The translations under genes and the position numbers were made by a program. The notes under the pieces were generated by a model. That model was not told the origin of the DNA, made no database searches, and saw nothing but the letters and a program-made list of their open reading frames with translations. A DNA stretch of 64,000 nt from an uncultured cyanobacterium (GTDB lineage Bacteria > Cyanobacteriota > Cyanobacteriia > Phormidesmidales > Phormidesmidaceae), in assembly GCA_963793265.1 (NCBI GenBank), contig CAWBZI010000001.1:736001-800000 (forward strand). The letters are read 5' to 3'. Shown piece by piece: positions 1-64,000 of this stretch (positions are counted from its first letter, which is position 1; the number at the start of each line of letters is the position of its first letter).

Positions 1-264
1 TTGGGGTTGAAGATGGGGTTGGGCTAGATCGGGTGAGGGGCGATCGCCCAAATCAGCGATATCTTCCCAGTCCAAATTAAGCGTTTCACATAGCTCTGTG
101 AACGTCGCGAAATCGACCGGCTTGCCGCCTAAGAACTTTTTGACCGTCGCCAGCGAATATCCAGCCCGTTCAGATAGGGCGCGCTGGGTTTGAAAACCAT
201 TTCGCTTAACCGAAGTTCGGATAGTATCAACACAGTTCGGATGGGCTTTGATCGAGCGGGGCAT
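1..264 (-). CDS. 5' part of a gene running off the window: N-terminal XRE-like HTH typical of cyanobacterial HTH-ATPase (NB-ARC/NACHT/AAA-like) proteins
   Basis: Manual translation from ATG at 264: MPRSIKAHPNCVDTIRTSVKRNGFQTQRALSERAGYSLATVKKFLGGKPVDFATFTELCETLNLDWEDIA, open to position 1. Not in the ORF track. The downstream domain is not visible. Confidence 0.7.
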   Translation of the reverse strand, partial: MPRSIKAHPNCVDTIRTSVKRNGFQTQRALSERAGYSLATVKKFLGGKPVDFATFTELCETLNLDWEDIADLGDRPSPDLAQPHLQPQ

Positions 265-368
265 TGTTAGATCTCAGGCGTTAACTCAAGCTACGGTATC
301 AAATACCACAGCATAGCGCAGCTACCCATTCATTAAACCAGTATCACGCGCTTATGGACGCCTGTTGA

Positions 369-3026
369 CTAATCAACCACGGCTCTGAAGCGAATAAGGC
401 CGTACGAATTTGCCGGAACGCCTTCACCAGTTGCATTTGGAATATCGCTGAGGTCTATAACGATTGCGCCGTTGTCGTTGGGGCCACCGCAGTTGAGGGT
501 AACACCAGGGAAGGCGGTGCTGGGGTCTACGCCTGTAGGGAAGTAGTAGCCGCCGACGCCATCGTCATTACCGGGTGTGTCTGTGATTTCGTCGCCATCG
601 TTGACGTTGGTTAGGCCGATAGTAGCACCGTTGAAGTTGAGGAGAATGCCGCGATCACCCCCGCCTGTGAAAGGTGGTGTCAGATCGTTAAAGGCATCGG
701 TAACGAAGGTGGTGTTGGGGGGAATGCGATCGCAAACCAACACATCCTGCGCCGCCACATCACCATCTGATAAGAATGGAATCGTGTACTCAATCACATC
801 ACCAGGGGTCACTGTCGTACTGTTATCAGCACCATCTGCGAGCCCAGCGATAAAGCTCTCTACGGTACCGCCGCCAATCGTCGCCGCTGTTGGGGCCCCC
901 GGCCAGTTCACCGCATTATCCGCGTCATCAGGGGCACCCACATCAACGTAGCTATTGTCAAAAGACTGTTCATTCGCCAGCCCCCGATTAATCGCTGTAA
1001 TTCTCTTTACCAGCAGTAAATTAGGATCGCTTAGCGGTGGCCGGTAGCCAAAGTCAGCATCGTTAAAGTCAATCGAGCCGACTGCTAGCGCTACTGGCAG
1101 CGTTTCGGTTGCTGTAGTCAGCGTCAAATCGGTCAACACATTATTCGTATCAGTCACGTTGATGATGTAGTTGCCAAAAATTAGCTCATCAAAGTCGTAG
1201 CCACCATTCGCGTCTGTTGTTCGCGTTGCCAGCACTGGCTCGCCTGGATCAATCACACCATCGCCATCTAAGTCCCACACCAAGTCAATCGTGACGTTCT
1301 CAATGCCATCTTCACCAGCATCTTGCACACCATCGCCATTCGTGTCATTCCACACAAAGTCGCCAATGCTTGAGGCACCCCGCACACACTCTGCTGCATC
1401 AAAAGAACTATGTGCGCCTAAAGGCCCTACCGTATCTCTTCGAGTGCCCGCTACTTCATTCAAGTCGTTGCCCGATCGCTGCACCTGAAACACATCGTTT
1501 GCACCCAAGGCCCACAGTCTCCCCTGCCCATCCTTTGCAAGCTGCGAGTTCGTCCCAAACGTCTCGTTTAGATCGATAAAGTCGCCGTTGTTCAGGTCGT
1601 AGCTCCAAAAGAACTCGCCGCCGTTACCGTTCGCGGTGATCACGCCCGTATTGTCAATGATGAAGTCGCCCCAGTTTGGGGTATTTGTTAGCGTGCCGTT
1701 TTGTACCAGCCCGTCGATCCCAATCGGCGTCACGCTATCGATCGTTAGCCCGTTCGAGCCCGGCACAAAATCGACCTTGAAGATCTCGAACACGCCGCCA
1801 TCTGAAATATCTGAGCCCTGATACACAGAGCCATTGAAGAAAGCCGCACCACCGCTGGATATGCTCGTTGGCACCGTGCCGCTGTTTATGTAGCTGTTGA
1901 AGTTGTTATCGACAATTACATGCGTATCTGTCAATGGGCTCCAGGCATAAAGCGTATTGCCATCGCCGTAGTACACCTGTCGGTTCACATGGTCGGTCGA
2001 TAGTCCATTCGCGGTCGCTAGCGCGTTATCACTTAGCTGCAAAGAAGCCCCGCTTTCAACGTGCACTGCAAATATCCGAGCGTTCTGCCCCGAATACACT
2101 AAGTTGTAGTCCGCCTCGCACACATTACTGTCGCCAACTGGTGGGAGCGTTGTTGCTAAGGCAATGGGCACGTCTTGGGTAGCACTGGCTTCTTGCCGAT
2201 GCAGCGTAGCATCACCGTTGTTAGGATCGCCTGCGGCTTCTGTTTCTGTTGCAGTCGTTGCAGGCACGTCTACAGCATCACCATCCTGGTTGTCCTGCGT
2301 GTAAACATCGCTGTTGGTTGCCCCACCGCTATAGGCTTGATTGCCTCGATTTCCCGCAGGCGTATCACCCAGTACAACCGTGACCGTATCACCGTCTAAC
2401 AGTCCAGCATTTGCCTTTACCGGTACGCGTACAGTGACCGTGCCGTTCGGTGCAATAGAGCCTTCTGGCAAGCCCAAAGCAGCTCCGGTTGTGACACCGC
2501 CTGTCGGCACGTCTTCAGGTGTTGGCAGCGTTGTTTCACTATTGCCGTCAGTGTCGTAAGCGAGAATTTGAATAGGGCCGCTGAGAGAGCCGTTTGTAAT
2601 CGTGGCATTGTCAGGGATGAAAAACTGAGTAGGGTCGTTACCGATATTGGCGATTTTGAAGGTGAAATACACCACGTCTTCGGTGTTAATCGTGCCGTCG
2701 CCCTGATTTGGCCCTGCGCCAGTGACGCCGCCAGGGGCTTCTGTAGCGCCCGCAGGTGTCACCGTAATGCCCGCAACTTCTAGTACCGTGACTTCAACAA
2801 TATTGGACTCAATGAGTTGAGTGCCGGTAGACGGGTCGGTAAAGCTGCCAGTGGCCTGGTTTTGGATGACGCTGCCAGGGGCCGGGCTGTTGGTGACTGC
2901 GAGCACTAAAGCCGCAGGGAATAAGGCACTCCCGGTTGCTAATACCGACAGCAACACCCTCTGCCAGCCAGTGAGAGAACTCTGGTTATGGGCCGGGTTA
3001 GAAGCGAAAGAAGCGTGCTGAGTCAT
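369..3026 (-). CDS. Secreted DUF11-family protein: N-terminal donor-strand motif, probable beta-propeller, SdrD-B-like domain, C-terminal truncated DUF11
   Basis: Signal peptide, then PGSVIQNQATGSF..IESNIVEVTV. SdrD-B motif SIGDFVWNDTNGDGVQDAGEDGIENV. C-terminus LLLVKRIT..PGDVIEYTIPF..VCDRIP..YGLIRFRAVVD*. Confidence 0.85.
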   Translation of the reverse strand: MTQHASFASNPAHNQSSLTGWQRVLLSVLATGSALFPAALVLAVTNSPAPGSVIQNQATGSFTDPSTGTQLIESNIVEVTVLEVAGITVTPAGATEAPGGVTGAGPNQGDGTINTEDVVYFTFKIANIGNDPTQFFIPDNATITNGSLSGPIQILAYDTDGNSETTLPTPEDVPTGGVTTGAALGLPEGSIAPNGTVTVRVPVKANAGLLDGDTVTVVLGDTPAGNRGNQAYSGGATNSDVYTQDNQDGDAVDVPATTATETEAAGDPNNGDATLHRQEASATQDVPIALATTLPPVGDSNVCEADYNLVYSGQNARIFAVHVESGASLQLSDNALATANGLSTDHVNRQVYYGDGNTLYAWSPLTDTHVIVDNNFNSYINSGTVPTSISSGGAAFFNGSVYQGSDISDGGVFEIFKVDFVPGSNGLTIDSVTPIGIDGLVQNGTLTNTPNWGDFIIDNTGVITANGNGGEFFWSYDLNNGDFIDLNETFGTNSQLAKDGQGRLWALGANDVFQVQRSGNDLNEVAGTRRDTVGPLGAHSSFDAAECVRGASSIGDFVWNDTNGDGVQDAGEDGIENVTIDLVWDLDGDGVIDPGEPVLATRTTDANGGYDFDELIFGNYIINVTDTNNVLTDLTLTTATETLPVALAVGSIDFNDADFGYRPPLSDPNLLLVKRITAINRGLANEQSFDNSYVDVGAPDDADNAVNWPGAPTAATIGGGTVESFIAGLADGADNSTTVTPGDVIEYTIPFLSDGDVAAQDVLVCDRIPPNTTFVTDAFNDLTPPFTGGGDRGILLNFNGATIGLTNVNDGDEITDTPGNDDGVGGYYFPTGVDPSTAFPGVTLNCGGPNDNGAIVIDLSDIPNATGEGVPANSYGLIRFRAVVD

Positions 3027-3077
3027 AGTATATGCAACAAAAATAGATAAGAATAAATAGCTTTATATGAAAGCGCG

Positions 3078-5948
3078 CTACGGCGTGACGCGGGTCTTGA
3101 ACCGAAAGAAGCCGTAGGCGTCATTAGGAGTGCCGGGGCCTGTAGAACCAGGAAATTGAGTTAGGGTTGGCTCGCCCGTACCGCTTGCGCCTGTAAGATC
3201 GATAATGAGCGTGCCGTTGTCGTTAGGCTCTTGTAGGTTACAGGTAGCATCGACCGGGGCGGTGGCGGCGATCAGTTGAGTGCGATCGCTCCCATCATCC
3301 GCCGCCGTCAAGCCCAACACCGGGCTAGTCCCAAGCTGCAACTGCACGTCTACACCGGGGCCATAGGCATCTGTGACAAAAAGCTGATCGGGGAATAGGC
3401 GATCGCACAGCCGCACGTCAGTCACCGCCACCCCACCCGAATTCAAAAAGTAGACCGTATATTCAATCTCATCATTAGGCTGTACGCCGCCTGCATCAAC
3501 AGCACCGACGAGATAGTCAGCAGGCCAGTTAGGATGATTGTCATCAGCGGCCTGCGGCGAACCTGTGTCATCTTCAAACTGACTCAAGTCGGTGCCGTCA
3601 TTTGGATTTATCGCCGCACCATTGACAGCCGTAATTCGCTTAACCATCAAAACTTCTGCCGTCGCTGGTGTTATTACAAGCTGATAGTCTTCTACTTCGC
3701 CATCACTCGCAGCGCCTAGCGATCGCTCATCTACCTCAGCCGTATTTACATCGTCACTTAAGCTATCTGTTGTAAGTCTAAATCGCGCGTAGGTCGTGCC
3801 TCCCATAGCACTAACCGGGACGTCCCAGCTTAAGCTAGCGGTCGTATCACCTGAAGCGACGGTTGCACTTTGATACTCGCCTTCTTCAAACTCGCCGTTT
3901 TGGTCAAAGTCAATCCAGGCATGGAGGATTGCATCTGCCCCTGTCGTGTTGTTGATTGGAATGTTGTTTAGGGGGTATGAAGTGTTGGCGATCGCACCCG
4001 ACAAGCTCGCAAAAGCATCATCTACATCATCAGTTGCATCGCCATTGCTGTCGGTACCATTCCCAAAGCCATCGCTGTCATCTGTTACGCCACCGCCTAA
4101 AAAGAGAGTGCTATCAGTACCGTGCAAAGGCCCGCCGTCACTCGCTAGCGTACGGTAGTTACCAGCGCCACTACCTGCGCCTGTATCAGGCGCATCGCCA
4201 TAGTCCGCCGAGTCAATAATAACGACATCGCCTTCCTCTACCTCACTCGGCGTATATGTCCACAAGTCCAGCGTTTTAGTATCGCCAAAAGCGCCTGTAC
4301 ATTGTTCGTTTGTATTTCCACCGCTGGGTACACCAAATACGTTGAAGCTACCAGAGGAAGAATCAGCACCCGTGAACAGGTTAGTAGCTGGCGGATCAGG
4401 CGGATTAGTGCCACACAAAGCATCATCAGTCGGATCGCCATCGCCTGGATTGCGGTCTTCAACGAGCGTTCCATTCAGCGTAAAGTAGCCCCGATGATCG
4501 TAAAATGCAGTCGTGTTACCGAGTGGATTCGTGCTGTTCAATAGCGTGTAGGTGGGGCCGCCAAAAATATTGTTCTCAGCATCGCTCATCGGAAAGTGAT
4601 ACTCGCCGCCATGAATTTCTATACCGTACTCAAAGCTACCAACCGGGAAAGGTACGCTACTGTTGTCTTGACCATTCCAATCAACAGTTTGAGTACCAGA
4701 GCTGCTCATCACACCTCGTAACACTTTATTTTGAGAATTACCTGGATCAAAATCTACGCCATCTCGGCTAATAACAATTTGATAAACGCCGGGCAAATTA
4801 CTATCAAAAGAGAACGTACCGCCTGTGTTGACGGTAGACGTATTACCCACAACATCGCCCGTAAATGAAGAGTTGCTAGCAACAGGGAAAATAGGTATTG
4901 GTGAGAACCCTACGCCCTCTTCTACACCTGTGATCGGATTATAAACAGGCAAAAATGGTAAAACTGAACTGTCTATTTCATTGAAGAAGATAGGAAACTG
5001 CGGGGGCGCGCTGCTAGTGCCGCCGACCGGATTAGCAATATCGCCATTAGTACCCAGCACGTCGCGGTACAGTGGGGAGGCCCCATCACTATCCAAATTG
5101 CCAAGCTGGTTACCAAAGATCCTAAACCCAAAGGGATCTAGCCCACGCATATCAATTTCATAGCGATAGCCGTCTGCCGTTATCGGGTACAAGTCAGAGT
5201 GCAACTGCCTCCCGTTGTTCCCCATGTTGATGCTCATGAAAAAGGTATGCAGGCGACCTTCAAGATCATCAACAGAGTCGAGCGAGTTGCTGCGTACAGT
5301 CACATCCCAAGCTGATATGCCGGTTGTTTGGTTAGTACCTGTGTTGACCGCTTCAATGTTGCTTTGGATAGTGTTGGTATTAGTATTACTGTTGCTGCCA
5401 CTTGGGCCGTATATCGCTACGTAGTAGATACCTGTGGTCGGGGCCTTATAAAAGCAAGGCCGGTAGCCAGCCACATTGCCAGACCCGTTGATAGATTCTG
5501 GCCCGGCTAGCTCTTCAGCCCGGCTGCTAATAAAGCCCCGTCCGCTCTGGTCAGTGCAGGTAAAATCTGCGGTAGCGGGCAGACTCTCGTTTGCAGCAGT
5601 GCCGGTGACCCTATCAGGATCGAATATTTGAATATTGCCACTACCCACGCCCACGGTGGTAGAGCCTACCAAAATATGCTCCCCTTGCTCGGCATACACC
5701 CGGAATAAAGTGCGATTTTTGAATCCGGCTGAGGTGCCATTACGCCAAACAATATGGCCTCGGTTTCCAGGGGCACCGCTAGGGAACATATCGCGGCTAC
5801 CTTCTGCCTGGGCCGGTTGTATCCAGGCTCCCAAAGCGCACAGCGCAATGGATACGCTACTGGCGAGATAGCACCCTGCTCGCTGCTTAGATATTTCGAA
5901 TTGATCAGCTAAAAACATGGGGAGATCCGTTCGGATAATCGCAGCCAT
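3078..5948 (-). CDS. Secreted protein with large uncharacterised N-terminal domain, GEVED domain and C-terminal truncated DUF11 (candidate tip adhesin)
   Basis: AQA/EGSRD signal cleavage. DYGDAPD..AWIDFDQNG..YARFRL..DGEVEDY. C-terminus VKRIT..PNDEIEYTVYF..LCDRL..YGFFRFKTRVTP*. True start may be a later Met. Confidence 0.85.
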   Translation of the reverse strand: MAAIIRTDLPMFLADQFEISKQRAGCYLASSVSIALCALGAWIQPAQAEGSRDMFPSGAPGNRGHIVWRNGTSAGFKNRTLFRVYAEQGEHILVGSTTVGVGSGNIQIFDPDRVTGTAANESLPATADFTCTDQSGRGFISSRAEELAGPESINGSGNVAGYRPCFYKAPTTGIYYVAIYGPSGSNSNTNTNTIQSNIEAVNTGTNQTTGISAWDVTVRSNSLDSVDDLEGRLHTFFMSINMGNNGRQLHSDLYPITADGYRYEIDMRGLDPFGFRIFGNQLGNLDSDGASPLYRDVLGTNGDIANPVGGTSSAPPQFPIFFNEIDSSVLPFLPVYNPITGVEEGVGFSPIPIFPVASNSSFTGDVVGNTSTVNTGGTFSFDSNLPGVYQIVISRDGVDFDPGNSQNKVLRGVMSSSGTQTVDWNGQDNSSVPFPVGSFEYGIEIHGGEYHFPMSDAENNIFGGPTYTLLNSTNPLGNTTAFYDHRGYFTLNGTLVEDRNPGDGDPTDDALCGTNPPDPPATNLFTGADSSSGSFNVFGVPSGGNTNEQCTGAFGDTKTLDLWTYTPSEVEEGDVVIIDSADYGDAPDTGAGSGAGNYRTLASDGGPLHGTDSTLFLGGGVTDDSDGFGNGTDSNGDATDDVDDAFASLSGAIANTSYPLNNIPINNTTGADAILHAWIDFDQNGEFEEGEYQSATVASGDTTASLSWDVPVSAMGGTTYARFRLTTDSLSDDVNTAEVDERSLGAASDGEVEDYQLVITPATAEVLMVKRITAVNGAAINPNDGTDLSQFEDDTGSPQAADDNHPNWPADYLVGAVDAGGVQPNDEIEYTVYFLNSGGVAVTDVRLCDRLFPDQLFVTDAYGPGVDVQLQLGTSPVLGLTAADDGSDRTQLIAATAPVDATCNLQEPNDNGTLIIDLTGASGTGEPTLTQFPGSTGPGTPNDAYGFFRFKTRVTP

Positions 5949-6008
5949 TAGAGTGCCCGGTTAAATCAAAGAAAGTCGATTTGTGAAAGTGTCGAACCTT
6001 AAGAGTTG

Positions 6009-6047
6009 ACAAAACCCGGCAAAGTGAAAAACTCTGTCGGGTTTTGT
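6009..6047. terminator. Intergenic stem-loop within the DUF11 cluster
   Basis: ACAAAACCCGGCAAAGT-GAAAA-ACTCTGTCGGGTTTTGT, a 17-bp imperfect inverted repeat. Confidence 0.55.
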
Positions 6048-6098
6048 TGCTTTTTGTTTAGGCGATCGCGCCAGTCAAGGCTTCCGAATCAAGTCACT

Positions 6099-7932
6099 CT
6101 AGTCAACTTGAACCGTAAAGCGAATAAACCCATACGAACCCTCAGGCGTTCCAGGCGCAGTGGCATTCGGTAAGTCAGTCGGCACCGTCACATACACACC
6201 ACCGTCAGTATTAGTACCCTGACAAGGCGCAGCAGGTGTAACTGAGTTATCGAAGCTATAGCCCGCATCGTCACCAGTATCAGCATCCGTTAAGGCTGTA
6301 GGTGCAGCGGTACCCTGGCTAATTTGCAAAGAGCCTGCAACATAGGTCGTATTTTCAGGCACTAGGTCACAAAGCAGAACGCTTGCAGCCGTCGTGTTGC
6401 CGTCTGAAAGGAAGTAAATAGTGTAATCAATCTCTTCATTGGGCTCTGCTGCTGCTTCAATATCACCTTGCAGATAGCCACTAGGCCAGTTCACGCTAGC
6501 ATCATCGTCAGGATCAGCAGGATCGTCTACAACAGTTGCGATCGCATCTCCGCCCACACGGGTCACACGCTTCACCAGCTTCACCGCCGGAGCCGCACCT
6601 TCAATCGTAATCTGATAGTCTTCAACTTCACCGTTTGAAGCAGCATCGTCTGGTGTGAGCCCCGTATCAGAGCTATAGCGGAAGCGAGCGTAGGTTTCGC
6701 CTGCAACAGAAGAGAACGGCACTGTGCTCGTAATCGTCACCAAGTTGCCAGTCGGCGCTTCATCAGTCGCTACCTGCTCACCCGGATCGTCAAAATCACC
6801 GTCGCGGTTAAAGTCAATCCATGCGTTCAGCACACCTGTGCCCGCAGTGGTTACATCTAGCTCAAACGTCTCACCCGGCGCAAATGTCTCACCGTGTAGC
6901 GTCGTGCCCGCGCCGCCATCATCTAGCAGCACGCCATCATCTTCAGCCGGGCCATCGTCACCAGCCGTACTTTCAGCATCCACAACCGTCCCCAAGAAAG
7001 TCACGCCATCAACCACGTGGCTAGGTCCATCGGCCTGGCTCTGTTTGATAGTCACCTATACCAGTGGCAGGCGAAATATCAGGCGCATCACCGTAGTCAA
7101 GCTCAGGCTCACCCACGGGCACTGTCAAGGTATCGCTGGCTTCTCGCTCAGTGCTAGGCGATCCGTCAAGGTCACCATTTTCTGTTGCGGTGTTGTCTTG
7201 AGTAACCACATCGCCGTCAGCGCCATATTCACCGCCAGCCGTGAAAGGGACATTCTGATCAGCCGCAGAGGGTGTATTACCCAAAGCAACCGTGATTTCA
7301 TCCGTGCCCGGTACCAGGTCAGAAGCAGCCTTGATAGGAACGCGCACTTCAATAAAGCCATCAACCGGCAAAGAGCCACCGTTGGGCAGTGAGGCAAAGG
7401 TGCCTGACGACGCACCGGCAGCGGGAACAGTCTCGCTAACAGTGGTTGTAGTGGTGCCGTCGCTATAGGCAACAATCTCAATGGGATTGGCCGGATCAAA
7501 CGCACCGTTGTCAACGTCGGAAGGTGCGCCCGGAATGAAGATCTGAGTTTGGTCATTACCGATGTTCGTGATGCGGTAAGTGAAGTACACAACATCTTCT
7601 GAGCTGATGATGCCATCACCCTGGCTTGGGCCTGGATCGTTAACCGTGTTAGGCGCTTCTGATGCGCCTTGAGCGGTTACATCAATACCGGCCACTTCAG
7701 CAACGGTAATGGTAACTGTATTCGACTCAACTGGAATTGCAGTACCCGGATCGGCTGGGCTCTCAAACGAACCGTAGGCGGTGTTGTCAATTTCAGAGCC
7801 CGCAGCCGTGCCTTCAGCTAAAGCTGGCAGCATAAATGTGCTCAGCAAAACAGCGCCGACGAGAGAACGGAAATACTGTTGTTTTCGATTCTTTTTGAGC
7901 TTATTAGAGAGTTTATTAGAGGTAGATTTCAT
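6099..7932 (-). pseudogene. Frameshifted (or mis-sequenced) DUF11/GEVED subunit gene; ORFs 7021-8121 and 6099-7055 are the two halves of one ~610-aa protein
   Basis: ATG 7932 (MKSTSNK), signal peptide, donor motif GTAAGSEIDNTAYGSF..VESNTVTITV. The GEVED-domain start DYGDAPD..GDYQTEP continues as DGPSHVVDGVTFLG in another frame at ~7030-7040. The span is 1834 nt = 3n+1. Confidence 0.8.
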
Positions 7933-8086
7933 GGTGTTAGCGTCTGAGAAGGTTGTTAAGTGATTGAGCAAAAAGATCCACAGGAGGAGTGGAGGGCAAC
8001 AGCCTTGAGATTTGAAATTGAGAAGGCCAATAATTTCAAACGTCAAGGTTGTTGTATTGTTTGTTAGTTCGAGTAAGTCAACTGGT

Positions 8087-11000
8087 CTAATCGACAGTGA
8101 CGCGGAAGCGAATAAAGCCAAAGGCGTCGGTCGGCGTACCAGGGCCAGTTGCGTTAGGGAGCTGATCGGGAGAAGGCGCTAGGTTGACGAGTACGGTGCC
8201 TTCGTTATTAGCGCCTGGGCAAGGCGTAGGCGTCGCATCACCAATAGGAAGAAATTCAGCGCCGTCGCCGTCGGTGTCAGTATCAGAGAGGTTGGTGGTG
8301 TTGCTGTTGGTGAAAAGCACCATGGAGTCGTTGACGTAGGTGGTGCCGTTGGGGATGCGATCGCACAGTTTTACATTCGTAATCGGCGCGTTTCCAGTTG
8401 CCAGGTAGTAAACGGTATATTCCACCTCATCACCGGGCTCTGCAAGCCGATTAGTCGCCCCAGCCAAAAACTTACTCACGCCTGCGCTAGTCTGCCCAGC
8501 AGGCCAGTTAGGATGGTTATCATTATCATCAGTATCGTCATCTACACTATCTGGCAGCGATGTTCCGTTAATCGCCGTAATACGCTTAACAATCGCTAAA
8601 TCCGAGTTTGTGTAGTGGCCGAAATTATTATCAGAATCGGTAATATTTAGTAGCGCACCGAAGTCAGCAGCTTCTAGGTTATCTGTTGTAAAAGTGTCAT
8701 TTTCCGGTGGCAGCGTGGCCGGATCGACATCTAAAACAAACGCACCATTTGAGGCAAAGAGAAAATCATAAGTACCATCTGCTGCCGTATTCTGTGGGAC
8801 TAAAAAGACATCGTTGCCGTCTACTGTGCCATCACCATTGGTATCTCGATAAAGTCTAACTCCAGCGTTCGGCGTACCGGTATCACCTGCGTTGAGCGTG
8901 CCGCTGGTGTCTGGATCAAGAAAAACGGTGCCTGTAATTCGGTTAGGAGGGCCGGTCAAGCAAGCAACGCTTTCATAGTCAGTACCCACAGAGAGCGTGC
9001 TGATTTGGGTGGCTTGTCCTGTTGTCTTATCAACGCTGAAAAAACGGTTCGTGTCGCCTGTTACGGCATAGAACTGACCATCGTTAAAGGCCGTTAAGCC
9101 TTCCATATCACTGGTGCCAAAGGGGCCGATAGCTGTCGTCGATCCATCTGTTGTATTAATGCGAATATAAGTATCTGCGCTGGTGCTACCTGCATTGGCA
9201 ATACCATATAAAAAGCCTGTTTCTGGGTCGAAAGCGATATCGTCAATATCCGCTAATCCAGTCGTCGCATCTGACTGGATTACCAGATAATCTATGCCAG
9301 GGCCAAATGCATCAGCAACTCGATTGCCTGTTACGGGATCGATTTTGATCAATAAATCATCAGGTATACCTTCATTACCCTGGCGCACAGAGCCATAGAG
9401 TTCGCCAGTAAAAGGGTGGAAGGCCAGCCCGTCGATATCGGCAAAGGTTCTGTTGCCCTCGCTGCCGTTACCTGATCCGATAGTGCCCAGGGTGCTGTAG
9501 GCTCCTGTGTTTGTATTCAATATGCCTAGCGTGTTGGCATTAGTCGCGTATAGCGTGTTAGTGATAGGCCAGTAGGCGATCGCCTCAATATTCGGCACTC
9601 CAACCGGGCCAATATTGCTTTCTGCGCCCGAGTTAATGTCAATTGCAACCAGGCGATCGCCCCCATCTGCCACCGAATAACAAATCGTTCCACCCGGCGG
9701 CGGTGTCGTATTCAGCACCGTCACCGCGTCATCTTCATTGTTGGTCAGATCAGGATCGGTAATATCGTTGTTACGAATCGCCTTAGCTGAGTTAGTGATT
9801 TGCCCGGACGCCGAGCTAGAGATAATTCCCGTGACGGTGTAAGTCGCAACCGCCTGATTATTAAGATCTAGCGTGGTGTTGATGTCGTTACCCGTGCCGC
9901 TATCGTCGCCGCAGCTACCGTTACCGCTGGTTATATTGCAGCTCCAGCTTACGTTAGTTAGCGAAGCCGGAATCTGATCTTCAAAGCCAATGCCTGTCTC
10001 ATCACTCGGGCCGTCGTTTGTCACCGTAATTGTGTATTCGAGCGCATCTCCCGGATTCGCGACATCTAAATCAACTTCTTTGTTGACGATCAAATCGGCT
10101 TCTTTGATGACGATGCCGCCCTGCAAAGCCACGTCAGCAGACGGGTAATACACCCAGGTATCGATACCTCTGCGATCGCCAAAATTATTTGTAAACTCAT
10201 GTGCACCCGCCGAGCTATTAATACCTGTAAGCGGGTCGCGATCGGCAGAACCGTTTCCGTAGCAAACAGGATCCGTAACGCCTGCATTTGTGGTCGTTTC
10301 ACCAGACGCACACAGCGAGAAGTCACCACCCAGGTTGCGATCGTCGTAATAAACATTAAAAGGATCTTCATCTTCACTGGTCGGGCCAGCCGGTTGATTA
10401 AGCCGCCTGAGGATAAGACCTCTCGGATTTTGCTCTGCGTCGATCATCGGAAAGTGAGCCTCTCCACCGTACAGATTCACTCGCACGTTATAGGGAATTG
10501 TACTTGGTAGAACAGGCGTTTGATTGCCGTCTAGGCCATCCCAAAACACGCTATTAGCACCGACAACGGCTCTGCCGACAAAGGTGCGGTCATTGCCATT
10601 GCCATAGTCGCCGTCGTTGTTGAGATCTATTGTGATCGAGAAGGCGCTTTGCGTAGGACTGTTGAAACTGAGCGTACCGCCTAGTGGATTAGTACCGGCC
10701 TGGCCAGGCGTGCCTTCAATGCCTGTAAATTCGACACCCGTTGGAATAGGTGGAGGCAGAGGAGGACTCAGCAGCCAGGTAGAACCCGTAGGAGAGTTCG
10801 CAGAACTTGGCATACTTGGATCAGGCAGGTTGATAAACGTTTTGTGGGTGATGTAGATACCCAAATCGGGGTCATTGGGATTTTGAAAGCCGTAGCCAGG
10901 CGGGATTTGCTGGCCAATATTAGCACCCGTCATCTGAAGAGAACGAAAGATAGAGTCGCCAGAAGACTGCTCAAAAAAGCCATTGCGATTGGCAAACAAA

Positions 11001-11701
11001 ATGAAACCGTAAGGATCTAGTCCATTGAGATCAAGATCGTACTGATAGCCTTCTTTAGTAAGAATAAAAAATTGAGAGCTAAGTGACCGGCCGTTGCCAC
11101 CGATATTAAACGCAAAATAATTAGCGTACGTACGGCCTTTTCTTTTTGCTCCGGTGTTAGAACTATCGGCCCTAACCGTTACGTCCCATGCCGAAATGTA
11201 GCTTACGCCATTCGGCTGCGTCCAGTTTGCGGTTCCTGCTGCTACTGCTGGATTCGTACCGTTTGCTTGGTTAGGGCTAACAAAGTCAATTTCCCAAATA
11301 CCTGCTTGACCTGGCCCTATAGTCACCTTGCAAGGCACAAACGTACCGCCAGAGCCGTCACCGGGCCCAGCAATCTCTTGTGCTCGGTTGAGAATTCGTC
11401 CAACGGCACCACAGGTACCAGCATTGTTGTTAGGATTGCGATATCTAATGACGCCATTACCGATGCCAACGGCGCTGGAGCCTAAGTTAATTGTTTCGCC
11501 TTCTTTGGCATATACCTTAATAATTGTTCTTCTTGGAATACCGCCACTCGTGTCATCACGAAATTCCAAGTAAGGTCGATCGCCGCCGCTACTGACAAGA
11601 TCCTGGCTACCTTCTGCGATCGCGCTAGGAGCCGCAAAACTCGCCATACCGCCAAGCAACAAAAACGTACTGGCAATGTTGATGTAGCCTTTATTAATCA
11701 T
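8087..11701 (-). CDS. Secreted protein: uncharacterised N-terminal domain (paralogous to 3078-5948), complete DUF11, propeller-like region, SdrD-B-like domain, C-terminal truncated DUF11 (candidate tip adhesin)
   Basis: AIA/EGSQD signal cleavage. Complete DUF11 ADLIVNK..PGDALEYTITVTNDGPS..EDQIP..ITNSA..DPDLTNN. C-terminus IVKRIT..LCDRIP..FGFIRFRVTVD*. Confidence 0.85.
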   Translation of the reverse strand: MINKGYINIASTFLLLGGMASFAAPSAIAEGSQDLVSSGGDRPYLEFRDDTSGGIPRRTIIKVYAKEGETINLGSSAVGIGNGVIRYRNPNNNAGTCGAVGRILNRAQEIAGPGDGSGGTFVPCKVTIGPGQAGIWEIDFVSPNQANGTNPAVAAGTANWTQPNGVSYISAWDVTVRADSSNTGAKRKGRTYANYFAFNIGGNGRSLSSQFFILTKEGYQYDLDLNGLDPYGFILFANRNGFFEQSSGDSIFRSLQMTGANIGQQIPPGYGFQNPNDPDLGIYITHKTFINLPDPSMPSSANSPTGSTWLLSPPLPPPIPTGVEFTGIEGTPGQAGTNPLGGTLSFNSPTQSAFSITIDLNNDGDYGNGNDRTFVGRAVVGANSVFWDGLDGNQTPVLPSTIPYNVRVNLYGGEAHFPMIDAEQNPRGLILRRLNQPAGPTSEDEDPFNVYYDDRNLGGDFSLCASGETTTNAGVTDPVCYGNGSADRDPLTGINSSAGAHEFTNNFGDRRGIDTWVYYPSADVALQGGIVIKEADLIVNKEVDLDVANPGDALEYTITVTNDGPSDETGIGFEDQIPASLTNVSWSCNITSGNGSCGDDSGTGNDINTTLDLNNQAVATYTVTGIISSSASGQITNSAKAIRNNDITDPDLTNNEDDAVTVLNTTPPPGGTICYSVADGGDRLVAIDINSGAESNIGPVGVPNIEAIAYWPITNTLYATNANTLGILNTNTGAYSTLGTIGSGNGSEGNRTFADIDGLAFHPFTGELYGSVRQGNEGIPDDLLIKIDPVTGNRVADAFGPGIDYLVIQSDATTGLADIDDIAFDPETGFLYGIANAGSTSADTYIRINTTDGSTTAIGPFGTSDMEGLTAFNDGQFYAVTGDTNRFFSVDKTTGQATQISTLSVGTDYESVACLTGPPNRITGTVFLDPDTSGTLNAGDTGTPNAGVRLYRDTNGDGTVDGNDVFLVPQNTAADGTYDFLFASNGAFVLDVDPATLPPENDTFTTDNLEAADFGALLNITDSDNNFGHYTNSDLAIVKRITAINGTSLPDSVDDDTDDNDNHPNWPAGQTSAGVSKFLAGATNRLAEPGDEVEYTVYYLATGNAPITNVKLCDRIPNGTTYVNDSMVLFTNSNTTNLSDTDTDGDGAEFLPIGDATPTPCPGANNEGTVLVNLAPSPDQLPNATGPGTPTDAFGFIRFRVTVD

Positions 11702-11809
11702 GAATCAAAAGAGATTTCTGAATTTAGTAGAAGTCAGTAGCAAAAAGAACATATATAGCTAGTTGTTCCCGTTTTAGCTACAAACACATCAACAAGTGTT
11801 GTTACGTTT

Positions 11810-13954
11810 TTAAGGTTCAATTTGCAAATCTTCTTCCTGGTTAAAGAAGGTTAAATCTACGCCTCTGACATCAGTAAAGACAAACTCAACTCGGCGGTTA
11901 CGCGCAAAGTTAGTTCGGTTTGTTTCAGCGACCAGCAGTTCTGTTTCGCCAAGCGAGCGAATCGTCATCCGCTCAGCACCAATGCCCTTGCTAAGTAGAT
12001 ATCTACGCGTATTTTCTGCCCGACGACGCGCCAAATCCTGATTGTATTCAACGCTCGCACGTGAATCGGTATGGCCGTGCAAATCAATGACAATGCTGGG
12101 ATACTGTTCTAATACGGTGATAATTCTATCTAGTACAGCGGCACTTTCTACGCTAATAAAGTCCTGATCAAGGCCAAAGTGAACGTTTCGGGGCACTTCT
12201 AGCTGAAGAATTTGCGGCACTTCTACAGGCGGCGCAGGTGGCCGTGAGGTAGGTGGCGCAGGCGGCGTGGGCGGCACAGGTGTAGTTGTACACTGAGGCA
12301 TCACTTCGCCAACAACAGACACCACGTCATTGCTACCTGAGAGCGAGCGAATGGAGGTGTTAAGCGCAGGTTCGGAGGTGCCGTAGCGAGGATCTGTCGC
12401 GATCGCACTCAATACTTCTCCTCCTAAGAAAGAATCAAGCACAAACTCAAAATCGCCCGCTTCATCAGCCATAGCCGTTGCAAGCGGATCGCTCAAAGGG
12501 CCATACGCATCAGCTACGCCCGTAGAGCGATAGAGCTGAATTTCAGTATTAGCATCAGCCTTGCCACGAACTACAGCTTTGCCGTCGATCACAAAGAACT
12601 CGGGGCTGATGAACTGAGGTGCGTTTACCGCGCTGTTGCCGGTATCCTGCCTGCGGTTGCGAGAGTTGCGCTGAGGGTTGGGGCCATCGCCAGTTTGAAA
12701 GTTTTGGGGGTTGCGATCGCGCCGGGCATTCAAATCAATACTCAGCCCCTCATTATCATCAAAGAAATTTCCCGTAATCACATTGTTGTTGCTTTGCGTA
12801 TTCGGCCCTCTACCAAAAGCGGTCACGACAACGCCGCTACCTTTCTGGCTTCTAATATCGTTACCAATCACTCGATGGTCATCTCCCATCAAATACACCG
12901 CTGCCCGCCTTAGCCGCTGGCCGTTGTAGCGAATGTCATTATCAACAATCGTAACGGCCCCATCCGGCTTAAACAAGAAAACGCCGCTGCCGTCATTACC
13001 GCAGATGAGATTATTAGAAATCAGGCCGTTACTGACACTGCCATCCATCCGAATCGCATCCGGCATTCCAGCTAGGCCATTGCCAACTACAATATTCTCA
13101 ACAATTTGTAGATTGTCAGCCTGACGACCCGTGATAATGCCGCTACCGTTGTGATACTCAATTCTATTTCGCTGAATCGTTGCGCCTTTGCTATCAAACA
13201 CCGACACGCCGAAACCAGAAGGATTTTCTGGCAAAGTGCCCGCTGTTGTAAGGCCCAGCCAGTTTTGTTCGATCACAACACCTGTAGGGGGTTCGTCGTT
13301 AGATTGTCCTGCGAACGGAAGGAGGTTGTTACGGTTGAGAGGTGCCGGGCGGTGAGTGATGAAGATGTCGGCGGGTGGGGTGGATTGGGTGATGCGATCG
13401 CTCGCGTTAAATCCATACAGGTTAAGCCCGCGAACAGTAACGTTACTTGCTGAAACCGTCAGGCCACGAAACACTTCTTTATTCGCCGCTGGTCGTAAGG
13501 TAACGGCTGGAATTGGGATCGCAATTTCTGCGGTTGCTGATGAATTGGCATCATAGCCAGGCTGGCTAGTGCCGTCGATGATAACGCCAGGCTGCGAGAT
13601 GGCAGGAAGAACAGATTCCAGCTCAATTGCAGTTCGGCCAGAGGGTAAGTTGAAACGGATTTCTGAACCGTTTTGACTAGCGACGACCAACTGTTGCTCA
13701 GCCGAACTCAACTCAGAACGAAGCAGCGTTCCATTGGTTAATTCAATGGCTTCTCGTAAGATCAGCTCAGCATCAGGTTGAATTGGGCCATCAGCCGGGC
13801 TGTTAACGGTTACCTGAACGGAGGCAGGGCGGGAAGCCTGCGCCAAGCTCACGGCGGGTATCAGCAATGCACTAAGCAAACCGCAGGTTGCCAACAGCTT
13901 TAAACGAAGTTGTCTTTGAGAACGTGTATGTGCCATCTGTTTTACGGGGGCCAT
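11810..13954 (-). CDS. Secreted CSLREA-like / right-handed beta-helix protein with Pro-rich linker and C-terminal OmpA-like peptidoglycan-binding domain
   Basis: VTVNSPADG..LREAI. Repeated I-x-x-N-x-I-x-x-N-x-G-x-G-I/V. VHFGLDQ..GHTDSRAS..YNQDLARRRA..NRRVEF. Confidence 0.88.
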   Translation of the reverse strand: MAPVKQMAHTRSQRQLRLKLLATCGLLSALLIPAVSLAQASRPASVQVTVNSPADGPIQPDAELILREAIELTNGTLLRSELSSAEQQLVVASQNGSEIRFNLPSGRTAIELESVLPAISQPGVIIDGTSQPGYDANSSATAEIAIPIPAVTLRPAANKEVFRGLTVSASNVTVRGLNLYGFNASDRITQSTPPADIFITHRPAPLNRNNLLPFAGQSNDEPPTGVVIEQNWLGLTTAGTLPENPSGFGVSVFDSKGATIQRNRIEYHNGSGIITGRQADNLQIVENIVVGNGLAGMPDAIRMDGSVSNGLISNNLICGNDGSGVFLFKPDGAVTIVDNDIRYNGQRLRRAAVYLMGDDHRVIGNDIRSQKGSGVVVTAFGRGPNTQSNNNVITGNFFDDNEGLSIDLNARRDRNPQNFQTGDGPNPQRNSRNRRQDTGNSAVNAPQFISPEFFVIDGKAVVRGKADANTEIQLYRSTGVADAYGPLSDPLATAMADEAGDFEFVLDSFLGGEVLSAIATDPRYGTSEPALNTSIRSLSGSNDVVSVVGEVMPQCTTTPVPPTPPAPPTSRPPAPPVEVPQILQLEVPRNVHFGLDQDFISVESAAVLDRIITVLEQYPSIVIDLHGHTDSRASVEYNQDLARRRAENTRRYLLSKGIGAERMTIRSLGETELLVAETNRTNFARNRRVEFVFTDVRGVDLTFFNQEEDLQIEP

Positions 13955-13974
13955 CTGTTTTTACTGAGACGGGT

Positions 13975-16900
13975 TTATAGGTCAGTTGCCGTTGGATAGG
14001 TTTCGTTTGTAGGCATTGCCGAAGAGGTTTCCGAAGAAGTTGCCGCAGAAGTCGTCGAAGAATCTGCTTGAACGCTTTCGTCACCAGACTCTTGAGAAAC
14101 TTGAATAACAGACTCTTCTTGCTGAACAGGTGCAGCAGGCTGTGTGCCAAAGCCATTCAACAAACCGCTGAGCTTAGCCGTCATCCCAAAGTAAAAGCCG
14201 CCCGCGCTCCGATTCTCACCGAAGTCGGTATCGTTAGCGCCGCCGCTATAGCCCGCCGAAACGCGCAGGTCAGGCAGCGGATAGTAGCCGCCTTCAAGCG
14301 AGTAGCCGGTTTCATTAAAGCCACTGCCGCCAATCCAGCGCACTTCGCCCACCGTATCCCAGCGATAGCCCAAGCGATAGGTTGCTCTGGCCTGTGCAAG
14401 CTGTACGGTGCTGCCGCTAGAAAAGCTGTTGTCAGAAACGTTCAGCGAACTGCGGCTGTGGCGTAGCGCATACTTTCCGTATAGCTCCCATCGCCAGTTA
14501 GGCGCATAGATACCTTCAGCCGAAAAGACATGATCCTGCGTTTCCGAATTAGTCCCAGAAAGAGAGTTTGTCGGAATCGAATTAGGGTTCATCCGGTGCT
14601 CGTAGCGCAACAGCCCGTTAAAGCGGTCGTCTTTAGGATTGCGGTAGGCCATACCCAGCTTAAGAATGCTAGTGGTGCCCAAACCTGTGATTCGTTGATT
14701 AGCTGCACGCGCCGCTCGATAATCTCCTAATAGCGTTATGGAAGGCGTGACTCGACCCAGTGCAGAGAGCGTGAATACTGTGTTAGACGTGCCCCGATTG
14801 GAGCTGCGGTGCTCGAAGCGAGTACTGGCCTGAAAATCTGGATTGTCGGTGTAAGAAAGGCCCACGCTGTAACTTTCGCCGCCTGCCAAGCCCAACGCCG
14901 CCGCTCTGTTGCCAGTCGCGAACGGTTGAGCAAACTGCGTACTCGCAGCGGTTTCATTACCTAGCGTAGAGAAGACTTTCTCATAACCCAAATCCAAATC
15001 TAAGCCAGGCGCTAAGTTAATGCCCTGCTCTAAGCCAATCGTGCCGCCAATCTGACGACCGTCTACCGTAGAGAATCGACCGCGAATGGTGGTATCTGAA
15101 GCGAAAGTATGATCTCCAGTGACATCGATACTGGTTGCGTTGCCGCGGCTGTTGCCGCCACCGCCATAAAAGACTTGGTTAGCGCTGATGTTGAGCCAGG
15201 GCATTACTTCCCAGTTCAGACCAATCAGCGTACGGCTAGGGTAGATAGGATCTACGTTAGAAGAGAGGTTAAGTTCGTTTTGGGCGACTAGACTAAGCTT
15301 GCGAGTGATGGGCGTGGTTAAGCGAGTTCTGAGCTGGTCAGAAGAGATTGATCGGTCGCTGTTGATGCGGTCTGTGCGATCGCGATGCAGCCAGTCTATT
15401 TCTGCCGTCGCTCGGCCCAATCGCTGACTTAACCCTATTGAATAGGTCGTCAGCGAATTATCTAGAGGTGCACCCGGCTCGGTATTTAGGCCCAACAACA
15501 GATCAGAGACATCGGTGATGACCCGAGGCGCATTACCTGTATTATCTTCATGATCGTAGCGGGCTCTGAGTGAAGTATTGCGCCCCAAACGTCCTGTCAC
15601 CTGAGCGCCATAGCGGGTTTGCCCTGGCACAAAGCTCGTCGTCGCAGTATTCGTAAAGCCCGCATCCGTAGAGCGGTAATAGGCTCGACCGCTAAGCGCC
15701 GTGCCTAAGCTACCGTCAAACGAAATCCGATAGCCCGTGCCGTTGACCTCATCGGTACCCGAAAAATCGCTTGAAGACTGCGCAATTTCAGCAATCACCT
15801 GAGCATTCTGGCCTAAGGCAATGCGAGCGTCCGCGCCATAAAGCGTAAAGTCGCGAGTGCCCTGGTCTTCGGTAAAGTAGCTCGCCCCCACCCAAGACTC
15901 TACGCCCTGCTGCTGATTGAGGTTGTATTGCAAGCGTCCCGCTAAGATGTCGGTGTCGTCACCGTCTTCGTGCTGGTAAGTTGCAACAATCCGACGAACC
16001 AACAACAGTCCATAATCATCAACAGCGGTGCGAGTCACCGGATCGTTGAAGAGAATCGTGCCTCGGTCGTAGTCAATCTCGTAGTCAGCACCACGATAGA
16101 GAGGCTTGCGCTCTAACACCGTACCGGGCCGTTCGAGTTCTTCAAGTTCTATATAGACATTTTCACTACCGGGCAACAGATTGCGCTCAGATGTAAAGTA
16201 GAAGCCGCTCGTACCGTCAGGCACAATCGTATCTCTTTGGAAGCCTTCTACGTTGTTAGCGTATAGGCCCGTAACGGCTAAGTTGCCGAAGTTGTAGTTA
16301 GATTTGAAGCCGTGAAGCTGGCGGCTTGTGGCGGTAAAAAGCTGAGAAGAGGTAGCAAATTCAGACGTGCTGAAGTCGCCCCACATGGCGTAGTCAATAG
16401 CTCTATCGTTGCTGGGCGAGTTGCGCTCTAGTCGTAAGTAAACGCTGTCGAGAGAAGGCGCGAGCGTATCGGTGTAAGAGTCGTCGCCGTAGGTTGTATA
16501 GCTGCTGCAATCGCTGCCAGTGCCCGATCGAAAGAGCGTTGTTTCGCCACGACAGTTTTCGTTGAGGGTGCGATCGCTGTTATAAGCCCCCGTATAAAGC
16601 CACTCGCCCAAATTACCCGTTGCAAACACCGCCGCGTCTACATCAAACTCATAGCTGTTGTCGCCATCTTCAGGTAAAAAGTCTCGGAAGCTGTCGTAAA
16701 AGTCGGTGCCGCGTGCGCCCACTCGGATGTCAATTACACCCGAAATTAAGCTAGGTCTTTGCGGGGTTTCAAACTGCACCTGGCTAAAGGCATCGAACCC
16801 GTTAGCATTTGCCTGAATCTGCACCAGATGAGATTCGAGCGAAGATTGCAGCTCAGCAGCGAACTCACCGCGCCGAATTTCTACCTGATAGCCCGGCATA

Positions 16901-18471
16901 TCTGGGTCTTGATCAGCACCGATAAACTGACCGTCGCTCGTGCGCAGCGTGGCCACCGAATCCCAGCGAGAGATGTTGCCAATCTCATCGACGAGCTGGC
17001 CGCGAATCGTCGCCGTAGAGCGACCGTCAGAAGGAATCGACTGGGGAGAGAGCAACACCAGTTTTTCAGGCAAGCCTCGCACCGTCAGCGGCAAGCTTTG
17101 GAGAACGTCACCCGTTTCTGTTGAAATAACTTCTAGAACGTTCTCACCTGACACCAGGGGAACGCCGTACCAGGTTTGCGTACGAAGCTGAGTCACTGGG
17201 TCGGTTTCTGTTCTACCCACTAAGCTCGAATCAACCACATGGCCGTTCGTCAGCAGAGCGATATTTGCGCCAGTCGGGAAGCGCAGCACAACAGAAGTGG
17301 CCGGAATATCCAGGAAAGCGCCTGCTTCAGGGCTTAAAAACTCAATGTCACTGGCGTCTGCTGAGACGGCAATTTCATCACCAGTCGCTAAGTCAGCAGG
17401 CGTAATTGATATCTGTTGAATACCGTTAATATCGTAGCTAGCAACGCCCGGTGTGAACGTAGAGTCGATGATGGCAATATCGTCGCTATCAGCTTCTATC
17501 AGCTCGCGTGGCGTGAGCGAAATCCAGGCAGCGGGACGTTTAGCAGCCTCACGTCTTGGTAGGTTGACAGCGAGGCGAGGCGCGTTTGGATTCTCTTGTA
17601 TCTGGCCGTTGTCGTCCACCATGAGACGACGCGCTAGCCAGGGCGTTTTCTTTTCGTCATCGTCTTCAGCCTCTAGGCCAAGCGCAATCCGAAGCTCATC
17701 CCGTTTTTCTTCCGCTTCGTCTGTCGCTTCAGGCGCGAGGGCAATTTGAGGCGCGAGAGTTTGTAGAGGTGCGATCGCTTCTACAGCTTCCGTTTCAATT
17801 GACGTCTCAAAACCCGGCAGTGTCGTTGCTAACCATGGAGTTTTCTTTTGCTCAGCCTGCGGGGCTTCAGGCGTAGCGATCGCAATCAAAGGCGCAATCG
17901 TATTAAAGTCTTGCTTCTCTGGGGGGGGGGCGATCACGATCAAAGGCGATTCCTTAAGTAAAAGCGCCTGATTTTCTGTTTCTTCCTCTTCCTCTTCTTC
18001 AATCCCTTCCTCAGGAGAGAGAGATAATAGTGCTGGTTCAGTGTTTGCTGCTGTGAGGTCTACTGTAGGCTCATTGCTGGCTTCTGAAGAATCTACAGCA
18101 ATGAGGGGGAAGTCGTTTTGAGCAGATTGAGCGATCACACTCTCTTCTGCAAACGCTTGGGCCAGCAAAGGAGCCGTCGGTTCATAATTATCGGCAACCA
18201 CCGTCTCCGACTCAATCCAGGGAACATCCCACTGTACCGCGCGAGTTTTTAGCTCAACGCCAGGCGCGATCGCCTCTAAAGACTCAGCCTCATCAACAGG
18301 ATCTATCGGGGTGTCTAACCCCTGTACGGCCTCAGCAGATTGAGCATTAGCAGCGCTAGGCAGCAGCCCCAAACTCGCTAGCACACTTACAGCAAGCCCA
18401 GACTTCAGACCAGCAGGACAGTTTGAGAGCAGTCTAAAGAGCAACAGTTTATCTTTTGAAGTTTTAGACAT
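13975..18471 (-). CDS. Large secreted protein, predicted outer-membrane beta-barrel with periplasmic Ig-like domains and an acidic N-terminal linker
   Basis: Signal peptide (AANA/Q). Invasin-like Ig motif SIPSDGRSTATIRGQLVD. The C-terminal ~900 aa are rich in alternating aromatic/Gly amphipathic strands (e.g. LYGKYALR, RATYRLGYRWD, YSLEGGYY, FYFGMTAK). Confidence 0.75.
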   Translation of the reverse strand: MSKTSKDKLLLFRLLSNCPAGLKSGLAVSVLASLGLLPSAANAQSAEAVQGLDTPIDPVDEAESLEAIAPGVELKTRAVQWDVPWIESETVVADNYEPTAPLLAQAFAEESVIAQSAQNDFPLIAVDSSEASNEPTVDLTAANTEPALLSLSPEEGIEEEEEEETENQALLLKESPLIVIAPPPEKQDFNTIAPLIAIATPEAPQAEQKKTPWLATTLPGFETSIETEAVEAIAPLQTLAPQIALAPEATDEAEEKRDELRIALGLEAEDDDEKKTPWLARRLMVDDNGQIQENPNAPRLAVNLPRREAAKRPAAWISLTPRELIEADSDDIAIIDSTFTPGVASYDINGIQQISITPADLATGDEIAVSADASDIEFLSPEAGAFLDIPATSVVLRFPTGANIALLTNGHVVDSSLVGRTETDPVTQLRTQTWYGVPLVSGENVLEVISTETGDVLQSLPLTVRGLPEKLVLLSPQSIPSDGRSTATIRGQLVDEIGNISRWDSVATLRTSDGQFIGADQDPDMPGYQVEIRRGEFAAELQSSLESHLVQIQANANGFDAFSQVQFETPQRPSLISGVIDIRVGARGTDFYDSFRDFLPEDGDNSYEFDVDAAVFATGNLGEWLYTGAYNSDRTLNENCRGETTLFRSGTGSDCSSYTTYGDDSYTDTLAPSLDSVYLRLERNSPSNDRAIDYAMWGDFSTSEFATSSQLFTATSRQLHGFKSNYNFGNLAVTGLYANNVEGFQRDTIVPDGTSGFYFTSERNLLPGSENVYIELEELERPGTVLERKPLYRGADYEIDYDRGTILFNDPVTRTAVDDYGLLLVRRIVATYQHEDGDDTDILAGRLQYNLNQQQGVESWVGASYFTEDQGTRDFTLYGADARIALGQNAQVIAEIAQSSSDFSGTDEVNGTGYRISFDGSLGTALSGRAYYRSTDAGFTNTATTSFVPGQTRYGAQVTGRLGRNTSLRARYDHEDNTGNAPRVITDVSDLLLGLNTEPGAPLDNSLTTYSIGLSQRLGRATAEIDWLHRDRTDRINSDRSISSDQLRTRLTTPITRKLSLVAQNELNLSSNVDPIYPSRTLIGLNWEVMPWLNISANQVFYGGGGNSRGNATSIDVTGDHTFASDTTIRGRFSTVDGRQIGGTIGLEQGINLAPGLDLDLGYEKVFSTLGNETAASTQFAQPFATGNRAAALGLAGGESYSVGLSYTDNPDFQASTRFEHRSSNRGTSNTVFTLSALGRVTPSITLLGDYRAARAANQRITGLGTTSILKLGMAYRNPKDDRFNGLLRYEHRMNPNSIPTNSLSGTNSETQDHVFSAEGIYAPNWRWELYGKYALRHSRSSLNVSDNSFSSGSTVQLAQARATYRLGYRWDTVGEVRWIGGSGFNETGYSLEGGYYPLPDLRVSAGYSGGANDTDFGENRSAGGFYFGMTAKLSGLLNGFGTQPAAPVQQEESVIQVSQESGDESVQADSSTTSAATSSETSSAMPTNETYPTATDL
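17921..17930. repeat. G10 homopolymer (C10 on the coding strand) inside the barrel gene
   Basis: ctct-gggggggggg-cgat, encoding A-P-P-P. Confidence 0.9.
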
Positions 18472-18473
18472 GA

Positions 18474-19976
18474 TTAGTTTTGCTCCTCCTGGAAAGTGGG
18501 CGTTACCCCAAAGTTCATGCGCACGAGCCCGCCGGGAGCAAGATTAACCAGTCGAGAATGACTGTTGCGTTCGTTAAAGCGAAGGTTTGGGGCGAGCGTG
18601 TAGCCCGGTAAGCTACTCAGATCAATAGTGCCGGTACGCTGTCCAGGCAGCATTTTTTGAACAGAATAAAGGCCGTCCGCATCAGTAACCACTCGGTTAC
18701 CGTCATCTAAGAATATGACCGCGTTTGGAATACCCGCCTCACCCGGCTGCTGCTCGCCATCAAAGTTTTTATCTTCAAAAACGCGACCGATGAGCGTACC
18801 GCAGTCAGAGAGAATACCAGGGTCAAGCGTTAGTTGATGAGAGCTTGGCCCGTCTTGAACCCTAAAGCCGCTATCTGTTCTTTCGGCAGTAACCTCAGCG
18901 CTGTTACGGCCCGACCCTCTTAGCGCATCTGGCGTCAGCCGCACACCGTAGATAATATCTAGCGTACGATCAGCAGGCAGCACATCAGGCACCCTAAAGC
19001 TTACTGTTCGATTATTGATATCAGCAACAACCGGAACAACATCACCGTCTACTTGGCCCGTCACTGACTCTGGCAACAGCTCGAAACCAAGCGGTAGCGT
19101 ATCTACTGCAACAATTGAATCGATACCAGCTCTAGCCAAGTTTTGAATATTTAACCGATAGAGAACAATATCTCCAGGCTGAGCCGCAGAGCGGTCGGCT
19201 GATTTGGTGATTCTGACCTGCTCAGATTCGCAAATAACAGAGCTTAAACCAAATTCAAAGAAGGTTAAGAACTGAACGGCTGCGTTGCGAACTTCAACCC
19301 GGCGCGTGAGTTCGGTAGCACCATCAACTGAGATAGGCTGACCGTCTAAAGATGTCGCTCGGTAGCTAAGTGTTGCTGTATTATTTGCAGTATCTTCTGC
19401 AATGCCTTGCAGTTCAATTCGAATACGTCTCTCGCCAAAAGAAGAGTCATCTGGTGGATTGATAACCAGGATATATTGAGCACCTGCGTCGGTCTGGCTT
19501 AGCCCAGCGTTAATTGGGCTAGTGAGCTGAACAGACGAATCGAATAAGAAATTGTAACGACCTTCATTCGGTAAGAAGGGAAAGGGATTAACGTTGCTCT
19601 CGTTGGGTGGAATGCTGTCGGTACCGCTAGTAGGCGTAAGAGATACCAAATTTCCTAAATCTAAACCGCTAGCATCGGGTTCGTAGAGCGCACTCGAAAA
19701 GCCAACATAGCTAGGAAGCGGTTCGCCATTGCAGCCTAAAAGATCGCCGCCTGGGTCGATTAATACTGGGTCTAGGCCAGTGATAATTTGGTTAGAGGTA
19801 ATGCCAACGGGGCCGTTGCCAGTGGTGTAGGTAGCCGTCGCTTCGTTAAGAATATCAGGTAGCTGCGCGTAGGCACCGGTGATTGGGTGGCTCAAGAGGC
19901 CAACTAAAACGAGGGCCATCAAACGCTGCCAGCGGCGGGAGCGTCGAAACCATTTAGGTGTGGAAAAAATTGGCAT
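18474..19976 (-). CDS. Secreted protein: N-terminal donor-strand motif, complete DUF11, C-terminal SdrD-B/Cna-B-like domain (candidate base subunit)
   Basis: AYA/QLPDILNEATATY..ITSNQI. ITKSADRSAAQPGDIVLYRL..VDTLP..GRNSAEV. GRVFEDKNFDGEQQPGEAGIPNAVI..TDADGLYS. Ends 2 nt before the barrel ATG. Confidence 0.85.
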   Translation of the reverse strand: MPIFSTPKWFRRSRRWQRLMALVLVGLLSHPITGAYAQLPDILNEATATYTTGNGPVGITSNQIITGLDPVLIDPGGDLLGCNGEPLPSYVGFSSALYEPDASGLDLGNLVSLTPTSGTDSIPPNESNVNPFPFLPNEGRYNFLFDSSVQLTSPINAGLSQTDAGAQYILVINPPDDSSFGERRIRIELQGIAEDTANNTATLSYRATSLDGQPISVDGATELTRRVEVRNAAVQFLTFFEFGLSSVICESEQVRITKSADRSAAQPGDIVLYRLNIQNLARAGIDSIVAVDTLPLGFELLPESVTGQVDGDVVPVVADINNRTVSFRVPDVLPADRTLDIIYGVRLTPDALRGSGRNSAEVTAERTDSGFRVQDGPSSHQLTLDPGILSDCGTLIGRVFEDKNFDGEQQPGEAGIPNAVIFLDDGNRVVTDADGLYSVQKMLPGQRTGTIDLSSLPGYTLAPNLRFNERNSHSRLVNLAPGGLVRMNFGVTPTFQEEQN

Positions 19977-20114
19977 TGTATCTCGTTCAAATGGCTTTTT
20001 AAGGGCTCAGATATTTGTGATAGAAATAGTGTTTAGGAGGCTCCTATGGCGCTGAAGGTTACTGTGACCTGTCAGGGAAGGAAATATTGAGCAAGAATAT
20101 TGAATAGTTTGATT

Positions 20115-20170
20115 AGAAAAAGAGAAAGAGAAGGGCGATCGCACTCCTTTAAAAGAACTGCGATCGCCCT
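20115..20170 (-). terminator. Rho-independent terminator/attenuator after the 187-aa gene, with a stem built from two HIP1 sites
   Basis: AGGGCGATCGCA..TGCGATCGCCCT inverted repeat followed on the minus strand by TCTCTTTCTCTTTTT. Confidence 0.65.
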
Positions 20171-20185
20171 ATTCATCTACCGTGA

Positions 20186-20749
20186 CTACTTAACCGTCAC
20201 TTCATGAGAAACGTTAACAGCAACAGAGCTACCCAGCGCTTCGTTAAAGTTCCATTTCACGTGAGTGTAAGCAGAAGCAGGCGCAGGCTGCATCTCAACA
20301 GTGCCATCAGGCAAAGTAACTTCGACCATAGGCTCAGCTACAAAAGTCGCACCACCGTCGATGCTGTAAGTCGCATCAGCCGCAGTATTACCCTTCTCAG
20401 AACCAATGACATAAGTCATCGCAGCAGGAATAGGCTGAGTAATCACGAGATTTTCAGCAGGCAGTTCGCCAGCGTTAGAAGAAACGACCGCGTAGCGTAG
20501 CTTATCACCAGGCTGTACAGCCGCTTCGCCCTCTAGCTTTTGCCATTCAGCTTTCTCGGTACCGTCAGCATCGACGACAGTCATCTCTTTTTCAACGCCC
20601 ATTTCGAGCTTTACTTCAGGGCGAGTGAGGCGCTGTGCGATCGCCGCGCCCGCTTCTTGAATGCTCGCAAACACAGGTGTGCTCACTGCAAAAGGCGCAG
20701 AGGCCACCAAAGCTGCAACACCCAAACCAAACATGAACTTACGTTTCAT
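20186..20749 (-). CDS. Small secreted single truncated-DUF11 protein
   Basis: Signal peptide, then VQPGDKLRYAVVSSNAG..ENLVITQPIP..TYV..YSIDGG..YTHVKW..VNVSHEVTVK*. Confidence 0.85.
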   Translation of the reverse strand: MKRKFMFGLGVAALVASAPFAVSTPVFASIQEAGAAIAQRLTRPEVKLEMGVEKEMTVVDADGTEKAEWQKLEGEAAVQPGDKLRYAVVSSNAGELPAENLVITQPIPAAMTYVIGSEKGNTAADATYSIDGGATFVAEPMVEVTLPDGTVEMQPAPASAYTHVKWNFNEALGSSVAVNVSHEVTVK

Positions 20750-20817
20750 AATTTATTGAACCTTATAGAAAGTGTGACTGTGAATCTTTTGAAAGCAACA
20801 AATCAAATCGATTGAGA

Positions 20818-20854
20818 GAAGCCAGGCACAAGTTCTTTTAGCGCGCCCAGCTTC
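20818..20854 (-). other. Stem-loop just 3' of the putative major subunit gene
   Basis: Minus-strand GAAGCUGGGCGC pairs with GUGCCUGGCUUC (12 bp including G-U pairs). Confidence 0.5.
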
Positions 20855-20869
20855 AGCTCATATCATCGA

Positions 20870-23365
20870 TTAGTTAACAGAACGACGAATAACGAAGGTA
20901 CCCGATGCGCCCGGTGCAACAGAAGGCACTTCGTTTTCATACTTCTCAGCAGGCGTGCCATCAACAGGATCGGTTGGGCTAGTTGCCGCAGGCGTAGTAT
21001 CAGCGCTGGTTGAGAAGTAGCGGATTTCGCCGTTATCAGCCGTCGCACCAGAGCGGTGGCTAGTAAACTCAGCCCAGTTGTTAGTCCCTGCGTTACCGTC
21101 CTCAAGAATTAGGAAGTCGTTAGCGGTGAGCGTAACGCTGCCTGCACCTGTTGCAGACTGAGAGATGTTCTGGTAAGTGAGACGGTACTCAATGGTTTCA
21201 CCCGGCGCAGCATTTGCAGTAGGTGTTGCAGTGAATGCTTCGCGAACAGAGCCATCAGCAGCCAGAATTTGAGCTTCCTTCATCAGCATCATGAAGCCGG
21301 TGTATACGCGGTCGATGGTGATGTTGTTAGTTGTCTCACCTGTGTAGCCAGGCGATACGACAGGATCGTCGTCAGGGAAGGCAACGATAGGAATCGCGAC
21401 GTCTTCTAGCTGAGTAACGCCGTCGGGCAGGTCTACTTCAACGGTGTAGTCAACAGAATTACCTGCGGCGACATCGCCAACGTTAACAGGCGCATCAGGC
21501 GTTGTGAACGTTGTACCGTCGTAAGTGTATACGGCGGTGTTAGTGCCATCGCTGATAGTAACAATTGTGCCGACAGGAATATCGCCATCAACACCATACG
21601 CACCAGGCTGACCACCCGCAGCTTCAGCTTCAGTAGGCGACAGTGGCTCGATAGTGGTTTCAGCAATAAAGCCAATGCCAGCAGGGTTACTCACCGTGTT
21701 GTTGAAGGTAACCGCATCAGGGTCAAACGGCGTGGCAGGGTCTAAACCAGCCGGAACAGGTGTAGACAAGTTGGTGAAGTCGTCGTTGTCGTTGGTTGGG
21801 CCAATGGCATTAGGCGCACCGTCTGGGCCAGTAAGAATATCGTCAGTCGTTGGCGTAATCGAAACAACGTTGAGTTCACCGTCGTCGCCTGTACCTGAGT
21901 TGTCGTTGTTGTTGTCAACCAGGCTTGGATCATCAGGCTGGTTGTCGCCGTCGCCATCAGTTTCAGGTGCAATACCGTCATCTGTGCCAGGTACGTAATC
22001 GCTACCGTCAGCGGCAGGAGGATTACCTGCGTCGTCGTAGTTGTTAGGATTGGCGTCACCTGATTCATCGTAGATAATCTGAGGGTCAGGATCGGTGTCG
22101 CCAGCGGTTTGACCAAAGACCTGTGCGATGTTTTCGATGGTACCGCCCGTTTCAGGCAAGCCGCTGGTAACCACTGTGAAGGTTAGACCAGTGACCGTAG
22201 AGCCTACGTTGAGCGTACCAGCATTAACAAAACCAATGCGAGTAACTGTGCTCAAGTCAGTAGGCTGCGCAGTTTGCCATGCAAGCGTTAGCGGGTCAGA
22301 CCCTGCGTCCGCACCAGCCGGATCAACAGAATAGACAGGCGACCAACCATTAGGCAGGTTACTGCCTACAGAAGATAGGGTTGTCTGTGCTGGAATAGCA
22401 TCAGAAACCAGAATGCGATTCGCTGTAGCACCGTCTAGGGTAATGTCAGTGCCATCAAGTGCGGCTGCATTGAAGAGGCCAGCAGGGTCTAAATCTTCTA
22501 CACGCACGCCTAAGTCATAGGCGATAGTGTCATCGGTCGGATCGGCAGGAACACCAGCGTTAGCAATGCTAGACGTTTTGAGAACAGTCGCCAAAGCGAG
22601 GGCGTCGTCAGAACCGGCAAAGATAAGAGAGCTGTTGTCTTGTGCCTCACGCTCACCGTTTTCAGGTGCTTCAGGGCCAACATTCTCAGTGCGAACATCG
22701 TCAAGATTAGCGCCGCCGTCATCGTTATCTGACTGGTTTTGCTCTTCATCGACGCCTTCAACCGTGGGGTTGTCGGTGGTGTTACCTAGCTCGACTACTA
22801 TCAAATCGCCTGCAACAGTGCCAGCAGCAGGCGTACCTGTCACTCTTACTCTAAAGCTTTCATCTGGGTCGATTGGATCTCCACCCAAGCCAACAATAGT
22901 ACCGCCTTCTGCAGGAACCGTCCCAATCAAGACACCGTCTGAGTCAAAGACTTGTACAGGGTCAGTATCAGAAGGTGTGAAGTTGTCAGTTCTAATATTG
23001 TCAATGCCAGGAACGAAGACATCGGTTACTGCATTACCAATGTTAGTCACTTCAAAGTCATAAAAGAGGGTATCACCCGCTTCGACCGCGCCGCCATCTT
23101 CATCAATAGGAGGCTGAGCGCTTACGGTCAAGCCTGCAATTTCAGCAACTTTGATGACCACTGTATTAGAAGTGGTATCGAAGTCATTACCGTTACCGTC
23201 GTTGTAGGTCGCGGTTGCGGTGTTGCTGATGTCCGTTCCGGCATCAGTGCCTTCCGCCACAACAGCGCCGACCATATTGAACACGCCAGCAACTGCTAGA
23301 GTAGCAGCGAGAAGAGGCTTGTGAGCCTGCCAGCGAAATTTTTTCTGTTGTACTGTTTTTGCCAT
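20870..23365 (-). CDS. Secreted multi-Ig/DUF11 protein, 831 aa, with both donor motif and C-terminal truncated DUF11 (candidate major fibre subunit)
   Basis: ATG 23365 (MAKTVQQ), AVVA/EGTDAGTDISNTATATY..TSNTVVIKV. C-terminus LMKEAQ..APGETIEYRLTYQN..ILEDG..VAPGASGTFVIRRSVN*. First gene of the cluster. Confidence 0.85.
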   Translation of the reverse strand: MAKTVQQKKFRWQAHKPLLAATLAVAGVFNMVGAVVAEGTDAGTDISNTATATYNDGNGNDFDTTSNTVVIKVAEIAGLTVSAQPPIDEDGGAVEAGDTLFYDFEVTNIGNAVTDVFVPGIDNIRTDNFTPSDTDPVQVFDSDGVLIGTVPAEGGTIVGLGGDPIDPDESFRVRVTGTPAAGTVAGDLIVVELGNTTDNPTVEGVDEEQNQSDNDDGGANLDDVRTENVGPEAPENGEREAQDNSSLIFAGSDDALALATVLKTSSIANAGVPADPTDDTIAYDLGVRVEDLDPAGLFNAAALDGTDITLDGATANRILVSDAIPAQTTLSSVGSNLPNGWSPVYSVDPAGADAGSDPLTLAWQTAQPTDLSTVTRIGFVNAGTLNVGSTVTGLTFTVVTSGLPETGGTIENIAQVFGQTAGDTDPDPQIIYDESGDANPNNYDDAGNPPAADGSDYVPGTDDGIAPETDGDGDNQPDDPSLVDNNNDNSGTGDDGELNVVSITPTTDDILTGPDGAPNAIGPTNDNDDFTNLSTPVPAGLDPATPFDPDAVTFNNTVSNPAGIGFIAETTIEPLSPTEAEAAGGQPGAYGVDGDIPVGTIVTISDGTNTAVYTYDGTTFTTPDAPVNVGDVAAGNSVDYTVEVDLPDGVTQLEDVAIPIVAFPDDDPVVSPGYTGETTNNITIDRVYTGFMMLMKEAQILAADGSVREAFTATPTANAAPGETIEYRLTYQNISQSATGAGSVTLTANDFLILEDGNAGTNNWAEFTSHRSGATADNGEIRYFSTSADTTPAATSPTDPVDGTPAEKYENEVPSVAPGASGTFVIRRSVN

Positions 23366-23872
23366 TATTGTGATAGCTAAATTTTCAAGCAGAGTAGGTT
23401 GACCAAACGAGAATTTGTAAACTTCACTGATGATGAGCATCCGCTGTTGACGCCGATCCAAGGGGCTGAGGTGTTAAAACCTCCGGCCTTTATCGAGCCT
23501 TTGTTCAACTTAGACATTTAACGAAAGTCGGAACGCACCTGGATGACCGAAGGCTGCCGACTTGTTTCAACGTAAAGCTCATCTTTATAAAGTCTTTTCT
23601 TAGAAACTTGCCAGTTTCCTCGATAGGTTTGTGTCTTCGGGCAGATGTCAACCAACGAAGGTTGATAGCTTTTGACTGACCAGGCTTATGCTGCCCCTGC
23701 CTTTTGCTTCTCCGGTAGGGCGAATTACTGAAATATCAGAAAATCTTGGTTTGAACATACGGACAGTAGTTTTACCGAATGTAGAGGAATAGCTTCATAA
23801 GAGAGGAATAGAGCCGTATTCGGGTGAAACGAGTCTCCGTAAGTAAAAAGATAAATTTTTGCTAAACAAGAT

Positions 23873-23902
23873 AAAAACCACCTGATATCAAATCAGGTGG
23901 TT
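23873..23902 (-). terminator. Rho-independent terminator of the GAF-kinase gene
   Basis: AACCACCTGAT-N5-ATCAGGTGGTT perfect stem, with a T-run on the minus strand. Confidence 0.75.
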
Positions 23903-23946
23903 GTAGAACTAATATTTGGCTTTGTTTCGGCCCCGATGGTGTCGGC

Positions 23947-25539
23947 TTAATCCGGTATTTCTAAGGATGGCAAAGTAATCACGTAGCGATATCCTGTGGC
24001 CTCAGATCCTTGTACAGCCGCCTTACCATGGTGAATCTCGGTGAGGTGCTGGCTGATTAGCAGGCCGAGTTCTTGTCTAGAAGCGTCTACTTTTTGGGCG
24101 ATCGCTACTGCAGGCGACGTTGCGCTAGTGTCTTTGTCAAATTCATCATGAGACATTGCAAAATCAGGATGAATCGTGGCCGAACGAGCCGCCAACTGTT
24201 GAGCATCTAGCTGATAGGAAGAGGTGAAAGAATTGCTTTTTCCCCAGGCGATAACAGCCTGTGGTAAGTCTTCACCCAGCCACGGATTAGAAACCCAGAG
24301 TGCCAGGCTAATACTGTCTTCCTTGCGAGAAATGTGCAGCCGAATCGTGCTGCCCGCAGTAGACATTTTGATAATGCTAAAGACAAGGTGATAGATCAGT
24401 TGCTTAATCACACGCCTGTCCAGGCTCCACATGCGAGATCCCGGTTCAACAGTGAGCTTGATTTGAAGATCTTGCTGTTTGGCTAGCGTGCGCAAAGCTG
24501 CGATCGCCTGCTGCGCGATCATCTCCATATCAACCGAAGCTAGGGCTAGCTCATAGCCGTCTTCTTTCAAATCGCCCACTTCAACAATCTCATCAACCAT
24601 CGACAGTAGCTGCTGAGAACTTTTGACAACAATATTAGCGTACTCCTTTTGCTTTGCGCTCAGCGGGCCATAGATCTCTCGGCCCAGCATATTCGCCATA
24701 CCCGTAATCGAAGTTAGCGGATTGCGCAAATCTTGCGTAAGCTGCACCACCAAATCGAAGCGCACCTGATTGATTTTAGCTAGCAGCGACTCTTCAGCCG
24801 AAATTATCTGTCCGACCGACTGAAGCGGATGCCTGCCTGCCTGCAGTTCAGTCATGACGTGCCGCTTCTCAAACTCGCTCACACACCAGCGCGCACTTAG
24901 CTCTAAGAAAGCAACTTCCTGCTGAGTAAACTCATGCGGCAACAGATCCATTATCGCCAGCGTACCAATACAACAGCCATCTGCAACAATAGGCACACCT
25001 AAATAAGACTGAATCCCGTACTGCTGAACCAACAAACTACGCGAGAAAGCAGGATGAGCCGTCGCATCGTTTAGCATGAATGTTTTGCCACTATCAAGTA
25101 CATGCGTGCAAAAAGATTCTTCGCGCGGCAAGCAACGAGCCGAAGCGAGCTGATTCATCAAGCCTAAGCTAGAAAGGCCAACAACAGATTTGAATCGCTG
25201 CGTGTCAGCATCAATCACGCTCAAGATACAAATAGGCATCGCCAACAGTCGCGATACCATTTGCACGGCCTCATCAAAAACAGGCACCGACTCTGAACCC
25301 ATCAGGCCCAAACGAGAGAGCGCTTGGGTGCGATTTTGATCGCGCTGCGCAGGAGAAAGACCTTCTAAAAGGCAGGAGAGCTGCGTTTGCATCTGTATAG
25401 GAGAGTTATTGGCCTTTTTTTGTTGCGTATTGGCCTGTTGCGTAGTCCTCTGTTGCGTAGCCCTCTGTTCCGTAGCCTTAGAAGTGCCGTAAATCATGCG
25501 TGGTGCATTATGTCTAATAAATTTAGTTGAATTCATCAT
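23947..25539 (-). CDS. GAF-domain histidine-kinase-like protein with degenerate catalytic motifs
   Basis: GAF (FCTHVL..YLGVPI..IGTLAIMD). HisKA-like TQDLRNPLTSI with no His. Degenerate HATPase. Confidence 0.85.
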   Translation of the reverse strand: MMNSTKFIRHNAPRMIYGTSKATEQRATQQRTTQQANTQQKKANNSPIQMQTQLSCLLEGLSPAQRDQNRTQALSRLGLMGSESVPVFDEAVQMVSRLLAMPICILSVIDADTQRFKSVVGLSSLGLMNQLASARCLPREESFCTHVLDSGKTFMLNDATAHPAFSRSLLVQQYGIQSYLGVPIVADGCCIGTLAIMDLLPHEFTQQEVAFLELSARWCVSEFEKRHVMTELQAGRHPLQSVGQIISAEESLLAKINQVRFDLVVQLTQDLRNPLTSITGMANMLGREIYGPLSAKQKEYANIVVKSSQQLLSMVDEIVEVGDLKEDGYELALASVDMEMIAQQAIAALRTLAKQQDLQIKLTVEPGSRMWSLDRRVIKQLIYHLVFSIIKMSTAGSTIRLHISRKEDSISLALWVSNPWLGEDLPQAVIAWGKSNSFTSSYQLDAQQLAARSATIHPDFAMSHDEFDKDTSATSPAVAIAQKVDASRQELGLLISQHLTEIHHGKAAVQGSEATGYRYVITLPSLEIPD

Positions 25540-25673
25540 TCCCTACGACTAAAGGAGACAAACCCGTAGCTTTACAGAATCATCACGCAGGGGCACTGGC
25601 ATCGGGGCATACACGCTATTGCGGAGCACATGAAGTAGACTGGTAGGGTTATATATAGATATTTCGTCAGCTT

Positions 25674-27749
25674 ATGCAATCTGCTATTCCGATAGGGACT
25701 GTGCTCCAAAATCACTACAAAATTGTCCAACTGTTGGGACAAGGTGGCTTTGGCCGAACCTATCTAGCAGAGGATCAGGGGCGCTTTAACGAACGCTGCG
25801 CGATTAAAGAGTTTGTGCCGATTCAGGGAGAGGATCGGTTTTCAGACAAGGCCACTCAGCTTTTTCAGCGAGAAGCTGCTGTGCTGTATCAAATTAGCCA
25901 TCCGCAAATTCCGAAGTTTAGAGCAACGTTTGAAGAAGAAGAAAGACTGTTCTTAGTACAAGACTACGTGCAGGGGCCTACCTATCATGAAGTTTTGAGA
26001 CAGCGCCGAGAGCAGGGTCGGACATTTTCTGAAACCGAAGTCAGACAGTTTTTGCAGCAGATGCTGCCGGTGCTAGCACATATTCACGCCAAAGGCATCA
26101 TTCACCGAGACATTAGCCCCGACAATATTATTCTGCGTCAGGACGATAGCCTGCCGGTGCTGATTGATTTTGGCGTGGTGAAAGAAGTGGTGACTCGAAT
26201 GCAGCTAGACGGGGTGGTGTCACACGCGACGACGGTAGGGAAAGCAGGCTACGCGCCCAGCGAGCAAATTCAAACGGGCAGAGCCTACCCCAGCAGCGAC
26301 CTCTATGCGCTGGCCGTCACCGCCGTGGTGATGCTCACTGGCAAAGAGCCGCAAATGCTGTTTGACGATGTGAATGCCGTTTGGACGTGGCAGTCATCGG
26401 CATCGGTAAGCCCTCAGCTTGCGACAGTATTAAACAAGGCGCTGAGCTTTAGGCCGGGCGATCGCTACCAGTCGGTTAGAGAAATGGCGATCGCACTTCG
26501 AGGCGGCAGTCCCGCTCCCAATCCCGGTCAAAATCCTGCCCAAAACGCCCCCGATGGACTCACTGGCAGCATGACTGGCGCAATTCCTAGCAGACCCGTC
26601 CCGGTCAGCTCGACGCCGCCAATGTCGCAAATGAAAACGGTGGCCGTCGGTCGGCCTAATCCTCAAATGAATCCACAGGCGCTAGGCGGTAACCCCACCG
26701 TTAATAGACCGACTACCGTTGGCCAATCGGGCGGCCAATCGGGCGGACAGTCGGGCAGAGGCGCAAAACAGCCGCCGCCAATCGTCATGCCTTCAGAACG
26801 GGAGCGCTCCTCGTTTTTAGAGAATCCTTTGGCGGTAGGAGGTTTAGCCGTTGGGCTTGCAGCGATCGCAGGACTCGCTGGCTACGGCGTCGTCCAAACC
26901 CTAGACACCGCCGTCACGCCCGAACCTTCTATTACCTCACTCCCACCACTCGGCAGCGTCGAAACCCCAACACCTACCCCAACGCCTATCCAGTCTTCGC
27001 CCAAGCCAGTAGAGTACGAGCAGCAGCCGCTAGATCTCATTCCAGGATCGACCAAAATTGTCGAAGGTAACATGCGTCAGGGCGACAAGGTGACCTATCC
27101 TTTGCGTGCTGAGGCAGGCCAGATTCTCAGCGTAGAACAGACCGTAGAAGATGTCAGGCTAACCGTCTTGGGGCCAGACGGCGATCCGATCAATCGTCGG
27201 GCTCAGAACGTGTTTGAGTGGGAAGGCGAGATCGAAGAGTCGGGTGACTATCGCGTGCAGCTCAGCCCTGTGCGAAGCCGAGATGTCAAGAGTAGCGACT
27301 ACCGCCTCTCCGTCAGACTGAGCGATCCAGTCCCAGTTGAACCACCCGATCCGGTTCCAGAAAGGCCGACAGTACCGACTGAGCCGACAGTACCGACTGA
27401 GCCCACGATACCGATCGAGCCGCAAGTACAGTCTCAGCGCGTTTTGTTCCCCAGCGGATCGGAGGGTGTGCTGGTTGCGAACAGCGTCGGGCCAGGTGTG
27501 ATTCGCCGGTATGTTGTGAACGCTCAAGAAGGCCAGTTTTTGTCGGCACGAGTGACAGACACCGATGGCGGCAGAGTTGACTTTGATGTGCTGCTGCCGG
27601 GCGGTGAAATGGTGGCTGATGCCAGCAGATTGACTTCTTGGCAGGGGCTATTGCCGGTTGGGGGCGACTATATTATTGACGTGCAGTCTGCGCAGCCTGC
27701 TGAGTTTACGCTAGAGATTGAGGCGCGAGCGGCGTTGCCAATAGAGTAG
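25674..27749 (+). CDS. Hanks-type Ser/Thr protein kinase with TM helix and C-terminal PPC-like extracellular domains
   Basis: LGQGGFGRTY, CAIKEF, IHRDISPDN, LIDFG. Hydrophobic segment LAVGGLAVGLAAIAGLAGYGV. Two YxLxAxAGQ domains. Confidence 0.92.
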   Translation: MQSAIPIGTVLQNHYKIVQLLGQGGFGRTYLAEDQGRFNERCAIKEFVPIQGEDRFSDKATQLFQREAAVLYQISHPQIPKFRATFEEEERLFLVQDYVQGPTYHEVLRQRREQGRTFSETEVRQFLQQMLPVLAHIHAKGIIHRDISPDNIILRQDDSLPVLIDFGVVKEVVTRMQLDGVVSHATTVGKAGYAPSEQIQTGRAYPSSDLYALAVTAVVMLTGKEPQMLFDDVNAVWTWQSSASVSPQLATVLNKALSFRPGDRYQSVREMAIALRGGSPAPNPGQNPAQNAPDGLTGSMTGAIPSRPVPVSSTPPMSQMKTVAVGRPNPQMNPQALGGNPTVNRPTTVGQSGGQSGGQSGRGAKQPPPIVMPSERERSSFLENPLAVGGLAVGLAAIAGLAGYGVVQTLDTAVTPEPSITSLPPLGSVETPTPTPTPIQSSPKPVEYEQQPLDLIPGSTKIVEGNMRQGDKVTYPLRAEAGQILSVEQTVEDVRLTVLGPDGDPINRRAQNVFEWEGEIEESGDYRVQLSPVRSRDVKSSDYRLSVRLSDPVPVEPPDPVPERPTVPTEPTVPTEPTIPIEPQVQSQRVLFPSGSEGVLVANSVGPGVIRRYVVNAQEGQFLSARVTDTDGGRVDFDVLLPGGEMVADASRLTSWQGLLPVGGDYIIDVQSAQPAEFTLEIEARAALPIE

Positions 27750-27805
27750 AGTATCGGTTTAGCATTAGTACGTCAAAACTCAAGTACGTCAAAACCTATA
27801 GAGGA

Positions 27806-28516
27806 GTGCAGGTCAATTTGGCTGCGTTGTTGGTGACCGGAACAGATACAGACAGTGGGAAAACGGTGCTAACGGCGGCGCTAATCGCCTACTGGCAGCG
27901 GTATTGCTGGGCCTACAAGCTAGGCGTGTGTAAGCCGGTTCAGTCAGGGACGGGCGATCGCGAATTCTACAGCCGCCTTTTCACCCTAGAGCAAACGCCT
28001 GAACAGCTCAATCCACTGTGGTACAAAACGCCCATTGCCCCACCGCTTGCCGCTGCCATTGAAGGCAAACGAGTAGATCTTGCGTTTGCCTGGAAGGTAT
28101 TTTCCGAGCTAGAGGCCAGTAAAGACTGGACGCTAGTAGAAGGCGCAGGTGGATTAGGATCGCCAGTTACGGAGGAGCTAACGGTGGCCGATATTGCCCA
28201 GGAGTGGCGACTGCCGACGATATTAGTGGTGCCAGTGAAGCTAGGCTGCATCGCAGCAGCGATGGCAAATGTGGCCCTAGCCAAGCAAAAAAAGGTAAAG
28301 CTTAAAGGCATTGTGCTCAACTGCACGCAGCCTTGTACGCCGAATCAGATGAATAGCTGGGCTCCGGTAGACATGATCGAATCGCTCACGCGAATGCCCG
28401 TGCTGGGGATTGTGCCGTATCTTAAGCAAATTAAGGATGTAGAAGTGCTTGCCGAGACAGCAGCGCGATTGAACTTAGAAAGTATTATGCCAAAGGCTTT
28501 TTGGGCGGGGCGTTAG
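27806..28516 (+). CDS. bioD: Dethiobiotin synthase
   Basis: LVTGTDTDSGKT, KPVQSG, LVEGAGG, LGCI. Confidence 0.92.
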   Translation: MQVNLAALLVTGTDTDSGKTVLTAALIAYWQRYCWAYKLGVCKPVQSGTGDREFYSRLFTLEQTPEQLNPLWYKTPIAPPLAAAIEGKRVDLAFAWKVFSELEASKDWTLVEGAGGLGSPVTEELTVADIAQEWRLPTILVVPVKLGCIAAAMANVALAKQKKVKLKGIVLNCTQPCTPNQMNSWAPVDMIESLTRMPVLGIVPYLKQIKDVEVLAETAARLNLESIMPKAFWAGR

Positions 28517-28562
28517 GTTTCATAGAAATCTGCCAAAATAAAAAGGTTGCTGAAGAGAACCC

Positions 28563-29801
28563 ATGCAGACACTTTCACGGCCTTCGACTGACAATTTTGC
28601 CAGCCATTTCTCGCCATTACGACCTGACATCAGCGCTTTGCAGAGCGATTTGGTGAAATGGCGGCGGCAAATACATCAGCGGCCTGAGCTGGGATTTCAA
28701 GAAGAAATTACGGCGGGGTTTATTTGCGATCGCCTCACCCAATGGCAAATAAACTACCAAAGCAACATTGCTAAAACCGGCATTGTCGCGATTATAGAAG
28801 GCACTGGCAAAGGCGCAAACCGTCCTGTACTGGGCATTCGTGCTGATATGGACGGCTTACCTGTGCAGGAGCAAAACGAGGTGCCCTACTGCTCAGTGCA
28901 TGAGGGTAAAATGCACGCCTGTGGTCATGACGGGCACGTTGCGATCGCGCTAGGTACCGCCAAATATCTCAGCGAACACCGCGACCGGTTCGCAGGCACC
29001 GTCAAAATTATCTTTCAGCCCGCCGAAGAAGGCCCCGGTGGCGCGAAGCCCATGATCGAAGCGGGCGTACTCACCCATCCCACCGTAGACGCCATGGTCG
29101 GCCTACACCTGTGGAACAACCTACCGCTTGGCACACTTGGCGTTCGCAGCGGCCCGATGATGGCCGCGACCGAGTTTTTCACCTGTACGATTCAGGGCAA
29201 AGGCGGACACGGCGCGATTCCTCAACAAACCGTAGATGCCATTGTCGTGGGCTCCCAGGTCGTGAATACGCTGCAAACAATCGTCTCTCGCAACATCGAT
29301 CCGCTGAAGTCGGCAGTCGTCACTATCGGAGAGTTCAAAGCAGGCACGGCGGTAAATGTAATTGCCGATAGCGCTTATTTGAGCGGCACCGTTCGCTATT
29401 TTGACCCTGACTATGGCGATCTTATTCCCGAACGGCTAGAGCAGGTGATTGCCGGGATATGTGCGGCACACGGGGCGAGCTATGAGCTGGACTATTGCAA
29501 GCTGTATCCGCCAGTTGTAAATGATGGGGCGATCGCTGAACTCGTCCGCTCAGTGGCGACGACCGTTATCGAAACGCCCGCAGGTGTTGTCCCTGAGTGT
29601 CAGACCATGGGCGGCGAAGACGTGTCTTTCTTTTTAGAAGCGGTACCTGGCTGCTACTTCTTTTTGGGCTCGGCTAATCCTGAAAAAGGGCTGGATTATC
29701 CACACCATCATCCCCGATTTGACTTTGATGAGACGGCGCTTAGCGTCGGCGTAGAGACTTTTGTTCGTGTGGTCGAAAAATTTTGCGCCGTAGCGAAGTG
29801 A
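28563..29801 (+). CDS. M20D family amidohydrolase
   Basis: HQRPELGFQE, RADMDGLP, MHACGHDGH, FQPAEEG, GGEDV, HHHPRFDFDE. Confidence 0.92.
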   Translation: MQTLSRPSTDNFASHFSPLRPDISALQSDLVKWRRQIHQRPELGFQEEITAGFICDRLTQWQINYQSNIAKTGIVAIIEGTGKGANRPVLGIRADMDGLPVQEQNEVPYCSVHEGKMHACGHDGHVAIALGTAKYLSEHRDRFAGTVKIIFQPAEEGPGGAKPMIEAGVLTHPTVDAMVGLHLWNNLPLGTLGVRSGPMMAATEFFTCTIQGKGGHGAIPQQTVDAIVVGSQVVNTLQTIVSRNIDPLKSAVVTIGEFKAGTAVNVIADSAYLSGTVRYFDPDYGDLIPERLEQVIAGICAAHGASYELDYCKLYPPVVNDGAIAELVRSVATTVIETPAGVVPECQTMGGEDVSFFLEAVPGCYFFLGSANPEKGLDYPHHHPRFDFDETALSVGVETFVRVVEKFCAVAK

Positions 29802-29839
29802 TATAAGTGGAGATATCCCTTTTGATTGTAGATTCAGGA

Positions 29840-29924
29840 GCCCTCATCCTAAATCCTTCTCCCGAGGGGAGAAGGACTTTGAATCCGGCTCCCTCTCCCT
29901 TCGGGAGAGGGTTGGGGTGAGGGC
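29840..29924. repeat. 85-bp palindromic REP/BoxC-like intergenic element, copy 1
   Basis: GCCCTCATCCTAAATCCTTCTCCC..GGGAGAAGGACTTTGAATCCGGCTCCCTCTCCC..GGGAGAGGGTTGGGGTGAGGGC. Near-identical to the reverse complement of 43928-44012. Confidence 0.85.
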
Positions 29925-29972
29925 CTCGGGAATGAATGAAAACAGTCTAATTCTCAATCTTCTTCTGCCCTC

Positions 29973-31070
29973 ATGAGTGCTTCTAATTCTGATAGTTTGA
30001 GCCATCCACCCAGCGATTTTCCTTTAGAGGCGGCAGCACGGACAGACGTTCTCACGGCAGTAAGCGCCAAGCTCGACGAATACGCATTTCCTGAAATCGC
30101 TCAAAAGATCCAACAAGACATTCAAAACCGAATGGCTGCCGAAGGCTACCAGGACATCACCAGCGGCGCACAGCTAGCCGAAACGCTAACTGCACAGCTC
30201 CAAACCCTCAGCGGAGATCTCCACCTCAAGGTTTACTTCAGCCCAGCCGTCCTACCCCATCTAGAGCCACAGACTGAGATTTCGCCCGAAGAACTCGCTC
30301 ATCAGCGCCGCCTCAGCGAACTGCGAAATTTTGACTTCAACTGCGTCGAAAGGCTGCGCGGAAACATTGGCTACCTGGAGCTTTTTAGCTTCGAGCCACC
30401 CGAATTTGCCGGAGACGCTGCCGCTGCCGCCATGCAGTTTTTGGCTCACACCAGCGCCCTGATCATTGACCTGCGTCGAAATCGCGGCGGCTCAGCCAGC
30501 ATGGTTGCCCTACTCACCAGCTATTTACTACCGCCTTATCCCGCCGTTCATCTAACCGACCTGTACTGGCCCAAAGAAAACCGCACGCAGCAGTCTTGGA
30601 CGCTGCCACACGTGAGCGGCGCGCGCTACCTCGACAAGCCGGTTTATATCCTCATCGGCCCTGATACATTCTCAGCCGCAGAAGAATTTGCCTACAACCT
30701 CAAGCACTTAAACCGAGCCGTCATCGTTGGTGAAACTACCGCAGGCGGCGCTAATCCTGGTGCAGGCTTTAGGCTACACGACCATTTCTGGATGTTTATC
30801 CCCACCGGGCAGGCAACCAGCTCAGTCACTCAAGAAAGCTGGGAAGGTAGCGGCGTATTGCCAAGCTTCAAAGTACCAAAGGAACTGTCATTAAAAACGG
30901 CGCAGCTCTTAGCGATTAGAAAGCTTTTGCGAGACGAGGACGAAGGTCAAAATCCAAGCCGGATGGAGCGTAGCCTGCGCCAAGAATTGGAAGACTCGCT
31001 GACGAAAGTAGAAGCTGATTTGAATCAAATGCAGCAAGACCTGGTAAGTAACATGAGTAAGATCCGATAG
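29973..31070 (+). CDS. S41 family peptidase (IRBP-like)
   Basis: GNIGYL, LIIDLRRNRGG, TFSAAEEF, VGETTAGGA, WEGSGVLP. Confidence 0.9.
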   Translation: MSASNSDSLSHPPSDFPLEAAARTDVLTAVSAKLDEYAFPEIAQKIQQDIQNRMAAEGYQDITSGAQLAETLTAQLQTLSGDLHLKVYFSPAVLPHLEPQTEISPEELAHQRRLSELRNFDFNCVERLRGNIGYLELFSFEPPEFAGDAAAAAMQFLAHTSALIIDLRRNRGGSASMVALLTSYLLPPYPAVHLTDLYWPKENRTQQSWTLPHVSGARYLDKPVYILIGPDTFSAAEEFAYNLKHLNRAVIVGETTAGGANPGAGFRLHDHFWMFIPTGQATSSVTQESWEGSGVLPSFKVPKELSLKTAQLLAIRKLLRDEDEGQNPSRMERSLRQELEDSLTKVEADLNQMQQDLVSNMSKIR

Positions 31071-31227
31071 CAGTTGTAACGCTACGTATAAAAACTGTTG
31101 CGAACCACAAACTAATGACAAATATCTATTGATTGCATAAGGTTTTTGTGAATACTGAAGAACGCGGCTGCTAGCAGTTAACAATAGTTAGTCGTATTTA
31201 ACAGCATTGCTTTCAAGGCAAAATTCC

Positions 31228-32178
31228 ATGATCTCTTCAGCGCCTCAGTCCGTCACAAAACGCTCGGAAAATCCGTCTAGATTCAGTCGGGTGAAAGGTA
31301 TGCATCTGTGGAAACTGAGCTTGGGGAGTGTGGCGATCGCACTGAGCCTCTCAAATATAGCGATCGCCCAAACCAACCTCGACCAACCAAACCCCGCCCA
31401 ACCAAACCCAACTGCCATCAGCCAAACGCAAATCGTACCCGGCGAAGTCATCGCCCCACCCGCAGCTCCAACCCCAGCCCCCGCGCCCTTCTCGCCTAAC
31501 CTAGCGGGCATCACCGACCTATCAGCAGACGCCAACGCCATCAGAAGCGCGGGCCAACTGCGACCTGCGAACCCAGAAGCGCTAGGTGATGACAACGTGG
31601 ACTGGATAAAGTCCGTTGTTCTGCCTCTATACGCATCACCGGGCGGCGAGCACTGGGGCTGGATTTACCAGGGCTGGCTCATTCCTGAAGGGCAAACCCC
31701 GTTGGCAATTGGTCGAGATGCAAGCTTTGCCATGATCAAAGCCTACGAAAATCTGTACACTTTTCCCGTACTTGAAGTCCGCGAAGACGGCTGGTTTCGA
31801 GTGCAATACACCCAGGGCGGCAGCGCTTGGGCACATTCTTCACAGCTAGAACTCGGTGAGGTTCCTTTGAGCGTAGAAGGTTGGGAAGATCGGCTACAGG
31901 CCCAAGATGCGGTTTACTTTTTGCAGACAGGAGAGGCTCAGGCATTGCGATCGCAGCCCCAAGCCGCCACCAACATGCTAAGCCTAGTACCCTCTGGCAG
32001 TCTCATTGAGCCCTTAGCCTTCGACGGCGACTGGATGCAGGTGCGCGTTACTAGGCCCGCCTCTAGTTGCCGCCCATTGACAGGCGCGACCACCACCGAA
32101 GGCTGGATGCGCTGGCGCAGCGAAACCCGCGAGTCTTTAGTGTGGTACCGACCCGAAGGCTGCTTATCTGAAAGCTAA
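31228..32178 (+). CDS. Secreted hypothetical protein, possible SH3-like domains
   Basis: Signal-like AIA/Q, Pro-rich linker, EDGWFRV..AWAH and GDWMQV..EGWMRW patterns. Start uncertain. Confidence 0.6.
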   Translation: MISSAPQSVTKRSENPSRFSRVKGMHLWKLSLGSVAIALSLSNIAIAQTNLDQPNPAQPNPTAISQTQIVPGEVIAPPAAPTPAPAPFSPNLAGITDLSADANAIRSAGQLRPANPEALGDDNVDWIKSVVLPLYASPGGEHWGWIYQGWLIPEGQTPLAIGRDASFAMIKAYENLYTFPVLEVREDGWFRVQYTQGGSAWAHSSQLELGEVPLSVEGWEDRLQAQDAVYFLQTGEAQALRSQPQAATNMLSLVPSGSLIEPLAFDGDWMQVRVTRPASSCRPLTGATTTEGWMRWRSETRESLVWYRPEGCLSES

Positions 32179-32422
32179 GTAGCACACAGGCGTAAACTAC
32201 TGATATCTCCCGCGGTATTGCACCGTCTTTAGATCATCTTAAGATTGGCTTATCTTGGCGATGGCTTTTGCCGTACAATCACTTAAGCGAAAAGCGTTGG
32301 ATTAGTGGTTGCAGCAAACGTCAGAATGCACTAGCTCATTTTTTCTGTAGCGCTACAGATTGAGCAGTTTCGCGCTGAAGATCTTCGCTTTAAAAGAAGT
32401 TTTACTCTAGGCATCTCTTCCT

Positions 32423-34012
32423 ATGTCGATCGGTTATGTTGCACTCGTTCTCCACGCTCATCTCCCCTTCGTTCGCCACCCTGAGAGCGACTTTGTACTA
32501 GAAGAAGAATGGCTATTCGAGGCCATTACTGAAACCTATGTGCCTTTGCTCACCATGTTTGAGGGGCTAAAGCGCGACGGCATCGACTTTAAGATGACCA
32601 TGAGCATGACCCCGCCGCTAGCCTCTATGCTGCGCGATCCGCTGCTACAGGAGCGCTACGACGTGCATCTCACCCAGCTAGAAGAGCTGCTAGAGATGGA
32701 GATTTCTCGCAACACGCACAACGGTCATATCAAGTATTTGGCTGAATACTATGCGAATGAGTTTGCGCAGGTTCGTAAGGTATGGGAGTACTATAGCGGC
32801 GATTTAACCAAGGGCTTTCGTAAGTTTTTAGAAAGCGGCAATCTCGACATTATGACCTGTGGGGCCACGCACGGTTATCTGCCGCTGATGAAAATGTATC
32901 CCGAGGCAGTGTGGGCACAAATTGAGGTGGCCTGCCAAAGCCACGAAGATAACTTTGGCCGCAGACCCACGGGTATTTGGCTTCCTGAGTGCGCCTACTA
33001 CGAAGGGCTAGAGCGAATGCTAGCCGATGCGGGACTGCGCTATTTTCTCACTGACGGTCACGGCATTTTGTACGCCCGTCCGCGGCCTAGATACGGAGCC
33101 TACGCGCCGATTTACACCGAATCAGGCGTCGCCGCCTTTGGTCGCGATCAGGAATCTTCGCAGCAGGTGTGGTCTTCAAAAGTCGGCTATCCTGGCGCTT
33201 CAGAGTACCGAGAGTTTTATCGCGACTTAGGTTGGGATGCCGAGTATGAGTACATTAAGCCCTACATTATGCCAAACGGGCAGCGCAAAAATGTCGGCAT
33301 CAAGTATCACAAAATTACAGGTAAGGATGTCGGCGGCTCAGATAAAGCCTGGTACGACCCTTACTGGGCGCGTGAGAAAGCAGCCGAGCACGCTGCTAAC
33401 TTTATGTTCAACCGCGAGCAGCAGGTCGGCAAGCTTCACAGCATGATGCAGCGCAAGCCCATCGTTGTTTCACCCTACGATGCCGAACTCTACGGCCATT
33501 GGTGGTACGAGGGCCCCTGGTTCTTAGACTACTTTTTCCGTAAGAGCTGGCACGACCAGGGCACTTACGAAATGACGCACCTAGCCGACTACCTTCAAAG
33601 CAATCCGACTCAGCAGGTGGCGCGGCCCTCGCAGTCCAGTTGGGGCTACAAGGGCTTTCATGAATACTGGCTGAATGAAAAGAATGCCTGGGTTTACCCG
33701 CATTTGCACAAAGCGGCTGAGCGTATGATTGAGCTGGCCCGGCGCGAACCGGCAGACGAGTTGCAGTGGCGAGCGCTAAATCAGGCGGCGAGAGAACTGC
33801 TGCTAGCGCAGGCTTCAGACTGGGCCTTTATTATGCGGACGGGCACGATGGTGCCTTATGCCGTGAGAAGAACCAGATCGCACCTAATGCGGTTCAACAA
33901 ACTGTGGGAAGACATTCGCGCTGAGCAAATTGACGCGGGATGGCTAGAGAAGGTGGAAGAAATCGACAATATCTTCCCGAATGTGAACTACAGAACGTAT
34001 CGCCCTTTGTAG
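32423..34012 (+). CDS. Glycoside hydrolase family 57 (DUF1957, branching-enzyme-like)
   Basis: LVLHAHLPFV, EAITETY, GIWLPECAY, PYDAELYGHWWYEG, LAQASDW. Confidence 0.93.
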   Translation: MSIGYVALVLHAHLPFVRHPESDFVLEEEWLFEAITETYVPLLTMFEGLKRDGIDFKMTMSMTPPLASMLRDPLLQERYDVHLTQLEELLEMEISRNTHNGHIKYLAEYYANEFAQVRKVWEYYSGDLTKGFRKFLESGNLDIMTCGATHGYLPLMKMYPEAVWAQIEVACQSHEDNFGRRPTGIWLPECAYYEGLERMLADAGLRYFLTDGHGILYARPRPRYGAYAPIYTESGVAAFGRDQESSQQVWSSKVGYPGASEYREFYRDLGWDAEYEYIKPYIMPNGQRKNVGIKYHKITGKDVGGSDKAWYDPYWAREKAAEHAANFMFNREQQVGKLHSMMQRKPIVVSPYDAELYGHWWYEGPWFLDYFFRKSWHDQGTYEMTHLADYLQSNPTQQVARPSQSSWGYKGFHEYWLNEKNAWVYPHLHKAAERMIELARREPADELQWRALNQAARELLLAQASDWAFIMRTGTMVPYAVRRTRSHLMRFNKLWEDIRAEQIDAGWLEKVEEIDNIFPNVNYRTYRPL

Positions 34013-34039
34013 GCGTTCAGGGACGCGGTGTAGTTTCTC

Positions 34040-35020
34040 ATGTTCAGCTTTTGGCTTTTGCCTGTTTTATTAGTAACGGGTGTTTATCAGGCGATCGCAC
34101 TCATCCACGAAAACAAACAAAAGCCCCCCGGACGCCTAATCGACGTAGGCGGACATCGCTTGCATCTGTTACACATCCCTTCAACTAACCAAACTATTGC
34201 CAATAGACCGACTGTGATAATCGACCACAGTCTAGGTGGGGTAGAAGGCTATTTGTTGATTAAAGAGATTGCACAGGATGCTGAAGTTTGTTTGTGCGAT
34301 CGCGCTGGCTACGGCTGGAGTGACGTGAGTAAACGGCCCACCACGAGTGAGGAGAGTGTGCGATCGCTCAACACTGCCCTCGCCAAGGCCAATATAAAAC
34401 CACCCTACATTCTCGTTGGCGATTCCCTCGGCAGCTACAACATGCGTCTTTACGCGCACCACTTTCCAGAAAAAGTCGTCGGCATGGTGCTCACCGATGG
34501 CCTCCACGAAAAAGCCCTGCTTAAAATGCCAGTACAGCTACGGCTCCTACAGCTTTTCTTCCTGGCAGGCTTCATCATTAGCATTCCAGGCTCCGCATTA
34601 GGCGTTATCCGCGCTGCCGCCCACCTCGGCCTATTTACCCTTCTCAAACCAGAACTAAAGCAAGCCTCACCCACCGATCTCAAGCCAGTCATCCGAAGCT
34701 TCTGTCGGCCTAAGCACTGGCTCACCATGGCCCGCGAAATCGCGAACATAGACAGTAGCGGCCAGCAATTAAAAATGGCTAATATGTTTGGCAATCTCCC
34801 TATCGTCAACATCAAGGCACGTTACTTTTTCAAACCTACCTGGCTCACCGAAAGACTTCCTCTCAGAAAAGTCGAACAGCTACGTGAAGAAATGCATACT
34901 GACTTAATGACACTCTCCACTCGCTGTACTCAGCTAACAGCGAACAGCAGTCACTTCGTATGGATCGATCAGCCACAAGTGATTGTGCAAGCTGTGCAAT
35001 TGCTGTTATGGAAAAAGTAA
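34040..35020 (+). CDS. Alpha/beta hydrolase with N-terminal membrane anchor
   Basis: PPGRLIDVGGHRLH, DRAGYGWS, GDSLGS, SHFVWIDQP. Confidence 0.85.
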   Translation: MFSFWLLPVLLVTGVYQAIALIHENKQKPPGRLIDVGGHRLHLLHIPSTNQTIANRPTVIIDHSLGGVEGYLLIKEIAQDAEVCLCDRAGYGWSDVSKRPTTSEESVRSLNTALAKANIKPPYILVGDSLGSYNMRLYAHHFPEKVVGMVLTDGLHEKALLKMPVQLRLLQLFFLAGFIISIPGSALGVIRAAAHLGLFTLLKPELKQASPTDLKPVIRSFCRPKHWLTMAREIANIDSSGQQLKMANMFGNLPIVNIKARYFFKPTWLTERLPLRKVEQLREEMHTDLMTLSTRCTQLTANSSHFVWIDQPQVIVQAVQLLLWKK

Positions 35021-35067
35021 CAACGCCATTCGCCCATCATGAGCAGATGATGTGTTGCTATTGACCG

Positions 35068-35532
35068 TTAAACCAGCTCACTATTGTCGCCTGGAAAGAA
35101 TTGCGGATCGATAATTTGTGCCCAGCTATAGGTCACCGCTTCAGGAAAGGCACTTTCTGGAAGCTCAGTTTCACCCATCGCTAAATCTCTAGCGTTGATG
35201 TAGGCACTGGTCACAGCTTCTTCTAGATAAGGCTTTAAACTGGGGCTCTCTTGCAGCAGTCTTAGCAAATCACGGCGCTGAACACGAATCATTGCTAGCC
35301 AGCTACGGCTCCTCTTTTCGGGCTGGTACTCCCATTTCAACAAGTGAGCGAGCAGCACAGCTAAACGACTACGCATTTCTCGCCTTTGCTGCTTACCCAA
35401 AGACTCAATCTCCTCAACCAGGTTAGGCACATCGATATCGTTCCACTGCCCAGACTGTAATAGCGAGGACTGTTGCTGTGTCCAAGCATAGAAGTCTTCT
35501 TCGTAGCAGGTTTTTCCTTTCTGACCTTTCAT
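35068..35532 (-). CDS. DUF29 family protein
   Basis: YEEDFYAW..NLVEEIESLG..LLAHLLKWEYQP..SPSLKPYL. Start uncertain. Confidence 0.88.
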   Translation of the reverse strand: MKGQKGKTCYEEDFYAWTQQQSSLLQSGQWNDIDVPNLVEEIESLGKQQRREMRSRLAVLLAHLLKWEYQPEKRSRSWLAMIRVQRRDLLRLLQESPSLKPYLEEAVTSAYINARDLAMGETELPESAFPEAVTYSWAQIIDPQFFPGDNSELV

Positions 35533-35738
35533 CAAAACAAAGCTGTCTTTATAGTCTTTCATCTCGACTGTCCACAAAATTTAGGGATAAAAGATAGTCC
35601 GAATCTTCGCTCGATCTTAGTGCGTAATTAACAGGTGCAGCAAAGCTGATATTCATGTGACAAATGTGATACTAATGGAGTACAGGAGGTTTTGATAGAC
35701 TCTTGTCTTTATCGCTGTCATACCCTGAAGGATAGTAC

Positions 35739-35996
35739 ATGCCAAATAAAACCCTACGTGTTCAGGCGAGAATAGAACCAGAACTAAAAGTTGCGGCTGA
35801 GAAAGTTTTTGAAAGCCTTGGTCTAACGCCTACTGAGGCTATTCGTGTCTTTTACAGACAGGTAGAGCTTCATCAAGGTCTACCTTTTGATTTAAAAATT
35901 CCTAATGAGACGACTCTGGCCGCCCTCGCTGAGGCAGAGAATATAGAAAACTTAGAAACTTATACCAATACCAGTGATCTTTTTGAGAACTTGTAG
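35739..35996 (+). CDS. dinJ: RelB/DinJ family antitoxin
   Basis: QARIEPELK..AEKVFESLGLTPTEAIRVF..GLPFDLKIPNETT. Directly upstream of a YafQ-like toxin. Confidence 0.85.
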   Translation: MPNKTLRVQARIEPELKVAAEKVFESLGLTPTEAIRVFYRQVELHQGLPFDLKIPNETTLAALAEAENIENLETYTNTSDLFENL

Positions 35997-36023
35997 GCAA
36001 ATACAAATGAACGGCAGAACTCA

Positions 36024-36293
36024 GTGCGTGAACTCAAAATTACTAGCCAGTTCAAAAAAGATCTGAAGAAGGCAAAGCAGAGAGGAAAAGAACTAGAAAA
36101 ACTCAATACGATAATCAGCGACATTAGAGAAGGCATGACGTTAGATCCGAAATATTTAGATCACGCTTTGTCAGGGAATAGAAAGGGTAGTCGCGATTGC
36201 CATATAGAACCGGACTGGCTTCTAATCTATAAGGTTTCTGGCAATACTCTTATCCTCGTAAGAACAGGAAGTCATTCAGACTTATGCAGATAA
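36024..36293 (+). CDS. yafQ: YafQ family mRNA interferase toxin
   Basis: TSQFKKDLKK, DHALSGN, RDCHIEPDWLLIY, RTGSHSDL. Confidence 0.9.
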   Translation: MRELKITSQFKKDLKKAKQRGKELEKLNTIISDIREGMTLDPKYLDHALSGNRKGSRDCHIEPDWLLIYKVSGNTLILVRTGSHSDLCR

Positions 36294-36316
36294 CAGCAGT
36301 TGCTTAAAGCAAAGAA

Positions 36317-36343
36317 GCGATCGCACTCAATAAATGCGATCGC
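36317..36343. terminator. HIP1-based hairpin between convergent yafQ and petA
   Basis: GCGATCGCA-N9-TGCGATCGC. Confidence 0.5.
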
Positions 36344-36376
36344 CCTTTCACAATTCAAACCCAAAGCTATCGAAAC

Positions 36377-37375
36377 TTAGAAGCTCATTTCAGCCGCCTG
36401 AACTTTCTCAACCTGCTTCTTCTTCAGAACCAACAGAATTTGAGAGAGACTGATTGCAGCCAAGAAAGCAATCAAACCTTTAATGCGATTAGGGCTCTGT
36501 AGCACCATCTCTTTCTCAGTTTGACCAAAGCCGCCCATATTAGGATTGCTCGTCAACGGCTTACCCGCTTCAACCGCATCACCCTGATTCACCAGTAGCT
36601 CAGGGCCGACTGGAATATCTTCGGTGACCGTGCTGCCATCTTCTTTGTTAATAGTCACGGTGTAGCCCGCATCTGTCTTATCAATCGCAGCAATCGTACC
36701 CGTTGCAGGCGCATTGTAAACCGCGTTGTTAGAAGCTAGGCCCGTGGGATATACCTGGCCGCGACCTCGGTTACCGCCTACAAATACCAGATTTTTACCA
36801 AAGTGAACGTTCTTGTTAGTCGCCGGGTCAGGAGAGAGCACAGGAAACACGATTTCCTGGTACTGTTCGCCGGGCAAGGGGCCAACAATCACCCAGTTAG
36901 GGTGCTCATCGCTGTATTCCTGGAAGTAGGTGCTGCCAACCTCTTCTTGAATGTCCTCAGGAATACGGTCAGGAGGAGCAATCGTGAAGCCTTCAGGCAA
37001 CATCATTACTGCGCCAACGTTGAGGCCACCTTTGCTACCGTCACCGAGCACTTGCTGCGTGTCAAGATCGTAAGGAATCTCGACGGTGGCTTTAAATACG
37101 GTGTCAGGCAAAACGGACTGAGGCACTTCAAGGATGGTCTTTTTCTCAGCGAGGTGACAGTTAGCGCACACGATGCGGCCCGTCGCTTCGCGAGGCGTCT
37201 CGTAGTTTTCTTGAGCCCAAAAGGGGTAAGCCTGAGCAGTCTCGGGCATTACCCAGCTACTCGAGCAAAGCAAAATGAACGCTGCAAGCAGAACGCCTGC
37301 GCTCTGGAAACCAGAATTAAAGCCAGATATTAGCTTAGAAAAAATAGATCTTGCGGTCATGGGTAGGGATTTCAT
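36377..37375 (-). CDS. petA: Apocytochrome f
   Basis: AYPFWAQ, CANCH heme motif, [21 protein letters not shown]. Start could be 37360. Confidence 0.97.
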
Positions 37376-37449
37376 GCGTGCTAGCAAGGTAACGGAGGTA
37401 TTTAACACAAACTCTTTTAAAGGACTCTCTTTAAAGAGAGAACATCGGC

Positions 37450-37989
37450 TTACCACCAGGGCTTGTCGCCTGTGCGGAAGTCTGTTTCTGTCCAGTTGGT
37501 GAGCACGACGTTTTCATCTTCACTGACATCGGCGTGAGCAAGTGCAAGTGACAACGGCGCAGGGCCGCGAACAACCTTGCCGGTAGCATCGTACTGGGAG
37601 CCATGGCAAGGGCACTTGAACTTGCCTTCGTTCACATCCCAAGGAACGACGCAGCCAAGGTGTGTGCAAATAGAGCTGATGCCATAGCTTTCTAAGCCGC
37701 CTTCTTCTTTAACAACCAGATAAGTCGGGTCGCCTTTGAGCCCTTGAACCAACACGCGATCGCCTGGATTGTGCTCTTCTAGAAAGGCTGAAGCGTTAAC
37801 ATTGTCACCCAAGGCATCTTTTGCGGTAACGCCGCCACCGCCGCCGCCACTGCTGGGCGGGATGAAGTATTTAATTACCGGATACGAAGCGCCCAAAACA
37901 GTACCTGTGATGGTACCGAAAGTTAGCAGGTTCATAAATTGGCGACGCCCTAAATCAGGGACATCGGGGTTTCCAGAAGCTTGGGTCAT
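37450..37989 (-). CDS. petC: Cytochrome b6f Rieske iron-sulfur subunit
   Basis: Tat motif [30 protein letters not shown]. Confidence 0.97.
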
Positions 37990-38273
37990 AGGTCAGCTAT
38001 CAAAACGCTACATGTTTCTTAGCTTATTATTACATCGTTCAGAGCCTCGAAAGCCTCGTTATGAGAGAACGGCTCACGGGCGAAGCGTGGTAGTGAAGAG
38101 GTTGCCAGCCGGATAAGAAGGTGCTTGTTATCTCTGCTACTTCATTGGAAACGGTTGCTAGATAGAGTAAATAAGGGGTTTAAGAGATTTAAACCGATTT
38201 AGAAAGGTGTTCGTTAAAGGCACTAATTGCACGTTAAACCGGCATGTTTGGCATTGTAAAATGCTGTTTTAAT

Positions 38274-38291
38274 AATGTAAATAAATGTAAC
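38274..38291 (-). promoter_or_regulatory. HLR1 (RpaB-binding) motif upstream of petC-petA
   Basis: Minus strand GTTACATT-TA-TTTACATT, a perfect (G/T)TTACA(T/A)(T/A)-N2 direct repeat. A TACAAT -10-like box lies at 38253-38258 on the same strand. Confidence 0.65.
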
Positions 38292-38301
38292 TCTAGATAC
38301 A
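38286..38301. promoter_or_regulatory. NtcA-type site overlapping HLR1
   Basis: TGTA-ACTCTAGA-TACA matches TGTA-N8-TACA. It is not at the canonical ~22-nt spacing from a -10 box. Confidence 0.4.
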
Positions 38302-38409
38302 AACCGTTCTCTCATAAAGCCCGACCCACAAACAGACAGCCTGTCAATAACCGCTACCATCAAAAAGAATGCGATCGTCCGCCTAATCAATCTCACCTGA
38401 CCTCGCCCT

Positions 38410-38727
38410 ATGACCGGCCAAGACCTACACGAACTGTTGATAGAGAAATGGGGCTATTCCTACGACGTACAGCTCCGTAAGCTTCCGCGCAAAGTTTTCT
38501 TTCAGGTGATGTGGCGCTACTTAGAGCAGGCGTCTTTTCCGATGAGTGAGGGCGACTACTTTGCCCACTTAGATGAGGTCACCGCCTACCTCAATGCTTG
38601 GGGCGCGACCGGGCAGATTCAGTCTTTTATAGAACAAACCAACGAAAGGCCCCGACTGGGCAAAGCCGTTAGCATTCCGGTTGATTTGGGCTCTAGGGCT
38701 TCTGAGTGGCTGATAGATGACAAATAG
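38410..38727 (+). CDS. DUF3067 family protein
   Basis: KWGYSYDVQL..QVMWRYLEQASFP..RPRLGKAVSIP. Usual neighbour of petC in cyanobacteria. Confidence 0.85.
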   Translation: MTGQDLHELLIEKWGYSYDVQLRKLPRKVFFQVMWRYLEQASFPMSEGDYFAHLDEVTAYLNAWGATGQIQSFIEQTNERPRLGKAVSIPVDLGSRASEWLIDDK

Positions 38728-39108
38728 ACTTCAGTTAAAGAAAGAATAAGTCACCCTAAAGAAAAATCAATGGCTGTAAAGAATGCAGCGATTGTTAGGT
38801 ATTCATGACAGGGCGTTACGTACAGACAGTAGTATTTGAGTGCGAGTTTCTTCGTATACTAAAGCCTTTCAGGTTTGTATATAAAAGACGCCCTATATTG
38901 ACCAAAATTTTAGACATCGATCAAAAATTGCGGATTCCTCTAAAACAGTCCTAGCGATAGGGAAAAAATAAGCACGTAGCGCTTTAGGGTAGGGCATCTA
39001 TTGCCTTTAGAACCTGGTTATAGGCTGCGTTTTATTTCTGTAGTAGGAATCCGTGACTGAATGCTAAGGTTTTTTTGACCATCTCCATACAAGTTTTGAG
39101 GGCCAGCC

Positions 39109-40110
39109 GTGATCCGCTCTGCAACACTGCCACTAAATACGGTGCTCTCCCGCATCGAAAACAACGGTAGCAGTAGACTAAAGCTGTTTTCGGGTTCATC
39201 TAACCGTTCGCTATCGCGCGAGGTTGCTCGCTATCTAGGCACCGACTTAGGGCCAATGGTACGCAAGCGCTTTGCCGACGGCGAGCTTTACGTCCAAATC
39301 CAAGAATCTATTCGCGGCTGCGATGTGTACCTCATTCAGCCCACCTGCCATCCGGTGAATGACAACCTGATGGAGCTATTGATTATGATTGACGCCTGCC
39401 GTCGGGCCTCAGCTCGCCAGATTACCGCCGTGGTGCCCTATTACGGCTATGCCAGAGCCGACCGTAAAACAGCGGGCCGCGAGTCTATTACCGCCAAGCT
39501 CGTTGCTAACCTAATGACGCAAGCCGGGGCTGACCGGGTGCTTTCAATCGACCTGCACTCAGCTCAGATTCAGGGCTACTTCGATATTCCTTGCGATCAT
39601 GTATACGGTTCGGCGGTGCTGGTGAAGTATTTGGCCGACAAAGGCATTGAGGATTTGGTGGTGGTGTCGCCTGACGTGGGTGGCGTAGCCAGAGCCAGAG
39701 CCTTTGCGAAAATGCTGGACGATGCGCCGCTGGCAATTATTGACAAGCGCAGGCAGGCTCACAATGTTGCTGAGGTGATGAACATCATTGGGGACGTTGA
39801 AGGGAAAACGGCGGTGCTGGTCGATGACATGATCGATACTGCCGGGACGATTTCAGCCGGGGCCAAGGTGCTGCGAGACAGCGGCGCAAAGCAGGTGTAT
39901 GCCTGTGCGACTCATGCCGTCTTTTCGCCGCCTGCGGTAGAACGGCTCTCTAGCGGCTTGTTTGAAGAAGTGATTGTGACTAATACCATCCAGGTGCCTG
40001 CCGACCGGCATTTTGAACAGCTCACGATGCTGTCAGTGGCTGATATGCTCGGTGAGGCAATTTCGCGAATTCACGAAGAAAGCTCGGTGAGCAGCATGTT
40101 CAGGGGCTAG
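39109..40110 (+). CDS. prs: Ribose-phosphate pyrophosphokinase
   Basis: FADGE, PYYGYARADRK, DLHSAQIQGYF, VSPDVGGV, VDDMIDTAGT. Confidence 0.97.
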   Translation: MIRSATLPLNTVLSRIENNGSSRLKLFSGSSNRSLSREVARYLGTDLGPMVRKRFADGELYVQIQESIRGCDVYLIQPTCHPVNDNLMELLIMIDACRRASARQITAVVPYYGYARADRKTAGRESITAKLVANLMTQAGADRVLSIDLHSAQIQGYFDIPCDHVYGSAVLVKYLADKGIEDLVVVSPDVGGVARARAFAKMLDDAPLAIIDKRRQAHNVAEVMNIIGDVEGKTAVLVDDMIDTAGTISAGAKVLRDSGAKQVYACATHAVFSPPAVERLSSGLFEEVIVTNTIQVPADRHFEQLTMLSVADMLGEAISRIHEESSVSSMFRG

Positions 40111-40131
40111 GTTTCTTTAGACAATTTAATG

Positions 40132-40186
40132 CCCACTAAAAAGGGAGTGTGATCGCTAAACGTAATCGCACTCCCTTTTTAGTGGG
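40132..40186. terminator. Bidirectional terminator between convergent prs and rpsU
   Basis: CCCACTAAAAAGGGAGTGTGAT..ATCGCACTCCCTTTTTAGTGGG, a 22-bp stem with one G-U/mismatch. Confidence 0.8.
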
Positions 40187-40230
40187 TCTTTTTAGTAGAC
40201 CTTCGTCATTTGGCCTTCATCCGAAACAGC

Positions 40231-40419
40231 CTAGCGGCGAGAACGACGCTTACGCTGACGCTGACGGGCTAGCGCTTTACGCTTGTGCTTTTCGGGAGGT
40301 GTCTCAAAATAGCGGTTTTTCTTGATGTCTTGAAAAATGCCTGCGCGCACTACTTTACGCTTAAAGCGTCGGAGCGCGGCTTCGAGATTTTCGTCTTGTC
40401 CGAGGACAACTTGAGCCAT
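40231..40419 (-). CDS. rpsU: 30S ribosomal protein S21
   Basis: ENLEAALRRFKRKV..YFETPPEKHKRK. Confidence 0.95.
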   Translation of the reverse strand: MAQVVLGQDENLEAALRRFKRKVVRAGIFQDIKKNRYFETPPEKHKRKALARQRQRKRRSRR

Positions 40420-40495
40420 ATATCTTTCACCTCCTTAATTAATCTGTATTTAGCTCGAACGATAATACTACCCCAACATTGCCAGATACAGCTAA

Positions 40496-40543
40496 CCCGA
40501 TAGTCATAAGCGTCCTTTAATTTTCGGACGAATGACTATCGGG
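40496..40543. other. Long stem-loop in the rbp-rpsU intergenic region
   Basis: CCCGATAGTCAT..CGTCC..GGACG..ATGACTATCGGG. Confidence 0.6.
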
Positions 40544-40574
40544 CTGTCGTGAGATTAAGGCTAGGGAATGGATA

Positions 40575-40856
40575 TTAATTCCAACCACCGCCACCTGACG
40601 AACTGCTGCGTGGCTCTCTAGGCTTAGCTTTGTTTACCCGTAGCTCCCGCTCCATCCATTCGGCCCCATCCAAAGCTTCAATCGCTTTGTCTTCAGTGGC
40701 ATCGTCTTCCATTTCTACAAAGGCGAATCCACGAGGGCGTCCGGTTTCGCGATCGGTGGGTAGGGTAATCCGCTTGACCTTACCGTGCTCAGAGAAGACC
40801 TGTTCGAGATCTTCTTCTTTGGCGGAATAAGACAGGTTGCCTACGTAAATTGACAT
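40575..40856 (-). CDS. rbp: RRM RNA-binding protein (cyanobacterial Rbp)
   Basis: MSIYVGNLSY, DRETGRPRGFAFVEM, LRVNKAKPRE, short Gly tail. Confidence 0.95.
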   Translation of the reverse strand: MSIYVGNLSYSAKEEDLEQVFSEHGKVKRITLPTDRETGRPRGFAFVEMEDDATEDKAIEALDGAEWMERELRVNKAKPREPRSSSSGGGGWN

Positions 40857-40994
40857 GGCCGATGGGCTCTCCAAAATATTGAGATGTTAAAAGGTGAATC
40901 TATAATCACGACGACATCATATCAACGTGGTTGAATCTATTAGGACTGTGGTCACAAATCCTAAATACTCGTAACATCTCCTTAAAATGGCGAG

Positions 40995-42194
40995 CTACCG
41001 CGTTTTTTGCGCCCAGACGCGAGTCGGCAAACCCCATACGTAAATGAAGCCCTCAGCCGCCTTATGGTCAAACTTATCGTCTTCACCGTAGGTAGATAGC
41101 TCGTCGGTGTAGAGCGTGTTGTCTGACTTACGACCGGCCATGATGGCGTTGCCTTTGAGCAGCTTGACTCTGACGGTGCCAGTGACGCGCTCTTGAGTTT
41201 GCGCAATAAAGGCGTCTAGCGCAGACTTGAGCGGGCTATACCAAAGACCGTTGTAGATCATTTGGCTATAGCTTTGCTCGATATTGCGCTTGTACTGTGT
41301 GACATCGCCTGTGAGCGTCAGGCTCTCTAGGTCGCGGTGGGCGTGGATCAAAACCAGCAGCGCGGGCGCTTCGTAGATTTCGCGAGATTTGATACCGACC
41401 AGGCGGTTCTCAACCATGTCGATGCGGCCTACGCCATGGCGACCCACGATTTCGTTGAGCTTAGTGACTAGAGCAACCGGGCTGAGGGCTTCGCCGTTGA
41501 GGCTAGTAGGGCGACCTTTTTCAAAGCCAATTTCGACGTATTCGGGTTCGTTAGGAGTGTCTGCGATCGCACTTGTCATCACATACACATCTTCAGTCGG
41601 CTCATTCCAAGGATCTTCTAACGGCCCCGCTTCAACCGAGCGGCCCAATAGATTGCGGTCGATGCTGTAAGGCGAAGACTTTTTCACGGGGAACGTAAGG
41701 CCAAATTTTTCGCCATAGGCCATTGCTTCTTCGCGGCTCATGCCCCATTCACGGGCGGGCGCTAGCACTTTGAGATCGGGGTTGAGAGCAGCGATCGCCA
41801 CATCAAACCGCACCTGATCGTTTCCCTTACCCGTACAGCCATGCGCCACCGCATCAGCACCATATTTTGCCGCCGTATCCACCAGCAGCTTCGCAATTAA
41901 AGGACGCGCTAAAGCTGTAGAAAGGGGATAGCGATTTTCGTACAGAGCGTTCGCCTGAATTGCGGGAAATGCGTAGTCCTGAATGAACGTCTCGGTAACA
42001 TCAGTCACCACAGATTCAGCCGCACCACAGTCGAGTGCTTTTTTGCGAATGGGCTCTAGCTCATCGCCCTGCCCTAAGTCAGCAGCGAGGGTGATAACTT
42101 CTTTTACGCCGTACTTTTCTTTGAGGTAAGGGATGCATACCGTCGTATCCACGCCGCCTGAATATGCCAACACGACTTTATCTGCCTGACCCAT
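40995..42194 (-). CDS. argG: Argininosuccinate synthase
   Basis: [42 protein letters not shown]. Confidence 0.97.
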
Positions 42195-42307
42195 AGCTGT
42201 TTTTGTCCGTATACGAAGTGATCCGCTTCATATTATTACAGCCAGCGTATCCGAGACGATCTAATAGAATGTGATGAAACAAGCACATCCTGCTTCTAAG
42301 AAAATCT

Positions 42308-43243
42308 ATGTTTTTTAGCGTTGTTATTCCTACCTACAACCGCAAGCCGATTTTAGAAAAGTGTCTGCGGGCCATGGAGCATCAGGTACTTAGCCCTGAT
42401 GGGCCAGTTGAGGGCTATGAGATTGTGCTGGTAGATGATGGCTCGACCGATGGCACGGTGGAATGGATTCAGGCAAATGCGGCTGAGTTTGAGCATGTGA
42501 AGCTATACGAGCAGAATCATGAGGGGGCGGCGATCGCCCGGAACTTCGGCGTCCAGCAAGCCACAGGCGACACCATCATATTCATCGACAGCGATCTGGT
42601 GGTGTTAGACGGCTTTTTGCAGCATCACGCCGACGCGCTCACCCAGGCTTACGAACAGGGAAACGAGCGCGTTTTTACCTATGGCCGCGTAGTCAACACC
42701 TGCAATTTTGAAGCACCGACCACTGAGCCTTTTAAGGTGACTGATTACTCACGCGCCTTTTTTGCGACCGGGAATGTTGCGATCGCCAAACGCTGGCTAC
42801 TAGAAGCGGGCCTATTCGACACCCAGTTCACACAGTACGGCTGGGAAGACCTGGAGCTGGGCGTACGGCTCAAAAATAACGGCCTATCGCTGATAAAGTG
42901 TCCTGAAGCTGTCGGCTATCACTGGCATCCTGCTTTTTCAGTAGAAGAACTGCCTGATTTGATCAGCCGAGAAATGCAGAGCGCGCGGATGGGCGTGGTG
43001 TTTTATAAAAAGCATCCGACCCTAGACGTGCGGCTGATGATTCAGATGACCTGGCTGCATAGAATACTGTGGGGATCGCTCTCGCTGGGCGGACTGCTTA
43101 ATGAACGAACGCTCGGGCCTGCGATGCGCTGGCTGATTGATAAAGGGCATCCGCAGCTATCGCAGCAGGTATCGCGGATATTTTTGAACTGGTACAACGT
43201 GAACGCGGTTCATAAAGCTTGGCGAGAAGCAGACGTAAAATAA
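42308..43243 (+). CDS. Glycosyltransferase family 2
   Basis: SVVIPTYNR, VDDGSTDGT, FIDSD, YGWEDLELG. Confidence 0.92.
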   Translation: MFFSVVIPTYNRKPILEKCLRAMEHQVLSPDGPVEGYEIVLVDDGSTDGTVEWIQANAAEFEHVKLYEQNHEGAAIARNFGVQQATGDTIIFIDSDLVVLDGFLQHHADALTQAYEQGNERVFTYGRVVNTCNFEAPTTEPFKVTDYSRAFFATGNVAIAKRWLLEAGLFDTQFTQYGWEDLELGVRLKNNGLSLIKCPEAVGYHWHPAFSVEELPDLISREMQSARMGVVFYKKHPTLDVRLMIQMTWLHRILWGSLSLGGLLNERTLGPAMRWLIDKGHPQLSQQVSRIFLNWYNVNAVHKAWREADVK

Positions 43244-43258
43244 GACAAAAAGCGGAGG

Positions 43259-43885
43259 ATGGCCATGGCTGACGATGCGATTAAGCTGTTTCAAATGCTG
43301 GTAGCAGCCGGTGCCAAGCCCGGCGAAGATTTTTCGTACGATTTGCAAACAGCTTCAGCTCAGATCAGCGATCGCGCCTTTGAAAAGCTCAAAGCAGCCT
43401 ACCCTGACGTAGACTGGCCCAGCATTTGTCAGGAGGTAGAAGTCGATCCGAATCTGCCTGCCGAATATCTCAATACGTATCTGGGCACCGACTTTGTTAG
43501 CCAGATTTTGGCTCGCATAGAACAGCGAATAGACGAGCTAGAACCCGGCCATGCCACCTGGTACTTACAGCAGGTATTAGGCGGCGTAGAGCATCGCACG
43601 AATGTACCGCTTTACGTGTTGCTGCAAAGGCAACTGCCGCTGAATAAGCAGGCTCAGCTTGAACGACTGCTCCGGCAAGAAGCCGATCCCTGCTACATCT
43701 GGATGAGCGATTTGATTGAGGCCGCAGGTGGTAAGCCCGAAGACGTGGAGCTTTCGGCAGATGAAGCCACGCTGACACAAAGCGGACTGGCCTTGCTTAC
43801 GGCTGTGTGGACGGGAGAGTACGATCTGTTAGAGAGCGAAGATTCGGACGGTCAGGGTTTGGAAGGTTTGGACACGGGAGGCTAA
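43259..43885 (+). CDS. Hypothetical protein
   Basis: 208-aa ORF with GGAGG RBS, directly after the GT2 gene. No family recognised. Confidence 0.7.
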   Translation: MAMADDAIKLFQMLVAAGAKPGEDFSYDLQTASAQISDRAFEKLKAAYPDVDWPSICQEVEVDPNLPAEYLNTYLGTDFVSQILARIEQRIDELEPGHATWYLQQVLGGVEHRTNVPLYVLLQRQLPLNKQAQLERLLRQEADPCYIWMSDLIEAAGGKPEDVELSADEATLTQSGLALLTAVWTGEYDLLESEDSDGQGLEGLDTGG

Positions 43886-43927
43886 GGAGTGAGGATTAGA
43901 TAAACTGCTCAACCGTTATTTGCAGGA

Positions 43928-44012
43928 GCCCTCACCCCAACCCTCTCCCGGCGAGAGAGGGAGCCGGATTCAAAGTCCCTCTCCCGCCGGGAGAGGGATT
44001 TAGGGTGAGGGC
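43928..44012. repeat. 85-bp palindromic REP/BoxC-like element, copy 2 (inverted relative to copy 1)
   Basis: GCCCTCACCCCAACCCTCTCCC..GAGCCGGATTCAAAGTCCCTCTCCC..GGGAGAGGGATTTAGGGTGAGGGC, between convergent genes. Confidence 0.85.
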
Positions 44013-44044
44013 CGCGATGTGTTTAGGTTATTTGATCCTCGTTC

Positions 44045-44833
44045 CTAAGATGTTGCCGTGTTAACGACTAAAGCAGAACCATGCAGCGTACCGCCGCGAT
44101 GAGCAAGATACATCACGGCTTCAGCCACATCTAAAAAAGGACGCGCCTCACCTGGCATCGCTTCATTTACTGGTTCAACCACTGGCCCGGTGAGTACTTG
44201 AGACATGAGTAGATTGATATCGCCTGCCTCAGGGGTCTTGTGAAAGGGGGCTTCGATAGGCGCAGCCCAGATGATATTCGCGGTGACCGTGTTAGCTGAG
44301 AGCTGCTGTGTGATCGCCTGCGTCATGGCCACCACCCCACCCTGACAAATCGCCGCAACCGTTTGAAACTCAGTATCAGGCCGCTTCTCAATTAAGTTGA
44401 TAATCGTGCCGCGATCGCCCTGCTGCAAAAACGGCAGCGCATACTGACAACAAAAAAAAGTCCCCTTTAGCAAAGGCTCCGTCACCCGATCCCACACTGA
44501 CTCAGTGATCGTTTGCACTGAGCCATCTTGCGGATAGCGATCGCTCACATGATTAAACAAAATATCCAACCGGCCATAGGTCGCAATCGTCTCGTCCACC
44601 ACCGCCTGAACGTCAGCCGTCACCGCCGTATCGGCCAGCACAAACGTCGCCCGACCGCCCTCACGCCGAATCTGTCGAACGGTCGCGAGCCCTTGATTAG
44701 CATTACGCCCGCACACCATCACCTTTGCCCCCTCGCTGGCAAGCTGAATCGCCGTACTCGCACAAATACCCGCCCGGCTACTCGTCACCAGCGCGACTTT
44801 CTGGTCTAATTTTTGATTTAGGGGCATCGCCAC
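44045..44833 (-). CDS. SDR-family oxidoreductase-like protein with degenerate motifs
   Basis: KVALVTSSRAGI, GAKVMVCGRN, YGRLDILFNH. No YxxxK motif. Confidence 0.75.
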   Translation of the reverse strand: MAMPLNQKLDQKVALVTSSRAGICASTAIQLASEGAKVMVCGRNANQGLATVRQIRREGGRATFVLADTAVTADVQAVVDETIATYGRLDILFNHVSDRYPQDGSVQTITESVWDRVTEPLLKGTFFCCQYALPFLQQGDRGTIINLIEKRPDTEFQTVAAICQGGVVAMTQAITQQLSANTVTANIIWAAPIEAPFHKTPEAGDINLLMSQVLTGPVVEPVNEAMPGEARPFLDVAEAVMYLAHRGGTLHGSALVVNTATS

Positions 44834-44992
44834 TTCCCTATGCGGTAAGTGGGTCTAGTTAGGAAAGTAAATGATTCTAGTGGCGACCGGCAAATATCGT
44901 AAACCATAGGAACTTTAAGACGGCAACGACGTTTTCCTTTGAGCTGCAATATAGAGCTGCAAATATATTACCAACCCACCGATCCTCTACCG

Positions 44993-45481
44993 ATGAAAAT
45001 ACAGATGCGACCGACCACCTCAGCCGATCTGACGTTTGTTTTGGCCTGCGAGCAGCATCCTGATAATGCGCCCTATATTGGGCAGTGGGTGCGATCGCGT
45101 CATCAGTCAGCAATCGACAGTAAGGATGAAGCTCATTTTATAGTGACTAAGGGCAATGACCCTATTGGCTACGTCATCCTAACGGGCCTTACTGACCCTC
45201 ACCAAGGGATACATTTAAAGCGGGTCGTCATCATTCCAAAAGGACAGGGCTACGGGAGGCAAACGCTGCAATGGGTCAAAGCATTTGCCTTCAAAACGCA
45301 GCAGGTTCATCGCCTTTGGTTTGATGTCATTGCCAGCAACCATCGCGCCCGATCGCTCTACAAAAGCGAAGGCTTCACCGAAGAAGGGGTTCTGCGCAAT
45401 AGCTGGAAAACAGCCAGCGGCTACGAAGACATGGTTCTGCTATCAATGCTGGCCTCAGAATACGCATCCGAAGCGGGCTAA
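44993..45481 (+). CDS. GNAT family N-acetyltransferase
   Basis: KGQGYGR, NHRARSLYKSEGFTEEGVLR. Confidence 0.88.
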   Translation: MKIQMRPTTSADLTFVLACEQHPDNAPYIGQWVRSRHQSAIDSKDEAHFIVTKGNDPIGYVILTGLTDPHQGIHLKRVVIIPKGQGYGRQTLQWVKAFAFKTQQVHRLWFDVIASNHRARSLYKSEGFTEEGVLRNSWKTASGYEDMVLLSMLASEYASEAG

Positions 45482-46401
45482 ATCGCCCCTAACACTTCAG
45501 CCAACAGAGCCTGCTGCGCGTGCATTCTATTCTCCACCTCATCCCAAATGCGAGACTGCTTACCCTCCATCACCTCAGCCGTAATCTCCTCGCCCCGATG
45601 TGCAGGCAAACAGTGCAGCACAATCGCCTTAGGATCAGCGACAGCCAGCAGCTCGCGATTAATTTGATACGGCTCAAAAATCGGAATCCGCGAGTCCGCC
45701 AAATCCTCTTGCCCCATACTCGCCCAAACATCGGTATACAAGGTGTGCGCGCCCTCCACCGCCGCCTTAGCATCTTGAGTCACCACCACCTCGCTCCGCC
45801 CCTGGCTAATTGCCTGCGCCTTTTTAACAATCGCCTCATCGGGCTCATACCCTTCCGGCGTCCCAATTCGCACATTCATCCCCATCAGCGCGCAGCCCAA
45901 AATCAGCGAATGCGCCACATTATTGCCATCGCCCAGATACGTCATCGTCAGCCCTTCACACTTACCAAACTCCTCCTGCACCGTCAGCAAGTCAGCAAGT
46001 ATTTGACAGGGATGCTCCAAATCAGTCAGCGCGTTAATAATCGGAATATTGCCCTGCTGCGCAAACTCTTCCACCTCAGACTGCTCATAGGTACGAATCG
46101 CCAGCACGTCCAAATAGCGATCGAGTACGCGAGCCGTATCAGCGGTAGGCTCACCTCGACCAATCTGAGTAAGATTTGCATTGAGATCTATCACCTGGCC
46201 GCCCAGCTTATACATCGCCGCCGTGAAGCTAACGCGCGTACGAGTAGAGGCTTTTTTGAACACGAGGCCCAGAATCTTCTGGGGGCACTGGGGGTTAATG
46301 TCTCCTGACTTTATTTGCGCCGCCGTCTTGAGCAAATGGCTCATTTCATCTGTGGTGAGATCCGCTAAGCTCAGCAGGCTTCGTCCCTTGAGTGCCGCCA
46401 T
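45478..46401 (-). CDS. argF: Ornithine carbamoyltransferase
   Basis: STRTRVSF, HPCQILAD, GDGNNVAHS, YTDVWASMGQE, HCLPAHRGEE. Confidence 0.97.
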   Translation of the reverse strand: MAALKGRSLLSLADLTTDEMSHLLKTAAQIKSGDINPQCPQKILGLVFKKASTRTRVSFTAAMYKLGGQVIDLNANLTQIGRGEPTADTARVLDRYLDVLAIRTYEQSEVEEFAQQGNIPIINALTDLEHPCQILADLLTVQEEFGKCEGLTMTYLGDGNNVAHSLILGCALMGMNVRIGTPEGYEPDEAIVKKAQAISQGRSEVVVTQDAKAAVEGAHTLYTDVWASMGQEDLADSRIPIFEPYQINRELLAVADPKAIVLHCLPAHRGEEITAEVMEGKQSRIWDEVENRMHAQQALLAEVLGAI

Positions 46402-46553
46402 ATATTTTTCCCGAGTGTGTTTAGAGTGCAAAGGCAAGTTAAAACGCTAGCAGAAGTTCTATAAATAGGGAATAGGCACAGGCAATCCATTTGAGAGATG
46501 CTGTAGGAAGCCGTGCGCAAGGTTTTGAGAAAGGTTTTAAAAGGAAATTTGAG

Positions 46554-47168
46554 ATGGGTATCTATTCACAGCTAATTTTTCCGCGTTTGCTGGAGATGAG
46601 CATGTCGTCTGAGTCGATGACGAGCTACCGACAACAGCTATTAAAAGACGTGACGGGTGATGTGTTGGAAATTGGCTTTGGGACTGGGTTGAATTTGCCG
46701 CATTATCCAGAGGGCGTTACGTCGCTGACGACGGTTGATCCTAATGAAGGGATGGATGCGATCGCTCAAAAACGTATCAACCAAAGCCCCATCCCCGTCA
46801 CCCACAAAATCCTCAGCGGCGAAAATCTCCCCATGCCCGCCGCCAGCTTTGACAACATCGTCTGTACCTGGACGCTGTGCAGCATTCCCAACGTGCACAA
46901 AGCCCTCAGCGAAGCCTACCGAGTCCTCAAGCCCGGCGGCAAGTTCTTTTTTATCGAACACGGTCTTAGCAACGAGCCGGGCATTCAAACCTGGCAAAAT
47001 CGCATTACGCCTGTTCAACGCATTGTTGCTGATGGGTGCCACCTCAATCGCAAAATAGGCGAGCTAGTAGGAGAGATCTTTGACGAGGTAACAGTAGAAG
47101 AGTTTTATGCAGATGACTTACCTAAAATCATGGGTTACTTCTATCGAGGAACCGGCATCAAGCGGTAG
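46554..47168 (+). CDS. Class I SAM-dependent methyltransferase
   Basis: VLEIGFGTGLN, FDNIVCTWTLCSI, VLKPGG, GCHLNR. Confidence 0.9.
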   Translation: MGIYSQLIFPRLLEMSMSSESMTSYRQQLLKDVTGDVLEIGFGTGLNLPHYPEGVTSLTTVDPNEGMDAIAQKRINQSPIPVTHKILSGENLPMPAASFDNIVCTWTLCSIPNVHKALSEAYRVLKPGGKFFFIEHGLSNEPGIQTWQNRITPVQRIVADGCHLNRKIGELVGEIFDEVTVEEFYADDLPKIMGYFYRGTGIKR

Positions 47169-47250
47169 TGATGATTAATGCCTTAGTAATGGCAGGACTA
47201 TAGCAGCAAATGTGTTTATCTCTAATCTACTTGTGCCGGTCTACTCATTT

Positions 47251-48123
47251 CTAGATCGCTCGATCAACAAACTGTTCAACAACTTGCCTATGCTCAGGCG
47301 ATAAATGATTATCATGTCCGCCGCCTTCAATCACGACAAGCTGTTTGATCTCAGGCGCTGCCTCATACAGACGCTCTCCCATCGCCACAGGAATTTGCAG
47401 ATCTGAAGTGCCCGTCAAAATCAGCACGGGCATTTGAACCGATGCCATCTTTGCCGAAGATTCAAAGTGTTGCGTCAGCAGAACCTCTACTGGCAGTAGC
47501 CAATACAAACCAAATCGCTTGGTCATATCGCGCATACTAGAAAAAGAGCTTTGAACAATTAATGCGGCAGCTTCTGGTTGTTTGGCTGCTAGGTCAATAG
47601 CTACAGCGCCCCCAGCTGAATGACCATAAATGACAATATCTTCAGGAAAAATACCTTGCTGCTGAATCAAGTAATTCCATGCTGCTTGAGCATCTTGATA
47701 AAGCTGAACCTCGTTAGGAAAACTACCTTCACTTTGACCGAAGCCGCGATAGTCGAACAAAAAAATAGAATAGCCTAGCTCATAAAACTGAAGCGTCTGG
47801 CTGACATTAGCGCCTATATTGATCGCATTGTGATGAAAATACAGCATCACAGGCGCATCTTCTTTCTCAGCAGGAATCCACCAGCCATGCAAATTCTCCA
47901 ATCGCCCTGCATCCGCTTGAACAGAAAATCGAACATCCTGATACTTCAGGTCGTACAGCTCAGGCGTATTTGCAAGCTGACGTGTGGGAAAAAACATCAG
48001 TCGCTGTTGCTGAAAATAAAGCGCACCACAAAACAGGCTATAGCCTACTGCAATCTTAAGAGCTAAAGGCTTCCAGCGTTTCCAGCCGACTTCCTTTCCA
48101 GGCACTTGCTTTGTGACGCTCAC
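47251..48123 (-). CDS. Alpha/beta hydrolase (ABHD/Bem46-like)
   Basis: FDYRGFGQSEG, YGHSAGGAVA, GGGHDN. Confidence 0.88.
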   Translation of the reverse strand: MSVTKQVPGKEVGWKRWKPLALKIAVGYSLFCGALYFQQQRLMFFPTRQLANTPELYDLKYQDVRFSVQADAGRLENLHGWWIPAEKEDAPVMLYFHHNAINIGANVSQTLQFYELGYSIFLFDYRGFGQSEGSFPNEVQLYQDAQAAWNYLIQQQGIFPEDIVIYGHSAGGAVAIDLAAKQPEAAALIVQSSFSSMRDMTKRFGLYWLLPVEVLLTQHFESSAKMASVQMPVLILTGTSDLQIPVAMGERLYEAAPEIKQLVVIEGGGHDNHLSPEHRQVVEQFVDRAI

Positions 48124-48362
48124 TAACCGTTTACTGACTTTGATTGGATAGATTGTTCGCTATCCGTAGCTTCTAGTTTCTGACGGATAGCGGCCTGCAC
48201 TTTCTGATCAAAATCAGGATCGTTAGGACTTGCGATAATTCTAAGCGGGTTCCGATTGATCCTATCCATGTACGCTTGAAACGCAGCTTGGTTTCCGCGA
48301 TGCCGCAAAAAGTATTGCTTCAGCTCATCCGTAGACATTGCTTCATAGTTAATTGGATTCAT
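48123..48362 (-). CDS. Small cyanobacterial protein, DUF6887-like
   Basis: NYEAMSTDELKQYFLRHRGNQAAFQAY. Overlaps the upstream small gene. Confidence 0.65.
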   Translation of the reverse strand: MNPINYEAMSTDELKQYFLRHRGNQAAFQAYMDRINRNPLRIIASPNDPDFDQKVQAAIRQKLEATDSEQSIQSKSVNG

Positions 48363-48546
48363 CAGCAAACTCTCCACTAGGTAAAATTTGAAACTCAAGC
48401 TCTTCGTCGTACCCAGCTAGTATGTACAGATTGCGAGTTCTATCATCAATGCAGATTAGATGTATAGGCTGAAGCATTGTGTATGTGAGCTGGTAGCTGA
48501 CACGGTAGAGGCTCTTAAGCTGAGCAGAGGTCGGTACTTTAATCAA
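48349..48546 (-). CDS. Small cyanobacterial protein, DUF6888-like
   Basis: PTSAQL..LQPIHLICIDDRTRNLYILAG..FQILPSG. Confidence 0.65.
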   Translation of the reverse strand: MIKVPTSAQLKSLYRVSYQLTYTMLQPIHLICIDDRTRNLYILAGYDEELEFQILPSGEFADESN

Positions 48547-48580
48547 TTTAAGTTTCTAGTTCTTCTACAATTTACCACTC

Positions 48581-48616
48581 AAAAATTGAGGGTGCACTAA
48601 AACCATGCACCCTCAA
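48581..48616 (-). terminator. Rho-independent terminator
   Basis: TTGAGGGTGCA-N9-TGCACCCTCAA perfect stem followed by TTTTT on the minus strand. Confidence 0.75.
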
Positions 48617-48646
48617 CGACAAAACTTATAGATTTAGCAGATAAAC

Positions 48647-49132
48647 TTACTTTTTCTTACTAGGCGGATTTAGCGCATTATCGAGCACTTCACGAGCTGA
48701 CTCAGCATCGTCCTTGGCATCGCGGTAGCGCAAGTTGGTTTGAGCAAACGTCTTCAGCGTTTTAAAACCTGTGTTGAGTTCTTCAATCTGCTCTTCCTCG
48801 ATCATTTCATCGGTAAATAGCAAATCAATCAGCTCACGCACTTTAAGCGCATCTTCGCGGGAGCCCTGCACCTTGATCTTTAGCTTAGAGAGGTTGCTGA
48901 GGGTTTGCACCGCTTCGACTACTGCATTTTCTTCGTCGGTTGGGTCGTTCTTGGGCTCTTTCACTTCAATAAAATCCTTGGGGTTAAAGCCATCGTCAAG
49001 CTCGGTGGGGAGTTTGTCATCATCCATAAGGGCCATGAGCTGATCCATCGCCTTTTCACGCGCTTTGTTGGAATCGCGTCCGGCGACATCAATGAGAACT
49101 TCAGGGCTCTGGGCAAGCGTATATTGAACCAT
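48647..49132 (-). CDS. Conserved cyanobacterial hypothetical protein
   Basis: MVQYTLAQSPEV..GRDSNKAREKAMDQL. Followed by a terminator. Confidence 0.75.
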   Translation of the reverse strand: MVQYTLAQSPEVLIDVAGRDSNKAREKAMDQLMALMDDDKLPTELDDGFNPKDFIEVKEPKNDPTDEENAVVEAVQTLSNLSKLKIKVQGSREDALKVRELIDLLFTDEMIEEEQIEELNTGFKTLKTFAQTNLRYRDAKDDAESAREVLDNALNPPSKKK

Positions 49133-49318
49133 GGGCTTAGATAGTAAACTTGTACTAACATAATATACTGGACTACGCCCTTTTCTACGTCTTTTTGTGT
49201 TTCTATGCAACCTATTGAGCGAAATAAATTACATAATTTCTTGGGCAAGGTCTGACGCTTCTATAAAATCGGTAGGTATAACGACTTACTGACAGTCCGC
49301 ATCTGTAGCAAGGAACCC

Positions 49319-50707
49319 ATGAAACCAATTAGCGCCACCAAGATAAATTGCTATCGCCCTCCTGGCAGGCGGCTGATTGCGCATAGTATAGGCGTCACGG
49401 CGCTGTGCTTGGCTGGAACAAGCTCAATGGATTTGCCGAAGTTTAGGGCACTAGCAAACGAACCTTCTGCGCTTGATGAGCTGCTAGATGATGAAGTGAG
49501 TGATGAGTTAGACGAAGGATTGGAGACTGAAGATAGAACGGATGATGCAGCGGCGGTTTTGCAGCAGGCGACTGATTTTGCGCTCAGAGCTGAGCTGCTG
49601 ACGCAAACGGCAGCCTCGGCGGCAGATTGGGATCGGGTGATGGGGCAGTGGTTGGAGGCGATCGCACTCATCCAGTCCATCCCCCCCGAAAATCCCTCAC
49701 GCATTATCGCCCAACGCCAGCTCCGCACCTACCTACAGCGCTTACTAGACACTCAGCAACGTACCGAACAGGCTAGCCCGATGACAGGACTGCCGAGCTT
49801 GGGCAGCGAACTATTAAACGCTCAGCTCGCGGGCTATCTTTCTTACGTAGCGACGGTCGGTACGCCTGATGTTTTGATTGTCGGCAGCTCGCGAGCTTTG
49901 CAGGGCATCGATCCGCAGGTGATGCAGCAGACATTAGCGAGCAGGGGCTATGGCGACTTAAGCGTGTTTAACTTCAGTGTGAATGGGGCCACGGCGCAGG
50001 TTGTGAACTTTGTGCTGAGTGAGCTGTTGCCGGAGCCGCTGCCCAAGGTGATTGTGTGGGGTGACGGGTCAAGGGCTTTTAATGATGGGAGGCGCGATCG
50101 CACCTGGGAAAGTATCGCTGCATCGCCGGGCTATCAGGCGCTTAATCGGGGGGCTGTGCTGGGGGTGGAGAGTGCGATCGCTAATCGGGTTACGGCGCGA
50201 TCGCCGCTACCTGAAATCTCAGGTAACTTAGACGCCTTTGGCTTCTCAGCCGTAGGCGATAGGTTTGCGCCTCACACCTACTACGAGCAGTTTCCAAAAG
50301 TAAACGGTCGCTACGACGGAGCCTATTCGCCCTTTGTGCTCTATGGCGCTCAAACGGTTGCACTCTCAGCACTGAGCGCATTTTCTAAAGCTCAAAATTC
50401 TCAGCTAATATTCGTCAACCTGCCCCTCAGCGGCAGCTACTTAGACGACTACCGGCTGTACTACGAAGGCCAGTTTCAGCAGTTCTTGCAGGCTCAGGGT
50501 GCGGCAATGGGCTTCGAGGTCGTGGACTTATTAACGCAGTGGCGTGAGCAGCCGGGGCTCTTTGCTGATCCTAGTCATATTAATCAGGAAGGAGCAGCCG
50601 TGATTGCGGCTCAGCTTGCCCAGCATCCTAAAGTGTTGGGTGCGATCGCTCGTCCCAGCAATATTCTCCCAGTGCCAGCGCCACCCGGAACCAGCACAAA
50701 TCCTTAA
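49319..50707 (+). CDS. Hypothetical protein with SGNH/DUF1574-like C-terminal domain
   Basis: LIVGSSRALQGIDP, FNFSVNGAT, FADPSHIN. Confidence 0.7.
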   Translation: MKPISATKINCYRPPGRRLIAHSIGVTALCLAGTSSMDLPKFRALANEPSALDELLDDEVSDELDEGLETEDRTDDAAAVLQQATDFALRAELLTQTAASAADWDRVMGQWLEAIALIQSIPPENPSRIIAQRQLRTYLQRLLDTQQRTEQASPMTGLPSLGSELLNAQLAGYLSYVATVGTPDVLIVGSSRALQGIDPQVMQQTLASRGYGDLSVFNFSVNGATAQVVNFVLSELLPEPLPKVIVWGDGSRAFNDGRRDRTWESIAASPGYQALNRGAVLGVESAIANRVTARSPLPEISGNLDAFGFSAVGDRFAPHTYYEQFPKVNGRYDGAYSPFVLYGAQTVALSALSAFSKAQNSQLIFVNLPLSGSYLDDYRLYYEGQFQQFLQAQGAAMGFEVVDLLTQWREQPGLFADPSHINQEGAAVIAAQLAQHPKVLGAIARPSNILPVPAPPGTSTNP

Positions 50708-50896
50708 AACGACATCAAAATTGTTGCATAGAGTACAGTAATCAACTTTTGCAACCACTATATTTACCCCAATGCTTAGCTCAATAGGTTTCGCGCCGTC
50801 GCGTTGATCTCACACCTTGTTGAGCAGCACTGCTGAAGAAGAAACTCTTTGCACTCTTTAAAACTACTGCTTCATAGCAAAGTTTAGATTCAACCT

Positions 50897-51856
50897 TTAA
50901 TTATTCATGGAACCCTCGGGCTTGGCTTTTGCCAGGCTCTTTTTTTGGCCAATAATGCTGCGATGCCGAGGACTATTAGTTACTATTTCGGGCTTAGAAA
51001 AGCCCGCTGATTGAAACGCTGCGCTCATATCTAGCGAGAAGTATTGATCCAAATAAGGCTCCGTACTCTTAAGCAACGTCAGAATGTAAGGCGGCATTTT
51101 TAAAAACGTTTCACACTGAGGATTCATATCCATAATCGCAAAATGACCGCCCGGCTTCACCAGCCGATACGCTTCAGCGATAATGGCTTGCGCAGCAGAG
51201 GTTGGTAACTCATGAAAAACCAGACAAACAGACACCAAATCGGCAGAGTCAGCCGGTAGTCCTGTTTCTTCAGCGGGCGCGTGAAGCCATTGAATCGCCG
51301 CCTTATCGTTAGCAAGCTCGCGTTCCATATGCTGCGCCACTGTTACAAAATAAGGCGACAGATCTACGCCCGTAAGCCTGGCACCCGGAAAGGTTTCTTG
51401 CAACGTCACGGTACTGCGACCGGCACCGCAGCCTAAGTCAATAATGCTTTTGGGCACGACCGGCAGCGTCTCCTTTAAAACTTGATGATAGCTTTCGCGC
51501 AAGCTGGCATCACCGTTAATCCCGCCGCGCGCGTCGTCTTCCGGCCAAATGCGAGCGTGTACAGCGCGGGCGGCAACGTCTACTTCCATTGCCGGAAGCC
51601 AGCCCAAATTGCCTTCGTCATAGGCATGAAAGCTGGTGGTGTAGTAGCTCGGGTAGGTGATGTTGGGGTTTGCGATCGCCCTCAGATCATCCTCCCAACC
51701 CGGCCTCTCCTGCAACGCCTGCACCTCATCACGCCAGTACACGCCCAGCGTTTCAGCTCTGTCCATCATCATCGTACGAGCGCGGCCTTTAGCAAACTTA
51801 GCCAGCGGCTTAATCGAGAGCAGGCCGTTGACGACAGAAGTAGCAATCGCATTCAT
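50897..51856 (-). CDS. Class I SAM-dependent methyltransferase
   Basis: YYTTSFHAYDEGNL, IDLGCGAG, GVDLSPY, FHELP, STEPYLDQY. Confidence 0.9.
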   Translation of the reverse strand: MNAIATSVVNGLLSIKPLAKFAKGRARTMMMDRAETLGVYWRDEVQALQERPGWEDDLRAIANPNITYPSYYTTSFHAYDEGNLGWLPAMEVDVAARAVHARIWPEDDARGGINGDASLRESYHQVLKETLPVVPKSIIDLGCGAGRSTVTLQETFPGARLTGVDLSPYFVTVAQHMERELANDKAAIQWLHAPAEETGLPADSADLVSVCLVFHELPTSAAQAIIAEAYRLVKPGGHFAIMDMNPQCETFLKMPPYILTLLKSTEPYLDQYFSLDMSAAFQSAGFSKPEIVTNSPRHRSIIGQKKSLAKAKPEGSMNN

Positions 51857-51956
51857 AACAAAAACCGTCAGAAAAGTTACAAGTTCACAGCGAAAAGCTG
51901 ACTTACAATAGCAGTCTCGCAGCTTTAGTCACCACACTTTCTCATTTTCTACTACC

Positions 51957-54551
51957 ATGGCCAACGTCTACGCAAGTCTCGTCGATCAATCCAGCCGGAA
52001 GCCCTTTGAACTGCCCGGCGCATATCCCCACTACAACCCCGATCGCCCTGGCCAAGTAGAACACATTGCCCTAGACCTGGCTTTCGACATTCCCAATAAA
52101 AGCTACAGCGGCACCTGCCAAGTCCGCATCGCCCCCATCGTCGATGGCATCACCAGCCTGACCATGGACGCCGTAGATCTCAATATCAAAAGTGTCAAAA
52201 TCGGCAGCACCCAGCAGCCCTTTGACTACGACGGTGAACTGCTCAAAATTTCGCTCAAAAAGCCGACAGCATTCGGTAAGCCTTTCACCCTCACCATCGA
52301 CTACGCCAACGAAAACCCACAGCGCGGCATCTACTTTGTCGGCCCCGACGAGCACTATCCCGATAAGCCTACTCAGGTATGGACACAGGGCGAAGATGAA
52401 GACTCTCGCTTTTGGTTTCCTTGCTTTGACTATCCCGGTCAGCTTGCCACTTCGGAGATCAAAGCTAGAGTGCCTAAGAAGTTTGTTGTTGTTTCTAATG
52501 GTGAACTTGTTGGCACTAAGGCTGAAGGTGATGACAAAATTTATCACTGGAAGCTGGAGAAGGTTCATCCTAGCTATTTGATGGCGCTGGCGATCGCACA
52601 GTTTGATGAGATTAAAGACGAGTGGAACGGCAAGCCAGTTCGCTACTACTTTGAGAAAGGGCGTAAGGCAGAAGCCAAGCTTACGATGGGCAAAACGCCG
52701 CAGATGATGGCGGCGCTGAGCAAGTGGTTTGGCTACGACTATCCGTTTTCTAATTACGATCAGGTGTGCGTCAGCGACTTCATTTTTGGCGGCATGGAAA
52801 ACACTACCACGACCTTGCTCACTGACCGCTGCATGATCGATAAGCGAGCCGCCATAGATAACGAGCGCGCCGAAACCTTAGTGGCTCACGAGCTAGCGCA
52901 TCAGTGGTTTGGTGATTTGATTGTGATTAACCACTGGTCGCAGGCGTGGGTAAAAGAAGGCGCGGCGACTTATTCAGAGGTGCTGTGGATAGAAGAGACT
53001 TTGGGCAAAGAAGAAGCGCTGTACTATCACCTTAATCATGCGCGGGCCTACCTGAGTGAAGACAAAAGCCGCTACCGCCGCCCGCTGGTCACACATATTT
53101 ATCGCGAGGCCATTGAGCTTTACGATCGCCATATTTACGAGAAAGGCTCATGCGTGTATCACATGATTCGCACGGAGCTAGGCGATGAGCTGTTTACCAG
53201 AACGCTGAGTACGCTACTGACAGATAACGCTCACAGCACCGTTGAAACCATTGACTTACTTCGCGCTATTGACAAAGCGACGGGCCGAAATCTGCGCTTT
53301 TTGTTCGATCAATATGTGTACAGAGGTGGACATCCTGACTACAAAATTGGCTATAGCTGGGATGGCGACAGCAGCTTAGCAAAGCTGACGGTGACGCAAA
53401 CTCAGGTAGAGGACGGCAAGTCTCAAGTGCAAGAAGGTTTGTTTGATCTCAAAATACCGATTGGGTTCGGCTACGTTACTGACGGCAAGGCAGACGTTAA
53501 AACAATTAAAGTACGAGTGCACGAGCGTGAGCAGGCTTTGTACTTTCCATTAGAAAAGAAGCCCGACTTCATTAGCTTTGACGTTGAAAATCATCTGCTC
53601 AAAACGGTGGAGCTAACCTACCCGGTTGCTGAACTCAAGGCTCAGCTAAAGCACGATCCTGATCCAATCTCTCGCTTATTTGCTGCTGAGGCTTTGGCGA
53701 AAAAAGGCAGTTTAGAAGCGGTTGCGGCCTTAGAGAAATCGCTTAGTGATGATCCTTTCTGGGCCGTTCGCGCAGAAGTTGCCGAACAGCTTGGGGGCGT
53801 ACAGCTTGCTCAAGCTGAAACGGCTTTGATTAAAGGATTGAAAGATAAAAGCGCGAAGGTTCGCAGGGCAGTGGTTGCAGCACTTGGCGGTGTTAAGACG
53901 GCGGATAGCTACAAGGCGCTGAAAGGCGTGGTAGAAAAGGGTGACGAAAGCTATTACGTAGAGGCTGAAGCGGCTAAGTCGCTGGGCAAAGTTGGTACGG
54001 CAACAATTGATGGCAAAGAGAAAGAGAAGAAAACGCTGAAGCTGTTGGATATGGTTTTGCAAGAGCGGGCGGGTTGGAATGAGGTGGTGAGAAGTGGTGC
54101 GATCGCTGGACTCTCCCAGTTCAAAACCTCCGAAGCCGCCTTGGATTTACTCCTTCCTTACACCGAACTCGGCGTACCTCAAGCCCTTCGCCTAGTCGCC
54201 ATTCGCTCACTCGGCGCAATTTCTTTAGGCCAAGAGAAGCTTGCCGTTGAGAGAATTTTAGAACGGCTAGAGGCACTAGCGCGTGAAGACTTCTTTTTAA
54301 CGCAGGTTGCAACAGTCGGCGCATTGGCGCAAATGGAAGTACGCGGGGCGATTAAGATTTTGCGTCAGCTTGCAGATCATAGTCCTGATGGTAGGGTGAA
54401 GCGGCGGGCGGATGAGGCAGCGCAGAAGGTCGGGAAGAAGATTGGGTCGGATAAGGCGATCGCTGATCTTCGCCAGGAGCTTGATGAGGTGAAAAACACA
54501 AATAAAGATCTCAAAAGTCGCTTAGAAAGTTTGGAGGCGAAGGCAAAATAA
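51957..54551 (+). CDS. pepN: M1 family aminopeptidase with C-terminal HEAT repeats
   Basis: GGMEN, HELAHQWFG..E zinc motif, YEKG, HEAT-like repeats. Confidence 0.9.
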   Translation: MANVYASLVDQSSRKPFELPGAYPHYNPDRPGQVEHIALDLAFDIPNKSYSGTCQVRIAPIVDGITSLTMDAVDLNIKSVKIGSTQQPFDYDGELLKISLKKPTAFGKPFTLTIDYANENPQRGIYFVGPDEHYPDKPTQVWTQGEDEDSRFWFPCFDYPGQLATSEIKARVPKKFVVVSNGELVGTKAEGDDKIYHWKLEKVHPSYLMALAIAQFDEIKDEWNGKPVRYYFEKGRKAEAKLTMGKTPQMMAALSKWFGYDYPFSNYDQVCVSDFIFGGMENTTTTLLTDRCMIDKRAAIDNERAETLVAHELAHQWFGDLIVINHWSQAWVKEGAATYSEVLWIEETLGKEEALYYHLNHARAYLSEDKSRYRRPLVTHIYREAIELYDRHIYEKGSCVYHMIRTELGDELFTRTLSTLLTDNAHSTVETIDLLRAIDKATGRNLRFLFDQYVYRGGHPDYKIGYSWDGDSSLAKLTVTQTQVEDGKSQVQEGLFDLKIPIGFGYVTDGKADVKTIKVRVHEREQALYFPLEKKPDFISFDVENHLLKTVELTYPVAELKAQLKHDPDPISRLFAAEALAKKGSLEAVAALEKSLSDDPFWAVRAEVAEQLGGVQLAQAETALIKGLKDKSAKVRRAVVAALGGVKTADSYKALKGVVEKGDESYYVEAEAAKSLGKVGTATIDGKEKEKKTLKLLDMVLQERAGWNEVVRSGAIAGLSQFKTSEAALDLLLPYTELGVPQALRLVAIRSLGAISLGQEKLAVERILERLEALAREDFFLTQVATVGALAQMEVRGAIKILRQLADHSPDGRVKRRADEAAQKVGKKIGSDKAIADLRQELDEVKNTNKDLKSRLESLEAKAK

Positions 54552-54692
54552 AATCTTAGTTTTGATAGCCAGCTATCGAAGGCGTATTGTCAAGCTGCAT
54601 AGAGGCAGTGATCTCTTGCTAAAGTCAACGATACGCCAGGTGCCTAAAATGATATATGGTGTGACAGGCACTCAGCAGATGAGCGTTTAAAA

Positions 54693-55505
54693 TTGCCTCA
54701 AATCCTCTTCTGGAACGTCAATAAAAAGGACTTGACTGGTCTTGTCTGTGAAATTGCTGCATCCACGGATGCTGACGTCGTTGTATTAAACGAAAACACA
54801 GTTCCAAGCGCAGATACTCTCCAACAGCTTCAAAGTGAGGTTTTAGAGAGCTTCTATTATCCAACAGCCATCTCCGAAGCAAGGTTTCACTGCTTTTGCA
54901 AAAAGCCTGAGCTTGACCTATCTGAGACTAACGCGGCTTTTCGGACTAGCGTGAGGGCACTCAGAATTGGACGGCACAGACTTTTACTGGCACTGGTTCA
55001 CGGTGTTGATTCTCGCAACTACGACCGTGAAGCTCAGCAGTCGTCCGCGCAATCTTTAGCGAGCGATATGAGACTTATCAAGGATCAGCAAAATACAAAT
55101 AAACTCATAATGCTCGGTGACTTCAACATAAATCCATATGATAGAGGCATGAATCTAGCGGCTGGGCTAAACGCAATGATGACGAAAGCTTGTGTAGAAC
55201 GCGGAAGTCGAAAGCTCAACGGTAAGCGCTATGATTTTTACTATAATCCAATGTGGAGCTTATTTGGAGACAACACGGCTGGCCCCGCTGGCACTGTTTA
55301 TGACACCAGCAGTCAAGGCCCTTATGGATGGAGTATGTTCGATCAAGTGATAATGAGCTATTCGGTTATAGACCTTTTTTGCGACGTAAAAATTGTGACT
55401 GAAGCAGGAACAAAATCGCTTATGGATCAAAAAGGACGTCCCGATACCAAAAACGCATCAGATCACTTTCCTATACTTGTAGAATTTCGTGAGGAGCAAG
55501 CATGA
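54693..55505 (+). CDS. Endonuclease/exonuclease/phosphatase (EEP) family protein
   Basis: FWNV, VLNE, MLGDFNINP, FDQV, ASDHFPI. Confidence 0.85.
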   Translation: MPQILFWNVNKKDLTGLVCEIAASTDADVVVLNENTVPSADTLQQLQSEVLESFYYPTAISEARFHCFCKKPELDLSETNAAFRTSVRALRIGRHRLLLALVHGVDSRNYDREAQQSSAQSLASDMRLIKDQQNTNKLIMLGDFNINPYDRGMNLAAGLNAMMTKACVERGSRKLNGKRYDFYYNPMWSLFGDNTAGPAGTVYDTSSQGPYGWSMFDQVIMSYSVIDLFCDVKIVTEAGTKSLMDQKGRPDTKNASDHFPILVEFREEQA

Positions 55506-55999
55506 GTAGTTTTTGGCCAGCAGACATTAAGCTCAGTGATACGCAGTCACCGCAGGAAATTCTTAAAGCAGCAAAGGAAGATTGGCAAACGAGTAGCGAT
55601 GGAGTGATGGATTTAGTTTTGCAAGATGCAGAGTCTGAGTCTGGCAACTCAATGATAATAGTTCACGCAAAGCATGTCTTAAGCAATCGAACCGCTGCCC
55701 TGTTTTCAGTCGTTCATCGGCCTGCTCATCCCTATCCTGTAGCAATTCAGCTAAAGGAAAAAGAGCTGCCAGATTTTTTGAAGAAATCTTACTATCGGGA
55801 AGATTCCGTTATCTCTCCAAACCGTAATACAGCCATCCTGAGTAAGGCGCTAGGAACAGTGTCTAATAGATGGGTATCAGACACACCTCCTGAGTTTCGG
55901 GAAAGACTTACTGATGCATTCAATCTAGGATCTGTCAAAAGTGAGATTCTAAACTTAGCATCTGTCGCAAAAGAGAACAGAGGTAGCGAGAAGGCTTAA
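55502..55999 (+). CDS. Hypothetical protein coupled to the EEP gene
   Basis: ATGA start/stop overlap at 55502-55505, preceded by GAGGAG. Confidence 0.75.
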   Translation: MSSFWPADIKLSDTQSPQEILKAAKEDWQTSSDGVMDLVLQDAESESGNSMIIVHAKHVLSNRTAALFSVVHRPAHPYPVAIQLKEKELPDFLKKSYYREDSVISPNRNTAILSKALGTVSNRWVSDTPPEFRERLTDAFNLGSVKSEILNLASVAKENRGSEKA

Positions 56000-56037
56000 G
56001 GAAAATAGCGGTCTGACTTTGATAGCGACCTCAGAAG

Positions 56038-56412
56038 TCATATTTCAGTGCCTTCTTCTTCAATTAGCTGCTTTAAGGTAGGCGAGCTACATAACTCTGG
56101 CTCAATCAAATCCACTTTAATGTCTGCTGACAAATCATTTACAGCGCCCAAAGCTTTGAAGTATTGTTCTGGTGCAATATCCCAAACTGCCAAATCTATA
56201 TCAGACCATCTGGTATATCTATCCTTATCCACCAGCGAGCCAAATACCTTCACGCGAGATGCCCCAAATTGCTCTCGCAATAAGTCGGCTAGTTTGGGCA
56301 GTCTCGCTTGCGCTTTTGCCCAGCGCTCTGGATCTAACCCCTTGCCTAAATTACGGGTAGGGTCATACTGCTTTAATTCCTCGGGTGTAAGCTGACTAAC
56401 TGTCTTAGCCAT
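56038..56412 (-). CDS. Minimal nucleotidyltransferase (MNT) domain protein
   Basis: VKVFGSL..WSDIDLAV..VDLI. Confidence 0.85.
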   Translation of the reverse strand: MAKTVSQLTPEELKQYDPTRNLGKGLDPERWAKAQARLPKLADLLREQFGASRVKVFGSLVDKDRYTRWSDIDLAVWDIAPEQYFKALGAVNDLSADIKVDLIEPELCSSPTLKQLIEEEGTEI

Positions 56413-56590
56413 ACGTTGGTCTTAACTAAACGGCCCAATCGTGAACCGTCAAAATCTAGAATCATAATAGCAACGATTGGCTTTGCGAACTTCAGCTTAA
56501 AAAATTAGTCGAATATACGAAAAGATGTCACGAATTTGACTATCGTAGTTTGAAGTTATACGTAGACAGTTTGAGCCCGACTGCTTTCAA

Positions 56591-58078
56591 ATGACCACCC
56601 TGCTTAAAGACCGCTTTGAGATTGAATCGCAGTTGAGCCGTACGGATTTTAGTACGGTGTTTTTGGGGTGCGATCGCAAATACGCCCACCAGCCCCCCTG
56701 TCTAATCACAGCAATTCCCTACCAGCAGCGCGAAATTCGGCACCGCCTAGAACGTGAGGCCCAGATCCTAGAACGCCTCAGCCACCATCCCCAAATCCCA
56801 AGACTACTGAGCTACTTCTACAAAGCCGATCCTGACGATAAGCAAGCGGGCGTTTTCTACCTCGTTCAAGACCGCATCGAAGGCCATCCGATTAGCCAGG
56901 AAATTTTGGCTGAAGCAGGCAAACCTAAAAAACTAAGTGAAGGCTATGTCACTAAGCTAATTAAAGACGTACTTGTGCCGCTAGCCTCTGCGCACGAGCA
57001 GGGCGTGGTTCATCAACGGCTGCATCCGCAGCATTTAATTCGTCAGGATGTAGATGGGCAGGTGTTTTTGACTGAGTTTGGTGCGATCGCTAAAATCGCC
57101 CAAAGCAAAATCACCAGCCAGGGCACTACCGGCAGCAGCATCCCTAATGCCCTACATCCCTACACCGCCCCCGAACAGCTTTCGACTGAAATTGGGCCAC
57201 AACCAGCTAGCGATCTTTATGCGCTCGGGCTGATTGCGATTGAAGCGCTCACCGGAGAGTCACACCATAGCTTTACCTACGATCCTAATAAAGGCTTGCA
57301 GTGGCGAGAGCAGGTAGAGGTGAGCCTGCCGCTCGCAGAATTTATTGACCGGATGATTCGTCATGACTGGCGCGATCGCTTTCCCAAAGCCCAAGACGCG
57401 CTGCAAACTTTCAAAGCCCAAACGGCACGCCAGCAAATTGCCAACAATAGCCGCCTGCCGACCGTAATCGCCGCACCCGGCGGCAAGTTCGCTAGAGGAC
57501 AAACCACTCAAGTCGGGCAAACCCAACGCGGATCAACGACTCAGAGCCATCGGCCAAAGGCCATACCGCTTAATCCCGCTATCTTCAAGTTCTTGATTGG
57601 CAGTGTCGCCGCCATGCTAGCTGTTGGGATCGGCGTCAAATCCTATCAGTGGGGTGAATATCGGTTGAGCCAGCTACCGCAAACCTGGCAGGACTGGCGG
57701 GAATCAGAAGGTGAAGAACCTGAAGCCGCTGAGCCTGATGCGCTGGTGCCGCTGATGCAAGACGGCAGCATTTTGATGCAGCCTGAAGCCGCGATCGCCT
57801 TTTGGGAAATGGTCGCAGCCGCACGCAGCGAAGATATTGAGCTTTACCCACTCTCAAGCTACATCGAAGGCGATGATGACTACGCCACGGGGTATGTCGT
57901 TGATATTGGCGGGCCAGAAGAGGCCACAGACAAACAGGCTGATTTTGCCGAAACGTCCGCTTTCATATGGCTTAAAGACAACGCCAAGGCTCACGGATTC
58001 GAGCTAGCCGTAGCCCAAGACAGATGGCTCGGCACCCAATTTAAAGCGCCCTGGCGCTGGCGCTATCGTGAAAAATAG
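56591..58078 (+). CDS. Ser/Thr pseudokinase - TM - degenerate VanY/M15B D,D-carboxypeptidase-like domain
   Basis: Kinase fold (HPQIPRLLSYF, YTAPEQ, SDLYALG) with catalytic motifs replaced. C-terminus AAIAFWEMVAAAR..ATGYVVDIG..WLKDNAKAHGF..PWRWRY. Confidence 0.8.
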   Translation: MTTLLKDRFEIESQLSRTDFSTVFLGCDRKYAHQPPCLITAIPYQQREIRHRLEREAQILERLSHHPQIPRLLSYFYKADPDDKQAGVFYLVQDRIEGHPISQEILAEAGKPKKLSEGYVTKLIKDVLVPLASAHEQGVVHQRLHPQHLIRQDVDGQVFLTEFGAIAKIAQSKITSQGTTGSSIPNALHPYTAPEQLSTEIGPQPASDLYALGLIAIEALTGESHHSFTYDPNKGLQWREQVEVSLPLAEFIDRMIRHDWRDRFPKAQDALQTFKAQTARQQIANNSRLPTVIAAPGGKFARGQTTQVGQTQRGSTTQSHRPKAIPLNPAIFKFLIGSVAAMLAVGIGVKSYQWGEYRLSQLPQTWQDWRESEGEEPEAAEPDALVPLMQDGSILMQPEAAIAFWEMVAAARSEDIELYPLSSYIEGDDDYATGYVVDIGGPEEATDKQADFAETSAFIWLKDNAKAHGFELAVAQDRWLGTQFKAPWRWRYREK

Positions 58079-58285
58079 AAAAATCAACCAAATTAGATAT
58101 TTCAGTGATATTCTCCATGCAAACGCACCTAAAATCCTTTAAACCATAAAGGTAGCGTGAATGAAACTTGACGAGAGCTGAACAAAATAACGAGAACTCG
58201 CGACTTAATATGTAGTAGGCAGCAATACTGCCACTAGGGCTATTTGATACCTCTTCCTATTCACAGCGTCGTCACCCACCTATCC

Positions 58286-58696
58286 ATGCAACCCATCCGC
58301 CCAGAGTCTTCACACCTAACGGCTTACTACAAAGCAACGTTCAGCATATTTTTTGTGGCAATTGGCGGTGTTGGCATAGTGGTGAGCCTGTGGGTGGGCG
58401 CGCAGGCAGGCGGCGCTTTATCGCAGCCGATATTAAGCGCGCTGCTATTTTTGATGATTGTGCTATTCGGACTCTACTGCCTCAACCGCCCTTACTTTTT
58501 GCTAGAGCCACACCAGCTTACGGTCTACAATCTGTTCGGCATTGTGACCAAGCGATACACCTTCGATTCTTGGGACGTGGTGAAAGCTGACAGTCGTCGC
58601 ATTTATATTGACGATGAGGGTATTACTAAAAAAGTGCCGGTCGCACCCTGGCTCGTCAAAACAAACGATTGGATTGCGATGCGGAAGCTTTTGTAA
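58286..58696 (+). CDS. Small membrane protein (two TM helices plus PH-like tail)
   Basis: Two hydrophobic segments. Start uncertain (58244 or 58286). Confidence 0.65.
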   Translation: MQPIRPESSHLTAYYKATFSIFFVAIGGVGIVVSLWVGAQAGGALSQPILSALLFLMIVLFGLYCLNRPYFLLEPHQLTVYNLFGIVTKRYTFDSWDVVKADSRRIYIDDEGITKKVPVAPWLVKTNDWIAMRKLL

Positions 58697-59272
58697 TTCA
58701 TTTGAAGTAAGCTAATTCGTCTATTTAGAGCCGGTTATTGTGCTTTATGGCACTTTACCGCTGAAAGAGCGATTGCCAACACAAGGAAAAAAGCCTTACA
58801 TCAGCTTACATCTACACAACTAAATAAAGCTCCGGTAAAATCGCTTCATCTTTGACGCAAAGCATTAGAGTCTGTTGTTTCATAGAATCATACTGACGCA
58901 ACCGTGAAAAGTCTCAAGTATGCCTTCATTTAGGCTGTAATTCAGACAAAATCAGGTGCATTGCTCATCTACACTTCTCACCTATAAAAGCTGCTTCGAC
59001 CTTACGATCGCCCGTCAGCACTCCCTACGTAAATAGGCGCTGATTCTCCCGATCGTCAGAACCTGATCAACACGCCTGATCAACAAACCGCATCTATCTA
59101 TAGAAGGCATACACAATCGCACCTTTGCTGCGGTTCCAACAGCCTTTTTTATACAGACAGCTTATACAGACAACACGCATACTTTGTCGCGACCTTCTCT
59201 ACCGCGACAACAGATCCTAGCGACTGTCTATAAATCTCTTTTTACTTTACACATTATTTCAGTAAGGAAACT

Positions 59273-61345
59273 ATGACTGCGACGCCTCTAAATCGCTTCT
59301 TGAGACGCCAACTTCATAATCGCCGTCCGGTTAGAGTATGCGCAGGATTGTTGGCCGCTAGTGTGGCTGTTCCCGAAGCTGCTATGGCACAAACGCCTGT
59401 GACCCGCAGCATTCCTAGCAACTATAGCTGTTACAACACTAACGCGATCGCCATCGACGACTGGAACACAGTAGACATGACGGCTTTTTCGCAGGCAGCC
59501 CAACAAGCCGGTGGGCAGACGCTACGAGTGCCTGGCGGTGACACTGCAAACTACTGGAACTGGGAGAATTACGAGTACGAGCCGGGTAAATTTTCTAACT
59601 ATGGCGATGACGGTGGCATTGTTCACTGGTACGACTACATCAATCAGACTCCGGCCTCGCGCGAGCCTAATATATATCCTTTCTTTTTACCGCAGCAGCT
59701 TCCTGACAGCATCAGATATGAGTACAACACTAACGCCACCCTCGGAAATGTAAAAAGGCTGATCGACGGTGCGCAAGCAGAGCCCATTTGGGTGATGAAT
59801 ATGACCACCTCTTTTTTAGAGAAAGAGATTGATCACCTCAAAAAAGCCGCTGCTTTGGGCATGTCTGTCAACCGCATTGAGCTGGGCAATGAGCTGTACT
59901 TTAGCGGCGGCTTCAACACTCCGCCCGGACAGTTTGGCAACTACGAGAGGCAAGACTTTGGCGGCGCGATTCCTCAAGTGGGCGGTCTAGAGCTTGCAGA
60001 AGACTACGCCGCCGCTGCAAAAACCTGGGCCGACGCCGTGAGAGTTGAGTTTCCCAACGCTGAGATTGCCCTCACAGGCGTAACGGTTGAAGGCAATCCT
60101 TCTACCCGAATTCAAGACTGGATGCCTGAGCTAATGGCAGCGCAGGGGTCTGATGGTCGCAGCGCCTTTGATGCGGTCGATGCATTTACGATTCATCCTT
60201 ATTACAATTCGTCTGATATTGGGATAACGGCGGCAGATATTGGCGATCGCACCAGAGCCGGTGACATTGCCCGCAGCGGCATGACCAAGCTCCGCACCAT
60301 CCTGGCCGACTCTGCTATTGACCCTAACTACACCGTCAATGGCATTCAGGTAAATCAAGAGCTTCAGGGTAAAAAGTTGTGGATCACAGAGCACAACATC
60401 ATTGAGCCAAACGATCGGGTTGTAGTTGGTAACACCTGGGTCGGCGCGCTCATGGTGGATATGCACAATCACGAATTCTTAAAAGACGCTCGCGTAGATG
60501 TGTCTTGCGCTCACGTGCTTACCGGCAACCCGCAGTGGCAGGCGATCGCAGACGAAGACGGTAAAGTCATCGATCCTAACAACCGGGGCACCAGCAACTC
60601 TTTTACTGACGGCACGACCGCTAGACCACACGCCCAGCCGTTCTCACAAACGGCGACTGGATTTGTGCTGGGCAAAAGCGCCGACATTTTTACCGATGGC
60701 ACCGCAACGCTGCTGCACGATGGGGTAGCCTCTACCGCTTGGCGAGTAGAAAACAGCACGTCAGACACAATTTCAGCTATCAACGCCAGTGACATAGACG
60801 AGTTTTTTGAGCTGCCTTTAGGCAAAGTTTGGGAGGTGCTTACCTATATCGGAGATCCCTGGGCCACGATTGATGGCGACGAAGATCTTGAGATTGCCCT
60901 CGAAATTTTAACGGGCGGTTCGCTTCTAAAGATTCCAGCTTTTAGCAAGCTAATTGCCACTGCCGATGCGACGCTACTAGGGCCGCAACAGCCTGATGGG
61001 GAAGAAGTCATTGACCCTGAAGCCGATCCTGAAATCGTGCTTGAAGATGATCCTACAGTGCCAGAGCCACAGGCACCCGGCAGCGAGGAAGCCGAAGCGC
61101 CGGTTGTTTTGTTGCCTGCGCAGCCAGAGCCCACGCAACCGGATCCCGCACAACCAGTTGTTAGCGCACCAGCTTCCCCCATACTTCCTGCTTCTCCCCA
61201 GCCTAGTCTTCAGCCATCTGATGAAGAAGCGAAATCTGTGCCTGAGCCTTCTGCAATTTTGGGTTTGGGCTTAGCGGCGGCAGGATTGGCCGCTTCTCGC
61301 CGTCGTCGGTGGCAAAAGCAGCCCAAGTTTTCATCAGCGGCATAG
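59273..61345 (+). CDS. PEP-CTERM-anchored clan GH-A-like glycoside hydrolase (GH51/GH79-like)
   Basis: Signal peptide, LRVPGGDTANYWNW, ELGNELY, LWITEHN, Pro-rich linker, VPEPSAILGLGLAAAGLAASRRRR. Confidence 0.8.
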   Translation: MTATPLNRFLRRQLHNRRPVRVCAGLLAASVAVPEAAMAQTPVTRSIPSNYSCYNTNAIAIDDWNTVDMTAFSQAAQQAGGQTLRVPGGDTANYWNWENYEYEPGKFSNYGDDGGIVHWYDYINQTPASREPNIYPFFLPQQLPDSIRYEYNTNATLGNVKRLIDGAQAEPIWVMNMTTSFLEKEIDHLKKAAALGMSVNRIELGNELYFSGGFNTPPGQFGNYERQDFGGAIPQVGGLELAEDYAAAAKTWADAVRVEFPNAEIALTGVTVEGNPSTRIQDWMPELMAAQGSDGRSAFDAVDAFTIHPYYNSSDIGITAADIGDRTRAGDIARSGMTKLRTILADSAIDPNYTVNGIQVNQELQGKKLWITEHNIIEPNDRVVVGNTWVGALMVDMHNHEFLKDARVDVSCAHVLTGNPQWQAIADEDGKVIDPNNRGTSNSFTDGTTARPHAQPFSQTATGFVLGKSADIFTDGTATLLHDGVASTAWRVENSTSDTISAINASDIDEFFELPLGKVWEVLTYIGDPWATIDGDEDLEIALEILTGGSLLKIPAFSKLIATADATLLGPQQPDGEEVIDPEADPEIVLEDDPTVPEPQAPGSEEAEAPVVLLPAQPEPTQPDPAQPVVSAPASPILPASPQPSLQPSDEEAKSVPEPSAILGLGLAAAGLAASRRRRWQKQPKFSSAA

Positions 61346-61466
61346 CATCTACGTTCATTTAGAAGACAAACTTTCAAGCAGCAAATCAATAGAAATTTTA
61401 CAGCGGCTTCTACGGCGGTGGCTGACTCTCAGCCTTGCTTTGTTCGGCAACATAAACGTACTCGTC

Positions 61467-64000
61467 ATGATGAATAACAACAGTTTTGAATTCGCCTTAG
61501 AAGAAGCAACCCCTGTTTCTGAGCTTTCGCAGATTAGTGCTAACTCTCCTTTTGCAGATTCATTTGGCAACCATCTAGTTGTCATAGATTCGGCAGTTGA
61601 TCATATTGAACAGTTGACAGCCAGGTTAGAGCGATCGCGCATCCTCATTCTCAACAGCAGCCAAAACGGAATCTCACAGATCACAGACGCACTAGCCCAA
61701 TACACAGATTCCGCCCTCGATGGCCTACACATTATTTCTCACGCCGACACGGGTGTGCTCCAGCTCGGCAGCAACAGTCTCAACGCTGAAGGACTCTCTA
61801 AACACGCCGATGCCCTTACTGATTGGGGCAAAGCACTTTCTAGCAACGGCGACATTTTGCTATATGGCTGCAACCTGGCAGAAGGAGACACCGGAGAATA
61901 CTTCATCAGTCAGTTAAGCCAGCTTACAGGAGCCGATGTCGCCGCCTCAAACGACCTCACGGGCAGCAGCGGCGACTGGATTTTAGAAGCCAATACCGGA
62001 TCGATCGAAGCGCAGGTCATTTTAGATACCACCACTCAAAATAGCTATCAAGGTACGCTTGCTAGCTACAACGGCAAAGAATACGTACTTACGCGAAACA
62101 AAACCTGGGAGGCCGCACAGGCCGAGGCCCGAAGCTTAGGTGGTAACTTAGTCACCATTAATAATGCCGCTGAAGAGAACTGGATTAGGCAAACCTTTGG
62201 CAGAAACGAAGGCTTTTGGATCGGCCTTAGCGACAAAGATCAAGAAGGCACCTTCAAATGGGTCAATGGCGAAGCCCTCACCTACACCAACTGGGCACCC
62301 AACGAACCCAACGACTTTCAAGGCACTCAAGACTATGGCCGCATCAACTTCGGCAGCACCCGTCAGTGGGACGACGAGCACAGCTACACCGAGTTCAAAG
62401 GCATTGTCGAAATTGACTCACCCACTACGCCAACCCCTAACCCACCGCCGGTTACGCCAACGCCAAATCCCGGCAACAATTCACCGACTTACAACGGCAG
62501 TCGCTACCAGCTCACCAGCGCTAAAACCTGGGAAGAAGCACAGTCTGAGGCTCGCAGCTTAGGCGGTAACTTAGTCACTATCAACAATGCCGCTGAAGAG
62601 AACTGGATTAAACAAACCTTCGGCAACAGCGAAGGCTTCTGGATGGGCCTTAGCGACAAGAACCAAGAAGGCACCTTTAAGTGGGCCAGCGGCGAAGCCC
62701 TCACCTACACCAACTGGGCACCCGGCGAGCCCAATGACTTCGGCGGTGGACAAGACTATGGTCGTATAAACTTCAGCAATAGCCGCCAGTGGGATGACGA
62801 ATATGCATTCACAAAGCTACGCGGCATTATCGAAATCAAGCTAGGCACACCAAATCCACCGACGCCCACACCACCGACACCCACGCCACCGACAAACAAT
62901 TCGCCTACCTACAACGGCAGCCGCTACCAGCTCACCAGCGCTAAAACCTGGGAAGAAGCTCAAGCTGAGGCCCGCAGTCTAGGCGGCAACCTCGTCACCA
63001 TCAACAACGTGGCTGAAGAGAACTGGATCAAACAAACCTTTGGCAACAACAAAGGCTTTTGGATGGGCCTTACCGACAAAAACCAAGAAGGCACCTTCCA
63101 ATGGGCCAGCGGCGAAGCGCTCACCTACACCAACTGGGCACCCGGCGAACCCAATGACTTCGGCGGGAGGCAAGACTATGGCCGCATCAACTTCGGCAGC
63201 AACCGGCAGTGGGACGACGAATACGCCTTTAGCAAATACCAGGGCATTGTTGAAATCAAGCTAGGCACCACGCCAAATCCGCCAGTACCGCCGACACCGC
63301 CAACACCACCGACCAACAATCTACCCACTTACAACGGTAGCCGCTACCAGCTCACCAGCGCCAAAACTTGGGAAGCAGCTCAGTCTGAAGCCCGCAGATT
63401 AGGTGGCAACTTAGTCACTATCAACAACGCCGCTGAAGAGAACTGGATTAAGCAAACCTTCGGCAACAGCGAAGGCTTCTGGATGGGCCTTACTGACAAA
63501 AGCCAAGAAGGCACCTTTAAGTGGGCCAGCGGCGAAGCCCTCACCTACACTAACTGGGCACCCGGCGAACCCAATGACTTCGGCGGCGGGCAAGACTATG
63601 GCCGTATAAACTTCAGTAACAGCCGTCAGTGGGACGACGAATATGCATTCACAAAGCTACGCGGCATTATCGAAATTGGCAGCAATGCGCCGACGACCCC
63701 ACCCGTCACACCACCTGTTACGACACCAACTACCCCGCCCGTCACACCACCCACAAATCCACCGACGACCCCACCTGACTACAGCAACGTCTTTACGCGC
63801 ATCGTGCCAGTAGACTACAGCGGCTACAACACGGATGCTGTTGAGCTAGACGACTGGAGCAACGTATCGCTTGTATCGGCTCTGGGCAATGCAGCTAAGG
63901 GCGTAGGCGCGCAGACCTTACGGCTTCCGGGCGGCGACGGCGGTAACTATTGGGACTGGGATCTGGGCAGCATTATTCAAGAGCGTCAGCCGTTCACGCA
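61467..64000 (+). CDS. Large protein running off the window: DUF4347, four C-type lectin domains, then the start of a GH domain paralogous to 59273-61345
   Basis: Manual translation: LVVIDSAV, LHIISHA, DILLYGCN, ADVAASNDLTG..GDWILE. Four repeats of YNG..TWEEAQ..GGNLVTINN..FW(I/M)GL..NWAP(G/N)EPND..QWDD. Ends ..GAQTLRLPGGDGGNYWDW. Absent from the ORF track because there is no stop. Confidence 0.88.
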   Translation, partial: MMNNNSFEFALEEATPVSELSQISANSPFADSFGNHLVVIDSAVDHIEQLTARLERSRILILNSSQNGISQITDALAQYTDSALDGLHIISHADTGVLQLGSNSLNAEGLSKHADALTDWGKALSSNGDILLYGCNLAEGDTGEYFISQLSQLTGADVAASNDLTGSSGDWILEANTGSIEAQVILDTTTQNSYQGTLASYNGKEYVLTRNKTWEAAQAEARSLGGNLVTINNAAEENWIRQTFGRNEGFWIGLSDKDQEGTFKWVNGEALTYTNWAPNEPNDFQGTQDYGRINFGSTRQWDDEHSYTEFKGIVEIDSPTTPTPNPPPVTPTPNPGNNSPTYNGSRYQLTSAKTWEEAQSEARSLGGNLVTINNAAEENWIKQTFGNSEGFWMGLSDKNQEGTFKWASGEALTYTNWAPGEPNDFGGGQDYGRINFSNSRQWDDEYAFTKLRGIIEIKLGTPNPPTPTPPTPTPPTNNSPTYNGSRYQLTSAKTWEEAQAEARSLGGNLVTINNVAEENWIKQTFGNNKGFWMGLTDKNQEGTFQWASGEALTYTNWAPGEPNDFGGRQDYGRINFGSNRQWDDEYAFSKYQGIVEIKLGTTPNPPVPPTPPTPPTNNLPTYNGSRYQLTSAKTWEAAQSEARRLGGNLVTINNAAEENWIKQTFGNSEGFWMGLTDKSQEGTFKWASGEALTYTNWAPGEPNDFGGGQDYGRINFSNSRQWDDEYAFTKLRGIIEIGSNAPTTPPVTPPVTTPTTPPVTPPTNPPTTPPDYSNVFTRIVPVDYSGYNTDAVELDDWSNVSLVSALGNAAKGVGAQTLRLPGGDGGNYWDWDLGSIIQERQPFT
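62067..63680 (+). repeat. Four tandem ~420-bp C-type-lectin coding repeats with Pro/Thr linkers
   Basis: Units start at 62067, 62490, 62910 and 63330 (TACAACGG), all in frame. Confidence 0.92.

What the first reader, a model, noticed from the sequence alone, without database searches (positions are those of the whole stretch)
369..23365. Candidate new fibre system: split-DUF11 donor-strand polymer with possible intermolecular isopeptide bonds and a dedicated OM barrel
Seen: complete DUF11 domains in this cluster read K...PGD-x-x-x-Y...D-x-(L/I)P...(F/Y)-x-V...G-x-x-x-N-(S/T)-A (e.g. internal domains of the 1204-aa and 500-aa proteins). Six proteins END with a DUF11 that stops just before the N-x-A strand (..RFRAVVD*, ..RFKTRVTP*, ..RFTVQVD*, ..RFRVTVD*, ..SHEVTVK*, ..VIRRSVN*). 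Four BEGIN, after the signal peptide, with exactly the missing two strands (GSVIQNQATGSF..ESNIV, GSEIDNTAYGSF..ESNTV, DILNEATATY..TSNQI, GTDISNTATATY..TSNTV). This gives three classes: donor+acceptor (831, 885, ~610 aa), acceptor-only (1204, 956, 187 aa) and donor-only (500 aa). Known: CnaA/CnaB-type Ig domains form spontaneous Lys-Asn bonds catalysed by a nearby Asp/Glu, split versions react in trans (SpyTag/SnoopTag principle), and donor-strand complementation builds chaperone-usher pili and archaeal threads. Inference: head-to-tail, sortase-independent covalent polymerisation into a base-shaft-tip fibre exported through the co-encoded barrel. I do not recognise this as a characterised cyanobacterial appendage.
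Basis: partly seen in the sequence, partly recalled or inferred. Interest (0 to 1): 0.93.

Follow-up and report, generated by a model that had tools for sequence, protein, structure and literature searches.

The report
Split-domain snap-together surface fibre cluster
Nine neighbouring genes of a cyanobacterium encode secreted proteins whose last domain lacks two strands that other proteins of the cluster carry at their start, so they probably plug together, and perhaps lock chemically, into a surface stalk or fibre rooted at a very large outer-membrane barrel.

Summary
Six proteins end in a truncated DUF11/CLIPPER (CnaA-like) domain and four begin, after a signal peptide, with the missing two strands. 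The main acceptor type always sits at the C-terminus: 82 of 82 and 111 of 111 full matches end 0-5 residues before the stop. The bond-forming residues are split between termini: acceptor Lys 195/198 and Asp 197/198, donor Asn 46/46. A complex model docks the p885 N-terminal hairpin onto the Lys and Asp strands of the p1204 acceptor: score 0.89, best of 3 controls 0.00; the mark was reached by 116 of 157 solved complexes and 2 of 215 mismatched pairs. The cluster order (stalk, 187-aa protein, base, barrel, acceptor protein) recurs in 12 of 12 fetched loci. In a 301-genome sample of the phylum, all 37 genomes with the acceptor also hold the barrel. Covalent bonding, fibre length, subunit order and export through the barrel remain inferred. 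The frameshift in the ~610-aa gene is missing from contigs of three public runs. My eight searches found no paper on this system. This scan has noted the same kind of operon eight times on other DNA.

The parts
20870..23365 (-). p863/p831 stalk protein. It has a signal peptide, an N-terminal donor hairpin (about nt 23138-23239), a D1 domain and a central DUF7925 (CnaA-like). Its C-terminal domain ends ..FVIRRSVN.
   Evidence: Pfam DUF7925, 199.6 bits. Homologues align from Met33. The donor I-x-N-x-A is conserved. The C-terminal K and EDG are conserved in 12 rows.
20186..20749 (-). p187, a small secreted single DUF11-like domain that ends at the same strand as the acceptors and lacks the full Lys/acid set.
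   Evidence: TIGR01451, 34.7 bits. K+QPIP in 10 of 12 and H+DDLP in 2 of 12. It lies between p863 and p500 in 11 of 12 loci.
18474..19976 (-). p500 base protein, donor-only. It has an N-terminal I-L-N-E-A-T-A-T-Y donor (about nt 19779-19859), a middle domain, one complete DUF11 and a C-terminal SdrD_B-like domain.
   Evidence: Pfam DUF11 25.0 bits, SdrD_B 28.9 bits. Family alignment. Its gene overlaps the barrel gene by 4 nt in 10 of 12 loci. It is fused to the barrel in G016.
13975..18471 (-). p1498 giant outer-membrane protein. The N-terminal ~370 aa are variable and acidic. Two Ig-like domains follow, then a barrel region of about 28-30 long antiparallel strands.
   Evidence: No Pfam or NCBIfam hit. 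AF2 strands and pLDDT. Foldseek best matches are LptD, MtrB, TonB-dependent receptors and SlpA, all with low TM-scores. Atlas neighbours are named TonB-dependent receptor or OMP. Found in 44 of 301 phylum genomes.
11810..13954 (-). p714, a secreted right-handed beta-helix protein with a C-terminal OmpA-like peptidoglycan-binding domain.
   Evidence: Pfam OmpA 52.3 bits, Beta_helix 44 bits. A homologue lies next to the barrel in L002, L009 and L011. An OmpA-like part is fused to the barrel in L004 and L010.
8087..11701 (-). p1204 tip or cargo protein, acceptor-only. It has a ~500-aa head shared with p956, one complete DUF11, a propeller-like region and a C-terminal acceptor domain (nt 8090-8602; K1039, C1113-D1114, ends RFRVTVD).
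   Evidence: Acceptor alone folds with pLDDT 92.3. Complex model.
6099..7932 (-). p610 adaptor with donor and acceptor. It reads as two frames in the window because of one extra base at 7029. The donor lies at about nt 7702-7803, followed by a GEVED domain and a C-terminal acceptor ending RFTVQVD.
   Evidence: One base is left out at 7029 in contigs of 3 runs from 2 studies. That gives a single 610-aa frame.
3078..5948 (-). p956 tip or cargo protein, acceptor-only. It has the same head family as p1204, a GEVED domain and a C-terminal acceptor (nt 3081-3656) ending RFKTRVTP.
369..3026 (-). p885 adaptor or shaft protein with donor and acceptor. The donor hairpin is residues 51-82 (nt 2781-2876; N56 invariant). 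D1, a middle region and an SdrD_B domain follow, then the C-terminal acceptor (nt 372-1022; K674, D766).
   Evidence: Complex model: donor residues 54-65 and 69-82 contact the acceptor.

Best explanation
The cluster encodes a surface assembly built on a naturally split CLIPPER/DUF11 (CnaA-like) domain. Tip or cargo proteins (p1204, p956, and one more on contig C2) and adaptors (p885, p610) end in a 'catcher'. This is a domain with the first-strand Lys and the catalytic Asp that stops right after the F-x-F-x-V strand. Adaptors, the conserved stalk protein p863 and the base protein p500 begin, just after signal-peptide cleavage, with a two-strand 'tag' (I-x-N-x-A ... S-N-x-V-x-V). After Sec export, the tag of one protein inserts into the catcher of the previous one as a two-strand donor complementation. 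The Asn then probably forms a spontaneous Lys-Asn isopeptide bond helped by the Asp. The result is a head-to-tail chain: tip, then zero or more adaptors, then stalk, then base. The logic matches chaperone-usher pili: an adhesin without a donor, adaptors with both, and a terminator without an acceptor. The base p500 sits at or in the ~28-30-stranded barrel p1498, and p714 ties the barrel to peptidoglycan. Shown by sequence or model: the split, its conservation, the docking model and the gene linkage. Inferred: the covalent bond, the subunit order, the chain length, the route across the outer membrane, and a possible chaperone-like role of p187.
For: (1) Strict C-terminal position of the acceptor: 82 of 82 full matches among the best 150 of 2003 hits and 111 of 111 in 79 named cyanobacterial loci end 0-5 aa before the stop. 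No internal, unsplit copy of this domain type was seen.
(2) The triad is split. Lys is present in 195/198 and Asp in 197/198 distinct acceptors. The donor Asn and Ile are each present in 46/46 distinct donors.
(3) Complex model of p1204 residues 1025-1204 with p885 residues 46-290: ipSAE 0.90/0.89/0.89, best of 3 controls 0.00. The mark was reached by 116 of 157 solved complexes and 2 of 215 mismatched pairs, which holds only roughly here because my own alignments were used. The runs agree in at least 91% of contacts, and partner pLDDT is at least 81. Donor residues 54-65 pair with the C1113-D1114 strand and residues 69-82 with the K1039 strand, although the donor's own next domain was present in the chain.
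(4) The acceptor alone aligns with CnaA-type isopeptide domains, and the model ends before their Asn. RrgB 2x9z: model 9..180 on residues 187..307, with Lys193 and Asn318. Cnm 7lgr: model 10..180 on 172..282, with Lys177 and Asn291 (residue numbers from PMC12617251 Table 1).
(5) Acceptor-only and donor-only proteins cannot self-complete, so completion must be in trans.
(6) Linkage. All 37 acceptor-positive genomes of 301 are among the 44 barrel-positive ones, and 29 of 30 donor-positive ones are too. Gene order is conserved in 12 of 12 loci. The barrel lies within 10 kb in 48 of 79 loci.
(7) The p500 and barrel genes overlap by 4 nt in 10 of 12 loci. In G016 they are fused in one 2745-aa frame that starts with a donor motif.
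(8) No other conserved gene family lies in the 13 clusters, and no sortase, transglutaminase or PapD-like chaperone was found.
Against: The tools return no coordinates, so the Lys-Asn-Asp distances were never measured. In the listed lowest-error contacts K1039 touches donor residues 74, 75 and 77, not N56. AF2 folds the acceptor alone with pLDDT 92.3, so the predictor does not flag it as unstable. Donor peptides alone hit no Pfam DUF11 model and map to the last strands of a local DUF11 profile only weakly or not at all (p863 donor E 0.054; the p885 donor mapped elsewhere). The pairs p863 N-terminus, p500 N-terminus, p863 C-terminus and p187 were not modelled, so subunit order and any homopolymer are untested. 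Most loci show no p885-type subunit (60 of 79, partly because flanks were limited to 10 kb). The barrel model is poor overall (pLDDT 58.4, TM 0.13-0.27 to known barrels) and resembles no usher. The large heads and the propeller-like region of the tips may not fit through a barrel when folded. The genome counts come from related genomes and are not independent.
Confidence: 0.62

Rival explanations
1. The plug-in architecture is the same but non-covalent. The two-strand donor completes the fold as in chaperone-usher pili, and the conserved Lys, Asp and Asn serve only packing or hydrogen bonding.
For: No bond geometry could be measured. p187 keeps the acceptor shape without a full catalytic set. 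BsaA oligomers with the Asn mutated still resist SDS until heated (PMC11580942, passage). Some DUF11 domains lack the bond (PMC12617251, passage).
Against: Lys 195/198, Asp 197/198 and Asn 46/46 are far more conserved than their neighbours. They sit at the positions of the proven CLIPPER triad by motif, and for the Lys also by structural alignment.
Confidence: 0.2
2. The product is a short covalent mounting system rather than a fibre. Each cargo protein with the C-terminal catcher is fixed once onto a stalk (p863) that is fixed onto the barrel-bound base (p500). The extra adaptors in this genome only lengthen the stalk by one or two units.
For: Most clusters hold one acceptor protein and no p885-type subunit. 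The N-terminal parts in front of the catcher are very diverse among the 82 proteins. One catcher protein of this genome is encoded away from the cluster. The base is fused or translationally coupled to the barrel.
Against: p863 has both a donor and an acceptor-like C-terminus with conserved K and EDG, so it could polymerise. p885-type proteins with matching ends exist in 19 of 79 loci. No pairing was tested beyond one pair.
Confidence: 0.35
3. These are ordinary fibrillar adhesins. The C-terminal domain is a complete fold that serves as a sorting signal for the barrel. The N-terminal hairpin belongs to its own first domain, or closes the protein on itself.
For: The acceptor folds alone with high confidence. 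C-terminal sorting domains with Ig-like folds are known in other secretion systems (recalled: type IX CTD; not tested here).
Against: The complex model puts the hairpin on the foreign acceptor although its own D1 was in the chain: 0.89 against 0.00 for the best of 3 controls, a mark reached by 116 of 157 solved complexes and 2 of 215 mismatched pairs. Acceptor-only and donor-only proteins exist in every cluster. The model ends about 10 residues before the Asn strand of CnaA-type domains. The residue the acceptor lacks (Asn) is invariant in the donors.
Confidence: 0.07

Closest known systems
Chaperone-usher pili (type 1 / P pili: FimH-FimG-FimF-FimA-FimI, PapH; FimC/FimD)
   Same: Subunits are Sec-exported Ig-like proteins with an incomplete fold that the N-terminal extension of the next subunit completes. 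The tip adhesin lacks a donor, adaptors have both, and a terminator lacks an acceptor. There is a dedicated outer-membrane barrel. (Knowledge of the Fim/Pap logic is recalled; the matching architecture here is.)
   Different: The donor has two strands, not one. The fold is CnaA/CLIPPER, not the pilin fold. A Lys/Asp/Asn set for a covalent lock is present. No PapD-like chaperone or usher family was detected. The barrel is about 28-30 strands with Ig-like N-domains.
CLIPPER / DUF11 (PF01345) intramolecular isopeptide domain, PDB 9IFR (PMC12617251; passages read)
   Same: Same domain superfamily. It has the K ... D-x-(L/I)-P ... N-x-A motifs and a CnaA-like fold. The acceptor model aligns to 9ifr with Z 6.7, rmsd 2.3 A over 90 residues.
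   Different: In CLIPPER the three residues lie in one domain and the bond is intramolecular. Here the Asn strand and the last strand are on another polypeptide's N-terminus. The survey describes no split form in the passages I read.
BsaA biofilm fibres of Clostridium perfringens, 'donor strand exchange and lock' (PMC11580942; abstract and passages)
   Same: An N-terminal strand bearing an Asn inserts into the neighbour's sheet and is locked to a Lys with help of an acidic residue. No sortase is needed.
   Different: BsaA belongs to the TasA family, is a single-domain homopolymer of a Gram-positive cell, and depends on SipW and type IV pilus genes. Here the domain is CLIPPER, the proteins are multi-domain hetero-subunits, the cell is diderm, and there is a dedicated barrel.
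Archaeal thread filaments of Sulfolobus acidocaldarius (PMC9715654; title and start of abstract only)
   Same: Donor strand complementation combined with isopeptide bonds between subunits.
   Different: The threads are archaeal, with no outer membrane or barrel, and form a homopolymer of a small subunit. Homology was not tested here.
Sortase-assembled Gram-positive pili (RrgB, SpaD, BcpA, PilA/PilB of S. sanguinis)
   Same: They give the best structural matches to the acceptor domain: Z 7.0-7.7, in the CnaA-type middle domains that carry Lys-Asn bonds. The fibres are covalent.
   Different: Their inter-subunit bond is made by a sortase at an LPXTG motif. Here there is no LPXTG and no sortase, and the inter-subunit link would be the domain's own autocatalytic bond.
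SpyTag/SpyCatcher and related engineered split isopeptide domains (PMC6539128; search listing only)
   Same: A peptide tag carrying one reactive residue completes a truncated domain carrying the other two and reacts spontaneously.
   Different: Those were made in the laboratory from CnaB-type domains. This would be a natural, conserved split of a CnaA-type domain used for assembly.

Membership tests
CLIPPER / DUF11 (PF01345), CnaA-like isopeptide domain | Match to the family profile over the whole domain, above the curated cut-off | tested here: not met
   For the C-terminal acceptors the p1204 C-terminus scores 20.5 bits (cut-off 24.6) and covers only profile positions 10-53 of 114. The short TIGR01451 core repeat is met (34.2, 33.0 and 82.1 bits against 24). 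The internal domains of p1204 (72.9 bits) and p500 (25.0 bits) do meet the cut-off.
CLIPPER / DUF11 (PF01345), CnaA-like isopeptide domain | CnaA-like Ig fold | tested here: met
   The AF2 model of the acceptor has pLDDT 92.3. VIA-align gives Z 6.7 to 9ifr and Z 7.0-7.7 to CnaA-type pilin domains. Z under 8 is middling by the tool's own note.
CLIPPER / DUF11 (PF01345), CnaA-like isopeptide domain | Lys, Asp and Asn of the bond within one domain of one chain | tested here: not met
   Lys and Asp are present (195/198 and 197/198). The chain ends about 10 residues before the aligned Asn of RrgB and Cnm. The Asn is found on the donors (46/46).
CLIPPER / DUF11 (PF01345), CnaA-like isopeptide domain | Isopeptide bond actually formed | not testable with these tools
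   This needs mass spectrometry or a structure. The models gave no coordinates.
Chaperone-usher pili | PapD-like periplasmic chaperone gene | tested here: not met
   No such Pfam or NCBIfam family appears in any of the ten cluster proteins. No further conserved gene family lies in the 13 clusters.
Chaperone-usher pili | Usher-family outer-membrane protein | tested here: inconclusive
   p1498 hits no Pfam or NCBIfam family. Foldseek's listed matches are LptD, MtrB, TonB-dependent receptors and SlpA, from a low-confidence model. A family that is not listed is not excluded.
Chaperone-usher pili | Incomplete subunit fold completed by the N-terminal extension of the next subunit | tested here: met
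   Met by prediction only. Complex model 0.89 against 0.00 for the best of 3 controls, a mark reached by 116 of 157 solved complexes and 2 of 215 mismatched pairs; donor residues 54-65 and 69-82 lie on the acceptor strands.
Sortase-dependent pili | C-terminal LPXTG-type sorting signal and a sortase gene | tested here: not met
   The C-termini end at ..RFRVTVD and the like, with no LPXTG or membrane anchor. No sortase family appears in the cluster or in the rest of the window.
TasA/BsaA donor-strand-exchange fibres | TasA-family subunit with SipW-type signal peptidase | tested here: not met
   No TasA/camelysin or SipW family appears among the cluster proteins.
Type V pili (Bacteroidia) | Lipoprotein subunits, donor strands at the C-terminus, protease-triggered exchange | tested here: not met
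   The signal peptides are followed by A-x-A-type sites without a lipobox Cys, and the donors are N-terminal. The definition of the family is recalled.

The most novel reading that the evidence does not exclude
This is a class of bacterial surface fibre not found in print by these searches, present across the Cyanobacteria. By earlier notes of this scan, which I did not check, it also occurs in other two-membrane bacteria. It works as a natural Tag/Catcher kit. Any secreted protein that ends in the truncated CLIPPER 'catcher' becomes covalently mounted, without a sortase or a dedicated crosslinking enzyme, on the N-terminal two-strand 'tag' of a stalk subunit. The chain ends on a base subunit that is part of a ~28-30-stranded outer-membrane barrel. 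The small protein p187 is a catalytically dead catcher that holds tags in the periplasm until assembly, a chaperone working in the reverse sense of PapD.
Probability: 0.4. Interest if true: 0.9.

Novelty: new variant of a known kind. Interest (0 to 1): 0.84.

Why it matters
If true, diderm bacteria have a covalent, sortase-free way to build or mount surface structures, using machinery unrelated by sequence to the known pilus classes. It would explain a conserved, unannotated gene cluster found in many cyanobacteria: 44 of 301 sampled genomes of the phylum hold the barrel, and titles of related loci include Gloeobacterales, Nostocales, Oscillatoriales and Picosynechococcus. That bears on adhesion, aggregation, mat and bloom formation. 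It would also give natural, already co-evolved Tag/Catcher pairs of a CnaA-type domain for protein engineering. The prediction is directly testable: mix two recombinant pieces and look for a boil-resistant adduct.

Tried and rejected
- Sequence search of the PDB with the acceptor, the internal DUF11 and a giant DUF11-repeat protein gave nothing useful. I could therefore not align 9IFR by sequence, and its residue numbering (18..109) stays ambiguous. I rely on RrgB and Cnm instead.
- Donor peptides against Pfam gave no DUF11 hit. A local DUF11 profile placed the p863 donor on the Asn strand only at E 0.054 and misplaced the p885 donor.
- The Atlas look-up of the tip head (p1204 residues 30-525) returned only unnamed clusters.
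- RNA evidence: no RNA holder is listed for window 5000-14900, so nothing can be said on expression.
- A search for further conserved genes in the 13 clusters found only antisense shadow frames of the known genes.
- The cyanobacterial tubular (CT) pilus of Microcystis (PMC12397347, passages) has a different pilin and gene set. I rejected it as the same system.
- The grappling-hook DUF11 filament of Litorilinea (bioRxiv 10.1101/2025.08.19.671072, passages) is one giant unsplit protein. I rejected it too.
- A DUF11 signal peptide tested in Synechococcus PCC 11901 (PMC13297417, passages) says nothing on assembly.
- Literature searches that found no description of a split DUF11/CLIPPER assembly. 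Supplements were not opened. Subscription journals are outside the library.
- One search failed on a mistyped reference, and I repeated it without that item.
- The model files are not readable from scripts, so no atom distances were obtained.


Full report
ANATOMY

Window 369-23461 holds nine genes, all on the minus strand. In order of transcription they are:
- p863 (831 aa from Met33, the start that homologues support)
- p187
- p500
- p1498
- p714
- p1204
- a gene read as two frames, p366 + p318
- p956
- p885

Pfam and NCBIfam give:
- DUF7925 in p863 (199.6 bits).
- Complete DUF11 domains inside p1204 (72.9 bits) and p500 (25.0 bits).
- SdrD_B domains in p885 and p500.
- GEVED domains in p956 and p318.
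- A right-handed beta-helix plus an OmpA-like domain in p714.
- Nothing for p1498 or p366.
- The short TIGR01451 core of DUF11 near the C-terminus of p885, p318, p1204 and p187, and below its cut-off in p956.

The rest of the window is housekeeping (cytochrome f, PRPP synthetase, argininosuccinate synthase and others). It holds no sortase, usher or PapD-like gene.

Aligned with the complete internal DUF11 domains, the C-terminal domains keep three elements. These are the first-strand Lys (L-V-K-R-I-T), the P-G-D-E-x-E-Y strand and the C-D-R-I-P strand. They stop at the F-x-F-x-V strand, which in a complete domain precedes G-x-I-x-N-x-A and the last strand. The four N-termini carry those two strands just behind A-x-A-type signal-peptide sites.

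The two-frame gene is probably not broken in nature. Contigs of three public runs from two studies lack one base at 7029. Without that base the frames join into one open frame of 610 aa from its Met.

IT IS NOT CHANCE, AND IT IS A FAMILY TRAIT

A HMMER search of 1.84 billion representatives with the p1204 acceptor (residues 1025-1204) gave 2003 hits at E<=0.001. Among the best 150:
- 82 proteins match the whole domain. In all 82 it ends 0-5 residues from the C-terminus, 67 of them exactly at the end.
- The other hits are giant DUF11-repeat proteins that match only the core.
- The parts in front of the domain are very diverse.

A scan of one genome per species found 604 relatives. The best 79 loci are all cyanobacterial by title, except two 'uncultured bacterium' records, and include Gloeobacterales. 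They hold 111 full acceptor domains, and all 111 end 0-5 residues before the stop. I saw no internal, unsplit copy of this domain type.

The residues that make the bond in CLIPPER domains are Lys 715, Asp 748 and Asn 806 in PDB 9IFR (PMC12617251, passages). Here they are divided between the two ends:
- Lys in 195 of 198 and Asp in 197 of 198 distinct acceptors.
- Asn in 46 of 46 distinct donors.

In the window's own genome the acceptor profile finds five full-length domains, all C-terminal. Four lie in this cluster and one on contig C2. The donor profiles find only this cluster's N-termini.

STRUCTURE PREDICTIONS

The acceptor alone folds confidently: pLDDT 92.3, pTM 0.88, from 39 aligned rows. 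Its best structural matches are the CnaA-type, Lys-Asn-bonded middle domains of Gram-positive pilins (Z 7.0-7.7) and the CLIPPER crystal structure 9ifr (Z 6.7, rmsd 2.3 A, 90 residues). By the tool's own note, Z under 8 is middling.

The aligned ranges are informative:
- Model 9..180 lies on RrgB 187..307, whose bond is Lys193-Asn318.
- Model 10..180 lies on Cnm 172..282, whose bond is Lys177-Asn291.
The bond residues are from Table 1 of PMC12617251. If the first strand is ungapped, model residue 15 (K1039) falls on the bonded Lys. In both cases the model ends about ten residues before the bonded Asn. So the fold is a CnaA-type domain without its Asn strand and last strand.

The complex job paired p1204 residues 1025-1204 with p885 residues 46-290, so the donor's own next domain was included.
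- Scores were 0.90, 0.89 and 0.89, against 0.00 for the best of three controls.
- The mark was reached by 116 of 157 solved complexes and 2 of 215 mismatched pairs. This holds only roughly here because I supplied the alignments.
- The runs agree in at least 91% of contacts, and partner pLDDT is at least 81.
- Donor residues 54-65 lie against the strand with C1113-D1114, and residues 69-82 against the strand with K1039.
- The pass may partly reflect the model's memory of complete DUF11 domains. That is the point of the hypothesis, but it is not proof of binding.
- No coordinates are given, so the Lys-Asn distance is unknown.

GENE LINKAGE

In a sample of 301 genomes of the phylum:
- The barrel is found in 44.
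- The acceptor is found in 37, all among those 44.
- The donor plus D1 domain is found in 30, of which 29 are among the 44.
These genomes are kin, so the counts are not independent.

Of the seven barrel-positive genomes without an acceptor hit, the three I looked at (G264, G016, G130) have divergent proteins near the barrel. They end in ..AIRFRVRIP..VNFRVKVD and ..VRFRVQIN.

Twelve loci from twelve genomes show the same order. It runs p863-like (11 of 12), p187-like (11 of 12), p500-like, barrel, sometimes p714, then one or more proteins ending ..SYGFIRFRARVK. Source names place two of these loci in Gloeotrichia echinulata and Picosynechococcus sp. PCC 7003.

Further points on linkage:
- The p500 and barrel genes overlap by 4 nt in 10 of 12 loci.
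- In G016 they form a single 2745-aa frame that begins with a donor motif.
- An OmpA-like part is fused to the barrel in two loci.
- No other gene family is conserved in the clusters.

THE BARREL

The AF2 model of p1498 residues 370-1460 is poor overall (pLDDT 58.4). It has two Ig-like domains at about 80 and some 28-30 long antiparallel strands at 70-88. Foldseek's best matches are LptD, MtrB, TonB-dependent receptors and Deinococcus SlpA, with TM-scores of only 0.13-0.27. Atlas neighbours are named TonB-dependent receptor or outer membrane protein. It is a very large outer-membrane barrel of no recognised family. Whether it exports the subunits or only roots the base is open.

WHAT DOES NOT FIT THE SIMPLE POLYMER PICTURE

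- p885-type subunits, with donor and main-type acceptor together, occur in the window, in L006 and in 19 of 79 further loci. In those 19 the count is partly limited by the 10-kb flanks.
- Most clusters have only p863 and p500 as donors and one tip as the main acceptor. They may build a three-part stalk unless p863 polymerises through its own C-terminal domain. That domain keeps a Lys and an EDG motif in 12 of 12 rows.
- p187 has the acceptor shape but never the full catalytic set: K with Q in 10 of 12, H with D in 2 of 12. I read it, at low confidence, as a non-covalent partner of the donor tags, perhaps a periplasmic holder.

COMPARISON WITH KNOWN SYSTEMS

- The logic is that of chaperone-usher pili, but no part is homologous to theirs.
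- The chemistry would be that of CLIPPER and Gram-positive pilin domains, but between chains.
- Donor strand plus isopeptide lock is known from BsaA of C. perfringens (N35, K74, E56; PMC11580942) and from archaeal threads (PMC9715654, listing only). Those use other folds and lack an outer membrane.
- Eight searches of the paper library found no description of a split DUF11/CLIPPER assembly. The survey that defined CLIPPER and DUF7925 treats the bonds as intramolecular in the passages I read.
- This scan has eight earlier notes of the same kind of operon on other genomes. I saw them only after forming my reading, and they are unchecked AI notes.

VERDICT

- Completion in trans is well supported.
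- A covalent lock is likely.
- Fibre length, subunit order and the barrel's role are open.
- I file it as a new variant of the known kind 'donor-strand-complemented, isopeptide-locked filaments', with machinery unrelated by sequence to any described pilus class.

Noticed in passing
window 7029 (within 6099-8121, minus strand): The window has one base more here than contigs of three public runs from two studies. Without it the 366-aa and 318-aa frames form one 610-aa gene. It is probably an assembly error or a strain difference, not a pseudogene.
   Followed up: yes
G000:C2:366138-369191 (+), locus L096 6139-9192: A fifth acceptor-ended protein (1017 aa, ends ..YGFVRFWVRVD) is encoded far from the cluster. 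It is 68% identical to p885 over its last ~590 residues, but its first ~430 residues differ and the donor profiles do not match it.
   Followed up: partly
L092 12371 to L093 704 (G016:C1, about 972370-980604): In a genome of another class of the phylum, the p500-like base and the barrel are one 2745-aa frame starting with a donor motif. It is flanked by a p187-like gene, an 1116-aa protein with both donor and acceptor, and an 829-aa protein ending ..VNFRVKVD.
   Followed up: partly
L004 7787-13213 and L010 8213-13084: In Picosynechococcus sp. PCC 7003 and a relative, the barrel protein (1808 and 1623 aa) carries an OmpA-like part matching the C-terminus of p714. The peptidoglycan anchor can therefore be fused to the barrel.
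   Followed up: no
window 8090-8602 (p1204 residues C1113 and C1161): Two cysteines of the acceptor domain are nearly invariant: C1113 in 197 of 198 sequences, and C1161 invariant in the 9-row alignment A1. One sits next to the catalytic Asp. They may form a disulphide.
   Followed up: no
window 13975-18471 (p1498 residues 1-370): The first ~370 residues of the barrel protein are acidic and low in complexity (runs of E, repeated 'KKTPWLA' motifs). They are not conserved in homologues, whose matches start at about residue 320-375.
   Followed up: no
window 23947-25539 (-): A GAF plus HisKA protein lies directly upstream of the cluster on the same strand. Whether it regulates the cluster was not examined.
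   Followed up: no
window 61440-63998 (+), runs off the window: A large protein with DUF4347 and four C-type lectin domains (Pfam Lectin_C, 203 bits). This is an unusual domain for a cyanobacterium.
   Followed up: no
window 56591-58078 (+): A protein combining a Ser/Thr protein kinase domain with a VanY-type D-Ala-D-Ala carboxypeptidase domain.
   Followed up: no
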